A stretch of 34,474 bases of DNA from Candidatus Dojkabacteria bacterium (GTDB lineage: Bacteria > Patescibacteriota > Dojkabacteria > SC72): contig JAQWFF010000002.1 of NCBI GenBank assembly GCA_028704525.1, forward strand, positions 1 through 34,474, in the 5' to 3' direction. Below, one piece after another: positions 1-34,474 of the stretch. A model generated the notes under the pieces. It saw only the letters and a list, made by a program, of their open reading frames with translations, made no database searches and had not been told where the DNA came from. A program made the position numbers and the translations under genes. How positions within the stretch are numbered: position 1 is the first letter of the stretch; the number at the start of each line of letters is the position of its first letter.

Positions 1-171
1 ATAAATATATACCAGAAAAAGCTTGATCCTTTTGGGAATTTAGAGAAGGTCAAAGATATAGAGGGTGGAAAGATTAAGGTTAATGAATATATTTGTACAA
101 ATGAGGAAGATGACAATCATCATTATGCCAATACTAACTATTTGTTAGAACTAGTGAGGAATCTACTTTAG
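1..171 (+). CDS. 3' end of an unidentified CDS entering from the left edge (partial)
   Basis: Frame 1 is open from base 1 to TAG at 169-171 (ends ...LLELVRNLL*). No motif recognised. Absent from the ORF track because it has no start in the window. Confidence 0.3.
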   Translation: MNIYQKKLDPFGNLEKVKDIEGGKIKVNEYICTNEEDDNHHYANTNYLLELVRNLL

Positions 172-528
172 TACGGATATTTCCGTATCTCCTAATTTAA
201 CAAATTTTAATTCTTTTGGTTTGTTTTCCCATTCACATATTTCAAAAGGGATACCAATGTATTCACCTTGAAATTCTATTAACCTATCGTCCCACGTGTG
301 TATATCTGATGTTGTATATTCTTTTAATATCTCATATATCTTTGGGATATCTTCTTTAGACATAAAGAGATCTATATCATATGGATATATGTTAGAACCA
401 AGTATATACTTCAAGCCGGAAGCGGAAAGATAATATTGGATATTGTTTGTGTTTAATGTTTTTGTGATAAAAAACAAAGCATCTTTCCACTTTTCAATAT
501 TTTGTTTGTTTATCTTTTGATAGTCCAT
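163..528 (-). CDS. Small nucleotidyltransferase-fold protein (Lnu/ANT-like)
   Basis: 121 aa. The stretch YLSASGLKYILG...YPYDIDLF resembles the G[SG]...DxD minimal NTase motif. TATAAT lies 5 nt upstream of the ATG (TATAATCTAATATG on the minus strand). Confidence 0.5.
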   Translation of the reverse strand: MDYQKINKQNIEKWKDALFFITKTLNTNNIQYYLSASGLKYILGSNIYPYDIDLFMSKEDIPKIYEILKEYTTSDIHTWDDRLIEFQGEYIGIPFEICEWENKPKELKFVKLGDTEISVLK

Positions 529-606
529 ATTAGATTATATAACATATTTTGTAGATAGATTTTGTTGGAACAGATATGCTCAGGACCTTTTTATAGGCAG
601 ATTTGG

Positions 607-635
607 TTGACAATAAAGGCTTTTTTAACTATAAT
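607..635 (+). promoter_or_regulatory. Canonical sigma70-type promoter for the ABC importer operon
   Basis: TTGACA (607-612), exact 17-nt spacer, TATAAT (630-635). It lies 28 nt upstream of the ATG at 664. Confidence 0.7.
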
Positions 636-663
636 CGCTAATAACTTCTCAAAAACATTATAA

Positions 664-1680
664 ATGCAAAAAAGAATGTTAAATAAATCAACTAGCCTTT
701 ATTTGATAGCATCTGTTTTAATTTTAGTTGGTCTCTTTCTATTATGGATAACTAATCCAAATATCTTTTGGCGAGATGAAGTTCAAGAGGGTGTTATAGT
801 ATATAGTTGTGAGAATCCAATTACATTTGAATCTGTTCCTCAGAGGGCAATTTCTTTTGATACAAATATGACAGAGATGATGCTAGCCTTAAATCTGGAA
901 GACAATATGGTTGGTTATTGGGTTTCTGGTGTAGAAGTAGGGGATGAATTTAAAAATCAGATACAGAAAATTGAATTAGTTTCTGATATCCAGTGGCCTC
1001 CACCCTCAATGGAAGTTATCTTAAGTTTTGATCCTGATTTTGTATTTGGTGCTTGGGAATATAACTTCTCTGATGAAAGTGGTGTAACACCTGACAAACT
1101 TGAGCAAGCAGGTGTTAAGACATATGTTCTTACTGAATCTTGTGTCGCTGTGGGGGTTAAGCCAGATGAGTCTATTGAGAGTACTTATAATGACATTTTG
1201 AGCTTAGGAAAGATCTTTCAAGTAGAAGAGAGAGCTCAAATACTTGTGGATGAAATGAAAAATAACATAAAAGATATTCAGGATAAAATTGGAGAAGTCG
1301 AGAGACCTTTTCGAGGATTTTACTATGGAGGAGGTGCAGATGCTGCATTTACTGCAGGGAAATATGCTATGGTAACAAAAATGATGAATACAGTCGGTGC
1401 TGAAAATATTCTTGGTGATGTTGAGGATGATTGGATACCATCTGCTGGTTGGGAAACAATTATAGAGAAAGACCCTGAATTCATTATGATAGATGATACA
1501 CCATGGGAAAGTGCCCAAGCGCGTATAGATACCTTAGAATCTCTCCCTAAACTGGCGAGTATAACCGCAATTAAAGAGAAAAATTATATTATCTTTCCAT
1601 GGACATATATTCTTCCAGGTGTTCAAATGGATAATGGTATAACTAAGCTTGCCCAAGAGTTATATCCAGAGAAATTCTAA
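664..1680 (+). CDS. ABC transporter substrate-binding protein, iron-chelate/cobalamin (FecB/BtuF-like) type
   Basis: N-terminal hydrophobic anchor LYLIASVLILVGLFLLWI. First gene of an SBP-permease-ATPase operon with a FecCD-type permease directly downstream. Confidence 0.7.
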   Translation: MQKRMLNKSTSLYLIASVLILVGLFLLWITNPNIFWRDEVQEGVIVYSCENPITFESVPQRAISFDTNMTEMMLALNLEDNMVGYWVSGVEVGDEFKNQIQKIELVSDIQWPPPSMEVILSFDPDFVFGAWEYNFSDESGVTPDKLEQAGVKTYVLTESCVAVGVKPDESIESTYNDILSLGKIFQVEERAQILVDEMKNNIKDIQDKIGEVERPFRGFYYGGGADAAFTAGKYAMVTKMMNTVGAENILGDVEDDWIPSAGWETIIEKDPEFIMIDDTPWESAQARIDTLESLPKLASITAIKEKNYIIFPWTYILPGVQMDNGITKLAQELYPEKF

Positions 1681-1704
1681 AAATTAAACTTTTAGAGTTG
1701 AACA

Positions 1705-2784
1705 ATGGGAAAAAATACTTTGGACAAGAAGCATAAAGAAAAAATTCTCTTCTGGGGATTTCTGTCATTTCTCCTCATCCTCTTATTTATTTCCATAGTA
1801 CTAGGTATTCTTGTAGGGCCAGTTCCCATAAGTATCCGGAATATCTTCAGTATTACTCTGTATAAATTGGGGCTCTTGGAAAGAGGAGATTGGCTATTAG
1901 GAGTAGAGAATATTGTATGGTTAATAAGATTCCCTAGAGTTCTTTTGGCTTTAGCTGTCGGAGGGGGTTTAGCAGTTGCAGGGGCAACACTACAGACTCT
2001 TGTTAGAAATCCATTAGCTGATCCTTATATTCTAGGGATATCCTCTGGGGCCTCGGTTGGAGCTGTCTTGGCAATAGGTCTTGGTTTTTTCTCCTTTATG
2101 GGTGTTTTTGGAGTACAAATCGCTGGATTTATAGGTGCAGTTATATCTTTTTTCTTAGTATATTACCTTGCAAAAACAGGGGGGGAGATACGTCCTAACC
2201 GTCTAATACTTGCTGGGATGGGTGTAGGATATGTTTTCTCCGGGATAACCAGTTTTATTACAATGACTTCTGGAAATCGTGAGCTTGCTGGAAAAATCCT
2301 TGCCTGGACACTAGGAAGTTTAGCAAGAGCTACTTGGTATGATCTCACTTTACCCTTCTTTATATTAGTCTTAGTTACAACGTATCTACTTTTTCAGGGG
2401 AGAAATTTAAATGCACTTTCAGTTGGTGACGAAGTGGCTGTAACATTGGGATTAGATGTAGGGAAGTTTCGTAATAAAACATTTATCCTAGTGGCACTTC
2501 TGACAGGTATCATGGTTTCTGTAAGTGGAATGATAGGTTTCATTGGGCTAATAATCCCACATGTTGTAAGGATAATTGTTGGATTTGATCATCGGAAAGT
2601 TCTCATAATTTCAACCTTATTAGGTAGTATTTTCTTAATTTGGGTTGATGTTGTAGCTAGAACAGCATTTTCCCCAACAGAATTACCAGTAGGAATTATA
2701 ACCTCTTTATTAGGTGGCCCATTCTTTTTATTACTGTTATGGAAAATCCGAAAACAAAGGAGGATTTATGAAGATCAAAACTAA
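1705..2784 (+). CDS. FecCD/BtuC-family ABC transporter permease
   Basis: 359 aa and polytopic. It has the typical FecCD stretches (RFPRVLLALAVGGGLAVAGATLQ, NPLADPYILGISSGAS, GIITSLLGGPFFLLLL). Confidence 0.9.
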   Translation: MGKNTLDKKHKEKILFWGFLSFLLILLFISIVLGILVGPVPISIRNIFSITLYKLGLLERGDWLLGVENIVWLIRFPRVLLALAVGGGLAVAGATLQTLVRNPLADPYILGISSGASVGAVLAIGLGFFSFMGVFGVQIAGFIGAVISFFLVYYLAKTGGEIRPNRLILAGMGVGYVFSGITSFITMTSGNRELAGKILAWTLGSLARATWYDLTLPFFILVLVTTYLLFQGRNLNALSVGDEVAVTLGLDVGKFRNKTFILVALLTGIMVSVSGMIGFIGLIIPHVVRIIVGFDHRKVLIISTLLGSIFLIWVDVVARTAFSPTELPVGIITSLLGGPFFLLLLWKIRKQRRIYEDQN

Positions 2785-3553
2785 AAATCTGAGTTGGGGG
2801 GTTGATGGGAAAAAAATTGTAGAAAATATAACATTAGAGATAAAAACAGGAGATTTAGTAGGTTTGGTAGGCCCCAATGGAAGTGGAAAATCTTCTCTGC
2901 TTCGTTTGATATATCGATTTTATAAACCATTAAAGGGTTCTGTATTCTTGGGTAGGAATGATATTTCTTCAATATCGCTAAAAGAGATTGCTAAAAAAAT
3001 GGCTGTAGTACCTCAAGAGAGAGGAATTTTCTCTGGTTTTACAGTTTATGAAGTAGTCGCGATGGGAAGGACACCGTATAAAGGTTTGTTTGATAATGAT
3101 ACTCAAGATGACCATAAGATAATTCTAAGGTCATTAAAAAAAGTTAAACTTTTAGATCAAGCTGATAGGTTTTTTAACACACTGTCTGGAGGTGAAAGAC
3201 AAAGAGTTTTAATAGCATTAGCATTAGCTCAAAAGGCAGAGATTTTGGCTCTAGATGAGCCAACAAATCATTTAGATCCATTGCATCAATTACAAATAAT
3301 GGAGATAATAAAGGATTTAAGGAAAACAACCATTATGGCAATGCATGATCTGAATATGGCTGCTAGATATTGTGATAGGATTCTTCTCATAGATAAAGGA
3401 AAGATTATTGCTTATGGCAAGCCTGAGAAAATATTAACCTCTAAAAATATTCAGGATGTATATGGTGTAAAAGTAAAAACTTGGATTGATAAAAAAACAG
3501 GGAAGTTGAGTATTGTATTATTAGGAATAAATGAAAATGAGAGAGTTTTATGA
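2768..3553 (+). CDS. ABC transporter ATP-binding protein (FecE/BtuD-like)
   Basis: Walker A GPNGSGKSS, signature LSGGERQRV, Walker B ILALDEPTNHLD, H-loop MAMHDL. Start moved from the track position 2714 to ATG 2768, which sits 4 nt behind GGAGG (2759-2763). It overlaps the permease stop by 17 nt. Confidence 0.9.
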   Translation: MKIKTKNLSWGVDGKKIVENITLEIKTGDLVGLVGPNGSGKSSLLRLIYRFYKPLKGSVFLGRNDISSISLKEIAKKMAVVPQERGIFSGFTVYEVVAMGRTPYKGLFDNDTQDDHKIILRSLKKVKLLDQADRFFNTLSGGERQRVLIALALAQKAEILALDEPTNHLDPLHQLQIMEIIKDLRKTTIMAMHDLNMAARYCDRILLIDKGKIIAYGKPEKILTSKNIQDVYGVKVKTWIDKKTGKLSIVLLGINENERVL

Positions 3554-3577
3554 TAAAATTAATTAGGAGATATTAAC

Positions 3578-4483
3578 ATGAATGAACATTTTTCTATGGA
3601 TAGAGGGAATTCAAATAGTAAGGGAGAAAGTCTTTGGCATTCACAAAACTTTCTCCGAGATCCGCAATTCGTCGCTTCTCTAGTGGATATAGCAGACATA
3701 TCTTCTCATGATACAGTAATTGAAATTGGTCCTGGGAAAGGTATAATTACAGAACAACTCTCAAGGAAAGCAGATAGAGTTATTGCTATAGAATATGATA
3801 ATGAATTAGTTCAGGGACTAAGAGAAAAATTCTCAGATTCATCAAATGTAGAAATATTAGGGGCAGACTTTCTAAAATGGTCTTTACCTAATAACAAATA
3901 TAAGGTTTTCTCTAACATCCCATTTGAATATACATCTAGGATAATAGATAAACTTCTTGTATCTTCTAATCCCCCAGAAGACACATTTCTTATAATGCAA
4001 GATCTTGCTGCTAAAAGGTTTATGGGGAAATTCGCAGGAGGTGAAGATTCTCAAATGTCAATATTGTTACAGCCATTTTATTCTATGAACATCCTTCGTA
4101 GAATTGATAGAAATCAGTATACTCCAACTCCAAATGTGAATACAGTTCTTGGCCACTTTATGAAGAAGGAATATCCTCTTATAGAAAATAAAAACACACA
4201 AGAATATAGAGATTTTGTTATATATGGATATAACCAATGGAAACCAACTTTATTGGAAGCTTTTAAGGATGTCTTTTCATATAATCAAACAAAGATTATT
4301 AAGAAAAATCTTAAGCTTGAAGGAAAGAAACCTTCGGATTTAGATGTAAATACTTGGGTGGCATTGTTTAAAACATATCAGAAGTATGTCCCTCAAGAGA
4401 GGAAGTTTCAAGTAAAAGGTTCTGAGGAGAGATTAAATAAAAGTCAGCAAAGAATGAAGAAAAGGTACAGAACTAGAAAGTAG
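3578..4483 (+). CDS. Erm/KsgA-family rRNA adenine N6-methyltransferase-like protein
   Basis: HSQNFL, SAM motif VIEIGPGKGIITEQL, AIEYDNEL, and FSNIPFEYTSRII (the NIPY-like motif). AGGAG lies 9 nt upstream of the ATG. The C-terminal tail is basic. Confidence 0.65.
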   Translation: MNEHFSMDRGNSNSKGESLWHSQNFLRDPQFVASLVDIADISSHDTVIEIGPGKGIITEQLSRKADRVIAIEYDNELVQGLREKFSDSSNVEILGADFLKWSLPNNKYKVFSNIPFEYTSRIIDKLLVSSNPPEDTFLIMQDLAAKRFMGKFAGGEDSQMSILLQPFYSMNILRRIDRNQYTPTPNVNTVLGHFMKKEYPLIENKNTQEYRDFVIYGYNQWKPTLLEAFKDVFSYNQTKIIKKNLKLEGKKPSDLDVNTWVALFKTYQKYVPQERKFQVKGSEERLNKSQQRMKKRYRTRK

Positions 4484-4530
4484 ATACCAAAGGAGTGGAT
4501 AAGTAAATATTGAAGATTTAATAAGCCTTC

Positions 4531-4640
4531 TGAGGGTTAATGCATCGGACTACAGGTAACCTAAGGGATTTGGTGAGACGTACATGTCTGGAACCTGTAT
4601 TAAATGAGAATGAGACAAATAAGACAGTATAAGAAAGGGG
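4531..4640 (-). repeat. Family-1 tRNA-3'-end-like intergenic repeat, copy A
   Basis: Plus-strand read: TGGTGAGACGTACATGTCTGGAACCTGTATTAAATGAGAATGAGACAAATAAGACAGTATAAGAAAGGGG. It aligns with copies D, E and F. Same orientation as tRNA-Asp. Confidence 0.7.
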
Positions 4641-4685
4641 AAATCATTTGCAAACCATAATAATAAATGAAATACTTTAATTATT

Positions 4686-6440
4686 ATGGATGGTAAAATA
4701 TCAGAATTAGCAACAGAATCTATTCAAACGAGTCCACAAATGTTAACTGATTATAAACTAGATAAGGTTGTTGAATTACATATAGACAATGTTGATTCTC
4801 AAAAAGTCATTGAGATAAAGGACATGTTGACTTCTGAGGTTCTTTTAGAGAATCGTAAGCACGCACATGGAATAAATGTTTTAGGGGAGGGTTCTGTTGG
4901 CTATGATTACATAGCCCCTTTAACAGAAACTAAGTTTCTTGAAGATCCAAAGCAAATATTGGCAAAATATAGTGAAGAACTCCAAGTGAAAGAAAAGGAT
5001 ATTCAGGAAATGTCTGAAGATGATGCAGCAAGAAGAATCAGAGAGGAAGTTGAAAAAAGAAATTCACAAAGTTCTCAAAAGCGTCGAGCTGAAACGAAGC
5101 TACTTCAAGAACTTGGAGTTGATGGTTCTATAAAAATTCATATGTGTAAAGGTCCTTTCGATGCTAGATATTTAGATACTTCTTCTTCAGATCCAAAACA
5201 AGAGGAAGCGTTTACCTATGTAAGAAATCAAATAGAAAAAGAAATTAGAGTTCAAATTGCACTAGGGCCTGGATTTACAGAATATACAAATGAAAATGGC
5301 GAGATAGTTACAAATACTACTACATATATTGATCCTGAGACAAAAGCTTTGGGAAAAAGTGAAACAGTCTTTCACATTCCATCAAAAACGGGAGAACTAG
5401 AAAAATGGGATAAATATTGTAGGTATGTTTCTTCAAGATGTTCAGGAGCAGAATTTGATATATGGATTGAACCGAATCATAATCTGGATGATAATGGACA
5501 TGGCAAGTTTGAACATAATACTGATTCTGGTAGGCATGGAGAGTTTTCTTCTGAAGGTAGAAAACCTGAAGAATATGCGCTGGCAGTTATCGTAGCTTCA
5601 AATGCTATTAAACAAGAGGCTCCTGATTCAAAGGTAGGAATTAATGTTGCTTTTGTAGATATTGAGTATATTGAAAAAACAATTGAAACAATCAAAATCC
5701 TTGGTTATGATCCAACAAAAATAATCGATTATGTTTCATTTAACCCTTATAGGTTTGGGAAAAAGCCAGAAATGTGTGGACCGAAATGGAATGAGAATTT
5801 AGAAGGATTTCGTGGGGATAGTGCACCAAAAGGCAGGTTTGATTGGAATACAGAGGGGTCGTATGAGGAAGAGGTTCTTGCTCTAATGGGAAGGGTATCA
5901 AGTTTAGGAATAAGAGATATTCGTACTAGTGAATCAGGGTATCCCGTTGGTGAACTAACACGTCAACAGCAAGCAGAATATAATTTGAGAGGATGGGTTT
6001 TGGATAGATATTTAGGATTACCTGAGAGTCCTTGGACCCTCACATCTGAGAGTGAGGATTTCTCATTTATTGATAAAGAAGGCAATAAGACTGAAACCTT
6101 CTATGCATATAAAAATTTCAATTCAATTTTCTCCTCATCTATAATCCCTAGCGGAGAAATACACACTAAGGACGAGAAGGTTATGTGTAAAGTTTTTGAA
6201 GATGAGTCAAATGGTAGTCAAATTCTTGTGGTATGGTCTCCGACAGGATATTACTCTAATAAAGGAGAGAATAATAGACCAGTAAAGATATCTGTGCCAC
6301 TCCTAGGGGAAAAATCAGTTGAAATAATTACAGGACTTAGTAAAGACACTCCAAATATTGAAAAAAGGGCCACTAATAAACTTGAAATTAATGTTCATGG
6401 AGAACCGGTTATTATAAGAATTAGTAAAGGAAGTAACTAA
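4686..6440 (+). CDS. Hypothetical protein, possibly a glycoside-hydrolase-like TIM barrel
   Basis: 584 aa with no signal peptide. The only hints are NVAFVDIEY and TSESGYPVGE, which resemble GH clan-A acid/base and nucleophile strands. Weak. Confidence 0.3.
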   Translation: MDGKISELATESIQTSPQMLTDYKLDKVVELHIDNVDSQKVIEIKDMLTSEVLLENRKHAHGINVLGEGSVGYDYIAPLTETKFLEDPKQILAKYSEELQVKEKDIQEMSEDDAARRIREEVEKRNSQSSQKRRAETKLLQELGVDGSIKIHMCKGPFDARYLDTSSSDPKQEEAFTYVRNQIEKEIRVQIALGPGFTEYTNENGEIVTNTTTYIDPETKALGKSETVFHIPSKTGELEKWDKYCRYVSSRCSGAEFDIWIEPNHNLDDNGHGKFEHNTDSGRHGEFSSEGRKPEEYALAVIVASNAIKQEAPDSKVGINVAFVDIEYIEKTIETIKILGYDPTKIIDYVSFNPYRFGKKPEMCGPKWNENLEGFRGDSAPKGRFDWNTEGSYEEEVLALMGRVSSLGIRDIRTSESGYPVGELTRQQQAEYNLRGWVLDRYLGLPESPWTLTSESEDFSFIDKEGNKTETFYAYKNFNSIFSSSIIPSGEIHTKDEKVMCKVFEDESNGSQILVVWSPTGYYSNKGENNRPVKISVPLLGEKSVEIITGLSKDTPNIEKRATNKLEINVHGEPVIIRISKGSN

Positions 6441-6454
6441 GATTTTAAAAAGTT

Positions 6455-6514
6455 TTTTCAATATTTTGTTTATTTATCTTTTTATAGTCCATATTAGATT
6501 ATATAACATATTTT
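6455..6514 (-). pseudogene. Orphan copy of the promoter plus first 13 codons of the 163-528 nucleotidyltransferase gene
   Basis: 60 nt match 491-550 with 2 mismatches. On the minus strand it reads TATAATCTAAT-ATG GAC TAT AAA AAG ATA AAT AAA CAA AAT ATT GAA AAA and stops after 15 codons. Confidence 0.75.
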
Positions 6515-6562
6515 TAGGGATGGAATTTAAAAATAGAACAATGCTAATAACAAACCTGTAAC

Positions 6563-7516
6563 TTATCTCCACCAACTATTTTCTGGAATAGCCTCAGCTT
6601 CTATTTGAAATTTTTCTTTGAACCATTTAGCGATATCTTCCATTACGGGGTATTCTGAACCAGCATGGGATAGACCTATTAATGTCATCTTGGTTTGAGG
6701 ATAAAATTCTTGCAACGCTTTGTTTTCTCTCTCCCCCCTTTCCCCTGCTATTCTACATGTGGCTTGTCCAGTTATCACTACTTCTGTACCAAATCCCTCT
6801 GCAGGTTGTATGTCTCTTACATTCCCTCCCCCACCAGGTATAATTGCTACCTTTGTTATCTCCCTATCTAAATCTTTATTTCCCTTAATATCAATATAAT
6901 CTAGATTAGGAATCTCTAATCGCTCAATTAATTCTTGTACTGTTTGTTTGGGTACTTCACATATCCTAGCAGCATATCCATGAGCATATTCCATATATTG
7001 ATCAATCTGCTTTGCTCCTATCATCTTTATTAGTGACTCATTTGTTCCTAGTCCCGAGATAGATCCTGCATCTAATGGAGCATGACAGGTATATATAGAC
7101 AACCCCTTCTCTTTTATTCTCTTAATAATTTCTGGGTTTATAGGTATGAATCCTTTTCCCCACTCTTTGCCTTCTCTTGGATCTCCACACTCCATCTGTA
7201 CAGGATGGTGTGCGAATATCATGTCTCCTTTGGAAGATTTCTCAAGGACATCTTCTAACATGTAATCGTTTAAAAAACTTAGTAACCAAATTTTCCCAAC
7301 GGGTAAATCCTCTTCTGCCGTTATCATTAATCCATTAAAATACTGTGTAAATTCTGGTTCAAATTCTGATTTCCAATCATAGTCAATAGGGTCGTATACC
7401 ATAGGAACAAAACGACTCATTGCAGGATCTACTGTCTCTTTAACCCTAAATTCTGTATCTAATTTTTCAGCTAAAGTCTCTATTGTATATTCTTTCATAT
7501 CCTTTTGTTCAATCAT
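6563..7516 (-). CDS. NIF3 (YbgI/DUF34)-family dinuclear metal centre protein
   Basis: DMIFAHHPV and IYTCHAPLD metal-ligand motifs, plus GLSHAGSE near the C-terminus. 317 aa. Confidence 0.7.
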   Translation of the reverse strand: MIEQKDMKEYTIETLAEKLDTEFRVKETVDPAMSRFVPMVYDPIDYDWKSEFEPEFTQYFNGLMITAEEDLPVGKIWLLSFLNDYMLEDVLEKSSKGDMIFAHHPVQMECGDPREGKEWGKGFIPINPEIIKRIKEKGLSIYTCHAPLDAGSISGLGTNESLIKMIGAKQIDQYMEYAHGYAARICEVPKQTVQELIERLEIPNLDYIDIKGNKDLDREITKVAIIPGGGGNVRDIQPAEGFGTEVVITGQATCRIAGERGERENKALQEFYPQTKMTLIGLSHAGSEYPVMEDIAKWFKEKFQIEAEAIPENSWWR

Positions 7517-7590
7517 TTATATTAATGAAATGAAATTATCCATATAAATTATACAATATAGAAATGGTAATGGGGAGAAATAAACACCAA

Positions 7591-7629
7591 GAACCTATGT
7601 AGATTGAAAATAAGACAGTATAAAAAAGG
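7591..7629 (-). repeat. Family-1 repeat, copy B (promoter-like half only)
   Basis: GAACCTATGTAGATTGAAAATAAGACAGTATAAAAAAGG aligns with the distal half of copies D and E. Confidence 0.55.
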
Positions 7630-7674
7630 CGTCCTAGTGCCCAAGCCTAATTTTAGTAAAGAGTAATCCCTGTT

Positions 7675-8337
7675 CTAAAGATCTCCTTCTAATATTGCAG
7701 GTATCTCTGATGAATCTTTCTGCTCTGAGTTTTTAATATCTTTCGTTAATATCGCATGAGCAAGAGAATCAATTTCAAACCCTGAATAGTAAGACCCATA
7801 CCATTTTAATTCTTCTTTAAGCTCTGTAATTACAGCTTTAGCAGTGTTAACAACATAAGGAGCATTATTTTTTCGTGAATGATAAATACCAGCTAAAAGA
7901 GGAATTAATATGTGTTCATTTTGTCTACGATCTCCATCATTAATAGAGGAAAAGATAAGATCACGTGTCTCTTTTATTGTTGCATTTCTAACACTATCTG
8001 ATGGACTACTAAAGGTGTGTTTAAAAATATTTAAAGCCTCTTCGGCAAGTATAGGATTCGCTTCAAATAAATCTGCTGACAAAGATTGTCCCAAAGCCCT
8101 TACACTATACATTGCCTCGCTAAGTTCCTCAATAACGTTTGTCCAAGCAATTGATTTTAAGCCTTTTAAAGCCTTTTCTGCGATGTCTGGTTTATATTGA
8201 AAAACTTTAGGCGTTAGAAAGATTTTAGCTCTCATAGGACTATATTTCATAAAAAAGTCACGATATCCCATTTTCTGACAAAGATCCAAATCATGTTCCC
8301 ATAAACTCTTCTGTTCAGATTGATCTGTTTGATCCAT
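7675..8337 (-). CDS. Hypothetical protein (appears mostly alpha-helical by eye)
   Basis: 220-aa ORF with no recognisable motif. It is the only long ORF in this interval. Confidence 0.5.
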   Translation of the reverse strand: MDQTDQSEQKSLWEHDLDLCQKMGYRDFFMKYSPMRAKIFLTPKVFQYKPDIAEKALKGLKSIAWTNVIEELSEAMYSVRALGQSLSADLFEANPILAEEALNIFKHTFSSPSDSVRNATIKETRDLIFSSINDGDRRQNEHILIPLLAGIYHSRKNNAPYVVNTAKAVITELKEELKWYGSYYSGFEIDSLAHAILTKDIKNSEQKDSSEIPAILEGDL

Positions 8338-8471
8338 ATCCTAAGTAATTCAAATTATCATATAGTAATTATTATATAGCCGTTCTGGATGAAAAACAAT
8401 TCTTGATTCATCCAATAGAATTCTTGGATAGCAATTTAGATTAAAGTTCTATTTATCTACAAAAGATATAG

Positions 8472-8522
8472 TTGGACATATACGTAATGAGAATGGGACA
8501 AAAGAGATAGTATAAGAAAAGG
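8472..8522 (-). repeat. Family-1 repeat, copy C (internally deleted)
   Basis: TTGGACATATACGTAATGAGAATGGGACAAAAGAGATAGTATAAGAAAAGG. The TGTATAATCTAAT-ATG of the next gene follows. Confidence 0.6.
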
Positions 8523-8544
8523 ACATTATTTTGTATAATCTAAT

Positions 8545-8766
8545 ATGATTAATCAAGAATATGTGTATCATTCATCCAAGGTTAGTGGATTAAAAGTATT
8601 AGAACCTAGGTCAAGCACTCATAAAACACCTTGGGTATATGCTACTAAAGATATAGCTACAACAGCAATGTATCTTGAAGACAATTTTGATTTTATATGT
8701 CAAACAGGTTTTTCTAAAGACAAGCCATACATTTGGGAAAGATTCAAAGACATGAATATTTTGTGA
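8545..8766 (+). CDS. Small hypothetical protein (possibly a truncated gene)
   Basis: 73 aa. An extended -10 (TGTATAAT) lies 5 nt upstream of the ATG. The protein ends abruptly with no motif. Confidence 0.4.
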   Translation: MINQEYVYHSSKVSGLKVLEPRSSTHKTPWVYATKDIATTAMYLEDNFDFICQTGFSKDKPYIWERFKDMNIL

Positions 8767-8808
8767 AATTGTTTTATAATACCCTATAACTTTTGCTAAT
8801 TATTATAC

Positions 8809-9576
8809 TTGGTAGAACAGCAACCAGAAGAGGTCACAAAAATAACAGATTTTTCTAGAATTTTACCTATGGAGGATATGTATCTTCCTCTAGAAGATAA
8901 TATAGGTTCCAAAGCTGAACTAGGAGTGTATTGTAATAGATATGTTGAAAGAGATCTAACCAAAAAATTAGCAATAATATTAACAGGTTTTACATGTGCA
9001 GGTAAGGATACTGTAATGGATGAATTAGAATCCTTAGGACTTGTATATCATGTTGTTACAGCTACTTCTAGACCAAGAAGAATAGAGGAGCCTGAAGATA
9101 AATATCATTGGATTACAGTAAGAGAGAAAGGAGAGAAAGAAACAAATGAGGAATATGAAGAGAGTATTAAAAAAGACCATGATTTAGTAGAGTGTGATTG
9201 CCATTATAAACATGTTTATGGCTTACCAAGAAATTCTTTATTAGTAGAGGGTAGGGGTATTCCAGTTATAAGGCCAGATATAAATGGAACGAATACTTTA
9301 CATAAAGAGTTACCAAAATATGGATTTCAACCGATATCAATAGCAGTAGTTGCAGATAGTTGGGAACAGATATATAGAACTCTTTTAGAAGAAAGAGAAG
9401 AAACTCTAGGAGACAAGAATAGTAGGTTTATAGTAGATATAAATAGTGTTTCCAAATATAGTAATGTAGTAAACTACTTTTTACATAATAGTAGGGATGT
9501 GTATGGTGATATGAGTGGCTTAGAAAGGTCTGTTAGGGGAATGAGATATATAATTGAGATGTATACGAAAAAATAA
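8809..9576 (+). CDS. Guanylate-kinase-like nucleoside monophosphate kinase
   Basis: P-loop variant LTGFTCAGKDTV and VTATSRPRRIEEPEDKYHWIT (compare GK S.TTR.pR..E.dG.dY.F). The start is uncertain: TTG at 8809 or ATG at 8869. Confidence 0.55.
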   Translation: MVEQQPEEVTKITDFSRILPMEDMYLPLEDNIGSKAELGVYCNRYVERDLTKKLAIILTGFTCAGKDTVMDELESLGLVYHVVTATSRPRRIEEPEDKYHWITVREKGEKETNEEYEESIKKDHDLVECDCHYKHVYGLPRNSLLVEGRGIPVIRPDINGTNTLHKELPKYGFQPISIAVVADSWEQIYRTLLEEREETLGDKNSRFIVDINSVSKYSNVVNYFLHNSRDVYGDMSGLERSVRGMRYIIEMYTKK

Positions 9577-9642
9577 AAATTTAAAGATTAGATATTGTAT
9601 TTCCGTGTCTCAATAACTTTGTTTTTGATGAAGATAATAAAT

Positions 9643-9726
9643 GGGTCTTGTTGCAACCTTTAAAGAATGGTTGGACATACACGTCTGGTACCTAAAATGA
9701 GACAAATAAGACAGTATAAAAAAGGG
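9643..9726 (-). repeat. Family-1 repeat, copy D
   Basis: GGGTCTTGTTGCAACCTTTAAAGAATGGTTGGACATACACGTCTGGTACCTAAAATGAGACAAATAAGACAGTATAAAAAAGGG. The first 25 nt match the 3' flank of tRNA-Asp (GGGTCTTGTCGCAACCTTGAAAGAATGG). Confidence 0.75.
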
Positions 9727-9798
9727 ATAGGTTTTCTTATTCGGGAATAAATATGCTAAAATTAAATTGTTTATTACTTAATATCAGAATGTGTCTGT

Positions 9799-10332
9799 AT
9801 GGAAGAATTAGTATTAGAATTTCCAACTTATGCAAGAGAAAAAGATGCTAAAGCATATATTAAGGAACTAAGGAGCTTTAATTCTCAATTTAATGGTTGT
9901 GATGATCTAGAAAAATTTGAAGATTATCGAGAATGGGTTGACAGGGTTGTCGATTGGAACAAGGGTGTAAACTTACCAGATGATTATGCACAAGCTATAA
10001 CTTATTTTGTAGTTAGAGTTAAAGATAATAAAATTATAGGTATGGTAAACATTAGATACGGAGTAACAGAAGAAAATATCAAAAGAGGTGTGGGACATAT
10101 TGGTAGTGGAGTTAGACCTACTGAAAGAAGAAAGGGATATGGAACCGAGATTTTGAGAATATGTTTAGAAGAATGCAAAAAATATAATTTGCCAGAAATT
10201 CATTTGAACGTTAAGAAAGAAAATGTCAGTGCCATTAGAACTATAGAGAAAAACAACGGGGAATTAAATAAAAAGATTGTAATGGATAATGGGGAGATAT
10301 TTCTTAATTATATAATAATAGCGGATAATTAG
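9799..10332 (+). CDS. GNAT-family N-acetyltransferase
   Basis: GHIGSGVRPTERRKGYGTEILR carries the acetyl-CoA motif A (R-x-x-G-x-G). 177 aa. Confidence 0.75.
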   Translation: MEELVLEFPTYAREKDAKAYIKELRSFNSQFNGCDDLEKFEDYREWVDRVVDWNKGVNLPDDYAQAITYFVVRVKDNKIIGMVNIRYGVTEENIKRGVGHIGSGVRPTERRKGYGTEILRICLEECKKYNLPEIHLNVKKENVSAIRTIEKNNGELNKKIVMDNGEIFLNYIIIADN

Positions 10333-10516
10333 AACTTCCAGGCCCAAATAATCCTATCTTTGTAGCCCTTTGTGATTTTTAGACGTACCAATTACAAGAG
10401 TTGAATGAATAAAGCTTTTGTTGTACAATGATTTTCTATAAGTTGTTATATCAAGTATTATTAAAAATAAATATAAAACAATAGGTATTATAACAACGTC
10501 AAGCCCAATTGACAGA

Positions 10517-11431
10517 TTGCCTGAAGAAAAGATAGAAAAAGCGTATTCCTATCTTCGAAGTAAGGGTTGGGGTATTAAAGAGGCTCCTATTTGTAGGGAA
10601 AGTGAAGGATATCTTTCTCTTGGAAATATAAAGGAAAGAATCAAAGGTCTACATGATTTTGTTGTTGATAAAGATGTTGATGTAATTATGTCTTTTTGGG
10701 GTGGTACGAATACGAACCAATTATTACCTTATGTTGACTATGATCTAATAAAGAAGAATCCTAAAATATATGTCGGTTATTCAGATACCTCTGCATTACT
10801 TCTAGCTATTACCAAGAAGACAAATCTTGTTACATACCATGGTCCAGCAGCAATCACATATTCCAAGCCTGATTTGATGGAATACTGTTATGAATATTTC
10901 GACAAGGCCATAAAGGGAGGCGAGTGGAGTATAGAAGAACCCCAAAAGTATGCAGATGATTTGTATTTTCTTCGAGAAAAAGATGCCGATAGAAGAATAT
11001 TTAAAAAGAATCAAGGGTTAAAGATTTTCAGAGATGGAAATTGTGACGGAGAAGTTGTGGCTTCTAACTTGCAAACGCTTTTGGTATTAGCAGGAACAGA
11101 ATATCTCCCTTCTTTAAAAAATAAGGTCTTGTTTGTTGAGGAAGCAGAGGATGAACAAACACCAATGATACATAGGTTCTTTACCCAACTGTCTTTGCTT
11201 CAGGATTTTAAAGATATTAAAGGCTTGGTCGTTGGTAAATTTATGGATTATTCTAAGGTTTCTCAAGATAATTTGGAGACTATTTTTAAGGAGATTTCAA
11301 CAAGATTTAGAGGGCCATTAATTTATAATGCTTCTTTTGGGCATACAGATCCAATTTTTACTATCCCTAACGGTGCTAGGGTTAAAATAAAGTTAAGTTC
11401 TGAGGTAAAGATTAAATTTCACTATGACTGA
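10517..11431 (+). CDS. S66 LD-carboxypeptidase family protein (LdcA/MccF-like)
   Basis: Nucleophile motif VGYSDTSALL and His motif ASFGHTDPIFTIPNG. The conserved N-terminal strand (TIGIITTSSPI) is encoded in frame upstream of the track start, so the true start is probably within 10442-10516. Confidence 0.8.
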   Translation: MPEEKIEKAYSYLRSKGWGIKEAPICRESEGYLSLGNIKERIKGLHDFVVDKDVDVIMSFWGGTNTNQLLPYVDYDLIKKNPKIYVGYSDTSALLLAITKKTNLVTYHGPAAITYSKPDLMEYCYEYFDKAIKGGEWSIEEPQKYADDLYFLREKDADRRIFKKNQGLKIFRDGNCDGEVVASNLQTLLVLAGTEYLPSLKNKVLFVEEAEDEQTPMIHRFFTQLSLLQDFKDIKGLVVGKFMDYSKVSQDNLETIFKEISTRFRGPLIYNASFGHTDPIFTIPNGARVKIKLSSEVKIKFHYD

Positions 11432-12569
11432 GCATTTAAAAGGGGAATGTTACGAAGATATCTCAACTAAAATTACAGATTTCTACAACTCAAAAGGGTT
11501 AGACTATCGTGAACCACTGAGTTTAATCCCTGGTGAAAATGACAAAAGTGTTACTTTTACGTCTGCGACTATTAATAATTTTAAAGGATATTTAAGAGAG
11601 GAGGAAGAAATACCAGTTAATGGTGTATATACTATTCAGAATTGTCTTAGAACACGGAATCTAGATTATAGGTATGGGTTTGAAGAAACTCCTAGATTTG
11701 GTAGTTATTTTAGGATGTTTGGACTTATAAGAAGGCCAAACTTTTTATTAAAAACATATGCAGATACTATTGAATTTATTGAATCAGAATTAGGGGTCCC
11801 TTCAGAATCAATAGTGGTTCATAAATCTAGTGAACATGATATGTTTAACGAATTAATGAAAAAAAATTCAAAACAACGTTGGTTTGAAGATAAAATTGAT
11901 TGGTATAATTGGGAGTATGGGGAAGAAGATATTCGGGGTGAGGGTATTAGTATTGAAATACCCAATAAGTCAAATCTAGCAGAGACACAAGTGATTGGAA
12001 ATATTGTTGTTATATATAAAAAGGATGAGCCTATTGCTGTTGAGTGGGGTTTTGGTCTAGAAACAACGATGAGTCGCTTAGAGGGTCTCCCACACCCAAT
12101 ATTTTCTTCTGTGATAGGTGAGAGATATCTATATAAGAATAATCATCATATTAATGAAAAAGATATCTTGTTTCTTGATTACACTAATATTCTTTATCAC
12201 CTAGAAGCAAATGATGTAAAGCAGGGGAGGGATAAGTATGTTGATAGAACTATTAAACAATTATTCCAAGGATTGTCAATGCAGATATTTTTAACACTTA
12301 GAAATATCTCAGACTTAGAAGATTTAATAGGAAGGAAAAAAGATGGTTTATTTGAAGAATTCGAGGGATACAATGACTCTTTTCAGGAACGAGTTTCTTT
12401 GTTTTTGAATTCATACAAACAAATAGTGTCGAACTATGCGGGGCGCAGAAGTGAAAAGAAAATAGAGGAGACAATTAATAAAAGTGCTCAAAAATATGGA
12501 TTTAACAAAGAACAAAAGGAAACTTTAATTAACTTTAGGAACTCTCTTAATGAAGAATCTCTCAGTTAG
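11424..12569 (+). CDS. Stand-alone alanyl-tRNA-synthetase catalytic-domain homolog
   Basis: It aligns by eye to the E. coli AlaRS N-terminus. [24 protein letters not shown] matches [33 protein letters not shown] matches TSQRCVRAGG. YFRMFG matches [15 protein letters not shown] matches VDTGMGLER. The ATG overlaps the upstream stop (ATGACTGA). Confidence 0.65.
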   Translation: [381 protein letters not shown]

Positions 12570-13368
12570 GGGTATCAAAGAATTGTCATATACCTCTTTT
12601 TTAGGACTTATTAACCAGTGGAATGTTCCACCAGGAGCCTATGAAACAATAAATAAATGGGTTACATTCTCTAATATGGACAAAAACTCTCATTTATTAG
12701 AGATTGCTACTACAACAGGCTTCTCCTTAAGAGAGGCAAGTATTCTGTCTGGTTGTTCTGGTGTGGGTATTGACATATCAGAAGACTCAATAAAAACAGC
12801 TAAATTAAATAAAGAAAGATATCAATCTAATTCAAAAATTGAATATATTGTACATGATGCTTATAAGTATGTGCCAAAGAAACCCTTCAGTCACGTAATA
12901 ATTGGAGCGGCTTTAAGATTCTTTGATGAGCCTGAGAAAGTAATTGAAAAATGTGTAAAAGACTTTTGGGAATCTGAGGGGTATTTATTATCTTGCGAAT
13001 TTTATATAGTAGAGGATATCCCCCAACCTCTTGTTGAGAAGGCATATGAGGTCTTTGGCATTCATATAACCCAGGTACCATATAAAGATGTAATGTCAGT
13101 CTACGAAGGTTTAGAATTGATATATGAGGATAGAAAGAAACCAATACCTGAAACCGAGAAGGAGTTGCAATACTATTGTAAATGCACGATTGATCGTTTT
13201 GTTCGAGAAAAAGGAATTAAAGATGAAGGAATCTATCGGGCATTATTTGATAGGTTGTATCTTATTAAAAAGACAAGCAATGATTTAAGAGAGTTTCAAA
13301 ATTATAATATTTTAGTGCATAGATATCGAAAGGATCTGTTTCCTAATAGATATGTAGAACTTTTTTAA
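12550..13368 (+). CDS. Class I SAM-dependent methyltransferase
   Basis: Motif I-like LLEIATTTGFSL and an acidic motif II (GVGIDISEDS). It overlaps the upstream gene by 20 nt. Confidence 0.6.
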   Translation: MKNLSVRGIKELSYTSFLGLINQWNVPPGAYETINKWVTFSNMDKNSHLLEIATTTGFSLREASILSGCSGVGIDISEDSIKTAKLNKERYQSNSKIEYIVHDAYKYVPKKPFSHVIIGAALRFFDEPEKVIEKCVKDFWESEGYLLSCEFYIVEDIPQPLVEKAYEVFGIHITQVPYKDVMSVYEGLELIYEDRKKPIPETEKELQYYCKCTIDRFVREKGIKDEGIYRALFDRLYLIKKTSNDLREFQNYNILVHRYRKDLFPNRYVELF

Positions 13369-13369
13369 G

Positions 13370-13885
13370 ATGATTTTAACTGGCCAAGAAATTAAAAAAA
13401 AAGTTAATGAAGGTTCAATAACCATAGAACCATTTTATATGGAGAGTCTCAATCCCAATAGTTATAATTATCATCTTTCGCCTAATCTTATTATAATAGA
13501 AAGGAGGATAGATTCAAAACAAAAAACAGAATACAAAAAAGTTACTATTCCAGAGAAAGGCTTAATTTTAGTGCCATCAAAATTGTATCTTGGGAGTACT
13601 AGTGAAATTATAGGTAGTATGAAATATGTAACTTCATTGATAGGGAGATCATCAATTGGTAGACTTGGACTTTTTATGCAAATTACTGCGGACCTTGGTC
13701 AATTAGGGCAAAGTCATAAGTGGACATTGGAGATGCATGTTGTAAAGAAGTTAAAAGTTTATCCTAATATGAAAATTGGACAAGTGAGTTTTTGGAAGAC
13801 GTTTGGGAAAAATGACTTTGATTATATTGATCAATATAACATGTCTAACGAACCTATTATAAGTAAAATATACAAAGAATTTTAA
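13370..13885 (+). CDS. dCTP deaminase (Dcd/dUTPase-fold) paralog 1, catalytic Glu present
   Basis: MILTGQEIKK N-terminus, GRSSIGRLGL, and WTLEMH aligning with E. coli IVLEFY (E138). It starts 1 nt after the upstream stop. Confidence 0.75.
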   Translation: MILTGQEIKKKVNEGSITIEPFYMESLNPNSYNYHLSPNLIIIERRIDSKQKTEYKKVTIPEKGLILVPSKLYLGSTSEIIGSMKYVTSLIGRSSIGRLGLFMQITADLGQLGQSHKWTLEMHVVKKLKVYPNMKIGQVSFWKTFGKNDFDYIDQYNMSNEPIISKIYKEF

Positions 13886-13887
13886 AT

Positions 13888-14409
13888 ATGATATTGACAG
13901 GGCATGAGATTAAAAAACAAGTTCGGAGAGGAAGAATAGTGATTGAACCTTTTAATGAAGCAAATATTCAACCCAATTCTTATGATTTCCATTTAAGCAA
14001 ATATATTAAATTTTACACTGATGAGATTCTAGATCCAAAGGTGAAAAATAAAGTCAAGGAGATAGTGATTCCCGAAGAAGGGTTATTGCTTAAGCCAGAT
14101 GAATTATATTTGGGGATGGTGGAAGAGACAATTGGGAGTGAATATTATGTTCCTATCTTACGTGGACGTTCTTCTACGGGTAGGTTAGGTTTATTTGTTC
14201 ATATAACAGCGGATCTTATAGATATTGGCTCAATCAACAATTGGACATTAATGTTGCATTCTGTTGTCCCTGTAAAAGTATATGCTGGTATGAAAATAGG
14301 GCAAGTTACTTTTTGGGTACCAGAGGGAAAGATTGAGTTGTATAATGGTAAATACCAAGGATCGTTAAAGCCTATGGAATCTCAAAGTTTTAAAGATTAT
14401 AAGGATTAA
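13888..14409 (+). CDS. dCTP deaminase-fold paralog 2, catalytic Glu replaced by Met
   Basis: MILTGHEIKK and GRSSTGRLGL are present. WTLMLH occupies the position of the catalytic-Glu motif. It starts 2 nt after paralog 1. Confidence 0.7.
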   Translation: MILTGHEIKKQVRRGRIVIEPFNEANIQPNSYDFHLSKYIKFYTDEILDPKVKNKVKEIVIPEEGLLLKPDELYLGMVEETIGSEYYVPILRGRSSTGRLGLFVHITADLIDIGSINNWTLMLHSVVPVKVYAGMKIGQVTFWVPEGKIELYNGKYQGSLKPMESQSFKDYKD

Positions 14410-14568
14410 TGATGCAGGGATAATGGATTTCCTAAATATTGAAATTGTTTTAATTCCAAAAGATTTTCCCCAACAAGAGATTGACAAAATAATATCTACA
14501 ATATCAATTAATCAATAAGAGGATAAAAAACAATATCGATATAACATATTGCTTCTAGTATTCTTTAA

Positions 14569-15372
14569 ATGTATATTAATACTATGAATAGTAACCCATT
14601 TCTGTCTAAAGAGATTAGCTTTAAAAGAATATTAAAGGGTTTTGCTATTACTCTTCCTTGTATGATAATGATATTTGTAATAGGTAATTACTCCTATAAC
14701 TTTATAGACAGTACTTTACGATCACATTACGTTGGAGAGAAAGTATTAGGAGTAGAAGATACAGAATCAAGAGTAATCGGTGTGGAAGAAATAAAAAAGC
14801 ATTTGAAATCTTTAATTCCTGAAAAATATGAATTAGTTGAATCTCCACCGGAAGGGTCAGATAGTGAAGACGACGGTTGTATTAACCTTTTTGGAATATA
14901 TCCCAAGACATATTCTGAAGCACAGAGAAAATATTTGTCAGAGGCTGGATTAATGTATTGTGAAGATATTTATAAGGCAGTATTCCGTTCTCAGATGGAA
15001 GATGCTAAGTATAGCCAAGAAAAGAATGCGTGGGCATGGATTGATATAGGTGATCCAGAGGGAAATGTAGGAGGCTATTATGAACAGACATTCTATGGTA
15101 ACAATCTGGTATCGATTGCAGATGCATGGGGAAGTCATTATGATGGTAATCTATATATAGTAAGAATAAAGAACAGTAAAGAGTTAGTAGTTTTGTCTAT
15201 TCCACTGAGTAACAGAATTAGATGTGAGACTTATGACGAAAATGGGGTAGAAACTATGAAAGAGGATTGTGTGAATTTCATGAATTCTATGGATATGACC
15301 ACAGATTGGGTACCACAAGAAATATATGACAATTATTATAATGATTTACTAGAGATGTTACGAGGAATTTAA
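14569..15372 (+). CDS. Membrane-anchored hypothetical protein
   Basis: A single N-terminal TM (GFAITLPCMIMIFVIGNY) followed by an acidic extracytoplasmic domain. An alternative start is ATG 14584. Confidence 0.5.
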   Translation: MYINTMNSNPFLSKEISFKRILKGFAITLPCMIMIFVIGNYSYNFIDSTLRSHYVGEKVLGVEDTESRVIGVEEIKKHLKSLIPEKYELVESPPEGSDSEDDGCINLFGIYPKTYSEAQRKYLSEAGLMYCEDIYKAVFRSQMEDAKYSQEKNAWAWIDIGDPEGNVGGYYEQTFYGNNLVSIADAWGSHYDGNLYIVRIKNSKELVVLSIPLSNRIRCETYDENGVETMKEDCVNFMNSMDMTTDWVPQEIYDNYYNDLLEMLRGI

Positions 15373-15420
15373 GCATTTATTTTTCACTCGTCAATTATTT
15401 CAGGTAGTTCTATATATAGG

Positions 15421-15670
15421 ATTTACTGTACCACATAAGGATTCTACCTTCGAACGGAGAGGTAATAAATTGAGTCTGTTTTTGAGGTTTTTCATCCACT
15501 AGGCCTTACTTTTGAGACTTTCACTTTTTAAGGTCAAAATAACTCAATCTCCATAAGGGTTTTAAAGCATAGTGCACGGGTCTTGTTGGAACAACTCAAT
15601 AATGGCGGGACATACACGTCTGGACCCTATGTAAAATGAGAATGAGACAAAAGAGATAAAATAAAAGGGA
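15421..15670 (-). repeat. Family-1 repeat, copy E (long form; decayed duplicate of the tRNA-Asp 3' flank plus a pseudo tRNA 3' end)
   Basis: About 250 nt collinear with 17695-17900. Shared blocks are TTACTGT, CTTCGAAC, GGTAATAAA, TTCATCCAC, ACTTTTTAAGG and TAGTGCACGGGTCTTGT. They are followed by TGGCGGGACATACACGTCTGGACCC, where the real locus has TGGCGGAATGGACGGGACTCGAACCC. Confidence 0.8.
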
Positions 15671-15678
15671 AGAACTCT

Positions 15679-16602
15679 CTATTTATCTATAGCATTTTCA
15701 TCATGAAAATACTGAAAGTAGAATAGAATGTGTAGAATATGATTAAAGGAATCGTCTTTACACCATAATTCAGAGATGTCTTCTTTTAAGATGTTGCCAA
15801 CGACCTTAGTCTTATTCTGATCAAATTTTTGAGAGACAAAGTTACCTGCTTCTTCAATAAGGGGACAAGCACTTTCGAAATATTTGTAATCAAGAATTTT
15901 TAGATCTAAATCATTTGCTTTTTTAAGTTCAGAGACTTTCTCTCTTAATCCCTTCTCCTGACTTTGTGACAAGCATATTTTATCTTTAATATATTCAGCC
16001 CTTCCTTGTGCAGAAACAACAATAAAATATAAACTACAAGCTCCAAGCTCTTTTGAAAAATTGTACATATATTCTATATACTGATAGTTCCTTTTTTGTA
16101 AAGTACAATTTATACGTACAGGTATTTTATTCTTATGTAGTAATTTAACGGTATTACAGGCTTGAATGAAGGAGTTAGGGTGTCTAAGAAGATTGTTTAT
16201 CTTTTCTGGTCCATCTATAGATACATTGACGAAGGTCTTAGATTCTTTTAAAGCTTTAATATTATCCTCGGTCATAATCGAACCGTTAGTCGTTACGACA
16301 GTTGCTAAATTACACTGATGTGCAAATAGGAGAATATCATTGAGATCTTTTCTTAAGAAAGGCTCTCCTCCTGTTATATCTACACGAATAACTCCAGCTG
16401 AGGATAGTTTTTTAAGAATTTTTTTAATATTAGAATGGGAGAGATCTATGTTTTTATTATTGCTTCCATTCGCAATACAGTGAGGGCAAGAGAAATTACA
16501 TCTATTTGTTATTCTTAAACAGGTTGATAAAGGAGAATGGAGTTTAAACTTTTGGAATTTGTCTAGATCTTTATTGTAATTAACATCTCCAGTAATTTTC
16601 AT
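15679..16602 (-). CDS. Radical SAM protein (single-gene module)
   Basis: CNFSCPHC (CX3CX2C) and ITGGEPFL. TGGTATAAT lies 6 nt upstream of the ATG (leaderless-type). Confidence 0.8.
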   Translation of the reverse strand: MKITGDVNYNKDLDKFQKFKLHSPLSTCLRITNRCNFSCPHCIANGSNNKNIDLSHSNIKKILKKLSSAGVIRVDITGGEPFLRKDLNDILLFAHQCNLATVVTTNGSIMTEDNIKALKESKTFVNVSIDGPEKINNLLRHPNSFIQACNTVKLLHKNKIPVRINCTLQKRNYQYIEYMYNFSKELGACSLYFIVVSAQGRAEYIKDKICLSQSQEKGLREKVSELKKANDLDLKILDYKYFESACPLIEEAGNFVSQKFDQNKTKVVGNILKEDISELWCKDDSFNHILHILFYFQYFHDENAIDK

Positions 16603-16640
16603 TTAAGGATTATACCAAATCTGAGGATATAGGAGGAGAA

Positions 16641-16770
16641 TGTTAAGGATGTAAAGGTATGATGCAACAAAGGGTTCTTTGGGTATCGTGGACGGGTCTA
16701 ATTGGAACAACTCAAGTTTGGCGGGACATATGGGTCTGGAACCTAAAATGGGACAGTATAAAAAGAGAAG
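16641..16770 (-). repeat. Family-1 repeat, copy F
   Basis: ...GTGGACGGGTCTAATTGGAACAACTCAAGTTTGGCGGGACATATGGGTCTGGAACCTAAAATGGGACAGTATAAAAAGAGAAG. Confidence 0.8.
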
Positions 16771-16803
16771 AAAGTGTCTTGTTTCTGATATAATCAAATA
16801 TAA

Positions 16804-17694
16804 ATGAAAATCTCTCATAAAGAAGCTAAAACCATTTTAACCCCAAGTAAATTACCTGGTGCAGACTATGTAGTTAATCCATACTCTGGCTGTGCCTTTG
16901 GATGTGTATACTGCTATGCTGATTTTACTAGAAAGTTTACAGGTCATATGGAGGACAAATGGGGAGAGTATGTAGATATAAAGATTAATACTCCAGAAAT
17001 ATTTGAAAAAGAATTAAGTAAACTTACAAAAAAAATAGTTAAGAAGAATGAGTTTAAAAAAGGAGATAAACCAGTAATATTCTTTGGTTCTGTTACTGAC
17101 CCATATCAGGGAGTAGAAGCTAAGTATGAGTTAACAAGAAAATGTTTAGAAATAATAGCCAAGAGTGATATTAGGAATGACATTAAAATCTCCTTACTTA
17201 CGAAGTCCCCCTTGGTGGCTAGAGATATTGTGATTTTTAAACAGATCCCCAATTTAGAAATTGGTATGACAATTACATCTATAGATGATGAAGTTAGTAA
17301 GATGTTTGAGAGTTGTGCTCCTAGTAGCTCTCTGAGAATTAAGGCATTAAATGAGTTGAACAAAGAGGGTATTAATACCTATGCCTTTGTTGGTCCTCTT
17401 CTTCCTCATTTTGTAGCTAATGAGAAATCTTTGAATATACTGTTTATGAAGATTAAAGAATCTGGTACGAACAAGGTATGGGTGGAGCATATTAATTTAA
17501 AGGGAAAGAAGATGGGTAGATTAATAGAGCTTGTCGGGGAGAACTTGAGTAAAGAAGAATATGAATTGTTTGTAAATTCCCAAACGGACGAGTATAAGAA
17601 TAGGTTAAATGAAATAATAATGAAAATTATTAAGAAATATGATTTAGAATTGGTTGGAGGGAAGGTAATAGATCATATTAAGTTGGAGAAATAA
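16804..17694 (+). CDS. Radical SAM protein, SplB/COG1533-like (DNA-repair-photolyase-type)
   Basis: NPYSGCAFGCVYCYA, a CX3CX2C in the characteristic COG1533 context. 296 aa. Confidence 0.7.
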   Translation: MKISHKEAKTILTPSKLPGADYVVNPYSGCAFGCVYCYADFTRKFTGHMEDKWGEYVDIKINTPEIFEKELSKLTKKIVKKNEFKKGDKPVIFFGSVTDPYQGVEAKYELTRKCLEIIAKSDIRNDIKISLLTKSPLVARDIVIFKQIPNLEIGMTITSIDDEVSKMFESCAPSSSLRIKALNELNKEGINTYAFVGPLLPHFVANEKSLNILFMKIKESGTNKVWVEHINLKGKKMGRLIELVGENLSKEEYELFVNSQTDEYKNRLNEIIMKIIKKYDLELVGGKVIDHIKLEK

Positions 17695-17873
17695 TTACTG
17701 TCTCCTACCAACATTTTATCTTCGAACCGTGGGGTAATAAAAAGAGGTTTAAAAACGACTAATTTCATCCACCAGGATGTGAAATTGAGAATTAACTTTT
17801 TAAGGGGAAAAGAATGAAGCAACCAAGGGATTCCTAGCTATAGTGCACGGGTCTTGTCGCAACCTTGAAAGAA
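17695..17873 (-). repeat. Family-1 reference copy G: the 3' flank of the intact tRNA-Asp
   Basis: Collinear with copy E. It ends at the CCA end of the tRNA. Confidence 0.75.
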
Positions 17874-17950
17874 TGGCGGAATGGACGGGACTCGAACCCG
17901 CAACCTTCTCAGTGACAGTGAGATGCTCTAACCAATTGAGCTACCACTCC
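17874..17950 (-). tRNA. tRNA-Asp (anticodon GTC), CCA encoded
   Basis: Minus-strand read: GGAGTGG TA GCTC AATTGGTTA GAGC A TCTCA CTGTCAC TGAGA AGGTT GCGGG TTCGAGT CCCGT CCATTCC G CCA. All four stems pair, and the discriminator is G73. Confidence 0.95.
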
Positions 17951-18003
17951 ATACTAGAAAAGAGTATATCAAACTATATGGAATATGTTAATATATTTGT
18001 ATT

Positions 18004-18900
18004 ATGAAAATATACCAAGACATACTATCCAACTTCATAGGAATAATACTACTAAAGATAGATACAGAAGGAAATATACTAAATATAACCATAGATACAA
18101 AAGGTATAACAAAAAACAACCCTCCTAAAACAGTCTACAAACTATTTAGCAAGGAAGACAAATTTAGAATAGACAGAATACTATCCACAGGATACAGTGG
18201 AAAGAAAAAATACTTCGAACTATACCAAGGATATGGAAAAGGACAATATGTAGATGTATCAACCGCATACTATGACAAAGAGCTATACATGTATATACAA
18301 ATGTTCGAAAGTGAAAGAGAAAGAGCTGTAATGTATGACAGATATGTAGAAAAACTTGCAACTATAGCAGAAAAAGATGTACTAACAAAGGTATTAAACA
18401 GACATGGACTATGGGAATCTGTAAAGAGCATTGTAACTAATGTAGATCCAGAAAGAAGGATAGGAATAGTATATATGGATGTAGATAATCTAAAACATAT
18501 AAATGACACATACGGTCATGAAAGTGGAGATAAACTAATACTAAAGATAACAGAAATACTAAAATCAACAGTAAGACACAGAGATATAGTAACAAGATAT
18601 GGAGGAGATGAATTCGTAATAGTAGTTCAAGAATACTCAGGAAAAACAAGTACAGCATATGGTCTTGCACAAAGACTAAAAAGACACATAGAAGAGATAA
18701 AGGGGAAATATGCATCAACAGCATCATTTGGAGTACATATAACAAAGGTTAAAAATCTCTCAAAGTATAAAGATGATGAAAAAGCTCTAGAACAAGCATG
18801 GAAGAAAGAACTAGAAAAAGCAGATATGGCTACATACAAATCCAAAGAAGCAGGAAAGAACACAATATCAACATCCTCAGAATACAAACGATACTACTAA
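18004..18900 (+). CDS. Diguanylate cyclase (GGDEF domain) with an uncharacterised N-terminal domain
   Basis: RYGGDEFVIV active site and DVDNLKHINDTYGHESGD. Confidence 0.9.
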   Translation: MKIYQDILSNFIGIILLKIDTEGNILNITIDTKGITKNNPPKTVYKLFSKEDKFRIDRILSTGYSGKKKYFELYQGYGKGQYVDVSTAYYDKELYMYIQMFESERERAVMYDRYVEKLATIAEKDVLTKVLNRHGLWESVKSIVTNVDPERRIGIVYMDVDNLKHINDTYGHESGDKLILKITEILKSTVRHRDIVTRYGGDEFVIVVQEYSGKTSTAYGLAQRLKRHIEEIKGKYASTASFGVHITKVKNLSKYKDDEKALEQAWKKELEKADMATYKSKEAGKNTISTSSEYKRYY

Positions 18901-19220
18901 CCCAAATGTTTGTTTAGTGCATCAATATATGATTCCTTTGGTTGAAGACCAATCATACTCTCAACAACCTGACCATCCTTAAATATATATACAGCAGGTA
19001 TACTCATAATCTGAAACTCCTGTGCAAGTGAACCCTCCTCATCAACATTAACCTTCCCAACCTTAACCTTCTCTCCCATATCCTTTGCAACATCCTCAAT
19101 AATTGGTCCAAGCATTCTACATGGTCCACACCATGGAGCCCAGAAATCTACCAATACAACTCCTTTATAATCTTTAACCTCACTTTGGAAACTCTCATCT
19201 GTTAAATGTACTTCTGACAT
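18897..19220 (-). CDS. trxA: Thioredoxin
   Basis: 107 aa with FWAPWCGPC. Its stop overlaps the GGDEF gene stop (CTAA). Confidence 0.95.
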   Translation of the reverse strand: MSEVHLTDESFQSEVKDYKGVVLVDFWAPWCGPCRMLGPIIEDVAKDMGEKVKVGKVNVDEEGSLAQEFQIMSIPAVYIFKDGQVVESMIGLQPKESYIDALNKHLG

Positions 19221-19289
19221 AATATTAGTCTAACAATTTAAAAGTATTGGAATATAGGCATTTAATCATATTCCTTGTATAATTATACC

Positions 19290-20360
19290 ATGTTAAAAAT
19301 TGATATAAACAAAAATAAAAAAGAAGCAATACAAAAAGCCATAGATGTTCTAAAGGATGGTGGATTAATAGTATATCCAACAGAAACATGCTATGGAGTT
19401 GGATGTGATGCAACAAATGACAAAGCACTACAAAAACTTCTTCAATACAAGAAATTCAGAGGTTCCAAACCAATATCCATAGCTGTATCAGACAGGAATA
19501 TGGTAGAGGAATATGTAGACATTAATGAGATGGCAGACAATATATACAGAAACTTTCTCCCAGGACCAATAACCGTTATATCAATTGGAAAGGGGAATCT
19601 AAAAGCACCGGTAGTATCAGCAAGTGGTGGAGTAGGAGTTAGATACCCAGACTATCAATTCACATTAGATCTAATTAAGGAATTTGGTAAACCAATAACA
19701 GCAACATCAGCAAATATGTCATACAGAAGTGCACCATATGATATTGAGAAGTTGATAGACAATCTTCCAAAGAAATCATTAGAGTTAATAGACATATTCT
19801 TAGATGCAGGACAACTATCTCACAATGAACCCTCTACAGTACTAGATACAACATTAAATGAACTATCTATTCTTAGACAGGGTAAACTACAATTTGAAGA
19901 TGCACTAGTTAGAAATAGAAAGGTTGGGGATATAATATCTAAAAATACAGAGGAGACTATTAAATATGGTTCTGATTTTGCAAAAAGATATCTTAAAGAA
20001 CAACCTGTACTAGTTGCACTCTCTGGGGAGCTAGGGGCAGGAAAGACCCAATTTACAAAAGGTATAGCAAAGGAATTGGGGGTAACTGAGACAGTTAATT
20101 CTCCAACATATACCATAATCAATGAGTATGAATATGGGAACAGGGTACTTGCACACATGGATACATGGAGATTAGAGAAGATAGCGGGTAGTGGTCTTGT
20201 AGAGCATTTAGAAAAGGGTGATATTGTAGTAGTAGAGTGGGCCGACAAATTCTTTGGTGAAATATCTGCACTATGTGACAATATGAATGTTAAGATGTAC
20301 AAGGTAGTTATCAAGTACATATCATTAACAGAAAGGAGCATTGAGATATATGAAGGATAA
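19290..20360 (+). CDS. Fused TsaC (Sua5/YrdC domain) and TsaE (YjeE P-loop) t6A biosynthesis protein
   Basis: The N-terminal half has VYPTETCYGVGCDA plus SANMS. The C-terminal half has LSGELGAGKTQFTKGIA and SPTYTIINEY. Start set at ATG 19290, 6 nt after TGTATAAT, not the track TTG at 19275. Confidence 0.8.
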   Translation: MLKIDINKNKKEAIQKAIDVLKDGGLIVYPTETCYGVGCDATNDKALQKLLQYKKFRGSKPISIAVSDRNMVEEYVDINEMADNIYRNFLPGPITVISIGKGNLKAPVVSASGGVGVRYPDYQFTLDLIKEFGKPITATSANMSYRSAPYDIEKLIDNLPKKSLELIDIFLDAGQLSHNEPSTVLDTTLNELSILRQGKLQFEDALVRNRKVGDIISKNTEETIKYGSDFAKRYLKEQPVLVALSGELGAGKTQFTKGIAKELGVTETVNSPTYTIINEYEYGNRVLAHMDTWRLEKIAGSGLVEHLEKGDIVVVEWADKFFGEISALCDNMNVKMYKVVIKYISLTERSIEIYEG

Positions 20361-21408
20361 TCAACCATTAATAATTGCATTCGATACAAGCTGTGATGAT
20401 ACATCGTGTGCAGTACTACAAGGAAAGAAAGTACTCTCAAGTGAAGTATCTTCTCAGATAGAGATACATGCTCCATACGGTGGAGTAGTACCAGATATTG
20501 CAAGAAGAGAACATGAAAGAAATATCCCAATTGTATTTGAGGAGGCTCTTAGAAAAGCAAAGGTATCAATCGAAGATATAGATTATGTTGCATGTACATA
20601 TGGTCCAGGATTAGCTATAGATTTGGAAGTGGGATTATCTTTCGCAAAAGAGCTTGCTATTAAATATTCTAAACCCTTTATTCCAGTTAATCATATGGAA
20701 GGGCATCTTCTTTCTGGATTAATAGAAAATACAAAAGGAAAAACGGTAGTTGATATGGATGAGAGCAATATATTCCCAGCATTGGGTCTTCTTGTATCAG
20801 GAAAGCATACTGACTTGGTATATGTAGAGGATATTGGAAAGTATACAAAGCTTGGAGAAACACTAGATGATGCAGTAGGGGAGGCCTTTGACAAAGTTGC
20901 TAGAATGTTAAATTTAGGATATCCAGGTGGTCCAGTAATATGTGATTTTGCAAAAAGAGGAAAGTCAGGAATATATACATTTACAGTACCTATGAAGAAT
21001 TCCAAAGATCTTAACTTTAGTTACTCTGGTATAAAGACAGCAGCACTATACAAGATTAAGGAGTTAAAAGAACCTATAAAAGAATGGATATATGATTTCA
21101 CTAGAGGTTTTCTAGATGCAATTATAGAATCACTTAAGATTAAATTGGAACTAGCTATATCCAAATATCCATCTGTTAAATCACTGTTTGTTGGAGGTGG
21201 TGTATTTAATAGTCAGGAGATATTAACAAAGATTGGGAATGTAGCAAGGGAGTATGGTTTGCAGTATATATATTCTGAGAAAGAGTATAGAGGAGATAAC
21301 GCAGGGATGATTGGGGTTGTTGCCTATTACAAGATACAAAATGGTCAGTATATAACTGAAGTGTCAGAGATAGAGAAGATAGATAGGGAACCAAGATTGT
21401 CTATCTAA
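20350..21408 (+). CDS. tsaD: tRNA N6-adenosine threonylcarbamoyltransferase TsaD
   Basis: AFDTSCDDTS, VNHMEGHL and GYPGGP motifs. ATG 20350 lies 11 nt after AGGAG (20334-20338) and overlaps the upstream stop. Confidence 0.9.
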   Translation: MKDNQPLIIAFDTSCDDTSCAVLQGKKVLSSEVSSQIEIHAPYGGVVPDIARREHERNIPIVFEEALRKAKVSIEDIDYVACTYGPGLAIDLEVGLSFAKELAIKYSKPFIPVNHMEGHLLSGLIENTKGKTVVDMDESNIFPALGLLVSGKHTDLVYVEDIGKYTKLGETLDDAVGEAFDKVARMLNLGYPGGPVICDFAKRGKSGIYTFTVPMKNSKDLNFSYSGIKTAALYKIKELKEPIKEWIYDFTRGFLDAIIESLKIKLELAISKYPSVKSLFVGGGVFNSQEILTKIGNVAREYGLQYIYSEKEYRGDNAGMIGVVAYYKIQNGQYITEVSEIEKIDREPRLSI

Positions 21409-22645
21409 CTAACAATTTATTTTCTATATCAAGGAGTCTTTTGTATTTAACATATCTTTCCTCTTTAGTTGGTCCACCAAATTTACAATATTTAGATGAT
21501 GTACCAACTGCCAGATCTGATATTGTTGTGTCTAATGTCTCTCCACTTCTATGTGATATTACACAGGTCATATTATTTGCTGTAGTTAGTTTTATAGCAT
21601 TTAGTGTCTCTGTTACAGTACCAATTTGGTTTAATTTTATAAGTACACTATTTATTGCTTTTGTATCTATACCTTGTTGTATTCTTGATACGTTTGTTGT
21701 AAGAAGATCATCTCCAACTATCTGATATCTATCTCCAATCTCTGTATTTAATCTACTCCAGTTAGTCCAGTCCTCTTGTGCGAATGGGTCTTCTATAGAT
21801 GATATTGGATATTTTTCATACCACTGTATTTGTAACTCTAACCATTGTTCTGGTGTTAGTTCTTTTCCCTCTCTCTTTAGAATATACATATTCTTTTGCT
21901 CATCGAAGAACTCTGATGATGCAATATCTATAGCTATAGTGAAATCTTCTCCTGGTGTATACCCGAAGTCTGTAATACTTTGTACTATGATATCAAAAGC
22001 TTCTGCATTGCTTTGTATCTCTTTGGGACAGTATGCTCCTTCAAAACCTATATCTGTTGAATATCCTTTCTCCTCTAATATCTCCTTTATCTTCCTAAAT
22101 ACATTTGTTCCTGCATTGAATGCTTTATCAAATGTTTTAAATACATCCATATTTGGAACAAGCATATACTCCTGTATATCTGTAGCCCAGTTACCATGTT
22201 TTGCACCCTCCATTACAAGTATCTGGGGTGTTGGAAGAGTGTATTGTGTATTTCCATGTATCTTTCCTATGTATTCGTATAGCTCTAGTTTTTGTGATAC
22301 AGCCATAGCTTTTGCAAATGCTATGGAGCAGGAGAGTATTGTATTGCCTCCTAGGGTGCTTTTTTGTTCTGTACCATCTAACTGGATAAGGAAGGTATCA
22401 AACTCTTCCTGTGTATTAAAGTCTTTGTCTGATATCCCATTCTTTATAACCTCAATATTTCCTATGGCTTTGGACATACCTCCATCTTCATCTTTAAGTT
22501 CTAATACCTCTGTTTTTCCTGTTGATGCTCCTGATGGTACAGTACCTATACCTGTAGAACCATCTTCCAAAGTTATCTCTGTTGATATTGTTGGTTTGCC
22601 ATTTGAGTCTTGTATCTGTTTTGTAGTTATATTTTTAATCTTCAT
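21401..22645 (-). CDS. eno: Enolase
   Basis: PSGASTGKTEVLEL, ISHRSGETLDTTISDLAV, and the KLNQIGT motif as IKLNQIGTVTE. Confidence 0.95.
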   Translation of the reverse strand: MKIKNITTKQIQDSNGKPTISTEITLEDGSTGIGTVPSGASTGKTEVLELKDEDGGMSKAIGNIEVIKNGISDKDFNTQEEFDTFLIQLDGTEQKSTLGGNTILSCSIAFAKAMAVSQKLELYEYIGKIHGNTQYTLPTPQILVMEGAKHGNWATDIQEYMLVPNMDVFKTFDKAFNAGTNVFRKIKEILEEKGYSTDIGFEGAYCPKEIQSNAEAFDIIVQSITDFGYTPGEDFTIAIDIASSEFFDEQKNMYILKREGKELTPEQWLELQIQWYEKYPISSIEDPFAQEDWTNWSRLNTEIGDRYQIVGDDLLTTNVSRIQQGIDTKAINSVLIKLNQIGTVTETLNAIKLTTANNMTCVISHRSGETLDTTISDLAVGTSSKYCKFGGPTKEERYVKYKRLLDIENKLLVR

Positions 22646-22741
22646 AGGTATGTAGGTAAAGTATAATATGTATATTGTATCAGAGGATATAATAATTGTC
22701 TTTAGAGATGTAGTTTGATAGAATTAGGGCACATCTATTAA

Positions 22742-22827
22742 GCCGAGGTGGTGGAATTGGCAGACACGCTACCTTGAGGTGGTAGTGGGAGTAAAATCCC
22801 TTGCAGGTTCAACTCCTGTCCCCGGCA
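22742..22827 (+). tRNA. tRNA-Leu (anticodon GAG), type II with a long variable arm, no encoded CCA
   Basis: GCCGAGG TG GTG GAATTGGCAGA CAC G CTACC TTGAGGT GGTAG, variable arm TGGGAGTAAAATCCCT, then TGCAGG TTCAACT CCTGT CCCCGGC A. There is one A:C mismatch at acceptor pair 5:68. Confidence 0.85.
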
Positions 22828-22830
22828 TAT

Positions 22831-22907
22831 GGACGACTAGCTCAGCTGGTTAGAGCATCTCGTTTACACCGAGAAGGTCATAGGTTCGATCCCTATGTCG
22901 TCCACCA
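22831..22907 (+). tRNA. tRNA-Val (anticodon TAC), CCA encoded
   Basis: GGACGAC TA GCTC AGCTGGTTA GAGC A TCTCG TTTACAC CGAGA AGGTC ATAGG TTCGATC CCTAT GTCGTCC A CCA. All stems pair. Confidence 0.95.
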
Positions 22908-24674
22908 TCCATGTTTTTCAGCCTGTAACTTCAGTTCAGGTTCTAGTGAGAAAAGCATTTCACCGAGCATCTTTGAGGGGATTTTCAATGATATTTTTAG
23001 TTTGTAAGGAATCATCTGTCCTTCTTTCTTTGGGCCCGAAACACTATCTGTTTTTCTTTTTGGTCTAGAGAAAATAATAATTTCGTCAACAATCATGTGT
23101 ATTAGAGAGTAGAGTTCTTGATCTGAGCCCTTTTCCTCAAGCATCTTAAGTGCATCCCCATATTTATCTTTAAAAATATTGAATACTTTTATATATTCGT
23201 GTGTATTCGTGAATATTGATAACTCACTTTCTAAGTCTTCTTTCTCTTTAATATATCGTTTATATTTCTTATCAAGGTCTTTGATTCTCTCAATCTTCTC
23301 TTCTTTTTTAATGTCTCCGTTTTGATACATTTCAATCACTCTAGACCTTGCAGAGGCATGTGTATTTAGAAGATCCAATAAGTTATCCAATTGTCCTTTC
23401 TTTCTTTTAATATCATTCTTGCTAGATTCTAGCTTCTGTTGATGATGGAATACTGGAGTTGGGTCTTTTATTAGATCGTATACTAGTTGTAGTACATGTT
23501 GTTCTAAAGGAATTGCAGGTAGGCTAATTGTATGACAAACAGTATCTCTTGTTTTGCTCTTGGATGTATTTTTACAACTACATTCATAATAATAAGCCAT
23601 TTCCCCTGTGCTTCTAACTTTGTGAGGCAGTCCATTCCAACTGTATGGTTCAGTGTGTTTTGTCGGATCAAAACAGTTTGCACATTTGAGTAACCCTTGT
23701 AAAAGATACAACCTTTGTTGCTTAGAATAGTTCCCTCTTCGTAGATGATTACTTCTTGACCTATATTCTTGAGCCTTTTGGAAAAGTTCTTTGTCTATTA
23801 TCGCTTGTTTGTGGCGATATATATCCCACTTATCTTGAGGAAGTTTATTACCATCTTTGCTTTTGTTGTAATATTGATTCCCAATATAAACTTCATCTTT
23901 TAGTATTCTACCTACAACTTCGGGATACCAGTGATACCTACCATGTCTACTACCCTTTCTCTTTTTGTTTGGATCTTCCTTGTGATGAATGAATCTGTAT
24001 TCAATAGGGCTAGGGACTTTGTGGTCTCGTAAATATTCTGCTATTTCTCCTTGACTGAATCTGTCATGAACAAACATATTGAAGATGGATCTTACAACTT
24101 CAGTTTCTTCTTTTTGGATAAGTAGCTTTTTGTTTTCATCTTTAACATAACCTAGTGGGGCAGTATTCATGAAGGCTCCTTTTTCTGCAGCTTGTTGTCT
24201 CCCAGCATGGGTCCTTTCTTTAATCGTTTCTAGTTCCAATTCTGCAATTACACCGATGATTCCCAGCATCGCTCTTCCGAAGGGAGTAGAGGTATCTATA
24301 CTTTCTTGGGATGAAAGAAATTCTATCTTCGGTTCTTGTTTCTCAAATATGTCTATTATTTCTAGCAGGATTTTTAACCGTCTTGCAAACCTATCTATTT
24401 TGTAAACAGCAACTATATCAAAAGGAGGTGTGTCTGATAGGGTTATATCTTCCATTAGCTTTCTAAAAGCGACTCTTTCCATGGGTTCTTTTGTTCCGCT
24501 CTCACCCTCATCAATGTAGATATATTCTTCTCCTGCAAGTTCGTATTCGCCACCTTTGGATTTAATAAGTCCTAGTAATGCTTCTCTCTGAAGATCTACC
24601 CCAAACATATCTATCTGTTCTTCGGTAGAAACCCTGATATATAGCGCTACTTTTTTCTTTTGTTTTTCTTCCAT
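22893..24674 (-). CDS. Large serine recombinase (integrase)
   Basis: N-terminal resolvase domain (VALYIRVSTEEQ, YKIDRFARR), Cys-rich zinc-ribbon region (LKCANCFD...YYECSCKN) and a C-terminal coiled coil. The last four codons plus the stop are the reverse complement of the tRNA-Val 3' end (22893-22907). Confidence 0.85.
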   Translation of the reverse strand: MEEKQKKKVALYIRVSTEEQIDMFGVDLQREALLGLIKSKGGEYELAGEEYIYIDEGESGTKEPMERVAFRKLMEDITLSDTPPFDIVAVYKIDRFARRLKILLEIIDIFEKQEPKIEFLSSQESIDTSTPFGRAMLGIIGVIAELELETIKERTHAGRQQAAEKGAFMNTAPLGYVKDENKKLLIQKEETEVVRSIFNMFVHDRFSQGEIAEYLRDHKVPSPIEYRFIHHKEDPNKKRKGSRHGRYHWYPEVVGRILKDEVYIGNQYYNKSKDGNKLPQDKWDIYRHKQAIIDKELFQKAQEYRSRSNHLRRGNYSKQQRLYLLQGLLKCANCFDPTKHTEPYSWNGLPHKVRSTGEMAYYYECSCKNTSKSKTRDTVCHTISLPAIPLEQHVLQLVYDLIKDPTPVFHHQQKLESSKNDIKRKKGQLDNLLDLLNTHASARSRVIEMYQNGDIKKEEKIERIKDLDKKYKRYIKEKEDLESELSIFTNTHEYIKVFNIFKDKYGDALKMLEEKGSDQELYSLIHMIVDEIIIFSRPKRKTDSVSGPKKEGQMIPYKLKISLKIPSKMLGEMLFSLEPELKLQAEKHGWWTT

Positions 24675-24704
24675 CTAAATAAGAAGGTATAGCTTGGAAC
24701 TTAA

Positions 24705-25103
24705 TTATGTAGATCTAACTCTCTTGTAGAGTTTGTGTAATAGGGATTTATTATCCTGGTCAATGTCTGTGACTACGACATCTAATATTCTTGATATGTT
24801 CTTTTCCTTAATCTCCCATTTTTTAGGAAGTACAAGTTGTATAAATCTAGGGGGATTTCCTGCATATAAATATCCATGATCTAGGGTAGCACCAAACATT
24901 TCTTCTTTGACCTTGTAATCATTGGGCTTTTGTAAGTAGCTATATAGCATGCTTTCTATGTTATCTCTCAATATGACAAAATAGGTGTTATCTTCAATTA
25001 CAATGGGAACGGCCGAGTGGTAATTATATTTAGTAAACTCCTGAGCAGTAGGCATAGTCTTTTGTACAAGGAAATACTTTCTAAGCTCTTCTAGAGTTGT
25101 CAT
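24705..25103 (-). CDS. Hypothetical protein adjacent to the integrase
   Basis: 132-aa ORF with no motif. Its position would suit an accessory or directionality factor, but that is speculation. Confidence 0.45.
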   Translation of the reverse strand: MTTLEELRKYFLVQKTMPTAQEFTKYNYHSAVPIVIEDNTYFVILRDNIESMLYSYLQKPNDYKVKEEMFGATLDHGYLYAGNPPRFIQLVLPKKWEIKEKNISRILDVVVTDIDQDNKSLLHKLYKRVRST

Positions 25104-25212
25104 ATTCTGATTATATCAAAGATGGGAGGCATCTTTTAAAATTTCTACCTAGAGCATATAATAAGCTATGTTACCTAAACCTAATATTTAGGCATGGTGA
25201 TGAAAAATAAAT

Positions 25213-25336
25213 CCAGATCAGTGTGTTAGGCGGTCTTCCGTCTCTCAATCACTGATCTGGTTACTAGGGGAAACCTTAGTAGAGGATACAGCAATGTACC
25301 TCTGTGAGCGGGAGACCACTTGTCTCAAAAACTCAC
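25213..25336 (+). ncRNA. Candidate structured RNA (four contiguous hairpins, two with GNRA loops)
   Basis: P1: 25213-25223 pairs with 25250-25260 (11 bp), with an inner 6-bp stem 25228-25233/25238-25243. P2: 25263-25280, 7 bp with a GAAA loop. P3: 25281-25303, 5+4 bp with a GCAA loop. P4: 25304-25336, 5-bp outer and 5-bp inner stems. The segment looks richer in G+C than the flanking intergenic DNA. TATAAT lies at 25157-25162 upstream. Confidence 0.5.
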
Positions 25337-25366
25337 AAGAATCAAATAACTTGATCAGAAGTTAGG

Positions 25367-26131
25367 ATGGAAAAGAATTCTTTTATCCCTTTTACAATTA
25401 TATCGTCAAAACTTTTTAGAATGGAACATGAATTGTTTCCATCTAACACCTCGTTCATTAAGAAAATTCTCCTGGCAATAGGGATCCCTCGTATTGATGT
25501 CCCTTCTTATTCAGCAAAGATTAAGGACTTGTATGCAAAGTTTGAAGTAATCCGGGACAAAACAACTGAAGCGGAGAGGGAAGCGATGAGTGAATTTACA
25601 GAGAAGGATGAGTTTATAAACAAGATGGATGAATGTATTATTGCTTTTTCTAAGGTTGTTGAAAGTTTAGAGAGGAAATTAAAAAATAACAAATCTTTAA
25701 AATTTGGAGAATTTGAGGAGTTAATAAATAACTATAAAGAGAAGAAGTTGGACCTGCTACAAGTTACCGAGAAGATCGTTACAGCAACAAGAAAAACTGA
25801 GGAAGAAACATGGAGTAATTTACATAAAAGTCTTGAAAAATGGGAGAATGAAGGAGATGACAAAAAAGGCCTTGATACAAGAGAAAAGAACCATGTTATT
25901 TCAAAGCAAACCGAAGATGGGCTATGGAAAGTCTTAATTAAGAATGATAGCGAAGAACTGGTATTTAAAAAGGCTAAAAAACTAGTAATAGAAAGAGGAT
26001 CAGCCACACCGAGTTTTATAAGTAGAACATTGCAGATAGGTCAGAATCAGGCTGCTAGAATATTCATGCGATTGCAAGATGAGAGGATTATAAGTAAAGA
26101 TTATCCTTATGAAGTATTAAAAAGTAACTAA
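25367..26131 (+). CDS. Coiled-coil protein with a C-terminal FtsK-gamma-like winged-helix DNA-binding domain
   Basis: The C-terminus KKLVIERGSATPSFISRTLQIGQNQAARIFMRLQDERIISK matches the FtsK gamma pattern (..aS.S.lQR.l.IGynRAar....Le..Giv). Confidence 0.5.
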   Translation: MEKNSFIPFTIISSKLFRMEHELFPSNTSFIKKILLAIGIPRIDVPSYSAKIKDLYAKFEVIRDKTTEAEREAMSEFTEKDEFINKMDECIIAFSKVVESLERKLKNNKSLKFGEFEELINNYKEKKLDLLQVTEKIVTATRKTEEETWSNLHKSLEKWENEGDDKKGLDTREKNHVISKQTEDGLWKVLIKNDSEELVFKKAKKLVIERGSATPSFISRTLQIGQNQAARIFMRLQDERIISKDYPYEVLKSN

Positions 26132-26268
26132 TTCTCTTTGCAACTGGGGGAGATGCTTACTATTCAGTTACCCATCATACATTTATTGGAGATTAAGGCA
26201 GTAGGGTTTGTCTAGGACTGTTTAAAGGTGTATTTACGAAGGCACTTATAGTGTGTATATAATATGAT

Positions 26269-26721
26269 ATGACAAAGAATAGGAGATTAACAAAGAAGCA
26301 AGAAATGTTTTGTAAGTTGTATGCTACAGATAGAGATTATTTCGGGAATGGTACACAAGCATATGCAGAAGCATATAACATTGATCTAACACAAAGTGGA
26401 AAGAAAAGTTCTGTAAGAACAAATGCATCTAGATTGCTAACATATGATCACATAATTAGGCGAATTGATAAGTTACTGGAACTGGGAGGACTGAGTGACA
26501 ACTCCGTTGACAAGGAGCTTTTGTTTTTAATAAAACAGAATGCTAATTTCAATGTTAAGCTAGGAGCAATTAGGGAATATAACTCTTTAAGAAAGCGGAT
26601 CATACACAAGGAAGAGGTTCATGTTAAATCGGATGTTAATCTAACAAGTTTCTTAAAAGAATTGAAGGATAAGTCATCGGAACAATTGATTGCTATCAAT
26701 CAGAGGATGTATGGTAAGTAA
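26269..26721 (+). CDS. Phage-type small terminase subunit (Terminase_2-like)
   Basis: LTKKQEMFCKLYA....GNGTQAYAEAYNID....NASRLL. TATAAT lies 5 nt upstream of the ATG. No large terminase follows. Confidence 0.55.
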   Translation: MTKNRRLTKKQEMFCKLYATDRDYFGNGTQAYAEAYNIDLTQSGKKSSVRTNASRLLTYDHIIRRIDKLLELGGLSDNSVDKELLFLIKQNANFNVKLGAIREYNSLRKRIIHKEEVHVKSDVNLTSFLKELKDKSSEQLIAINQRMYGK

Positions 26722-26768
26722 GGGATTTTCTTGAAGTGACCAATTTAAACTTATATAATAAGCTCAAT

Positions 26769-28490
26769 ATGAAAGAAGTATTTTGTCCTCATTGTACAAA
26801 AGAGTTAGTTTTAGATAGTAACGACTTGGCTCTTGAAGTGATAAGATGTCCATCCTGTGGCTGGTTCTTTCTTTTATCAGAAGCAGAGAATGGAGATTCG
26901 GGAGATGATTTGTTATTGATAAACATTGAAACTAAATACAACCAAGATGGATCAGTTAAGGCAAGGGCTGGATATAAAGCAAATATCGGTAGTAGACCTC
27001 TTGACCGAGTCGTAAATATATCTGCAGACAGCAAATACGAATTATCAGAAAAGATAAGAGAAACAGCATATGATCTCAAGGAACAGGCAAAAGCTGAGAA
27101 GTCGTCATTGGGTATTGAAGAACAGATGACAATGTTACAAGGTATTTTGGAACATGGCATTAAAACAAAGATAGATTTTAAGTGGGAAGATGAAAAGAGA
27201 AGGGATAAGTTTGAGAAGAAGAAACCTAGTTTTGACAAAACAAAGCCTAAAAAGGAAGATGTTTATCGTTCCTTATGGATATTTGAGAATATATTCAAAA
27301 AATATGCTGCTAAGAAAAACAAGGAGTACGAACAGAGGTTGAAAGAGCTAACAAAAGATTGGGAGAAGGAGAAAAAGGAATTTGAGAAAAGTTTGGCAGA
27401 ATGGGAAAAGGAGAAAGAGAGTTTTGAAAAAGAGAAAGAGGAATTTAACAAGAAAATTGACGAGAAGATAGAAAAACAGAAAAAAGGGAAGAAGGAGATT
27501 GTAGAGGAGTATTTTGAGAAGATTCTTGCATTATCAGAATATCCTACTAACTTCCCTCATAAATTTGATCTTGGATATAAAGCAGAGGAAAAGATGCTCG
27601 TTATTGAATATGTTCTTCCTGAGTACGAAGTTATTCCCAAATATCAAAGAGAAGAATATAAGAGAACAACAGGAGAAAGGAAGAAAGTACCTCTTTCAGA
27701 ATCTGCAAGAGAAAAGTTATATAACGAAGTTCTTTATTCTCTACCATTAAGAACACTACACGAGATATTTGAAAATGATAAATATGAGAATATAGATAGT
27801 GTTGTGTTTAATGGTTGGGTAGACACTCTTGATAAAGCAAAGGGAAAGAAAAAGCATATATGTATATTAACAGTTCATGCAAAGAAGGAAGACTTTGCAG
27901 AGATTGATTTAAGAAAAGTAGAACCAAGAGCTTGCTTCAACGGACTGAAAGGTGTTGGTAGTAGCAAATTAAGTAGTCTTGCTCCTGTTGCTCCAATTTT
28001 AAAACTTAATAAAGAGGATAAGAGGTTTATTAGTGCTGAAGAGGTCTTAAATGATGTTGATAGCTCTGTTAATATTGCCTCTATGGATTGGGAAGACTTT
28101 GAACATCTTGTAAGAGAAGTTTTTGAACAGGAGTTTGCAAAATCAGGGATGGAGGTTAAGGTAACTCAGTCAAGTAGAGATTTGGGTGTTGATGCTGTAG
28201 CTTTTGATCCAGATCCTTTTAGAGGAGGGAAAATTATTATTCAAGCTAAGCGATATACAAATACTGTGAAGGTAGAGTCTGTCAGAGCCTTGTATGGCAT
28301 TATGCAGGATGAAGGTGCTATGAAGGGTATTATTGTTACTACATCTGATTATGGTCCCGATGCTTATAAATTTGCACAGGGTAAGCCAATTACTTTGATA
28401 AATGGGAATAACCTGTTGTCAATGTTAGAGAAGTATGGGCATAAAGCAAGGATAGATATAAAAGAAGCTAAGAAACTTTTACAGGAGTAA
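26769..28490 (+). CDS. Zinc-ribbon / coiled-coil / Mrr-type restriction endonuclease-domain fusion protein
   Basis: N-terminal CPHC...CPSC, a central KE-rich coiled coil, and a C-terminal Mrr_cat-like core (DWEDFEHLVREVF...GVDAVAF...IIIQAKRY...GIIVTTSDYG). Start set at ATG 26769, 9 nt after TATAAT, not the track GTG at 26736. Confidence 0.65.
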   Translation: MKEVFCPHCTKELVLDSNDLALEVIRCPSCGWFFLLSEAENGDSGDDLLLINIETKYNQDGSVKARAGYKANIGSRPLDRVVNISADSKYELSEKIRETAYDLKEQAKAEKSSLGIEEQMTMLQGILEHGIKTKIDFKWEDEKRRDKFEKKKPSFDKTKPKKEDVYRSLWIFENIFKKYAAKKNKEYEQRLKELTKDWEKEKKEFEKSLAEWEKEKESFEKEKEEFNKKIDEKIEKQKKGKKEIVEEYFEKILALSEYPTNFPHKFDLGYKAEEKMLVIEYVLPEYEVIPKYQREEYKRTTGERKKVPLSESAREKLYNEVLYSLPLRTLHEIFENDKYENIDSVVFNGWVDTLDKAKGKKKHICILTVHAKKEDFAEIDLRKVEPRACFNGLKGVGSSKLSSLAPVAPILKLNKEDKRFISAEEVLNDVDSSVNIASMDWEDFEHLVREVFEQEFAKSGMEVKVTQSSRDLGVDAVAFDPDPFRGGKIIIQAKRYTNTVKVESVRALYGIMQDEGAMKGIIVTTSDYGPDAYKFAQGKPITLINGNNLLSMLEKYGHKARIDIKEAKKLLQE

Positions 28491-28503
28491 CGGCTATCGG
28501 TTC

Positions 28504-28944
28504 TTAAAAGTGTACAATATCCTGTGCTTTAATTAGGGAGTTTTCTTTATCTTGGATCATCTCTCTACAAGACATTAAAATTTCTTTAACCTCTTTAGCA
28601 TTTGGTTTATTGCTCAGTCTTTCCATTACTTCTTTTAGTAACTTCTCATCAGGAATCCAGAGAGTTAGCTCAAAACTTAGTTGATTCAAAGATTTATACC
28701 TTATATATTTATCATTTTTGTCTTCACCTTCCTTCTTTGTTATCCATGTAGCAAATAATTCAGCAATCTTAGAAGATTGCTCTTTCCTAAGATATAGGTT
28801 TTTGTAATCTTCTAAATTCTTGTCGTACTGGTTTCTGACTGAGCTTTCTAATTCTGCCTTTATCCAGAGGATAAATAGAAACTGCAACAGAGAAATAACT
28901 AGCAATATTATATCCATAAAAAATAAATAATAAGTTAATTTCAA
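28504..28944 (-). CDS. Membrane-anchored hypothetical protein
   Basis: N-terminal TM (YYLFFMDIILLVISLLQFLFILWI) followed by a helical soluble part. Confidence 0.45.
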   Translation of the reverse strand: MKLTYYLFFMDIILLVISLLQFLFILWIKAELESSVRNQYDKNLEDYKNLYLRKEQSSKIAELFATWITKKEGEDKNDKYIRYKSLNQLSFELTLWIPDEKLLKEVMERLSNKPNAKEVKEILMSCREMIQDKENSLIKAQDIVHF

Positions 28945-29001
28945 TATTATATAATAATTGTAAAACTAAATTGTCATGAGAGAATTGTTGGTAAAACCTA
29001 A

Positions 29002-29030
29002 TTGACAGAATATTTTTGCTGATATATAAT
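29002..29030 (+). promoter_or_regulatory. Canonical sigma70-type promoter
   Basis: TTGACA (29002-29007), exact 17-nt spacer, TATAAT (29025-29030). Confidence 0.7.
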
Positions 29031-29074
29031 CCAGTATTAAATCCTCCTTATGGCCTCGGCGATATGGAGTCAAC

Positions 29075-29098
29075 GGGGGCTTCGGCCCCTTGTTTTTT
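29075..29098 (+). terminator. Intrinsic terminator hairpin with a UUCG loop and a U-tract, inside the leader of the NYN gene
   Basis: GGGGC (29076-29080), UUCG, GCCCC (29085-29089), then TTGTTTTTT. It lies about 40 nt downstream of the predicted TSS and 16 nt upstream of ATG 29115. Confidence 0.65.
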
Positions 29099-29114
29099 AT
29101 TTCACTAAAAAGAG

Positions 29115-29648
29115 ATGAATAGAGTTAAAGTATTCATAGATAACAGTAATGTTTACAAATGTCTTTTAGAACAGAGCATTGTAGATCCTAAGTGGAAAAA
29201 ACAATATGATCCGTTATTTTTATCTCAAATACTTGTAGGGGATAGGGACTTGGTAGGGGTAAATTTCTACTGTACAAATCCGCCCCCTTCTCTGAGAAAG
29301 GCTAATCCAAAGGCATTTGCTTCTCAGGAAAGTTACTATAGCAGAGTAGAAAATTTAGAAAAGGTAATTATACATTTTGGCAATCTTACAACTAATGACG
29401 GTAAGTATTTTGAAAAGAATCTTGATACACAGATGGTCGTAGATATTATGGAAGGAGCTTATCAAGATCATTTTGATACACTAATTCTAGTCTCTAGTGA
29501 TGGAGACTTTGAGAGTACGATAAGAAAAGTGAAAGAGATAGGTAAGAGAGTTGAGATTCTTTTCTTTAGGGGGCATGTTTCGCAAAATTTGAAAAAAGTC
29601 AGCGATGTTAATAGGAGAGCAAGAAGGTCGTATTTCAAGCAATTATAA
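29115..29648 (+). CDS. NYN (LabA-like) domain protein, putative RNase
   Basis: VFIDNSNVY, LDTQMVVDIM and LILVSSDGDFESTIRKVKEIGKRVEIL fit the NYN/PIN-like acidic motifs. Confidence 0.65.
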   Translation: MNRVKVFIDNSNVYKCLLEQSIVDPKWKKQYDPLFLSQILVGDRDLVGVNFYCTNPPPSLRKANPKAFASQESYYSRVENLEKVIIHFGNLTTNDGKYFEKNLDTQMVVDIMEGAYQDHFDTLILVSSDGDFESTIRKVKEIGKRVEILFFRGHVSQNLKKVSDVNRRARRSYFKQL

Positions 29649-29673
29649 AAGTCTTGTTCTGAGAGAAATTGAA

Positions 29674-29709
29674 GTTTTAAGTTCCAAGCTATCCAACACA
29701 TTCCACCAT
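29674..29709 (+). repeat. Family-2 tRNA-Val-3'-end-like repeat, copy R0
   Basis: GTTTTAAGTTCCAAGCTATCCAACACATTCCACCAT. Same orientation as tRNA-Val. It aligns with R1 (TTTTAAGTTCCATGCATTTCAATATCGTCCACCAT). Confidence 0.65.
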
Positions 29710-29735
29710 TAGAATAGTTATTGAACAGTTGATTT

Positions 29736-30266
29736 ATGTTTTGGGATGAACTTATCATTGGAATAGCAGTCACGATTATTGGAGGAGTAGTAACTCCTTT
29801 AATTCTTTGGGGTATTAAAAAATTAAAAAGATCTAAAAAGGTGAAAGAAAATTTAATTTTAAATCACGAAATTAGTTCAAAAAAATTACCTAAAAACATT
29901 GAGAAAAAAAGTTCTAAAGATGATTCAATGGAATTGTTGGAAAAGTTTAAGGTAAACCCAAGGGCAATTATTGATTCTGTGTATGCAGTTGCGCCGTTCT
30001 TGAGAACTGAAAAAGAGGCATCTTTCAAAGGGGTAAATGTTAAGTGGAAATTATCGTTCGTATCTGTTCTTAGAAATTCTTCTGATAAAGTTAGGTTAGC
30101 ATTTGTTTGGGATGATTCATATCCTTGGGTATATTTTGACTCTTATATTACTGAATATCCTGAATTGAAAATCATTAACGAGGGAACTCAAGTTTTAGTT
30201 AAGGGGGAAATTAACAAGGTTGATGGACATAATATTGAATTAGAGAATGTTCGGCTCAAATTTTGA
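29736..30266 (+). CDS. Membrane-anchored hypothetical protein
   Basis: N-terminal TM (LIIGIAVTIIGGVVTPLILWGI), a basic linker and a soluble C-terminal domain. Confidence 0.45.
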   Translation: MFWDELIIGIAVTIIGGVVTPLILWGIKKLKRSKKVKENLILNHEISSKKLPKNIEKKSSKDDSMELLEKFKVNPRAIIDSVYAVAPFLRTEKEASFKGVNVKWKLSFVSVLRNSSDKVRLAFVWDDSYPWVYFDSYITEYPELKIINEGTQVLVKGEINKVDGHNIELENVRLKF

Positions 30267-30323
30267 TAGTTTGAGAATATATCAAACTATCCAAGTCTTG
30301 ATGAAATTCCCATATAATAAATA

Positions 30324-31370
30324 ATGACTAAACAAGAAAAACTTTCTATTGTTTTTGATGAGATATTTCATTTAAATGTTTGTGGGGAAGATAAAGAAAA
30401 AGTTAGGCGAGATATTTCCAAAACAAATATAGATTCCGAAATTATGATTATTGCAGAAGCTATGGCTCCTGAACAAGTGAGACTCTCGGGAGTAAATTAT
30501 TTTTACAAAGATGGAAGAATAGGAAATACAGGAAAATCTTTAGAAAAGTTTTTAAATAAATTTAACTATACTGTTTGTACAGATAAACCGAATTGTATAT
30601 ATCACACAGAAATAGTACATAACTTCCCTGGATATGAAATAAAAAATGGAAAGAAAAGTATTAAAAGACCAAGTAAAGAAGAAATACGAGTATCAATTAA
30701 AAGTAATATCTTAAAAAAAGAGATAGCTATTATTAAACCTAAGTTAATACTTTTAATGGGAGATACAGCATATAAATCATTTTATAAGTACTTTCTGGAT
30801 ATACAATCTTACAATAATCTTACAAAAGAAATAGATTATATTTCTAAGACTAAGAAGTTTAAGAGACATCAAAATATCCCTGTAATACCAATACAGCATA
30901 GTTCTGGTGCTAATCCAAGATTTCAAGAAATGTTTAAAAACACAGAATTGATAGATTTCATAAACGAAATTCTTAATAACCCAATGGATCTTAAACTTTT
31001 GAAAGTAGCTATAAAGAATTCTTGGTGTAAAGATACTGTTTGTCCATCTGTTACGGAAATGTGGAATAGGTCAAATAAAACAATTGGTCAATGTGCTGTA
31101 ACTGCACTGCTAGTATATAAATATCTAGGAGGAAAGATATACAAAGGAGATATTTTAGAAAAAGGATATTCTCATTATTGGAATGTTCTTCCAAATGGTA
31201 AAAAAGTTGATTTAACGAAATCACAATTTGGTTATGAAATGGTCATTCTTAATAATATTAAAGAAAAGAAACCCGAAGAAATGCTAAAAGATGAAGAGCT
31301 ATTAAATAGATATAAAATCCTTGAAAGGCAGGTTGGTTTCCAATTGAAAAATTTAAAGAAAGTAATATAA
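30324..31370 (+). CDS. Uracil-DNA-glycosylase-superfamily domain fused to a C-terminal YunG-like domain
   Basis: Motif-A-like IMIIAEAMAPEQ and motif-B-like IQHSSGANPRF. The C-terminal part has IGQCAVTALLVYKYLGG...HYWNVLPNGKKVDLTKSQFG. TATAAT lies 5 nt upstream of the ATG. Confidence 0.45.
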   Translation: MTKQEKLSIVFDEIFHLNVCGEDKEKVRRDISKTNIDSEIMIIAEAMAPEQVRLSGVNYFYKDGRIGNTGKSLEKFLNKFNYTVCTDKPNCIYHTEIVHNFPGYEIKNGKKSIKRPSKEEIRVSIKSNILKKEIAIIKPKLILLMGDTAYKSFYKYFLDIQSYNNLTKEIDYISKTKKFKRHQNIPVIPIQHSSGANPRFQEMFKNTELIDFINEILNNPMDLKLLKVAIKNSWCKDTVCPSVTEMWNRSNKTIGQCAVTALLVYKYLGGKIYKGDILEKGYSHYWNVLPNGKKVDLTKSQFGYEMVILNNIKEKKPEEMLKDEELLNRYKILERQVGFQLKNLKKVI

Positions 31371-31380
31371 AGAAATATTG

Positions 31381-31415
31381 TTTTTAAGTTCCATGCATTT
31401 CAATATCGTCCACCA
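31381..31415 (+). repeat. Family-2 repeat, copy R1
   Basis: TTTTTAAGTTCCATGCATTTCAATATCGTCCACCA. TCGTCCACCAT is identical to tRNA-Val 22897-22907 plus one base. It abuts the stop codon of the 31416-32054 gene. Confidence 0.75.
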
Positions 31416-32054
31416 TTACGTATTCAAGATCTTCCTTATTCTATCTACTGCTAAAGACATATTTCTTCTACCTTGTCCTACAGGATAATATGTAGGATAT
31501 ATCTCATACCCATTTAATATTTCTTTCTGGTCATCAACATAGTCACTAACAGAAATACTTCTATCCAAAAGAATAGATGATACCTGATTACCAAATGTAA
31601 CTATCTTTTTAGGATTAACAATGTCAATTTCTTTATACATTAAATCTAAATATTCTTTGAAAACAGAATTGTTAAGAGGTCTTGCATCAATTTGAGTACA
31701 TTTTGCAAGATTAGTTATAAATACAGAATGATTTTCTATATCTGTATATACATCGTTAGCAAATTCATAGTCCCATTCCTCAGATTTTAAAGTCTTTATT
31801 TTTAAATATATATCTGATTGTAATAATCCAATATCCCTATAAATATCCCATACTTGTTTTGTACCAATCCAAGGAGCTCTTAATCCTCTCCAAGAACAGG
31901 TACTAGAAATATTCCTACCTGTAGGATTCATAAAGATAAACATTATTTCAGGATCATTTATACAACCAGCTCCGTATATTGAAGAAAGAGTAGGGTCTCC
32001 ATATTTTAATTGTAGTTTATCGTACTCCTTATGTAATTGAATAACTTGTTGCAT
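31416..32054 (-). CDS. Divergent uracil-DNA-glycosylase-superfamily protein
   Basis: IMFIFMNPTGRN at the motif-A position, KIVTFGNQV, and YPTYYPVGQG at the motif-B position. 212 aa. TATAAT lies 9 nt upstream of the ATG. Confidence 0.4.
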   Translation of the reverse strand: MQQVIQLHKEYDKLQLKYGDPTLSSIYGAGCINDPEIMFIFMNPTGRNISSTCSWRGLRAPWIGTKQVWDIYRDIGLLQSDIYLKIKTLKSEEWDYEFANDVYTDIENHSVFITNLAKCTQIDARPLNNSVFKEYLDLMYKEIDIVNPKKIVTFGNQVSSILLDRSISVSDYVDDQKEILNGYEIYPTYYPVGQGRRNMSLAVDRIRKILNT

Positions 32055-32120
32055 AGATTAGAAATTATACTCTAAACAGATTCTGCTTTTAAGTTCGATG
32101 CACTTTAATATCGTCCACCA
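32055..32120 (+). repeat. Family-2 repeat, copy R2 (best-preserved pseudo tRNA-Val 3' end plus promoter)
   Basis: Minus-strand read: TGGTGGACGATATTAAAGTGCATCGAACTTAAAAGCAGAATCTGTTTAGAGTATAATTTCTAATCT-ATG. The tRNA-Val reverse complement reads TGGTGGACGACATAGGGATCGAACCTATG. Confidence 0.8.
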
Positions 32121-32921
32121 TTAGATTCCTCCAAACAACTTTTGCATATCCTCATCATTCAAATTCCTTATATTGTTAATAATAGACTTCTCCCCCTCTT
32201 TCAAAATTACTACATCTCCATTGAAATCTATATATTTAAAATTACTTTTATTATGAGAAACTTTGGGAGTAATCTCAATGTTTCTAAAGTTTTTAATCTT
32301 TTTTATTGAATCAGTGAAGGTCTTTTTTGAAATACCTAATAGATTCTTAATACCTTTTGATTTTTCACTTAATGATACGAACTGATGTAACTCCCATCTT
32401 TGTATATTAGGATATTGGGTAATTTCTTCATAGATATTATTCAAATCATCAATATTATTCTTATGAACTACAGTATTAATAGTTATTTTAAAATCATTAT
32501 TATTAAGAATCTTCAGGATAGTTTTAGTTTGTTTTAAAATATCTTCCCAGTTAGTTCTAAATTCTTCTGCAACTTTCTGAGAACTTCCATCAAAAGGAAT
32601 TCCAATTAAGGAAATCTTTTTAGCCATTTGAGCTTTGATAAATTTGTCGCTAAATTCTTTCCTCAAGAGTGGAATTCCTGTTGTATCCAGATGAATATTG
32701 AAATCAAGAGAGAAGAATATATTTATAATATCAAGAATATCTTCTCTAATTAGAGGGTCTCCACCACTTAGAGTTATCCCCAAGTATCCTGTGTTTTTAA
32801 GAGTAGAAGCTAATTTGGAAATTTCCTCTAGAGTTAGTTCTTTCCCCTCTCTTTTATCTAGATAACAGCCGTTACAGTTACCAAAGCAGTTCCCTGAAAC
32901 TAGAAAACAGATTTTCTTCAT
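32121..32921 (-). CDS. Radical SAM protein (single-gene module)
   Basis: NCFGNCNGCY (CX3CX2C) and LSGGDPLI. 266 aa. Confidence 0.75.
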   Translation of the reverse strand: MKKICFLVSGNCFGNCNGCYLDKREGKELTLEEISKLASTLKNTGYLGITLSGGDPLIREDILDIINIFFSLDFNIHLDTTGIPLLRKEFSDKFIKAQMAKKISLIGIPFDGSSQKVAEEFRTNWEDILKQTKTILKILNNNDFKITINTVVHKNNIDDLNNIYEEITQYPNIQRWELHQFVSLSEKSKGIKNLLGISKKTFTDSIKKIKNFRNIEITPKVSHNKSNFKYIDFNGDVVILKEGEKSIINNIRNLNDEDMQKLFGGI

Positions 32922-32987
32922 AGCTAAAGATTATATATTAAAACAATCTTACTTTTAAGTTATATGTATCTCAATCCTTTCCACCAT
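32922..32987 (+). repeat. Family-2 repeat, copy R3
   Basis: Minus-strand read: ATGGTGGAAAGGATTGAGATACATATAACTTAAAAGTAAGATTGTTTTAATATATAATCTTTAGCT-ATG. The promoter half is near-identical to R4. Confidence 0.75.
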
Positions 32988-32992
32988 TAGTA

Positions 32993-33547
32993 TTATAGAA
33001 GTTTCATTGCTGCGTCATATTTATCTTGTATTAACTCTTTCCCAATTGATGTCAACTTGTTATAACTCCTCTTTAATTTCTCTTTAACAAAGGTATTTGC
33101 ATCTTCTGTTTCCAGACCTCTTACAATAATAGCAAGGTAAAAAAGAGAAGAGATAGTATTAAAATGAGACATAGCATCAGCATCTGCTACACACTCAGCT
33201 TCAATACTTTCTCTAGGAATATCTTTACTACCCCTATGCGCATAAATACAATGTTTAACTTTCGCTATCCTCTCTTTAGGGTAGTTATGTTTCTTTAAAA
33301 ACTCTTCTGCATATTTCTGGCCAATAACATGATGTCTTTCATAAGCTCCTTTAATACTAGCAATATCATGTAACCAAGCTGATACAAGAACTATTTCCCT
33401 ATCAGCATTTCTCATAGTAGCTAATTGTCCTGCAAACATAACAACGGATTTAAAATGATGATTATAAGCATTCATACCAAAAGGATTAGTTTTCTTTTTA
33501 CACTCTCTTAGAACATATTCTTGTGCTTGTTTTACAATATCATTCAT
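32993..33547 (-). CDS. HD-domain metal-dependent phosphohydrolase
   Basis: NHHFKSV...AWLHDIA...HRG...DADAM, a H...HD...D pattern. 184 aa. Confidence 0.75.
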   Translation of the reverse strand: MNDIVKQAQEYVLRECKKKTNPFGMNAYNHHFKSVVMFAGQLATMRNADREIVLVSAWLHDIASIKGAYERHHVIGQKYAEEFLKKHNYPKERIAKVKHCIYAHRGSKDIPRESIEAECVADADAMSHFNTISSLFYLAIIVRGLETEDANTFVKEKLKRSYNKLTSIGKELIQDKYDAAMKLL

Positions 33548-33612
33548 ATCTAAAGATTATATATTAAAACAATCTTACTTTTAAGTTCTGTGCACTTTAG
33601 TATCGTCCACCA
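33548..33612 (+). repeat. Family-2 repeat, copy R4 (overlaps the 3' end of the next ORF)
   Basis: Minus-strand read: TGGTGGACGATACTAAAGTGCACAGAACTTAAAAGTAAGATTGTTTTAATATATAATCTTTAGAT-ATG. Confidence 0.8.
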
Positions 33613-34381
33613 ATATATTTAATCTCCTGAATTCTATTCGGTTGTTTGTATACAGTATATTCCAATCGGTTCCAATATCTACCTTAAATTCAAACCTTGG
33701 TATATTCTCCTCTACTCTCATATTATCTATCCTTACTCCATTTGGAATTATACTAAATACCGATTGAGTTATTTTTAATTGATCACCATCTTTCAATACC
33801 ATAGCCATATGGGTATATGAACCTTCTTTGTTTTTCAAAAGTAATAGATCTAGATTAGAAAGAGAGTCTAAATCGGTAATAATAGTACTTGCAGTTCCAG
33901 AGAAAATTTCCACAGATGCTCTAGAAGCTCCTGTTCTATCTTCTTCTTGCCATGCCAAAGATTTTATAAATTGGTCTTCCATATTGATAGATTTAAAACC
34001 TTCAAGTAGGACATTGTATATATACCCAGAGCAATCTATACCGAGACCAAAGAGCTTCATAGATTCTCGTATACCATCGGGAGAAGCATTCTGTATATTA
34101 AAATCTCTAACTTTAGATATTTCTAAAAACGCAGACTTTAATTCTTCTGGTGTTCCTTTCCCTCTATACCAACCATACTTGCTTTTGTTCCCTTTATATA
34201 ATTTATGTACTTCTTTAATTCTTTCTTCATCTATACCAGATTGTTTCATTAGAGAAAGAAACTCTTGTTCTACAAAGTTTATTGCATATGGACATGATAT
34301 CTTTTGGTTTGATATATCTAAATTAAGATATCTATCAATATTCTCTCTAACATATTTATTTAGTTTTTCTTTTTGAATCAT
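33581..34381 (-). CDS. NlpC/P60-like (papain-fold) cysteine peptidase-like protein, no signal peptide
   Basis: LGIDCSGYIYNVL (the Cys nucleophile context) and LDLLLLKNKEGSYTHMAMVL (the His context). The last 10 codons are encoded by repeat R4. Confidence 0.5.
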   Translation of the reverse strand: MIQKEKLNKYVRENIDRYLNLDISNQKISCPYAINFVEQEFLSLMKQSGIDEERIKEVHKLYKGNKSKYGWYRGKGTPEELKSAFLEISKVRDFNIQNASPDGIRESMKLFGLGIDCSGYIYNVLLEGFKSINMEDQFIKSLAWQEEDRTGASRASVEIFSGTASTIITDLDSLSNLDLLLLKNKEGSYTHMAMVLKDGDQLKITQSVFSIIPNGVRIDNMRVEENIPRFEFKVDIGTDWNILYTNNRIEFRRLNILVDDTKVHRT

Positions 34382-34474
34382 AGTTTAAAGTATATCATCT
34401 CAAGTTTCCTGTTTATAGATTGAATTAAGTATTAGATTTAATCTTTATATTTAAATCTTCTCCCTTGAGAAAGA

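Follow-up and report, generated by a model that had tools for sequence, protein, structure and literature searches.

Serially arranged gene cassettes downstream of two tRNA genes in a Candidatus Dojkabacteria genome

The window analysed here, i.e., the whole stretch of DNA, covers 34,474 nt of the genome of a Candidatus Dojkabacteria bacterium, an uncultured member of the candidate phyla radiation. It contains two families of repeats, each arranged as a ladder on one side of a tRNA gene. The anchor of the family-1 ladder is tRNA-Asp(gtc), a minus-strand gene (17874-17950; ARAGORN, Rfam tRNA 72 bits) whose CCA end faces left and which would provide the attB-side arm. The anchor of the family-2 ladder is tRNA-Val(tac) on the plus strand (22831-22907), with tRNA-Leu(gag) directly upstream (22742-22827). 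Family-1 copies start at 4571, 7571, 8469, 9668, 15603, and 16719, all on the plus strand and every one to the left of tRNA-Asp; the copy at 7571 is weak (8/27 mismatches) and the one at 8469 is truncated. The family-2 copies (29674-29708, 31381-31415, 32086-32120, 32952-32986, and 33578-33612) are all on the minus strand and to the right of tRNA-Val. We scanned the opposite strand and the opposite side of the window and found neither family there, in agreement with the one-sided arrangement described in the initial annotation. The repeats are also not a product of chance: the family-1 27-mer (at most 3 mismatches) has three matches in the window and the pattern TGGTGG-N19-AACTTAAAA has five exact ones, against none in shuffled sequences. 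The block between the tRNAs (GGDEF, trxA, tsaC-tsaE, tsaD, and eno), which the initial annotation had set apart as a housekeeping core, keeps its synteny in related genomes and amounts to no more than the conserved interval that separates two integration hot spots.

Both families open with the final bases of their tRNA read backwards, TGGCGG for tRNA-Asp in family 1 and TGGTGGACGA for tRNA-Val in family 2, and continue with a T-arm-like stretch ending in GGAAC[CT]TAAAA. A total of 102 metagenome stretches and seven species-representative genomes contained family 1, which lies directly beside tRNA-Asp, tRNA-Ser(gct), or tRNA-Ser(gga), so similar ladders do exist at other tRNAs. Adjacent family-1 copies are mostly 743-1900 nt apart, and the family includes a conserved non-coding module of ~190 nt. 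In the window, such a module with its left motif (17714..17873, plus strand, as are all the family-1 junctions below) abuts the true 3' end of tRNA-Asp and forms the end of the newest cassette on the tRNA side. Further out, the junction at 16695..16783 (left motif, core at 16719, arm) separates a radical SAM cassette (16804-17694, plus strand) from a viperin-like cassette (15679-16602, minus strand), and the junction at 15420..15677 has the full ~190-nt module, a TGGCGG core at 15603, and the arm. The junction at 9644..9741 (left motif GGGTCTTGTTGCAACC..., core TGGTTG, arm, promoter-like block) starts cassette C1 (9668-14413), which encodes GNAT, LD-carboxypeptidase, AlaX-like, methyltransferase, and two dCTP-deaminase-like proteins. 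C1 shares 86% nucleotide identity with a segment of locus L093, where the neighbours differ on either side. The remaining junctions are the truncated one at 8469..8537 (TAGTTGGACATATACG..., GGAACC part deleted), a degenerate one at 7571..7645 with a weak arm and a conserved downstream AAAATAAGACAGTATAAAAAAGG block, and the outermost of the window at 4571..4645 (TGGTGAGACGTACATGTCTGGAACCTG...). To the left of the latter lie a gene of the RrnaAD family of rRNA adenine dimethylases and an iron ABC transporter.

On the other side, the space between the end of tRNA-Val and the family-2 copy at 29674-29708 is occupied by a recombinase-bearing integrative element of 6.8 kb (22908..29708, minus strand). 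Its large serine recombinase (LSR; 22893..24674, minus strand) has 593 aa, is apparently intact, and shows the RVS catalytic motif in translation. The protein has an N-terminal resolvase domain (PF00239 Resolvase, 2.9e-32), a recombinase domain (PF07508 Recombinase, 6.4e-18), and a zinc ribbon (PF13408 Zn_ribbon_recom, weak). Its PDB matches are the TP901-1 integrase and other serine recombinases, and it is only ~30% identical to characterised phage serine integrases. The final five codons and stop (WWTT*) are the reverse complement of the tRNA-Val 3' end. The element also carries a conserved 132-aa partner ORF, a LOOT RNA (Rfam RF03000; 25172..25300, plus strand), an FtsK-gamma protein, a TerS-like protein, an Mrr type IV restriction enzyme, a 146-aa ORF, and an NYN protein. 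Homologous elements are present at loci L002, L004, and L133. Homologues of the LSR (56-73% identical) in seven other Dojkabacteria contigs end inside tRNA-Val(gac or tac), and more distant relatives end in tRNA-Lys and tRNA-Val(gac). The far end of the element, seen within the flank in L002, L004, and L133, consists of TGGTGG, the acceptor, and ...GCATGGAACTTAAAA; the acceptor part fits the local tRNA, and the pseudo-T-arm is conserved. The proposed association of the recombinase with the ladders therefore applies to family 2, given where the homologues end and the pseudo-T-arm at their far ends. It does not extend to family 1: a tblastn search with this LSR had no match in 363 kb of family-1 loci, and neither a recombinase of any kind nor a recurrent recombinase family was found next to family 1 in them.

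The sequence shows family 2 to be the element-borne P-type half-site of the LSR attachment site. The 11-nt motif AAGTT[CA]CA[TG]GC occurs 24 nt either side of the TGGTGG core in inverted orientation, once in the family-2 repeat and once in the last codons of the LSR, giving the two half-sites around a short core that characterise attP. The copy in the C-terminal codons, AAGTTACAGGC (22921..22931, minus strand), corresponds to P' and AAGTTCCAAGC to the reverse complement of P; the LSR gene runs across the crossover, and P' therefore lies in its last codons. The motif is conserved in 12 P arms and in 6 P' arms (the latter in L002, L004, L006, L130, L131, and L133). A weaker copy, AGGTTCGATCC, is found in the tRNA-Val T-loop, which is the B-type half-site. 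The T-loop sequence AGGTTCGAnCC stands at -20 instead of the -24 of P and P', a shift of 4 bp towards the core, not 5, and the host B' arm is not conserved. The arrangement agrees with the rule that attB is shorter than attP and that the motif of the zinc-ribbon domain lies ~5 bp nearer the centre in it (PMC3783163). The shared core is TGG(A/G)CGA. An extra copy of the motif (AAGTTCCAAGC; 24692..24702, minus strand) lies ~20 nt ahead of the recombinase start codon and may serve in autoregulation; a copy precedes the recombinase ATG in five elements (kept in L002, L004, and L130, variant in L006). At its far end, the 6.8-kb element carries a P arm (29674..29708, minus strand) of subtype 2b (TGGTGGAATGTGTTGGATAGCTTGGAACTTAAAAC), which also occurs at L004:1086 and in L010. 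The recombinase-less family-2 cassettes have no recognisable second half-site. Canonical serine integrases bind both half-sites and leave attL-like targets unused unless a directionality factor is present, and the mobilisation in trans of one-arm cassettes would therefore require relaxed rules.

Some cassettes are more similar between species than the core genes, have other neighbours, and end at the core. The family-2 copy at 31381..31415 (subtype 2a, minus strand) travels with a UDG-YunG cassette (30301-31415), which shares 89% nucleotide and 86% amino acid identity with L008:15487-16601, whereas TsaD and enolase are 72% and 60% identical between the two loci. The similarity stops exactly at the TGGTGG end (31415/16601), and the neighbours in L008 are different. 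Similarly, a kinase-like cassette has 78% amino acid identity with its counterpart in L010, against 69% for the core. Overall, the ends of shared segments cluster ~100 nt or less from the junctions. In the genes of family-2 cassettes, the TAA directly abuts TGGTGG, which argues for precise recombination, not random decay. The distal side of 11 of the 12 family-2 junctions is an unrelated gene end or promoter that meets the core exactly, and it contains neither a recombinase remnant nor a P' motif.

Three of the five family-2 copies, at 32092, 32958, and 33584, contain TTAAAA-17-TATAAT 8 nt before an ATG. These minus-strand junctions precede a UDG-like gene (32064..32120, subtype 2a; gene at 31416-32054), a viperin-like radical SAM gene (32930..32986, diverged arm; 32121-32921), and an HD-domain gene (33556..33612; 32993-33547). 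The arrangement of 17 nt followed by a -10 box had been described as common to both families, but in family 1 it is essentially restricted to the short variant of the 9668 type. The other family-1 copies have indels and the hexamer TATAAA, without the final T, and the promoter scan called none of them. The number of promoter-like matches in this AT-rich DNA is not above that of shuffled sequences. The genes behind family-1 arms favour the promoter direction by 44:30. In part of the cassettes, the TTAAAA of the arm may double as the -35 of a leaderless-type promoter.

A single related mechanism had been proposed for the two tRNAs. The ladders do follow the same logic and have the GGAACYTAAA block in common, but they represent two distinct systems. 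In global alignment, the two consensus sequences are no more similar than shuffles (p = 0.14); what they share is limited to the TGGYGG core and a block of ~10-12 nt, GGAACYTAAA(A). This block is a junction-specific hallmark of both families, with 55 of its 64 occurrences in 893 kb standing behind a TGGYKG core. The spacing from core to block is family-specific and differs by 4 nt: TGGCGG is strictly coupled to 19 nt and TGGTGG to 23 nt. With this coupling and no true hybrids, we found no evidence for one enzyme serving both families. Family 1, with its TGGCGG core, forms a sister system of its own: it shows no attP/attB offset of 4 bp and no second inverted half-site, its left-arm motifs are direct, and only the right arm resembles the half-site motif. 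Lacking these and a linked serine recombinase, it does not qualify as an LSR system, and its mechanism can therefore only be inferred. CCA is absent at four empty tRNA-Val(tac) sites and present at four occupied ones, and in both families the CCA end appears to be supplied by the incoming DNA.

We consider it probable that each ladder is a tandem array built from small integrative gene cassettes, which joined it one by one through site-specific recombination at the tRNA 3' end. The data support the earlier view that the ladders are products of such recombination and grow outward. A circular cassette would carry an attP-like site made of a tRNA-mimicking arm (pseudo acceptor and T-arm), a short core identical to the last bases of the tRNA, and its own CCA. 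Crossover in the acceptor end would rebuild the tRNA with an encoded CCA and place the mimic arm at the far side of the cassette. Later cassettes would also enter at the tRNA and displace the older ones outward; with such repeated entry, an element-derived arm would be kept at every boundary, which would explain why the repeats are more alike to each other than to the tRNA. The family-2 enzyme would be the LSR of the tRNA-proximal 6.8-kb element, and the recombinase-less cassettes, which have only the P arm, may be mobilised in trans or by accretion with that element. Family 1 would be a sister system that acts at tRNAs with the 3' end CCGCCA (Asp, Ser) and has its recombinase encoded elsewhere. 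Cassettes are mostly 0.6-1.9 kb long, and single-gene units recur with intact arms. We saw no excision product, circular cassette, circular contig, or empty-versus-filled polymorphism within one population.

The ladders could instead be graveyards of successive full-size integrative elements, in which each cassette is what remained after recombinase-proximal decay, as in tandem tRNA islands or tycheposon remnants, and was never independently mobile. This would fit the position of the sole recombinase-bearing element next to the tRNA with recombinase-less units beyond, the truncated or frameshifted recombinase genes of L131 and L133, and the left arm of the L010 junction, which looks like a decayed recombinase 3' end. 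It would also fit L009:3298, where the true tRNA-Asp end is partially copied in the classic manner; the repeats otherwise share just 6-10 nt and the T-loop with the tRNA. We find it unlikely given the unrelated sequence exactly at the core in 11 of 12 family-2 junctions, the failure to find recombinase fragments in 363 kb of family-1 arrays, the recurrence of the small single-gene units, and the presence of the same cassettes beside different neighbours in different species. Slightly less probable still is that past integrations left behind the arms, especially those of family 1, and that these now function mainly as portable modules for homology and expression, with cassettes swapped after DNA uptake by homologous recombination across junctions of 60-280 nt and no site-specific enzyme. 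Junctions are indeed 85-100% conserved over ~60 nt in species that share ~60% identity in their core proteins, no recombinase is linked to family 1, and the module types are shuffled relative to cassette C1. The ends of shared segments scatter by ~+/-80 nt around the junctions rather than falling at one base, but with a conserved junction such scatter would arise in any case. The two boundaries with the best resolution are at the core, one exactly (31415/16601) and the other, the start of the L102 match to C1, at 9667, just one base short of the TGG at 9668. Homology alone also leaves unexplained the tRNA mimicry of the arms, the supply of CCA, and the use of one arm at three tRNAs that share only CCGCCA.

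Serial site-specific integration could still involve two unrelated enzymes, e.g., a tyrosine recombinase for family 1, the likeness of the families being convergent because both mimic the universal tRNA T-loop and acceptor and both lie in AT-rich promoter-like DNA. We give this somewhat less than an even chance. The non-significant global alignment and the family-specific core and spacing speak for it, as do the direct, not inverted, flanking motifs of family 1, its long module (typical of complex att sites), and a serine recombinase that is never linked to it. Yet, on the family-2 half-site matrix, the score of the family-1 arm AGGTTCCAGAC surpasses the 99th percentile of the background, at exactly the tRNA-type distance, GGAACYTAAA exceeds what the T-loop (TCGAACC) explains, and the recombinase family demonstrably re-targets to several tRNAs.

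Among known systems, LSR att sites of the A118/LI, Bxb1, phiC31, and TP901-1 type resemble family 2 in the resolvase, recombinase, and zinc-ribbon domains of the enzyme, the ~54-bp attP whose short core is flanked by inverted outer motifs, and the host-site motif about half a helical turn nearer the centre (by 4 bp here and by 5 bp in LI; PMC3783163). Here, however, the target is a tRNA 3' end, the recombinase gene spans the crossover, the host B' arm is not conserved, and recombinase-less units have one recognisable half-site. The SCC islands of staphylococci form through Ccr serine recombinases, which act on the 3' end of a housekeeping gene (rlmH/orfX), where tandem units, including ccr-less pseudo-SCC units, are bounded by direct repeats of the integration-site sequence (~18-nt core) and carry accessory, defence, or resistance genes. 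The tandem of a serine-recombinase element and recombinase-less units, the direct repeats, and the cargo are similar; in contrast, the anchor here is a tRNA rather than a protein gene, the units are much smaller and often single-gene, and the repeat is a conserved arm of 35-100 nt with promoter-like sequence. In the CIME/ICE accretion of streptococci, recombinase-less att-flanked units likewise adjoin a recombinase-bearing element and may be excised jointly with it; our ladders differ in having no conjugation genes, far smaller units, and a serine instead of a tyrosine recombinase. A dispersed tRNA-derived repeat (MITE/SINE-like), which would show scattered copies with terminal inverted repeats and target duplications, was rejected, as the copies have a single orientation and occur only in ladders downstream of core-sharing tRNAs.

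Prochlorococcus tycheposons integrate at tRNAs as tandem elements parted by partial tRNA copies; newer elements push older ones into the island, some versions are PICI-like with terS, and a minority use an LSR (bioRxiv 10.1101/2020.12.28.424599). The tRNA sites, the tandem outward growth, terS, and LSR use are shared. Unlike partial tRNA copies, the repeats described here are conserved mimics with their own sequence (and a 4-nt offset in family 2), and they delimit single-gene cassettes in a CPR host. The recombinase element has none of the tycheposon replication module (primase, helicase, polymerase); it encodes FtsK-gamma, TerS-like, Mrr, and NYN proteins and has no replication gene. Integrons share with the ladders an ordered series of mostly single-gene cassettes parted by a recombination site, entry at one fixed end, and diverse accessory cargo. 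As to the uniform cassette orientation of integron arrays, family 1 gives a mixed picture, with a spacing of mostly 743-1900 nt but an orientation of 44:30. The ladders differ by the absence of IntI/attI, the tRNA anchor, and cassettes in both orientations, often with their own promoter. No window ORF matches Phage_integrase, as an IntI-type tyrosine recombinase would, and this family is absent among those matched by at least two of 150 family-1 ORFs. Consensus folding of 10 junctions on both strands gave ~-4 kcal/mol and only short helices, and we discarded attC-like hairpins. Together, the two ladders look like an undescribed integron-like way to collect accessory and anti-phage genes.

The genes for GGDEF, trxA, tsaC-tsaE, tsaD and eno lie between three tRNA genes predicted with ARAGORN: tRNA-Asp(gtc) (17874-17950, minus strand) on one side, and tRNA-Leu(gag) (22742-22827, plus strand) and tRNA-Val(tac) (22831-22907, plus strand) on the other. 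The genomes of TsaD relatives at 58-73% identity show the same order, tRNA-Asp ... tsaD ... tRNA-Leu/tRNA-Val, and this "core" is therefore a conserved syntenic block. In the window, family 1 (TGGCGGGACATACACGTCTGGAACCTA..., core TGGCGG) occurs on the plus strand only and left of tRNA-Asp only, with copies starting at 4571, 7571 (weak), 8469 (truncated), 9668, 15603 and 16719. Family 2 (TGGTGGACGATATTAAAGTGCATCGAACTTAAAAG, core TGGTGG) occurs on the minus strand only and right of tRNA-Val only, with copies ending at 29708, 31415, 32120, 32986 and 33612. The first bases of each family are the reverse complement of the last bases of its own tRNA. Successive junctions, i.e., the cassette boundaries made of a core and the tRNA-mimicking arm behind it, are spaced by 3000, 898, 1199, 5935, 1116 and 1155 nt on the Asp side and by 6801, 1707, 705, 866 and 626 nt on the Val side. 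Neither pattern had any match in shuffled sequence. The two families that the initial annotation had described, one per side at tRNA-Asp and tRNA-Val, are thus real and exclusive in strand and side. The window also holds a 60-nt direct repeat (491-550 and 6455-6514, 97% identical, 6 kb apart), which lies at the 5' end of the ORF 163-528 and between the ORF 4686-6440 and a NIF3-like gene, and is unrelated to either ladder of tandem cassettes.

Next to tRNA-Val lies the gene of a large serine recombinase (LSR) of 593 aa (22893-24674, minus strand), with resolvase, recombinase and zinc-ribbon domains, whose stop codon is inside the tRNA gene. Its homologues at 56-73% identity in six of the contigs compared with the window (L002, L004, L006, L130, L131 and L133) each end inside a tRNA-Val. 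In L002, L004 and L133, the far end of the element falls within the fetched flank and consists of TGGTGG, the acceptor and a pseudo-T-arm ending GCATGGAACTTAAAA; the acceptor bases track the local tRNA and the pseudo-T-arm is constant. We wrote all half-sites toward the centre before comparing them. The 11-mers of the repeat arm (P) are AAGTTCCATGC-like and start 24 nt from the TGGTGG hexamer, as does the 11-mer in the last codons of the LSR (P', AAGTTACAGGC), and the two hence form an inverted pair in a site of ~54 bp. The T-loop motif of the tRNA (AGGTTCGAnCC), a B-type half-site, is found at 20 nt from the core, 4 bp closer than P and P'. In serine integrases, the motif bound by the zinc-ribbon domain is closer to the crossover in attB, by ~5 bp relative to attP (PMC3783163). 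The offset seen here matches this rule, which also explains why family 2 has a 4-nt "insertion" when compared with the tRNA. The assignment of family 2 as the putative attachment-site arm of an LSR is well supported by these sequence comparisons.

The half-site motif (TTAAGTTCCA[AT]GC) recurs ~20 nt upstream of the LSR start codon in five elements (24692-24702, minus strand, in the window; L002, L004, L130 and L006), where it is identical to the element's own P arm at 16 of 17 bases. This recurrence fits the idea that the motif is a candidate protein-binding site, which at this position may be autoregulatory. In other CPR contigs, more distant relatives of the LSR at 44% identity have their ends in tRNA-Lys(ctt) and tRNA-Val(gac), and one at 53% identity ends next to yet another tRNA, so tRNA 3' ends are the target of the whole family. 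The far ends of two distant elements (L126 and L128) were sought and not located, and viral contigs gave no match to either repeat or to the LSR. At recombinase-less family-2 junctions, scores for a second, inverted half-site were at background. At one junction of another contig (L010, around 14665, minus strand), the distal side (gttttgggaattttgatggaTGGTGG) resembles the 3' end of the LSR gene (gttacaggcagaaaaagatggaTGGTGG); a cassette may have entered there beside a now-decayed recombinase element, in which case attL-like sites can be targets.

The recombinase element of the window (22908-29708) encodes the LSR, a conserved 132-aa ORF that is a candidate directionality factor, a LOOT RNA (Rfam RF03000), FtsK-gamma, a TerS-like protein, a Mrr type IV restriction enzyme and a NYN protein. 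Of nine tRNA-targeting serine-recombinase elements examined, five have the LOOT RNA (25172-25300, plus strand, in the window; L002:8042-8174, L133:8736-8866, L126:4995-5125 and L128:3929-4048), with scores of 55-88 bits that exceed the gathering score. In each of them, the RNA and the recombinase are on opposite strands, even where identity between the recombinases falls to ~44%. The orphan motif appears to be a standard part of such elements, which gives it a genomic home.

Outward of this element are units of one or two genes without recombinase. The UDG-YunG unit (30301-31415) and a unit of another contig (L008:15487-16601) share 89% nucleotide and 86% amino acid identity, whereas the core proteins of the two genomes are less similar (TsaD 72%, enolase 60%). 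The similarity of the units extends precisely to the TGGTGG end of the repeat and no further, begins in L008 8 nt past the neighbouring repeat, and the neighbours of the unit differ between the two loci. On the Asp side, the cassette C1 (9643-14413) matches another stretch (L093) at 86% nucleotide identity with different neighbours on both sides, and its match in a third (L102) begins at 9667, one base ahead of the TGG at 9668. A kinase-like cassette shares 78% amino acid identity with its counterpart in L010, where the core shares 69%. Across all family-1 loci, shared segments tend to end near a junction, within about 100 nt of it. The TAA of cassette genes is often directly against TGGTGG, and the distal side lacks a recombinase remnant or P' motif in 11 of 12 family-2 junctions. 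From these alignments, we infer that the arm probably moves together with the cassette, at the tRNA-proximal end of the latter, that the crossover would lie within the core, and that the small units were probably integrated as such and are not leftovers of random decay. A search for circular cassette contigs found none, and three stretches considered as strain-level variants of one array (L030, L038 and L075) proved to be overlapping pieces of one genome.

Occupancy also distinguishes the tRNA genes themselves. All four empty tRNA-Val(tac) genes (L009, L011, L012 and L017) have 74 nt and no encoded CCA, whereas all four occupied ones (the window, L008, L010 and L131) have 77 nt with CCA (22905-22907 in the window). 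Incoming DNA therefore supplies the CCA, and integration makes the gene CCA-encoding. One tRNA-Asp (L072) lacks both the CCA and the flanking motif. The cargo includes defence-type genes. Each ladder has one viperin-like radical SAM gene (15679-16602 and 32121-32921, both minus strand; PADLOC pVip, 1e-24 and 4e-21), the two proteins being only 22% identical to each other, and further genes of this type encode HD and NYN proteins, two UDG-family proteins, the Mrr type IV restriction enzyme (26736-28490) and, in tandem, two dCTP-deaminase-like proteins (13370-14409).

The core and arm of family 1 are nearly identical in other species (L012, L013, L015 and L016). In metagenomes from digesters and sludge, 102 stretches have the family; a single contig carries at most five copies, and the distance between adjacent copies is mostly 743-1900 nt. 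Its cargo comprises sortases, methyltransferases, NUDIX proteins, dehydrogenases, D-Ala-D-Ala ligases, Fic and HTH proteins. Most junctions have a 25-nt left motif (GGGTCTTGTTGGAAC...) ahead of the core, often together with a ~190-nt module (..CTACCTTCGAACCGAGGGGT..TTTCATCCACCAGG..CTTTTTAAGG..ATAGTGGACGGGTCTTGTTGGAAC..), and in most species both also abut the true tRNA-Asp. The module (15420-15602 and 17714-17873 in the window; L009, L012, L013, L015, L016 and many metagenome loci) lies directly downstream of tRNA-Asp as well as at many of the cassette boundaries; it is conserved between species, with at least three left-motif subtypes. It was rejected as a gene because its reading frames differ among copies; it had no Rfam match, and consensus folding gave weak structures for either strand. 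The module could be a tRNA trailer or terminator, or accessory attachment-site sequences. The junction and left motif also abut tRNA-Ser(gct) and tRNA-Ser(gga), which have only the CCGCCA end in common with tRNA-Asp. A second type of arm follows the module and TGGCGG core in some loci (TGGCGGA(A/G)G(G/A)TATGGAATGAT(A/T)(T/C)CCGAA; L093:~6020, L060 and L010:6823); family 1 thus has at least two arm variants, and family 2 likewise has variants (2a, 2b and 2c). Between family-1 junctions of L093 lie a tRNA-Tyr gene without the flanking motif (7168-7254) and a ~400-nt GC-richer non-coding stretch (7255-7660), which may be cargo or a second anchor.

The single related mechanism that the initial annotation had proposed for both tRNAs, from a shared architecture, is only partly supported. 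Both families have a tRNA 3'-end anchor, outward growth, an element-supplied CCA and one strong arm per junction. They share GGAACYTAAA, which is nearly specific to junctions (55 of 64 occurrences in 893 kb), and, when scored with the family-2 half-site matrix, the family-1 arm AGGTTCCAGAC exceeds the 99th percentile of background. Other features differ. The global alignment of the two consensus sequences is not significant (p = 0.14). The coupling of core and spacing is strict (TGGCGG+19 in family 1, TGGTGG+23 in family 2), and no hybrid junction with one core and the other spacing was found except for one point variant. The family-1 arm lies at the tRNA-type distance, so the attP/attB offset is absent there. 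Its flanking motifs are direct, not inverted, scores for an inverted second half-site in its left arms were at background, and family 1 alone has the extra module.

Nor was a serine recombinase ever linked to family 1. Pfam searches found no recombinase among the window ORFs near the family-1 arrays, in the tRNA-Asp islands of GTDB genomes, or, at family-1 loci, in recurrent clusters, 150 ORFs searched at once and tRNA-adjacent ORFs, and tblastn of the serine recombinase against family-1 loci gave no match. The 584-aa ORF at 4686-6440, considered as a hidden recombinase, matched nothing in Pfam, NCBIfam, PADLOC or PDB, and a search of family-1 loci gave no relatives. Given these differences, we treat family 1 as a sister system. 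In the mechanism that we infer for it, a re-targeted serine recombinase encoded elsewhere and an unrelated enzyme have roughly equal weight.

The shared architecture was also said to include a -10 box 17 nt behind the arm. This was only partly right: TTAAAA-17-TATAAT is present in three family-2 copies, each time 8 nt upstream of an ATG; family-1 copies vary through insertions and deletions, have the hexamer TATAAA and were not called by the promoter scan. Overall, this AT-rich DNA had no more promoter-like matches than its shuffles, and gene orientation behind the family-1 arm was split 44:30. A TATAAT box is found 5-8 nt before the start of cassette genes at 33547, 32921, 32054 and 30324 in the window and at L008:15510 (e.g., TATAATCTTTAGATATG and TATAATAAATAATG); this proximity suggests leaderless transcripts in this organism.

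Tandem accretion is known from SCC composite islands with Ccr serine recombinases and from CIME/ICE elements. It is also known, at tRNA genes and with repeats between elements, from tycheposons (bioRxiv 10.1101/2020.12.28.424599). Unlike in these systems, the ladders of the window are single-gene in scale, their repeats are a conserved mimic arm and not a partial tRNA copy, the P/B offset can be read, the recombinase gene crosses its own site, and ladders are spread across a CPR class. They are not an integron either: no IntI-type recombinase was found among the window ORFs or the families matched by two or more of 150 family-1 ORFs, they have no attC-like hairpins, their orientations are mixed, and cassettes often carry their own promoters. 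No earlier description of such ladders was found in the literature searched, the incomplete coverage of which makes this weak evidence of novelty. We consider it possible, though on balance not probable, that Dojkabacteria, and perhaps other CPR, have an integron-like gene capture. The tRNA 3' end would be its fixed entry site and tRNA-mimicking single half-sites, which supply a CCA and in many cases a leaderless promoter, its recombination sites; a large serine recombinase would act in trans on recombinase-less single-gene cassettes, and family 1 would be a second, re-targeted branch.

The results point to serine integrases that form a tRNA-directed family, have compact and readable site rules, and could serve engineering. 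If cassettes are mobilised as proposed, they would be a natural case of serine-recombinase cassette capture, and the junction, present in more than 100 metagenome stretches, would be a simple sequence-defined marker of the flexible genome of a class. CPR/Patescibacteria have tiny genomes and, to our knowledge, little is known of how they gain genes. Here, two hot spots in 34 kb amount to about 27 kb of swappable cargo (two viperin-like genes, type IV restriction, dCTP-deaminase-like, UDG, HD, NYN and GNAT). Should the integron-like reading be true, the integron would have a counterpart built on a serine recombinase, and the ladders would be a main route for the flux of genes and the turnover of defence genes in these reduced genomes.

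Follow-up and report, generated by a model that had tools for sequence, protein, structure and literature searches.

A putative biosynthesis-and-immunity operon for an aminoacyl-pyrimidine nucleotide in a Candidatus Dojkabacteria genome

Five genes at positions 10442–14409 of a Candidatus Dojkabacteria bacterium contig can be read, with modest confidence, as a putative peptide-independent biosynthesis-plus-immunity operon for an aminoacyl-pyrimidine-nucleotide inhibitor of aminoacyl-tRNA synthetases (aaRSs). The window that we analyzed comprises 34,474 nt (GCA_028704525.1, contig JAQWFF010000002.1, forward strand, positions 1–34,474). The five genes, all on the plus strand, encode an S66 serine peptidase of the MccF clade (10442–11431), a truncated alanyl-tRNA synthetase (AlaRS)-like protein (11424–12569), an MccD-family S-adenosylmethionine (SAM)-dependent transferase (MT; 12550–13368) and two dCTP-deaminase-fold paralogs, Dcd1 (13370–13885) and Dcd2 (13888–14409). 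The open reading frame listing bears out the junctions of −8, −20, +1 and +2 nt reported in the first-pass annotation, whose family calls also agree with Pfam and NCBIfam for the S66, AlaRS-like, Dcd1 and Dcd2 proteins and for an upstream GNAT acetyltransferase; MT is classed by them as a class I methyltransferase. A consensus scan located a sigma-70-like hexamer pair (TTGAAT-17-TACAAT, 10401–10429, plus strand) directly 5′ of the S66 reading frame. Because such sites are no commoner in this region than shuffled expectation, we treat it only as a candidate operon promoter. We found no description of the five-gene operon in the literature, in line with the earlier remark that the combination is not a described system.

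Comparison of 77 related loci shows that the five genes are a conserved module whose arrangement goes far beyond chance. The complete set recurs in 32 of the 77 loci, in several gene orders and with unrelated flanks. MT and the Dcd pair are found together in 65 of the 77, and an S66 peptidase or a spare aaRS is found in 62. Hosts include Dojkabacteria, other CPR bacteria, DPANN archaea, Pseudomonas kilonensis, Burkholderia lata and Paenibacillus baekrokdamisoli, with the taxonomic labels of several of the metagenome-assembled genomes being doubtful; Streptomyces carries the MT–Dcd core alone. Across the family, MT and Dcd proteins share 45–60% identity and the AlaRS-like and S66 proteins only 25–35%, a pattern in keeping with a nucleotide scaffold that stays constant and an aminoacyl part that varies.

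Two upstream genes that had been counted with the set are outside the module. The GNAT acetyltransferase (9799–10332, plus strand; Pfam Acetyltransf_1, E = 1e-12) has a homolog adjoining the module only in the closest relative, locus L091, and is not similar to the C-terminal domain of MccE, contrary to its proposed MccE type. The guanylate-kinase-like P-loop protein (8809–9576, plus strand) scores 45.7 bits against a curated NCBIfam guanylate kinase cut-off of 263 and has no homolog beside the module in any other compared locus.

The S66 protein contains both Pfam Peptidase_S66 domains (N-terminal, E = 5e-29; C-terminal, E = 1e-25). Its best PDB matches are the MccF-like BA_5613 (E = 7e-52) and Escherichia coli MccF (E = 5e-44), and LdcA matches are much weaker (E = 1e-10 to 1e-13); the best family member matches MccF at E = 2e-54. 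Of the two identities joined in the earlier "MccF/LdcA-type" label, these E values rule out LdcA and, at the level of sequence, place the protein in the MccF immunity clade as a putative self-immunity hydrolase. The catalytic triad Ser118–Glu243–His311 is conserved in all 52 family members. From its first canonical start, a TTG, the gene is listed as 10517–11431 (plus strand). However, the codons for KTIGIITTSSP, a conserved N-terminal strand, lie in frame 5′ of this TTG, from about 10475. The frame is open from 10442, directly after a stop codon at 10439–10441, and holds no ATG, GTG or TTG between 10442 and the strand. The start is therefore probably non-canonical, namely ATA at 10448 or ATT at 10457 or 10460, and the same peculiarity occurs in L091.

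MT had been annotated as a plain SAM methyltransferase, and our comparisons instead point to the MccD type. In tblastn searches it finds mccD in the mcc operons of E. coli, with 27% identity across 92% of the query (E = 6e-17), and hhalign pairs it with MccD over 251 columns (probability 99.9, E = 5.9e-33). Its AlphaFold2 (AF2) model (pLDDT 93) finds the MccD crystal structure 5FCD as its best Foldseek match (E = 1e-21, TM 0.82), with the runner-up at E = 3.5e-14. By these alignments MT is a full-length MccD homolog, with predicted transfer of a 3-amino-3-carboxypropyl (acp) group, so the product need not be methylated. Because the cassette in the window includes no decarboxylase like the MccE N-terminal domain, the group moved by its MT could be either acp or methyl.

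The AlaRS-like protein matches Pfam tRNA-synt_2c at 35.6 bits, over residues 16–148 only, and its family profile matches residues 6–232 of Aquifex aeolicus AlaRS (E = 9e-8). The best Foldseek matches of its AF2 model (pLDDT 82) are AlaRS catalytic fragments (E = 5e-13, TM ~0.6). A truncated aminoacylation core and a helical domain make up the protein, without editing and C-Ala domains; in structural alignment, the helical domain matches the tRNA-recognition region of AlaRS. Close relatives are rare, forming only 13 clusters among 5.8 billion proteins. The motif-2 Arg is present in 152 of 152 family members and the class II motif-3 Arg in none, the equivalent of Asp235 is Glu in 139 (and in the window protein), and the equivalent of Asn219 is Asn in 138. 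Having lost the motif-3 Arg, the family is unlikely to use ATP for amino-acid activation, although the retained motif-2 Arg and most of the alanine pocket would be compatible with an ATP-dependent reaction. The first-pass annotation would have rejected its aminoacyl-nucleotide idea if the protein lacked ATP binding; since AcmF, the truncated AlaRS-like enzyme of the ascamycin pathway, works from aminoacyl-tRNA, that rejection would be wrong.

Both Dcd proteins match Pfam DCD (Dcd1, E = 9e-30; Dcd2, E = 9e-39), as annotated, but the paralogs are not redundant, each lacking one catalytic residue. Dcd1 has the deaminase Glu (TLEM) with the motif-III Asp replaced by Gln; among its orthologs, Glu is present in 70 of 70 and Asp in 0 of 70, replaced by His (58) or Gln (12). 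Dcd2 retains the motif-III Asp (IDIG) as well as the GKYQ lid at its C terminus, with the deaminase Glu replaced by Met; its orthologs have Asp in 70 of 70 and Glu in 0 of 70 (Gln in 52, Met in 18), and 69–70 of 70 conserve the G-K-Y lid. The phosphate-binding Ser and Arg are kept in both. The closest structures are 4xjc, to which Dcd1 was aligned, and 2qxx (Mycobacterium tuberculosis Dcd), to which Dcd2 was aligned. The pair shares with the bifunctional DCD-DUT enzymes of Methanocaldococcus jannaschii and M. tuberculosis the fold and motifs, the phosphate-binding Ser/Arg, Gln148 and, in Dcd2, the GKYQ lid. In DCD-DUT, however, the deaminase Glu and motif-III Asp lie on one polypeptide, whereas here they are split over two paralogs that always lie side by side, and the sugar gate has lost its aromatic residue (Ser in 61 of 70 Dcd2 orthologs). 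This split, together with loss of the gate, suggests an obligate heteromer with an altered reaction or substrate.

Some related clusters are larger than that in the window. Twenty-six loci encode a homolog of the N-terminal domain of MccE, a PLP decarboxylase, and clusters also carry ATP-grasp ligases, a P450, a CAR-type reductase, glycosyltransferases, a membrane protein and spare LeuRS, LysRS, SerRS and ProRS genes. Besides LeuRS, the aaRS kinds adjoining the core are class II enzymes of the Asp/Lys/Asn type, class I LysRS, SerRS, ProRS-like proteins and PheRS-alpha carrying an FDX-ACB domain; some aaRS neighbors in CPR genomes could be housekeeping genes held by synteny. Besides MT, Dcd1, Dcd2 and the AlaRS-like gene, the P. 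kilonensis island encodes an HTH regulator, a LeuRS paralog, a multi-TM protein, DUF1826, an aldo-keto reductase, a glyoxalase, an alpha/beta-hydrolase and an ATP-grasp ligase. Its LeuRS is a rare, divergent paralog with near relatives in few Pseudomonas species, all remaining LeuRS sequences being at most 50% identical to it. Minimal CPR and DPANN cassettes contain no exporter, regulator or spare aaRS, and no tRNA genes are associated with the clusters. One Streptomyces cluster contains a HIT protein.

We propose that the product would be an aminoacyl-nucleotide that poisons aaRSs, as do processed microcin C, ascamycin and agrocin 84. Dcd1 and Dcd2 would form a mixed trimer or hexamer holding a (d)NTP with a pyrimidine base, in the simplest case (d)CTP, with the deaminase Glu in Dcd1-type pockets and, in Dcd2-type pockets, the Asp that dUTPases use for attack on the alpha-phosphate; together they would turn the NTP into a nucleoside-monophosphate scaffold. 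The MccD-like enzyme would use SAM to add a 3-amino-3-carboxypropyl group to the scaffold phosphate, which in related clusters the MccE-N-like decarboxylase would shorten to aminopropyl. The putative AcmF-like AlaRS would then place an aminoacyl group on an amine of the scaffold as a stable amide, more probably from aminoacyl-tRNA than from an ATP-activated amino acid, and within the producer the MccF-like S66 peptidase would cut this amide, providing self-immunity. In larger relatives, a spare aaRS (LeuRS, LysRS, SerRS, ProRS or others) would replace or add immunity and/or aminoacyl-tRNA supply, its type corresponding to the variable amino-acid moiety. The earlier suggestion of an aminoacylated, modified pyrimidine nucleotide, made or guarded against, is thus favored by the MccF clade, the MccD homolog, the resemblance to AcmF and the spare aaRS and decarboxylase genes, although methylation of the product is not required. 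Counting against our model, the minimal CPR and DPANN cassettes lack an exporter, a regulator and a spare aaRS, the five proteins include no known P–N or N-acyl scaffold-forming enzyme and, because no locus has an MccB/ThiF homolog, the model has no source enzyme for the acceptor amine.

The first-pass annotation also raised an anti-phage module that manipulates the nucleotide pool. In such a defense or other conflict module, infection would prompt the Dcd pair and MT to modify (d)CTP or drain its pool, or else to produce an aminoacyl-nucleotide that terminates chains or arrests translation, with S66 as the antidote that keeps uninfected cells alive. We consider this unlikely. One cassette (L009) adjoins a type I restriction–modification system and GmrSD, serine recombinases or an integrase with Prim-Pol neighbor several loci, the sporadic distribution is compatible with horizontal transfer, and abortive infection would suit a toxin-plus-hydrolase logic. 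However, PADLOC returns no match for S66, AlaRS-like, Dcd1 or Dcd2 and only a generic MT-domain match to mad2 for MT, the cassette lacks typical defense sensor or effector domains, and it is absent from IMG/VR viral contigs. Its relatives instead resemble natural-product clusters, with their spare aaRS, ATP-grasp, P450, reductase, glycosyltransferase and membrane-protein genes, and another cassette (L011) sits amid ribosomal-protein, replication and aaRS genes. Placement among translation genes in some CPR genomes would suit a role in RNA or cofactor modification, with the AlaRS-like, MccD-like and Dcd-fold proteins installing or salvaging an aminoacylated or acp-bearing pyrimidine in tRNA, rRNA or the cell's own nucleotide cofactor. 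Transfer of acp onto RNA uridines is an established modification type and gives this idea a precedent, and the AlaRS-like protein keeps an aminoacylation core and a helical domain matching the tRNA-recognition region. We nevertheless judge it quite improbable: Dcd/dUTPase-fold proteins are free-nucleotide enzymes and the residues that bind triphosphate persist in both paralogs, neither an MccF-type hydrolase nor spare aaRS genes would have an obvious role, the clusters lack an associated tRNA gene, and the spread is sporadic and universal in no lineage, the close AlaRS-like family forming only the 13 clusters noted above.

Two further explanations do without a dedicated product. In the one that we would give little credence, the genes serve only detoxification or salvage: S66 would cleave microcin-C-like or aminoacyl-nucleoside antibiotics of outside origin, and the released nucleotide would be processed and recycled by the Dcd pair and MT. 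Stand-alone MccF homologs conferring microcin C resistance are common in bacteria (PMC8323819), and a GNAT lies directly upstream in the window. Yet MccD- and AcmF-type enzymes are biosynthetic, the MT–Dcd1–Dcd2 core occurs without S66 in clearly biosynthetic clusters, and the GNAT neither resembles the C-terminal domain of MccE nor is conserved with the module. A chance cluster of housekeeping genes (LdcA murein recycling, an AlaRS fragment, a methyltransferase of generic kind and two copies of dCTP deaminase serving dTTP synthesis) is hardly credible, even though every family has well-known housekeeping members: co-occurrence is kept across phyla despite shuffled gene order, S66 is far nearer MccF than LdcA, neither Dcd paralog has the full catalytic set, the AlaRS-like protein has no motif-3 Arg and neither an editing nor a C-Ala domain, and MT is specifically MccD-like.

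Our preferred reading, an operon for an aminoacyl-pyrimidine nucleotide, draws on several known systems. In microcin C (mcc, E. coli), MccD/MccE aminopropylation and MccF immunity are established (PMC8323819). The window itself encodes MccD-like and MccF-like proteins, and the MccE N-terminal-type decarboxylase is a third homolog in the 26 related loci that have it; S66 is on the opposite strand beside biosynthetic genes in several loci, as is mccF, and a non-hydrolysable aminoacyl-nucleotide is the predicted product. In contrast to mcc, no related locus has a homolog of the MccA precursor peptide, the ThiF-type nucleotidyl transferase MccB or the MccC exporter. Here the MccD-like gene has two Dcd-fold proteins as invariant partners, the aminoacyl group would be supplied by a putative AlaRS-like transferase and not by a ribosomal peptide, the nucleotide base is probably a pyrimidine, and the positions of the basic MccF residues Arg246 and Lys247 are acidic. 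In the agrocin 84 (agn) and albomycin (abm) systems, the aaRS-like AgnA and AbmF build the aminoacyl-nucleotide mimic. Their spare insensitive aaRS paralogs, LeuRS AgnB2 and SerRS AbmK, confer self-resistance (PMC8323819). These pathways have other scaffolds and enzyme sets, and a Dcd pair is not known to have been reported for them; the agrocin 84 plasmid pAgK84 carries a weak MT homolog (24.7% identity, E = 2e-11). The nearest known chemotype to the predicted product is phosmidosine, which is a prolyl N-acyl phosphoramidate whose phosphate is O-alkylated. This small non-ribosomal phosphoramidate nucleotide antibiotic of Streptomyces durhameusis (PMC6429109) is, unlike our prediction, a purine nucleotide (8-oxoadenosine), and the likeness is one of chemotype only, as we found no description of its gene cluster in the literature.

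AcmF of Streptomyces sp. 80H647, an AlaRS-like protein truncated to its aminoacylation and tRNA-recognition domains, has lost residues for ATP and alanine activation, carries D232E, and moves Ala from Ala-tRNA to the NH2 of a nucleoside sulfamate (PMC12945691). Compared with these reported features, the window AlaRS-like protein has the same architecture, the Asp-to-Glu change and no motif-3 Arg, but its family does not share N219Q. Sulfamate and halogenation genes are absent, the Dcd pair and MccD-like enzyme being present instead, and the hydrolase is an S66 peptidase whereas AcmE is an alpha/beta-hydrolase. As with AcmD and AcmE, related clusters hold a full aaRS and a hydrolase, and the LeuRS, hydrolase and AlaRS-like protein of P. 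kilonensis form a trio parallel to AcmD, AcmE and AcmF.

In the window, five plus-strand genes form a compact array encoding an S66 peptidase (frame open from 10442, ending at 11431), a 381-aa AlaRS-like protein (11424-12569), a methyltransferase (MT, 12550-13368) and two paralogs of the dCTP-deaminase fold, Dcd1 (13370-13885) and Dcd2 (13888-14409). Our ORF list reproduces the genes of the first-pass annotation and the junctions of -8, -20, +1 and +2 nt that it had reported. Pfam and NCBIfam back every family that it had assigned, including N- and C-terminal domains in the S66 peptidase and the DCD domain, and with it the Dcd fold, in Dcd1 (E 9e-30) and Dcd2 (E 9e-39). Support is weak for the kinase, a GK-like protein at 8809-9576 (+) that scores 45.7 bits against the NCBIfam guanylate kinase model, for which the cut-off is 263. 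The same annotation had counted this kinase and the GNAT at 9799-10332 (+) among the associates of the module, a grouping that falls away: the other loci compared hold no homologs of the GNAT, the kinase, a 267-aa protein or either radical SAM gene. We also rejected the GNAT as an analogue of the MccE C-terminal domain, given its lack of BLAST similarity and of conservation with the module. The window appears to be chromosomal DNA of a Dojkabacteria (WS6, CPR) bacterium. The operon is flanked by housekeeping genes, and a promoter and terminator scan gave no excess over the shuffled expectation.

The S66 frame opens at 10442, directly after a stop codon at 10439-41, and its conserved N-terminal strand, KTIGIITTSSP, is encoded 5' of the first canonical start, TTG 10517. 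Ahead of this strand (window 10439-10519), ATG, GTG and TTG are absent from the open frame, and an S66 ortholog of 78% identity has its ATG opposite GTT at 10445. L091, a close relative from a second genome (7893-), keeps this start-less N-terminus and differs from it at two amino acids, which makes initiation at ATA or ATT likelier than a pseudogene. We judge a 5'-truncated pseudogene unlikely, since the N-terminal strand is in frame and the differences in L091 are nonsynonymous.

Elsewhere in the window, a radical SAM gene at 15679-16602 (-) matches the prokaryotic-viperin models of PADLOC (E 9.5e-25), with generic radical SAM/SPASM families scoring higher. Other loci have no counterpart of this gene next to the module, and we set it aside as a module member. 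The region 22742-31370 holds tRNA-Leu and tRNA-Val, then a large serine recombinase (22893-24674, - strand), an FtsK-gamma protein and a small terminase, together with an Mrr-type endonuclease (26736-28490), an NYN protein and a UDG-YunG fusion. It probably represents a prophage remnant or an integrated mobile element, which begins about 8 kb downstream of the operon, after tRNA-Val. At 19275-21408, a Sua5/TsaC-TsaE protein, an unusual fusion of domains, adjoins TsaD to form a compact pair for t6A synthesis, and a GGDEF-domain protein at 18004-18900, adjoining tRNA-Asp, has weak secondary matches to the Cas10 palm and GIY-YIG. The ORFs at 4686-6440 (584 aa) and 14569-15372 (267 aa) have no Pfam match; the latter lies directly 3' of Dcd2, has a hydrophobic N-terminal stretch and lacks a counterpart next to the module in other loci.

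The five-gene module recurs in distant genomes. A word-based search of 5.8 billion proteins with the AlaRS-like protein returned only 13 clusters, and all sufficiently long contigs among these hits carry S66, AlaRS-like, MT, Dcd and Dcd genes between unrelated flanks. A full HMMER scan with the AlaRS-like family profile gave 803 representatives (E<1e-10 in 341), the best 150 being short proteins (about 115-550 aa) that stand alone. Among loci of distant family members, gene order matches the window in three (P0014, P0015 and P0017) and differs in two others, with an opposite-strand S66 followed by Dcd, Dcd and AlaRS-like in P0019, and HTH, AlaRS-like, MT, Dcd and Dcd followed by DUF1826 and S66 on the opposite strand in P0163. 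The genes have diverged to different extents, the related locus L015 being 50-59% identical to the window in MT, Dcd1 and Dcd2, 34% in S66 and 31% in the AlaRS-like protein. In all loci compared, Dcd1 and Dcd2 form separate orthologous lineages.

For the locus search we chose an MT alignment, this protein being better conserved than the diverse AlaRS-like family; it retrieved 74 loci from GTDB species genomes, and Pseudomonas kilonensis was added separately. The hosts, to be read with the caution that the MAG labels of some loci are unreliable, include many CPR bacteria and DPANN archaea, members of the Alpha- and Gammaproteobacteria and, among isolates, Burkholderia lata, Paenibacillus baekrokdamisoli, several Streptomyces, Kitasatospora and Paractinoplanes, with more than half of the loci coming from CPR bacteria and DPANN archaea. 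Complete genomes with the cluster include P. baekrokdamisoli AP019308, Kitasatospora CP108408 and Roseateles OZ253537. HMM and clustering analysis covered 77 MT-bearing loci, and its counts are lower bounds because contig ends cut many loci: at least 65 hold the Dcd pair, 49 an S66 gene, 46 an AlaRS-like gene and 62 an S66 gene or a spare aaRS. The first-pass annotation had staked its proposal on the genes recurring together in other genomes, and all five do so in at least 32 of the 77. A group of 'type 2' loci (L024, L026, L029, L031 and others) has the order S66, PLP decarboxylase, MT, Dcd, Dcd and class II aaRS; its proteins are 75-92% identical although the MAGs are labelled Hyphomicrobium, Saccharibacteria and Thermotogota, which reflects either mis-binned contigs or a transfer of very recent date.

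With the MT as query, tblastn against plasmids matched mccD (E 6e-17; 27% identity at 92% coverage) in microcin C operons of E. coli, in a region annotated as ThiF/MccB, MFS/MccC, MT/MccD and GNAT/MccE, with S66/MccF on the opposite strand. Alignment of the MT family to MccD by hhalign (probability 99.9, E 5.9e-33, 251 columns) covers the N-terminal motif, which reads NQWNVPPGA in the MT and QQDNTPPGA in MccD, and the homology is full-length, taking in the N- and C-terminal extensions beyond the methyltransferase core. In Foldseek, an AF2 model (pLDDT 93) of the MT is matched best by the MccD crystal structure 5FCD (E 1e-21, TM 0.82), and generic methyltransferases rank below it at about 1e-14. 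These comparisons suggest that the MT is an MccD-family SAM-dependent transferase, putatively moving a 3-amino-3-carboxypropyl (acp) rather than a methyl group. MccD uses SAM to attach the acp group to the peptidyl-nucleotide at its phosphate, and the N-terminal domain of MccE then decarboxylates this group (PMC8323819). The window holds no PLP decarboxylase of this MccE type; in 26 of the 77 related loci, one of the Orn/DAP/Arg family, with homology to residues 48-321 of MccE (best E 1.7e-14), lies near the MT-Dcd1-Dcd2 core. A weak MccD-like homolog is also encoded on the agrocin 84 plasmid pAgK84 (NC_006277.2 3623-4258; 24.7% identity, 78% of query, E 2e-11).

The S66 peptidase is nearer in sequence to MccF-type enzymes than to the murein LD-carboxypeptidase LdcA, with PDB matches at E 7e-52 to MccF-like BA_5613 and 5e-44 to E. 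coli MccF, against 1e-10 to 1e-13 for LdcA-type structures. An E. coli MccF query matched 54 S66 ORFs in the loci, and equivalents of the Ser118, Glu243 and His311 triad are kept in 52 of 52 S66 sequences, the window included. The positions of MccF Arg246 and Lys247, which we take to contact the acidic side chain of processed microcin C, are acidic in this family (Glu in 47 of 52 at the former; Asp, Glu or Thr at the latter), which would suggest a basic or amine-bearing substrate if that contact role holds. The catalytic loop, which in MccF carries the nucleobase-stacking Trp186, aligns unreliably: its column shows Leu in the window (Leu 22, Trp 19 in the family), and a pairwise alignment to BA_5613 places Tyr opposite Trp186. 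We consider the protein a putative MccF-like hydrolase of aminoacyl-nucleotide amide bonds.

The AlaRS-like protein consists of aminoacylation and tRNA-recognition domains, without editing or C-Ala domains. Its family profile aligns over the entire catalytic domain of A. aeolicus AlaRS, and an AF2 model (pLDDT 82, pTM 0.81) retrieves AlaRS catalytic fragments of about 440 aa in Foldseek (E 5e-13, TM about 0.6). A canonical AlaRS has about 870 aa, with full class II motifs, editing and C-Ala domains; the 381-aa window protein departs from this set and scores 34 bits against NCBIfam alaS, for which the cut-off is 457. The motif-2 Arg is kept in 152 of 152 family members and the motif-3 Arg in none (Thr in 113), and the Glu of AlaRS 'LEIWN' is replaced by Val in the window, with Asp or Glu in most other members. 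The Asp235 equivalent is Glu in 139 of 152 (E207 in the window), a single member having Asp, and the Asn212 equivalent is Asn in 138 and Gln in 8, the window keeping N193. AcmF of the ascamycin pathway is a truncated AlaRS-like protein that has lost activation residues and bears the changes D232E and N219Q; it N-acylates the sulfamate NH2 of dealanylascamycin from Ala-tRNA made by the cluster AlaRS AcmD, and AcmE hydrolyses its product (PMC12945691). Compared with the published description of AcmF, the window protein shares the truncated architecture and the Asp-to-Glu change of D232E, whereas N219Q is not common to the family, which retains Asn at that position.

Dcd1 and Dcd2 were each aligned to M. 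tuberculosis Dcd and across 70 orthologs per paralog. The phosphate-binding Ser102 and Arg106 are present in 70 of 70 sequences of both, and Gln148 is also kept in both. Dcd1 has the deaminase Glu129 in 70 of 70 and the motif-III Asp119 in none (His 58, Gln 12), and Dcd2 has Asp119 in 70 of 70 and Glu129 in none (Gln 52, Met 18). Neither paralog thus combines Glu129 and Asp119 in one subunit, as a bifunctional DCD-DUT does. Dcd2 has the C-terminal G-K-Y lid, and its deoxyribose-packing aromatic residue is Ser in 61 of the 70 sequences. In this fold the active sites lie between subunits. We infer from the complementary residue losses and the invariant adjacency of the two genes that Dcd1 and Dcd2 form an obligate heteromer with divided labor.

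Aminoacyl-tRNA synthetase genes are also recurrent neighbors of the MT-Dcd1-Dcd2 core: 13 loci have a class II aaRS of the Asp/Lys/Asn type, 11 a LeuRS and 9 a PheRS-alpha with an FDX-ACB domain, and SerRS and class I LysRS occur as well. Further recurrent neighbors are ATP-grasp ligases, P450s, serine recombinases, DUF1826 and a CAR-type reductase. L031 and L041 each have two copies of the unusual PheRS-alpha and FDX-ACB fusion, a mitochondrial-type architecture, on either side of the cluster. In P. kilonensis, an island between cysM and gacS encodes HTH, LeuRS, a multi-TM protein, MT, Dcd1 and Dcd2, followed by DUF1826, an aldo-keto reductase, a glyoxalase, an alpha/beta-hydrolase, ATP-grasp and AlaRS-like proteins. 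Close relatives of the island LeuRS occur only in P. gregormendelii, P. batumici and P. fluorescens; all other LeuRSs listed are at most 50% identical to it, and cluster LeuRSs of different proteobacteria share only 27-47% identity. Such LeuRSs are spare and divergent copies, comparable to the self-resistance synthetases AgnB2 of agrocin 84 and AbmK of albomycin (PMC8323819). In CPR genomes, some of the aaRS neighbors may be housekeeping genes that stay in place through synteny. The many aaRS paralogs raised the idea of genetic-code expansion with a dedicated tRNA, which we rejected: the tRNA genes located by ARAGORN are ordinary ones in the flanks, and none lies within a cluster. A plasmid of Streptomyces sp. 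NBC_00239 (L095, 6864-20516) carries a cluster resembling those for nucleoside antibiotics, in which the Dcd pair is accompanied by an Erm-type rRNA methyltransferase, a TauD dioxygenase and a PIG-L deacetylase, by glycosyltransferases and a ProRS-like protein, and by two radical SAM enzymes, an S66 peptidase and a HIT protein of the MccH class of phosphoramidases; the MccD-like MT is absent from this cluster.

Taken on homology and gene context, we lean towards a pathway for aminoacyl-nucleotide inhibitors of aaRSs as the function of the module, and hold any specific product structure with much less confidence. A role in defense or conflict is a minor rival: one locus adjoins R-M and GmrSD genes and some have mobile-element neighbors, but PADLOC-DB v2 gives no match for S66, AlaRS-like, Dcd1 or Dcd2 and matches the MT to the mad2 methyltransferase domain only, viral contigs of IMG/VR hold no member of the MT family, and relatives have natural-product-like gene content. 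RNA modification is hard to reconcile with Dcd sites of the free-nucleotide type, an MccF-like enzyme and spare aaRSs. Pure detoxification or a coincidence of housekeeping genes is contradicted by the biosynthetic homologies and by a co-occurrence that is conserved under shuffled gene order.

In the inhibitor pathway that we favor, the well-conserved Dcd1, Dcd2 and MccD-like enzymes would make and decorate a constant nucleotide scaffold, onto which the fast-evolving AlaRS-like transferase would install a variable aminoacyl part that the equally fast-evolving MccF-like hydrolase would remove. Spare aaRSs in bigger clusters could serve as an aminoacyl-tRNA source, a product-resistant copy or both, and the window cassette would be a minimal version. 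The weakest link of this model is the source of the acceptor amine. The Dcd pair alone among the five proteins could create one, hence a speculative ammonia-transfer reaction in which (d)CTP would be deaminated in the Glu-holding Dcd1 pocket and the liberated ammonia, not water, would attack the alpha-phosphate in the Asp-holding Dcd2-type pocket, giving (deoxy)uridine 5'-phosphoramidate and pyrophosphate. The AcmF-like enzyme would then N-acylate the NH2 from aminoacyl-tRNA and the MccD-like enzyme alkylate the phosphate, so that five small genes would yield a 'processed-microcin-C-like' N-acyl phosphoramidate without a peptide precursor or MccB. That the Dcd heteromer is a new kind of enzyme forming a P-N bond in this way, in what would be the commonest antibiotic-type pathway of the ultra-small CPR and DPANN organisms, possibly directed against their hosts, we think improbable. 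Alternatively, the acceptor could be the alpha-amine of the acp group, in which case the S66 step would be a classical carboxypeptidase-like cleavage.

If the inhibitor pathway is correct, the module would represent a previously undescribed family of aminoacyl-nucleotide ("Trojan-horse warhead") pathways that has been widely transferred. The variety of spare aaRSs (Leu, Lys, Ser, Pro, Phe and Asp/Asn/Lys types) points to a natural collection of inhibitors against different synthetases, which would be of use in antibiotic discovery and chemoenzymatic synthesis. CPR bacteria and DPANN archaea are considered nearly devoid of specialized metabolism, and with so many loci in these groups the module could be a molecular tool of their episymbiotic lifestyle. 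The hypothesis is directly testable in culturable carriers such as P. kilonensis, P. batumici, B. lata, P. baekrokdamisoli and Streptomyces spp.

A literature search found no description of this gene combination, which is not proof of absence. The module differs from the minimal mcc set of MccA, MccB and MccC: BLAST with E. coli MccB and MccC found homologs in none of the analyzed loci, and inspection of the intergenic region showed no MccA-like ORF. We know of no scaffold-forming role for the dCTP-deaminase/dUTPase fold. As read from its sequence, the operon would be an aminoacyl-nucleotide aaRS-inhibitor-type cluster with unusual enzymology and an unexpected host range, in which microcin C tailoring and immunity enzymes would have merged with an ascamycin-type tRNA-dependent acyl transferase and a split dCTP-deaminase/dUTPase pair would have been recruited as the scaffold-forming enzyme.

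Follow-up and report, generated by a model that had tools for sequence, protein, structure and literature searches.

The 34,474-nt window analysed here (Candidatus Dojkabacteria bacterium, GCA_028704525.1, contig JAQWFF010000002.1, positions 1-34,474) contains a large serine recombinase (LSR) gene that ends inside tRNA-Val, and a series of short direct repeats that resemble the end of that tRNA. This raises the questions of whether the repeats are scars of past integrations or the sites of a cassette system, and of which enzyme moves the DNA between them. Comparative data on units and repeats establish a true cassette array anchored at tRNA-Val; we consider it probable that this is a site-specific array at the tRNA 3' end, served most likely by a CPR family of LSRs.

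Organization of the array

Table 1. Features of the array and its anchor in the window
Feature	Position	Strand	Comment
tRNA-Leu(gag)	22742-22827	+	Adjoins anchor tRNA; no encoded CCA; not used as site
tRNA-Val(tac)	22831-22907	+	Array anchor (ARAGORN); intact gene, encoded CCA
LSR, 593 aa	22893-24674	-	Pfam: Resolvase, Recombinase, Zn_ribbon_recom
Unit 0, LSR-bearing element, 6801 bp	22908-29708		Bounded by tRNA CCACCA and R0 CCACCA
P' arm of LSR element (TCCATGTTTTTCAGCCTGTAACTTCA)	22908-22933	+	Doubles as LSR 3' coding end
132-aa ORF	24705-25103	-	Conserved directly upstream of every LSR of the window-LSR family
LOOT RNA (Rfam RF03000)	25172-25300	+	Non-coding RNA
R0, P arm class C (TTTTAAGTTCCAAGCTATCCAACACATTCCACCA)	29675-29708	+	attR of LSR element
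Unit 1, 1707 bp	29709-31415		Two plus-strand genes: 176-aa unknown protein, 348-aa UDG + YunG protein; ends in R1
R1	31382-31415	+	Right end of Unit 1
Unit 2, 705 bp	31416-32120		UDG-like gene 31416-32054(-); unit family F2; ends in R2
R2	32087-32120	+	Right end of Unit 2
Unit 3, 866 bp	32121-32986		Radical SAM gene 32121-32921(-); ends in R3
R3	32953-32986	+	Right end of Unit 3
Unit 4, 626 bp	32987-33612		HD-domain gene 32993-33547(-); ends in R4
R4	33579-33612	+	Right end of Unit 4
Unit 5 (cut by window end)	33613-34474		266-aa ORF 33581-34381(-); last 10 codons inside R4

The five direct repeats reported in the preliminary description are all recovered on the plus strand, co-oriented with the tRNA (29664-29711, 31371-31418, 32076-32123, 32942-32989, and 33568-33615), with exact unit boundaries at the last A of CCACCA (29708, 31415, 32120, 32986, and 33612); an nhmmer search of the window found no further copies (next-best matches E>1). 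The LSR reading frame ends within tRNA-Val as described, its last codons (TGG TGG ACG ACA TAG) being the reverse complement of 22893-22907, and it thus crosses attL, with the stop codon inside the tRNA. The LSR-bearing element is the tRNA-proximal unit, placed between the tRNA and the older array, and its other cargo includes an FtsK-gamma-domain protein, a TerS-like protein, an Mrr-like endonuclease, and an NYN protein. No known domain was found in the 132-aa ORF, which may encode a directionality factor or a regulator.

Farther out, the stop codons of the genes in Units 2 and 3 are TTA (as read on the plus strand) immediately after CCACCA, as noted previously. The proposal that the units are one-gene modules holds for most units across families, but not for the R0-R1 unit, which has two genes; the NlpC/P60-like label given to the 266-aa ORF in Unit 5 has no support from Pfam or NCBIfam, and this ORF matches no family.

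A conserved repeat family in CPR bacteria

The repeats had been interpreted as decayed 3' ends of tRNA-Val. R2 does retain GTTCGAT and TCGTCCACCAT, with four extra nucleotides between them, and TCGTCCACCA occurs exactly four times in the window, at the tRNA end and in R1, R2, and R4. Against 2000 dinucleotide shuffles, similarity to the tRNA is above expectation for R1 (0/2000), R2 (0/2000), and R4 (p=0.002), whereas the values for R0 (p=0.12) and R3 (p=0.11) do not exceed chance. The repeats diverge by 20-40% from one another. They belong to a family with the consensus TTTTTAAGTTCCATGC-N13-CCACCA and a site length of 34-38 nt, of which we count 254 copies at 105 loci in CPR metagenomes and MAGs (Saccharibacteria and Dojkabacteria). 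Copies are co-oriented within every one of the 105 loci, in arrays of up to eight repeats. They share with the tRNA only the last 6-13 nt and a GTTC motif that is displaced by 4 nt; GTTC stands 28 nt from CCA in the repeat, compared with 24 nt in the tRNA. This offset is constant over about 250 family members and is a design feature rather than a product of decay; the repeats are better described as a conserved family of attP-type arms.

Where the upstream tRNA is in view (44 loci), it is a co-oriented tRNA-Val (gac or tac) in 39, and the remaining anchors are Lys, Ile, Ala, or a Val-like gene that ends in CCACCA. CCA is encoded by 21 of 22 anchor tRNAs, compared with 3 of 19 other tRNAs of the same loci. 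Genes upstream of the anchor are housekeeping genes (sortase-tig-clpP, or enolase).

Units are exchanged precisely at the repeat ends

The 191 units at these loci group into 93 families; the median unit length is 705 bp, and the small recombinase-less units span 231-2885 bp. At least two different upstream neighbours are seen in 21 of 76 unit families, and 11 families are found at internal positions as well as directly beside the tRNA; F2, for example, has six different upstream neighbours over nine loci and once lies directly after tRNA-Val. Homology between members of a family starts no more than 3 nt from CCACCA and takes in the unit's own right-hand repeat. These edges, together with the shuffled neighbours, bear out the expected exchange of units at exactly the TGGTGG/CCACCA core. 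A search of the contigs revealed neither circular nor empty-site junctions.

Such shuffling could in principle proceed without a site-specific enzyme if, once DNA has been taken up, 38-nt repeats recombine through RecA or replication slips between them. Near-identity over 34-38 nt is about the least that homologous recombination needs, internal loss of a unit (F5 is present in locus L050 and missing in L008) could arise in this way, and the mixed N13 classes and hybrid repeats resemble gene conversion. We nonetheless regard portable homology as quite unlikely: the divergence among repeats makes them a poor substrate for homologous exchange, and it would remain unexplained where the repeat came from, why it is anchored strictly at tRNA CCACCA, why the anchors are biased towards an encoded CCA, and why the repeat is identical with an LSR attP arm (see below).

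The preliminary description also placed promoters at the unit junctions, and TTAAAA-N17-TATAAT is indeed present on the minus strand at 32092-32064, 32958-32930, and 33584-33556. Within the window alone, promoter-like matches are not above shuffled expectation (26 found, 30 expected), but positional enrichment is strong over 87 unit families: the opening 20 nt of units contain 21 occurrences of TGnTAnAAT (0.28 expected), and in 39 cases a minus-strand -10 is positioned 40-70 nt ahead of the right boundary (7.5 expected). Most units have a promoter of their own at the junction. The repeat's TTTTAA overlaps the -35-like hexamer of the minus-strand promoters and the site looks like a tRNA 3' end, which would suit a signal for transcription or RNA processing (promoter, terminator, tRNA-like processing site) that plays no part in recombination. 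The comparative data already contradict this idea, to which we give almost no weight: repeat orientation follows the tRNA and not the flanking genes (46 single-gene units are forward and 24 reverse), the repeats do not fold into stable hairpins (minimum free energy between about 0 and -1.9 kcal/mol, z near 0) and have no Rfam tRNA match, and shuffling occurs exactly at the repeat end.

The repeat bounds LSR elements

Seven independent LSR-bearing units (those of the window and loci L090, L082/L113, L123/124, L125, L126, and L128) have the tRNA CCACCA on the LSR side and a single family repeat on the far side; at L123 the chromosome resumes after that one repeat. These autonomous units are 6.8-13 kb long and carry the LSR and its conserved partner ORF of ~130 aa, with LOOT RNA in four of the seven scanned (the window element and three of six others). 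The link between recombinase and sites that had been proposed for the window therefore extends to every LSR-bearing unit in seven independent loci, and argues that the repeat is the P arm of the LSR attP and the T-arm and acceptor end of the tRNA its B-arm partner. Since the repeat is present at the far end even where the LSR is only 42% identical (L128), the LSR must recognize the repeat sequence.

The P' arm points the same way. It holds GCCTGTAACTT (22921-22931), an imperfect inverted copy of the repeat motif AAGTTCCATGC that matches at 10 of 12 outer positions and outscores every other non-repeat sequence in 764,000 background positions; the resulting attP dyad spans about 56 bp and is centred in CCCA|CCA. 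The inverted motif is absent from the L128 element. In A118-type integrases, the zinc-ribbon motif is shifted inward by 5 bp in attB relative to attP (PMC3783163), and the GTTC spacing in the tRNA and the repeat resembles this shift.

We considered whether the array is a ladder of att scars, as had been offered as the more ordinary alternative, in which complete elements, LSR-bearing or other, integrated serially at tRNA-Val and were each later deleted to a last gene plus attR. At tRNA sites, newcomers are known to displace older elements outward by serial integration, as in tycheposons (bioRxiv 10.1101/2020.12.28.424599), the window LSR element is the tRNA-proximal unit, and a broken LSR fragment is present at tRNA-Ala in L103, a locus additional to the seven. 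But LSR fragments and the P' arm GCCTGTAACTT are found only directly 3' of a tRNA and never after an internal repeat among the 191 units, identical-ended units of 0.4-1 kb recur intact in varied orders and positions, and units are as a rule compact, with a single gene and a promoter beside the junction. The ladder is accordingly disfavoured, and we judge it very unlikely.

A nearby recombinase, seen in the window, is not typical of the arrays: no LSR is encoded in cis in about 32 of the 39 arrays with the tRNA in view. Conservation of the sites is also one-sided: the left arm is conserved in each, but the small units lack a conserved right half-site. For canonical LSRs, every att site must comprise two half-sites, and these enzymes do not carry out attL/attR-type recombination without a directionality factor. 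Both features would suit an unlinked recombinase, perhaps tyrosine or Xer-like, that moves the small units, with the LSR elements sharing the tRNA end and having adopted a compatible site; because the contigs are short, unlinked genes would be hidden. We consider this alternative unlikely. Every LSR unit terminates, on the side away from the tRNA, in a genuine family repeat, even at 42% LSR identity, the flanks of the anchor tRNAs are housekeeping genes, and neither a tblastn search with a XerD probe nor the top families listed in a Pfam batch search gave another recombinase, or a recurrent tyrosine recombinase, in 833 kb of array loci, although a divergent or unlinked enzyme could have escaped these searches.

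A model for cassette movement

The best reading, in our view, is an SCC-like cassette platform of integron scale, served in trans by the CPR LSR family. A unit would start just past CCACCA, usually carry one gene and its own promoter, and end in a 34-38-nt TTTTTAAGTTCCATGC-N13-CCACCA site corresponding to the P arm of the LSR attP. The tRNA T-loop and acceptor end (GGTTCGA...CCACCA) would provide the B arm of attB, and in the window the T-arm and acceptor 3' strand of tRNA-Val (GGTTCGATCCCTATGTCGTCCACCA) would act as this arm, now in attL. Strand exchange is predicted inside the shared CCACCA, around CCCA|CCA, which would regenerate the tRNA, encoded CCA included; with only the left arm of each site conserved, the tRNA would stay a target after every insertion. 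Repeated insertion, preferentially next to the tRNA, would make the array grow and be reshuffled, and the LSR would presumably also mobilize small units without a recombinase in trans, as with ccr-less SCC cassettes.

Counting against this explanation are the LSR-less arrays, the one-sided sites, and the L128 element without the inverted P' motif, as well as the lack of circular or empty-site junctions and the variable N13 classes. The N13 class varies within a single unit family, and some classes reproduce the acceptor strand of the tRNA at their own locus (TCGTCC in the window), a variation for which a single fixed crossover in CCACCA does not account.

Relationship to known systems

We found no earlier description of such a tRNA-Val LSR cassette array in the literature, and an integron-like gene-capture platform built on a different enzyme, in an ultra-small (CPR) bacterium, looks undescribed. 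The broader statement that no described system combines these features must be narrowed, since SCC/SCCmec elements are tandem LSR-moved cassettes, some of them recombinase-less, and the Ccr of one cassette excises tandem ccr-less cassettes in all combinations (PMC11470126). SCC elements (rlmH; CcrAB/CcrC, staphylococci) likewise use an LSR-class enzyme at the 3' end of a conserved gene that is regenerated, lie in tandem between direct copies of a short site, often lack a recombinase, and carry accessory, defence, or resistance genes. They differ in anchor (rlmH rather than a tRNA gene), in cassette size (10-60 kb, compared with mostly one-gene units here), and in using a CcrA/CcrB pair rather than a single LSR, the likeness drawn here being one of enzyme class; the CPR/Patescibacteria hosts and junction promoters are particular to the arrays described here.

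As in integrons (IntI, attI, attC), co-oriented sites separate mostly single-gene cassettes, one cassette can occupy several positions and arrays, a fixed platform site lies at one end, many arrays have no recombinase in cis (as in CALINs), and the cargo ranges over GNAT, APH, methyltransferase, and NUDIX genes. However, IntI is a tyrosine recombinase acting on folded attC sites, whereas the enzyme proposed here belongs to the serine class, the site is a conserved duplex sequence that is neither palindromic nor hairpin-forming, the platform site is a tRNA gene end, and the cassettes have their own promoters and lie in either orientation.

Tycheposons (Prochlorococcus) and Islander-type islands also integrate at tRNA 3' ends, with newcomers displacing older elements outward, and a minority of these tRNA-targeting elements use LSRs. 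Tycheposons are multi-kb elements with their own integrase and replication genes, flanked by true partial tRNAs, in contrast to the sub-kb recombinase-less units and the 6-13 shared terminal nucleotides seen here.

Finally, the phage serine integrases (A118/LI, Bxb1, phiC31) share with this system the domain architecture, an imperfectly dyadic attP of about 50-56 bp, an outer motif (GTTC here) nearer the centre in attB than in attP, and attP/attB identity at the crossover. In the present arrays only one half-site is conserved in attB and in the small-unit attP, the outer motif is shifted by 4 nt instead of 5, the reading frame of the integrase runs across its own attachment site, and the occupied site is apparently re-used.

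Repeats anchored at tRNA genes

The five direct repeats of the window (R0 to R4) lie downstream of an intact tRNA-Val gene, into whose 3' end a large serine recombinase (LSR) gene runs; the LSR frame closes with the codons TGG TGG ACG ACA TAG, the reverse complement of the 15 nt that end the tRNA. A profile built from the five repeats and run on the 34 kb finds no further copy, and only a weak echo at the tRNA end. The preliminary description took the repeats to be decayed copies of the tRNA-Val 3' end. Likeness to that end is far above shuffled sequences for R1, R2, and R4, but not for R0 and R3, and descent by decay is refuted by a 28-nt spacing and a TTAAGTTCCATGC arm that are kept across lineages. 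In all repeat copies GTTC stands 28 nt from the end, compared with 24 nt in tRNAs, a 4-nt shift affecting the left arm only. An Rfam scan of the repeats gives no tRNA match (nor any other), and they share no more than the final 6-13 nt with tRNAs, so they are not fragments of tRNA genes. Folding of the consensus, TATTTTTAAGTTCCATGCCTGAAAGTATAGCCCACCATT, and of the window repeats yields 0 to -1.9 kcal/mol (z-scores -0.4 to +0.8) and no attC-like hairpin, and the repeats have neither an internal inverted repeat nor a GTTRRRY box. A retroelement-type primer-binding site, or T-box-like pairing of a tRNA with a minus-strand transcript, was also considered and rejected, as orientation follows the tRNA and not the genes, and units recombine at the repeats.

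An initial scan with a degenerate repeat pattern, covering one genome per species, matched three CPR MAG contigs (two Saccharibacteria, one Dojkabacteria) with arrays of two to six copies. The generalised pattern TTAAGTTCCAWGC-N13-CCACCA, in which N13 is a variable 13-nt part, matched 106 metagenome stretches from digesters, sludge, and sediments, and an iterated profile gave 254 repeat copies at 105 loci; viral contigs scanned with the strict pattern gave 0 matches. In every locus all copies have one orientation, with at most eight copies per array, a typical spacing of ~430-1500 bp (10th-90th percentile of unit length), and conservation that ends 2-3 nt past CCACCA. One repeat class ends ATATCG[C/T]CCACCA, reproducing the acceptor strand of the local tRNA (TCGTCC in the window and TCGCCC at other loci), and hybrid repeats such as CTGAAAGTATCGCCCACCA exist, with N13 class differing within one unit family. 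These tRNA-copying and hybrid classes are not explained by a single crossover in CCACCA; comparison of the sequences suggests that class switching within unit families may reflect gene conversion or a second exchange point.

Going upstream, the first tRNA in 39 loci is a tRNA-Val (gac or tac) oriented like the repeats, usually 190-1600 nt from the first repeat; at five loci its place is taken by a different CCACCA-ending tRNA (Lys twice, Ile, Ala, and one Val-like gene). The 23 remaining loci whose upstream flank reaches 700 nt or more have at most 3.1 kb of it. Two chromosomal contexts recur, sortase-tig-clpP-tRNA-Val(gac) and enolase-tRNA-Leu(gag)-tRNA-Val(tac), the latter being the gene order upstream of the window array. 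CCA is encoded in 21 of 22 distinct sequences of anchor tRNAs (those heading an array), compared with 3 of 19 other tRNAs of the same loci, and could either be donated by the incoming site or be needed by the recombinase. The tRNA-Val anchor of the window and its tRNA-Leu neighbour exemplify this bias.

Features of the window and of related loci (L numbers, array or LSR loci from CPR metagenomes or MAGs)
Feature	Locus	Position	Strand	Basis or remark
tRNA-Leu(gag)	window	22742-22827	+	ARAGORN; Rfam agrees
tRNA-Val(tac), intact	window	22831-22907	+	ARAGORN; Rfam agrees
LSR ORF, 593 aa	window	22893-24674	-	Resolvase, Recombinase, zinc-ribbon domains
Partner ORF, 132 aa	window	24705-25103	-	directly upstream of LSR; no Pfam/NCBIfam match
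LOOT RNA (Rfam RF03000)	window	25172-25300	+
LOOT RNA	L090	9383-9515
LOOT RNA	L123	8042-8174
LOOT RNA	L082	10457-10585
Mrr-type endonuclease, N-terminal zinc ribbon	window	26736-28490	+
NYN nuclease-fold protein	window	29115-29648	+
Repeat R0	window	29664-29711	+	sequence comparison; CCACCA ends at 29708
Repeat R1	window	31371-31418	+	sequence comparison; CCACCA ends at 31415; ATATCG[C/T]CCACCA class, 31402-31415
Repeat R2	window	32076-32123	+	sequence comparison; CCACCA ends at 32120; ATATCG[C/T]CCACCA class, 32107-32120
Repeat R3	window	32942-32989	+	sequence comparison; CCACCA ends at 32986
Repeat R4	window	33568-33615	+	sequence comparison; CCACCA ends at 33612; ATATCG[C/T]CCACCA class, 33599-33612
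ATATCG[C/T]CCACCA-class repeats	L088, L049, L063
Unknown protein + UDG + YunG protein, two genes	window	between repeats	+	domain search
UDG-like gene	window	between repeats	-	domain search
Radical SAM gene	window	between repeats	-	domain search
HD gene	window	between repeats	-	domain search
266-aa ORF	window		-	without family assignment
Eco57I/MmeI-type restriction-modification fusion	L113	1115-3832		in 12.5-kb LSR-element relatives
LSR ORF ending in tRNA-Pro(tgg)	L130	10001-11815
LSR ORF ending in tRNA-Pro(tgg)	L131	3173-4987

Arrays as permutations of mostly single-gene units

Arrays were cut at CCACCA boundaries, each unit running from just after one CCACCA to that of the next repeat, and units were grouped by DNA. 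The 191 units form 93 families with a median length of 705 bp, small units ranging from 231 to 2885 bp; among the 89 small families, 70 have one gene (46 forward, 24 reverse), 17 have two to four, and 2 have none. Arrays are differing permutations of common unit families (designated F0, F1, and so on), as illustrated by tRNA-F4-F1-F5-F0-F8-F3 (L050), tRNA-F4-F1-F0-F8-F3 (L008), tRNA-F25-F14-F4-F1 (L088), and tRNA-F30-F56-F57-F25-F4-F1 (L044). A search for same-family units in tandem gave none. At least two different upstream neighbours occur in 21 of 76 families, and 11 families are found both tRNA-adjacent and internal; the UDG-like unit of the window (31416-32120) belongs to F2, which is present at nine loci with six different upstream neighbours, a tRNA among them. 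Alignments of same-family units start no more than 3 nt from CCACCA, and each unit keeps its own right-hand repeat; the repeat therefore travels at the 3' end of the unit, with exchange at or in CCACCA.

The cargo is accessory, and includes Erm/KsgA-like dimethylases, NUDIX proteins, S41-like proteases, radical SAM proteins, UDG-like and MPG glycosylases, ASCH, GNAT, and HD proteins, SAM methyltransferases, amidohydrolase, APH, Ham1, and NIF3. With 13 members, UDG-like units rank among the most frequent cassette families, and adjacent window units carry two different UDG-superfamily genes, one fused to a YunG domain (30324-31370, plus strand) and the other at 31416-32054 on the minus strand. 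The promoter strings and repeat-abutting stop codons reported earlier are indeed present in the window, and junction promoters are statistically real across unit families: an extended -10 (TGnTAnAAT) lies within the first 20 nt of units 21 times (0.28 expected), and 39 times a minus-strand -10 is placed 40-70 nt ahead of the right boundary (7.5 expected), where reverse units have theirs. An NlpC/P60 assignment proposed in the preliminary description finds no support in the 266-aa minus-strand ORF concerned. We note that F4, an ORF-free unit of 231-236 nt, recurs as an independent cassette (L050 4266-4500, L008, L037, L044, and L088); it contains GGTGCAAGTCCGACGACCTAC, the 236-nt form has no Rfam match, and it may encode a small RNA.

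A serine recombinase family whose attachment site includes the repeat

The window LSR matches PF00239 (2.9e-32) and PF07508 (6.4e-18), with PF13408 at 7.5e-4, below the gathering cutoff. CPR bacteria have many homologs (334 at E<=1e-30; named sources are Dojkabacteria, Parcubacteria, and Levybacteria), and this family is the sole recombinase found within array loci. A tblastn search of 833 kb of these loci with a XerD probe of limited sensitivity gave no match at E<=1, and tyrosine-recombinase families were absent from the families matched by at least two of 118 cluster representatives, likewise a search of limited sensitivity; no recombinase of any kind was found in small units. Among viral contigs, the LSR as a single protein query found 0 relatives, and an LSR alignment query found only LSRs ~25% identical with no tRNA or repeat nearby.

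In every LSR element examined the ORF runs into a tRNA and the unit closes with exactly one family repeat. These units span 6801 bp in the window, 12,993 bp in L090, 12,507 bp in L082/L113, 10,511 bp in L123/124, 9269 bp in L125, 8128 bp in L126, and ~11.5 kb in L128, whose LSR is 42% identical; in L123 the single repeat is followed by chromosomal genes, and L103 has a broken LSR copy at tRNA-Ala. Because LSR units each end in one repeat, the repeat is the P arm of the element's attP, opposite a P' arm. Reconstruction from six LSR units gives P as AAGTTCCATGC and the reverse complement of P' as AAGTTACAGGC, with the dyad centre in CCCA|CCA, shared with the tRNA, and a site of ~56 bp in the close LSR clade. 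The P' arm of that clade, TCCATCTTTTTCTGCCTGTAACTT, lies within the LSR 3' end and has an imperfect inverted copy of the motif; the dyad was not seen in the clade at 42% identity (L128). Both P' arms and LSR remnants are found next to tRNAs only, which counts against the array being a ladder of att scars left by serial integrations, a weak explanation. In serine integrases the zinc-ribbon motif of attB is shifted inward relative to attP, by 5 bp in A118-type enzymes (PMC3783163), and the 4-nt displacement of GTTC towards the centre in the tRNA, relative to the repeat, resembles this shift and may be analogous to it.

A further LSR clade (41% identity) ends inside tRNA-Pro(tgg) instead of tRNA-Val, and no matching repeat array lies within the 10 kb examined; ending in a tRNA is thus a habit of the family. 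The LSR frame spans the attachment site (window 22893-22910 and 29640-29708), with the integrated ORF ending ...EKHGWWTT-stop and that of the predicted excised circle ...EKHGWWNVLDSLELKTSISLRTRLL-stop, and the LSR C terminus therefore depends on integration state. An ORF of ~130 aa adjoins every LSR of the family (28-48% identity), and its C-terminal motif is also present in the 78-aa partner of the tRNA-Pro-targeting clade; the window copy is a candidate directionality factor or regulator. LOOT RNA, an orphan motif, occurs in four of seven scanned LSR elements (54.6-73.9 bits, above gathering), always divergent from the LSR operon, and may belong to these integrative elements as a component. 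In the LSR elements the cargo looks defence-like (see table).

A possible gene-capture system and its relation to known ones

We tentatively propose, while regarding it as slightly short of an even call, a 'serine-recombinase integron': one LSR family using one-sided sites, the platform being the T-arm/acceptor end of a tRNA and every cassette carrying a P arm of 34-38 nt, would return to the tRNA end repeatedly and so capture, store, and rearrange single-gene cassettes with promoters of their own across CPR/Patescibacteria. The LSR would recombine tRNA...CCCA|CCA with P-arm...CCCA|CCA, preserving the tRNA sequence and gaining or keeping the encoded CCA; with only left arms conserved, the tRNA would remain a target and any P-arm site could partner it, and recombinase-less units would be captured and excised in trans. 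There is precedent in SCC/SCCmec, where tandem cassettes lacking ccr are cut out by Ccr LSRs in every combination (PMC11470126). Several observations weigh against this mechanism: small units show no second half-site, sought as the inverted motif of the repeat beyond CCACCA; the LSR is missing in cis from most arrays; no circular contigs were seen among 113 loci; and N13 switches class within unit families, sometimes copying the local tRNA acceptor strand. In addition, site pairing is strict in canonical LSRs.

The system is integron-like in layout, with co-oriented sites bounding mostly single-ORF cassettes in varied order, yet it lacks the properties that define an integron. Integrons have an IntI-type tyrosine recombinase beside the platform, whereas the genes upstream of the anchor here are clpP/tig/sortase or enolase; attC is an imperfect palindrome (R''-L''...L'-R') that folds as single-stranded DNA, which these repeats do not; and integron cassettes are promoterless and driven by the platform Pc, whereas these units have their own promoters and genes on both strands. 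LSR integrative elements are matched in the catalytic Resolvase, Recombinase, and zinc-ribbon domains and in an imperfectly dyad-symmetric attP of ~50 bp. SCC-type arrays are matched in their logic, with tandem units between direct copies of an LSR site, some recombinase-less, and the 3' end of a conserved gene left intact; SCC, however, uses Ccr-family recombinases and targets rlmH, whereas here there is a single LSR gene, a tRNA-Val anchor (or Lys, Ile, or Ala), single-gene units, and CPR hosts. Tycheposons have their own integrase and genuine partial tRNA flanks (bioRxiv 10.1101/2020.12.28.424599); unlike these and classical tRNA islands, the small units lack a recombinase and the repeats are not tRNA fragments. 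A full-text literature search brought up no account of this array.

In CPR/Patescibacteria genomes are tiny and recognised mobile elements few, and how these bacteria gain accessory genes is therefore poorly understood. The data show a widespread, precisely bounded hotspot at tRNA-Val, through which sub-kilobase, self-expressed gene modules pass between Saccharibacteria- and Dojkabacteria-like lineages. Should the linked LSR move them, integron-like gene capture evolved convergently on serine-recombinase chemistry, and the LSR would operate with one specific half-site alone and use its target repeatedly, a property directly relevant to genome engineering, since its site is a regenerating landing pad, short and defined. 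A 'serine-recombinase integron', if true, would be a second gene-capture platform of independent evolutionary origin and a main route by which accessory genes move in these reduced genomes, and the system is testable at once with a defined enzyme and 40-60-bp substrates.

Occurrence of the window sequence in other records

The window has a GC content of 33% and is syntenic with a Dojkabacteria MAG, with 52-60% amino-acid identity over three housekeeping genes. In exact-protein look-ups the 266-aa ORF, the HD protein, and the enolase of the window were absent from the record, and the sole match to the LSR was a Logan contig (L001) identical to window 22860-32953; the exact locus is present in SRR22315502. 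The ends of L001 fall inside the tRNA and inside R3, just the places at which a short-read assembly graph would be broken by repeated or variable sequence.

Follow-up and report, generated by a model that had tools for sequence, protein, structure and literature searches.

What does the 263-nt spacer between an integrase operon and an FtsK-gamma gene encode, and does it act as RNA or as DNA? In the 34,474-nt stretch of DNA analysed here (the window), a reading made from the letters alone had proposed a plus-strand structured RNA at this place, either as a stand-alone ncRNA or as a 5′ leader of the gene starting at 25367, or else a DNA-level element of a mobile island. Our analysis identifies the locus as a new member of an already known RNA family, LOOT, and our best reading is that the spacer is not junk and serves as the regulatory head of the rightward transcript of the island. 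Overall, we explain the element best as a structured leader or attenuator that acts in cis on a cargo gene of the mobile element, and we give this explanation about an even chance of being right. The flanking genes are:

25367-26131, plus strand: downstream ORF of 254 aa with a C-terminal FtsK-gamma winged-helix domain, in the 'cargo' position
22893-25103, minus strand: divergent operon of a 132-aa ORF and a large serine recombinase

The spacer carries a LOOT-family RNA

An Rfam scan, as suggested by the sequence-only reading, placed the curated covariance model LOOT (RF03000) on positions 25172-25300 of the plus strand, and on this strand only. The match scores 54.6 bits against a gathering score of 46.4, spans model positions 1-121 of 121 and has E values of 8.9e-8 for the whole window and 1e-9 locally; the hairpin cluster is almost certainly an RNA of this family. 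The sequence-only reading had recognised no RNA family: the structured RNA is real, and it turns out to be one that Rfam had already catalogued. The folding energy is also far better than that of shuffled sequence, with -88.2 kcal/mol for the plus strand of the spacer compared with -55.9 +/- 4.6 for dinucleotide shuffles (z = -7.03, 0/200 shuffles as good), and the minus strand folds less well relative to its shuffles (z = -5.5). The G+C content, which had already been described as raised, amounts to 43% in the core (25172-25336) and 38% over the spacer, against 33% for the window and 20-37% for RNA-free intergenic spacers.

The LOOT motif goes back to Weinberg et al. 2017 (PMC5737381), whose main text contains no discussion of it, and is termed a 'metagenomic-based' family in PMC7779021. 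Rfam assigns it the type label 'Gene; sRNA'. Among the papers searched we found no functional study of LOOT, its mentions there being confined to database or method papers, and it is one of many well-conserved orphan RNAs without an assigned function.

Since close relatives of the 254-aa downstream protein were found neither in genome nor in viral contigs, homologous loci were collected by RNA sequence patterns, and more than 200 LOOT relatives were gathered from viral, genome and metagenome contigs. This pattern-based sample is biased in that the receptor and the P3 loop are fixed by the pattern, and the conservation of both rests on the independent Rfam consensus. All of the relatives tested (28/28) are LOOT RNAs, with 52-95 bits, and the genome matches belong mostly to Patescibacteria/CPR. 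A landfill metagenome contains near-identical DNA, and relatives were seen in metagenomes from oil fields and sludge. In an alignment of 124 sequences built without structural information, 90.0% of the cells are paired compared with 71.3% in shuffles (0/500 reach it) and 36-45% in slid controls. The covariation score of the same alignment is 0.513 compared with 0.197 in shuffles (0/500 reach it) and at most 0.14 in slid controls; the stems thus covary, which the earlier reading had named as a check on its proposal.

These data bear on the idea that the hairpins act as DNA and provide the island with a single-strand origin, a recombinase site or a packaging site. The surroundings would suit such an element, with a mobile island, an adjoining recombinase gene and a small terminase gene 1 kb off, and the minus strand also beats its shuffles; however, the covariance-model match is confined to the plus strand, many of the conserved pairs are G-U pairs that are lost on the complementary strand, and the GNRA loops and the receptor motif are tertiary elements of RNA. 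Besides, the spacer DNA has no similarity to phage and plasmid records, and the island junctions lie at tRNA-Val and its 3′-fragment repeats, 2.3 kb and 4.4 kb from the hairpins. Because the G-U pairs and compensatory changes are specific to a plus-strand RNA and the attachment sites are elsewhere, the DNA-level option is unsupported and we consider it very improbable.

Hairpins and a putative tetraloop receptor

The hairpins, GNRA loops and TATAAT box of the sequence-only reading were all recovered at the positions it gave. Its four hairpins (25213-25336) are present, but it had missed a fifth one, P1, as well as a long-range helix. The parts of the RNA are:

25172-25199, plus strand: P1/P1a hairpin (Rfam alignment with its upper-case consensus bases, and fold)
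25200-25212, plus strand: A-rich single-stranded linker from P1 to P2 (Rfam alignment, fold)
25213-25260, plus strand: P2 (Rfam alignment, fold)
25261-25282, plus strand: P3 hairpin with a GAAA tetraloop at 25270-25273 (Rfam alignment, fold, covariation)
25282-25302, plus strand: P4 hairpin with a GCAA tetraloop at 25291-25294 (Rfam alignment, fold, subtype)
25303-25337, plus strand: local 3′ hairpin (fold; beyond the Rfam model)
25338-25366, plus strand: rest of the leader up to the start codon (conserved in the subtype)

The order of P1 (CCUAAAC/GCAUGG), a long P2, P3 with GAAA and P4 with a GNRA loop, on the plus strand only, is that of LOOT. In P1, UACC (25172-25175) pairs with GGUG (25196-25199) and CCUAA (25180-25184) with UUAGG (25188-25192), and the internal loop (25174-25180 and 25192-25197) is identical to the upper-case consensus CCUAAaC ... 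GCAUGG. RNAfold proposed a CCUAA/UUAGG pairing that joins P1 to the ribosome-binding region, which we rejected because it is not conserved in the subtype. P2 consists of a perfect lower stem (11/11 bp; 25213-25223 with 25250-25260) and an apex (25224-25249), inside which a local 6-bp hairpin (25228-25233 with 25238-25243) forms the upper stem; this upper part fits the LOOT model poorly, with several pairs flagged as non-standard. Pair 25217-25256 is A-U in the window and G-C in the five other members of its subtype and in the contigs of four RNA runs. Family-wide, the apex hairpins reach -5.2 kcal/mol compared with -1.5 in shuffles in an alignment-free test, and the local apex hairpin as aligned by MAFFT is only 49% paired. 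The stem of P3 (25262-25269 with 25274-25281) is 99.5% paired in the family, with 7/8 pairs changing on both sides and an invariant GAAA tetraloop. For P4 the family is 93% paired, with covariation, and three members of the subtype carry GUAA as the loop.

Judged from its sequence, the asymmetric internal loop of P1 is a variant of the 11-nt GAAA tetraloop receptor (CCUAAG...UAUGG), a motif found in group I/II introns and RNase P. Like the canonical receptor, it is closed by CC/GG, has UAA in one strand and AU in the opposite one, and occurs in an RNA that also contains a GAAA hairpin; in contrast to it, the closing G-U is replaced by an A opposite a C, and docking of P3 is a presumption for LOOT. 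The four hairpins form a compact domain in which the GAAA loop of P3 presumably docks into the receptor of P1. In phage group I introns confirmed by Rfam (L027, L105 and L007), P8 is formed by an identical CCUAAACC...GGCAUGG variant, and the Azoarcus intron likewise has its canonical receptor at P8. This receptor hairpin is the only feature that LOOT has in common with group I introns, and an Rfam search of the window with E values of up to 10 gave no match to the Intron_gpI model (core P3-P7-P8, J8/7).

A long-range helix from the P2 apex to the 3′ tail

The Rfam model ends at P4. Outside it, a 16-bp helix joins the P2 apex to the 3′ tail:

25227-25241, plus strand: 5′ strand of the long-range helix (family register from alignment A1; pseudoknot with P2)
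25308-25322, plus strand: 3′ strand of the long-range helix, homologous to the terminator-like tail GGUGGGCUUUUUGU of the family

Covariation in the aligned sequences supports this pairing, and the helix is very probably real. In the family, 90.2% of it is paired compared with 76.5% in shuffles (0/500 reach it) and 43-54% in slid controls, and 14/16 pairs have changes on both sides; the result was replicated in 80 independent metagenome LOOTs (0.859 vs 0.766). Apex and tail covary in at least 25 discrete sequence types, and the mean energy of the apex-tail duplex is -20.4 kcal/mol for cognate and -11.6 for non-cognate combinations. In the window, the tail of the helix reads GCGGGAGACCACUUG; 14/16 columns stay paired in the family register, and the mismatch falls on the conserved mismatch column of the family. 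Positions 25231, 25240 and 25309 change together within the subtype, preserving both the apex hairpin and the long-range helix, and the C to U at 25309 is matched by a G to A at 25240 in the loci L116 and L333.

Both strands have a local partner as well. The hairpin at 25303-25337, the fourth of the earlier reading, does exist, but it overlaps the strand 25308-25322, which is the family-wide partner of the P2 apex, and the two structures compete for 25312-25322. Its stems (outer GUGAG/CUCAC, inner GAGAC/GUCUC) are invariant and its loop is variable within the subtype; on its own it has -10.3 kcal/mol compared with -16.4 to -22.5 for the apex-tail duplex. Across the family, a local tail hairpin is 81% paired as aligned by MAFFT and, with -3.1 compared with -2.3 kcal/mol, barely better than in shuffles. 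With about four times the stability of the apex hairpin, the long-range helix could simply be constitutive in the mature fold instead of acting as a switch. In most other LOOTs it is followed by UUUUU, and U is the majority base in columns 179-183 of the family tail. The U-tract of the window is degenerate (ACUUGU), and a scan of 24600-26300 for a G+C-rich stem followed by a U-tract found no intrinsic terminator.

The geometry of this helix leads to another explanation, in which LOOT is an architectural or assembling RNA, with apex and tail pairing between molecules (domain-swapped dimer or oligomer) or with a protein-binding particle as the product, by analogy with phi29 pRNA or ROOL/GOLLD and with a life-cycle role such as packaging, replication or anti-defence. 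By our own geometric estimate, a 16-bp helix that starts from a loop closed by an 11-bp stem, with linkers of 1-2 nt and 6-8 nt, is sterically tight within one molecule, yet with extended linkers it can be drawn in a single molecule, and RNAfold also gives a nested fold with a similar energy. Tetraloop and receptor motifs are typical of RNA assemblies, homo-oligomers have been shown for phage-borne ornate RNAs (PMC12286853), and terminase genes lie 0.8-1.1 kb downstream of LOOT in 16-24 of 129 loci; however, no conserved protein partner is encoded nearby, and an assembling role appears distinctly unlikely to us.

Putative promoter and conserved leader region of the window subtype

Upstream of the RNA, two promoter-like sites lie back to back:

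25135-25162, plus strand: promoter-like site with -35 TTTAAA (25135-25140), a 16-nt spacer and -10 TATAAT (25157-25162)
25110-25139, minus strand: promoter-like site with TTAAAA, 18 nt and TG-TATAAT (consensus match only)

The plus-strand site has 10/12 consensus matches, with a predicted start at ~25168-25170, and consensus promoter matches as such are no commoner in this region of the window than in shuffled sequence. Its TATAAT is found unchanged and with constant spacing in 6/6 members of the window subtype, which agrees with the earlier claim that this box could drive the RNA. The minus-strand site would serve the divergent 132-aa ORF and the integrase operon.

Similarity within the subtype starts at ~25139-25157, and the block from 25157 to ~25364 is 92-95% identical, with flanks that are 67-71% identical or unalignable and with differing downstream ORFs. 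Compared with LOOT in general, the window belongs to the lowest-scoring subtype (52-57 bits), has a conserved 3′ extension as far as the start codon and lacks the U-rich 3′ end and the 5′ leader motif ACAAYUNAAUA of most members. The remainder of the leader contains CUUGAUCAGAAG (25350-25361), which repeats part of the P2 5′ strand, and an A-to-G at 25354 accompanies the change of P2 in relatives.

The element is covered from 25171/25179 to 25328/25362 by assembled contigs of four RNA-library runs, which are of low depth and undirected and could contain DNA; with the same reservation, one of them extends 57 nt past the match and another enters the ORF. Metatranscriptome contigs of a CPR-type LOOT, likewise undirected and possibly including DNA, continue beyond the U-tract. 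The LOOT match, the covariation in more than 200 relatives, the invariant -10 box and the RNA-run contigs together support a plus-strand structured RNA, the main proposal of the sequence-only reading.

A mobile island with a variable cargo gene

The LOOT copy of the window lies inside a 6.8-kb island that is integrated at tRNA-Val and encodes, among others, a large serine recombinase as well as a small terminase subunit. The recombinase (593 aa; 22893-24674, minus strand) abuts the tRNA-Val gene, and the 132-aa ORF (24705-25103, minus strand) has no family match. L116 shows the same divergent-operon arrangement. A serine recombinase is present in 67/129 and 34/92 LOOT loci, mostly in divergent orientation ~1.15-1.2 kb upstream, with 57/129 and 26/92 loci having it upstream on the opposite strand. 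From the downstream side, terminase and ParB-methylase genes converge on LOOT in the loci of the family.

Directly behind LOOT, a co-oriented ORF follows in 104/119 loci (87%) with a median gap of 36 nt and is absent in 15/119. This cargo-position ORF is highly variable across the family; the 625 neighbouring proteins fall into 459 clusters, and the downstream genes have no common function. A copy of the P2 5′ strand stands 0-11 nt before the ATG in ~13% of the loci compared with ~3% for non-cognate comparisons. LOOT can now be placed in integrated phage-like elements with a serine recombinase, mostly of Patescibacteria, and directly before a variable accessory gene.

Leader, attenuator or trans-acting RNA

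In most relatives, the long-range helix and the U-tract resemble a terminator and a variable co-oriented ORF is close behind, and we therefore propose a cis-acting leader or attenuator; taken alone, this cis role falls slightly short of an even chance. Of the three options that the sequence-only reading had left side by side, the best fit is a 5′ leader of the gene at 25367, with subtype conservation running from the -10 box to the start codon. Transcription would proceed rightward from the RNA's own promoter, with LOOT as the first ~195 nt of a transcript that continues into ORF 25367. The 5′ half of the P2 apex would choose between two partners, one inside the local apex hairpin and one in the 3′ tail (25227-25241 with 25308-25322), and this choice would set how much transcription and translation reaches the cargo gene. 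In a subset of loci, the P2 3′ strand would also contribute by pairing with the region of the translation start, and the RNA that results from termination would be stable and end-protected and would accumulate. The window copy is expected to read through for the most part, because its U-tract is degenerate and the local hairpin competes for the same strand, and should act as a 5′ leader of the FtsK-gamma gene. Several observations speak against a leader or attenuator: the heterogeneous downstream genes are unusual for a riboswitch-like element, Rfam labels LOOT an sRNA, 15/119 loci are without a co-oriented ORF, and the start-region repeat occurs in a minority of loci.

A stand-alone ncRNA, the other RNA option of the earlier reading, is conceivable but fits less well than the 5′ leader. 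LOOT would then be a trans-acting sRNA of the mobile element, for instance a regulator of lysogeny or immunity in the manner of phage P4 CI or P1/P7 C4 RNA with the apex as specificity determinant, and the variable adjacent ORF would merely mark a hot spot for cargo insertion. The Rfam classification as an sRNA gene, the missing co-oriented ORF at 13% of the loci and the lysogeny-proximal location, divergent from the integrase operon, are in line with such a role, which we nevertheless rate as rather unlikely. The helix and U-tract that end most members look like the end of a terminated RNA, but the subtype of the window is conserved through the 3′ extension to the start codon and has no U-tract. 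The apex-tail types, in their number and covariation, recall hetero-immune specificity classes; however, sites complementary to the apex are not in excess elsewhere in the same loci (17/124 compared with 8-17 for non-cognate apexes), and the candidate seed pairs with the RNA's own tail in the folded molecule. Flanks of LOOT loci, within a limit of ~8 kb, show no excess of P4/C4-like target boxes, and the window was not matched by Rfam models of C4-type immunity RNAs when E values of up to 10 were allowed.

The cis-acting leader or attenuator could be extended to an RNA device with two states that gates cargo expression in the mobile elements of Patescibacteria and related uncultured bacteria, an extension that we regard as unlikely. 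The receptor-stabilised domain would respond to some cellular or phage signal, and the P2 apex would either be kept in its local hairpin or be captured by the 3′ tail, which would yield a long-range terminator with a pseudoknot; in another version, the capturing tail would belong to a second molecule and the result would be a dimer. If this is true, LOOT would serve prophage accessory genes as a generic, portable 'expression cassette head', and it might represent a new class of leaders that respond to a signal. Beyond the current Rfam model, our analysis adds the covarying apex-tail helix with its terminator-like end, the tetraloop-receptor reading of P1 and a promoter-proximal leader motif, and it turns an 'unknown sRNA' into testable hypotheses of termination/read-through control, a two-state switch and dimerisation.

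Comparison with known regulatory RNAs

Among known systems, terminator/anti-terminator leaders resemble LOOT in that the 5′ half of the apex has two exclusive partners, one of which precedes a U-tract, and in the position within a 5′ leader, a few dozen nt before a co-oriented ORF. Unlike in these leaders, the terminator-like stem of LOOT is long-range, encloses P3 and P4 and crosses P2 as a pseudoknot, the downstream genes are functionally heterogeneous, and the window copy has no proper U-tract. A metabolite riboswitch was considered and rejected: such an element has a coherent set of regulated genes along with a defined ligand pocket, and the genes downstream of LOOT belong to hundreds of unrelated clusters.

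With the CI RNA of phage P4 and the C4 RNAs of P1/P7, LOOT shares the principle of a structured RNA that starts a mobile-element transcript and is complementary to a later segment, as well as complementary sequences that covary in discrete types. In contrast to them, it has no match to their models and no additional targets in its flanks, and the complementarity is found within the RNA itself. Type III toxin-antitoxin loci (ToxIN-like) have a similar order of promoter, structured RNA, terminator and ORF with no space for a separate promoter, but LOOT is not a tandem repeat array, and its downstream proteins form hundreds of unrelated clusters instead of a conserved endoribonuclease family. As a minor observation on the two ends of the RNA, the ACAA of the 5′ leader motif could pair with a 3′ UUGU, and both are nearly invariant.

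LOOT element in the spacer

The hairpins ahead of the ORF at 25367 (+) belong to a real, structured RNA that is a new, divergent member of an already catalogued family, LOOT (RF03000). Scanning the whole window against Rfam 15, we found a match to the full LOOT model at 25172-25300 (+) (54.6 bits, gathering score 46.4, E = 8.9e-8), which establishes family membership; apart from LOOT, no match of the spacer came near significance. All hairpins described in the sequence-only reading proved real: i) a perfect 11-bp stem (25213-25223/25250-25260) enclosing a 6-bp inner hairpin (P2), ii) P3 and P4 with their caps GAAA (25270-25273) and GCAA (25291-25294) and iii) a fourth hairpin at 25303-25337, which lies outside the model because the match stops at P4. 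That reading had omitted the P1/P1a hairpin (25172-25199), which is included in the Rfam match together with its conserved internal loop CCUAAAC / GCAUGG. The proposed promoter hexamer TATAAT is present at 25157-25162, with TTTAAA 16 nt upstream, and the supposed enrichment in G+C holds as well (43% in the core 25172-25336, against 33% in the window and 20-37% in its RNA-free spacers). The + strand of the spacer folds at -88.2 kcal/mol compared with -55.9 +/- 4.6 for dinucleotide shuffles (z = -7.0), and the - strand folds more weakly (z = -5.5 against shuffles).

LOOT originates from the comparative screens of Weinberg and Breaker; in Rfam it is labelled "metagenomic-based" and has the type of an sRNA gene (PMC7779021). 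The remaining mentions that we found are methodological (PMC7657543, PMC11701678), and none of the papers found by the literature search is a functional study. The extended structure and the genomic setting described here make the function of the family testable.

Relatives and the window subtype

Since the spacer DNA had no match among phage and plasmid records and the downstream protein no close relative in genome and viral contigs, LOOT loci were gathered by sequence patterns. These were built on the receptor hairpin (P1 with its internal loop) and the P3 loop, so that the receptor and part of P3 are fixed in the collection. We obtained at least 117 pattern matches in viral contigs (8 LOOTs among the matches listed), at least 120 in species-representative genomes and at least 120 in metagenome contigs, where 92 among those listed passed a stem filter. 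All 28 loci checked with Rfam were LOOT (52-95 bits). The 120 matches listed from genome records carry 87 Patescibacteria/CPR names, 21 "bacterium" MAG labels and 12 other labels.

The window element falls into a divergent subtype with five other members among the matches listed (L116, L317, L325, L330, L333), which have the lowest scores among the loci checked with Rfam (52-57 bits). Subtype elements are 92-95% identical over the block that begins at the -10 box and ends at the start codon (25157-~25364); their flanks are 67-71% identical or unalignable, and the downstream ORFs differ. Nearly identical DNA is present in a landfill metagenome, with partial matches in oil-field and sludge metagenomes.

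Stems and a long-range helix

In a MAFFT alignment of 124 LOOTs with their 3' flanks, the paired fraction reaches 99.5% for P3, 94% for P1a, 93% for P4 and, despite gaps, 84% for the P2 lower stem. The known stems covary, with an overall score of 0.513 compared with 0.197 for shuffles and at most 0.14 for slid partners. Besides these stems, the tail after P4 pairs with the 5' half of the P2 apex, the segment above the 11-bp lower stem (columns 72-87 with 170-185). This long-range helix has 16 pairs, 14 of them with changes on both sides (one varies as AU 55, CG 35, GC 20, UG 8, another as AU 63, GC 51), and is 90.2% paired, against 76.5% in shuffles (0/500 reach this value) and 43-54% in slid controls. 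It was replicated in 80 independent metagenome LOOTs (0.859 vs 0.766). Because it crosses the P2 lower stem, the helix forms a pseudoknot, and it lies wholly outside the Rfam model. A local apex fold, corresponding to Rfam's upper P2, competes with it (-5.2 kcal/mol vs -1.5 for shuffles).

In the window, the helix joins 25227-25241 with 25308-25322 and keeps 14 of the 16 family columns, its mismatch coinciding with the family's conserved mismatch column. Three linked changes in L116 and L333 (25231 C to U, 25240 G to A, 25309 C to U) leave the local apex hairpin as well as the long-range helix intact. Though anecdotal as a single event, this is what marks two alternative pairings that are each being maintained. 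At the P2 pair 25217-25256, A-U is replaced by G-C in the five subtype relatives and in contigs of four RNA-library runs.

Tetraloop-receptor-like loop in P1

Compared with the classical 11-nt GAAA receptor (CCUAAG / UAUGG), the internal loop of P1 (CCUAAAC / GCAUGG) is changed solely in the closing pair. Together with the invariant GAAA of P3, this suggests a compact fold in which the P3 loop would dock into P1. The identical element forms P8 in three Rfam-confirmed group I introns from the viral scan, and in the Azoarcus intron the canonical receptor is likewise located in P8.

Group I introns with the receptor-like element as P8
L027, 7842-8176 (-)
L105, 1561-1892 (+)
L007, 8321-8664 (-)

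Phage group I introns share the hairpin CCUAAACC...GGCAUGG as P8, by eye also in L084, L009, L017 and L044. Several candidate introns appear to lie inside tRNA genes, as the sequence continues into the T-arm and acceptor 3' end. Another recurring RNA-like element, in five viral contigs (L091, L051, L025, L074, L094), starts with the same receptor hairpin and continues as GGCAUGGUGUAAACA...GGGUUUUGU...GAAAC immediately before an ATG; by eye, it is not LOOT.

RNA ends and presence in RNA libraries

The stretch 19-29 nt 5' of P1 is enriched in a -10-like hexamer in most LOOTs. The conserved motif ACAAYUNAAUA was found at the expected transcription start of 83/128 loci among the matches listed, 9-24 nt 5' of P1 and ~6-7 nt past the hexamer (L118-L237, L238-L357), and is absent from the window subtype and the Rfam model. 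In the subtype, TATAAT is invariant and P1 starts 10 nt downstream without this motif.

At the 3' end, most LOOTs show an A-tract, a G+C-rich stem, a one-base mismatch and a U-tract, with UUUUU-G-U directly at the end of the long-range helix. Judged from sequence, this layout is that of an intrinsic terminator, except that the putative "loop" would hold the rest of P2, P3 and P4. A local tail hairpin was rejected as the terminator stem, being too weak (-3.1 kcal/mol vs -2.3 for shuffles). The window tail homologous to the U-tract end reads ACUUGU, its local hairpin at 25303-25337 (-10.3 kcal/mol) competes for the tail strand of the long-range helix, and a terminator scan around the window LOOT found none.

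Relatives of the window element (90-99% identity) are represented by contigs in four RNA-library runs, which come from activated sludge, sludge and an unspecified metagenome. The coverage reaches from 25171/25179 to 25328/25362; one contig extends 57 nt beyond the fourth hairpin and one runs from the promoter region into the ORF. For a CPR-type LOOT, such contigs pass beyond the U-tract. The contigs are of low depth, directionless and possibly DNA-containing; they indicate presence in RNA libraries, not transcript ends.

Genomic setting

LOOT is associated with mobile elements and a co-oriented, variable ORF. Among the matches listed, a large serine recombinase was found in 67/129 loci, upstream on the opposite strand in 57/129 (median 1.16 kb), in 46/76 loci with at least 3 kb of upstream sequence, and in 34/92 loci of an independent set. 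Genes for a ParB-methylase, a small HTH/terminase-like protein and a large terminase converge from downstream. Among the matches listed, the ORF immediately following LOOT has the same orientation in 104/119 loci (median distance 36 nt), and this cargo ORF is extremely variable, with 625 neighbour proteins forming 459 clusters. In L019 (oriented 7677-10345), LOOT lies between genes for an RVT_1 reverse transcriptase and a NucS_C-like nuclease, all on one strand; the same NucS_C-like gene follows LOOT in L029.

In the window, a 593-aa large serine recombinase comes after the tRNA genes, and next are a 132-aa ORF that has no family and LOOT in divergent orientation. Behind LOOT lie an FtsK-gamma-domain ORF, a small terminase subunit, an Mrr-type nuclease fusion and an NYN-domain protein.

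tRNA genes and tRNA-Val copies in the window
22742-22907, tRNA-Leu and tRNA-Val genes
22831-22907, intact tRNA-Val gene
29664-29711, diverged tRNA-Val 3' copy
31371-31418, diverged tRNA-Val 3' copy
32076-32123, diverged tRNA-Val 3' copy
32942-32989, diverged tRNA-Val 3' copy
33568-33615, diverged tRNA-Val 3' copy

The stop and last codons of the recombinase overlap the tRNA-Val 3' end (22893-22907). Downstream of the intact gene, the five copies (ending ...TCCACCATTA) follow at a spacing of 0.6-1.7 kb, the last four each right after the stop codon of one minus-strand gene. They resemble a row of attachment-site remnants, left by repeated integration at tRNA-Val, and their positions place a first island at ~22.9-29.7 kb, with shorter remnants beyond. 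Tyrosine recombinases are more typically associated than serine recombinases with integration at a tRNA gene that involves a long shared segment. The sequence-only reading had also considered that the hairpins act as a DNA-level element; this is disfavoured by a model match on one strand only, by the conservation of G-U pairs and by the location of the island's attachment sites elsewhere.

Subtype elements carry FtsK-like DNA-binding/translocase genes beside a small terminase gene (FtsK/SpoIIIE+gamma in L325) and defence nucleases (Mrr_cat fusion at 26736-28490 in the window, GmrSD in L325), with no capsid genes in view. In gene content, these elements look more like a phage satellite or a small integrative element than like a full prophage. 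Outside the island, one ORF (19275-20360) carries both a Sua5/YrdC and a TsaE domain and overlaps TsaD, the next gene. Together they form a compact t6A-synthesis cluster, with enolase and the tRNA genes just downstream.

Proposed function

Apex and tail sequences occur in at least 25 types, and cognate duplexes average -20.4 kcal/mol compared with -11.6 for non-cognate ones. Such discrete, covarying types make a trans-acting, immunity-like sRNA attractive, but no excess of additional target sites was found in the loci. Intermolecular apex-tail pairing in an assembling RNA would likewise be attractive, on steric grounds and by precedents among phage RNAs (PMC12286853).

We infer that LOOT is a cis-acting structured leader or attenuator. 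The apex would initially be held in the local hairpin until the emerging tail captures it into the terminator-like helix, which would yield a stable, end-protected RNA and let less transcription pass into the cargo gene. Read-through should be favoured in the window variant by its degenerate U-tract and its competing hairpin. Against a cis leader stand the heterogeneous cargo genes and, among the matches listed, the 13% of loci with no co-oriented ORF; moreover, the long-range helix is far stabler than the apex hairpin and may therefore simply be constitutive.

A hint of cis coupling comes from copies of the P2 5' strand located 0-11 nt before the ATG, which could pair with the P2 3' strand. 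Among the matches listed, exact copies of at least 8 nt occur in 27/210 loci (2.8% for non-cognate comparisons) and repeats of at least 10 nt in 15/210 (0.4%). The copies are 8-18 nt long, in direct orientation and include the A-rich linker of the P2 5' strand (examples are L208, L118, L143, L340, L158, L213 and L303, and further L237, L307, L328, L127, L231 and L252). They could serve translation control via the P2 3' strand or represent a DNA-level repeat. In the window, a partial copy is present at 25350-25361, and within the subtype it changes together with P2.
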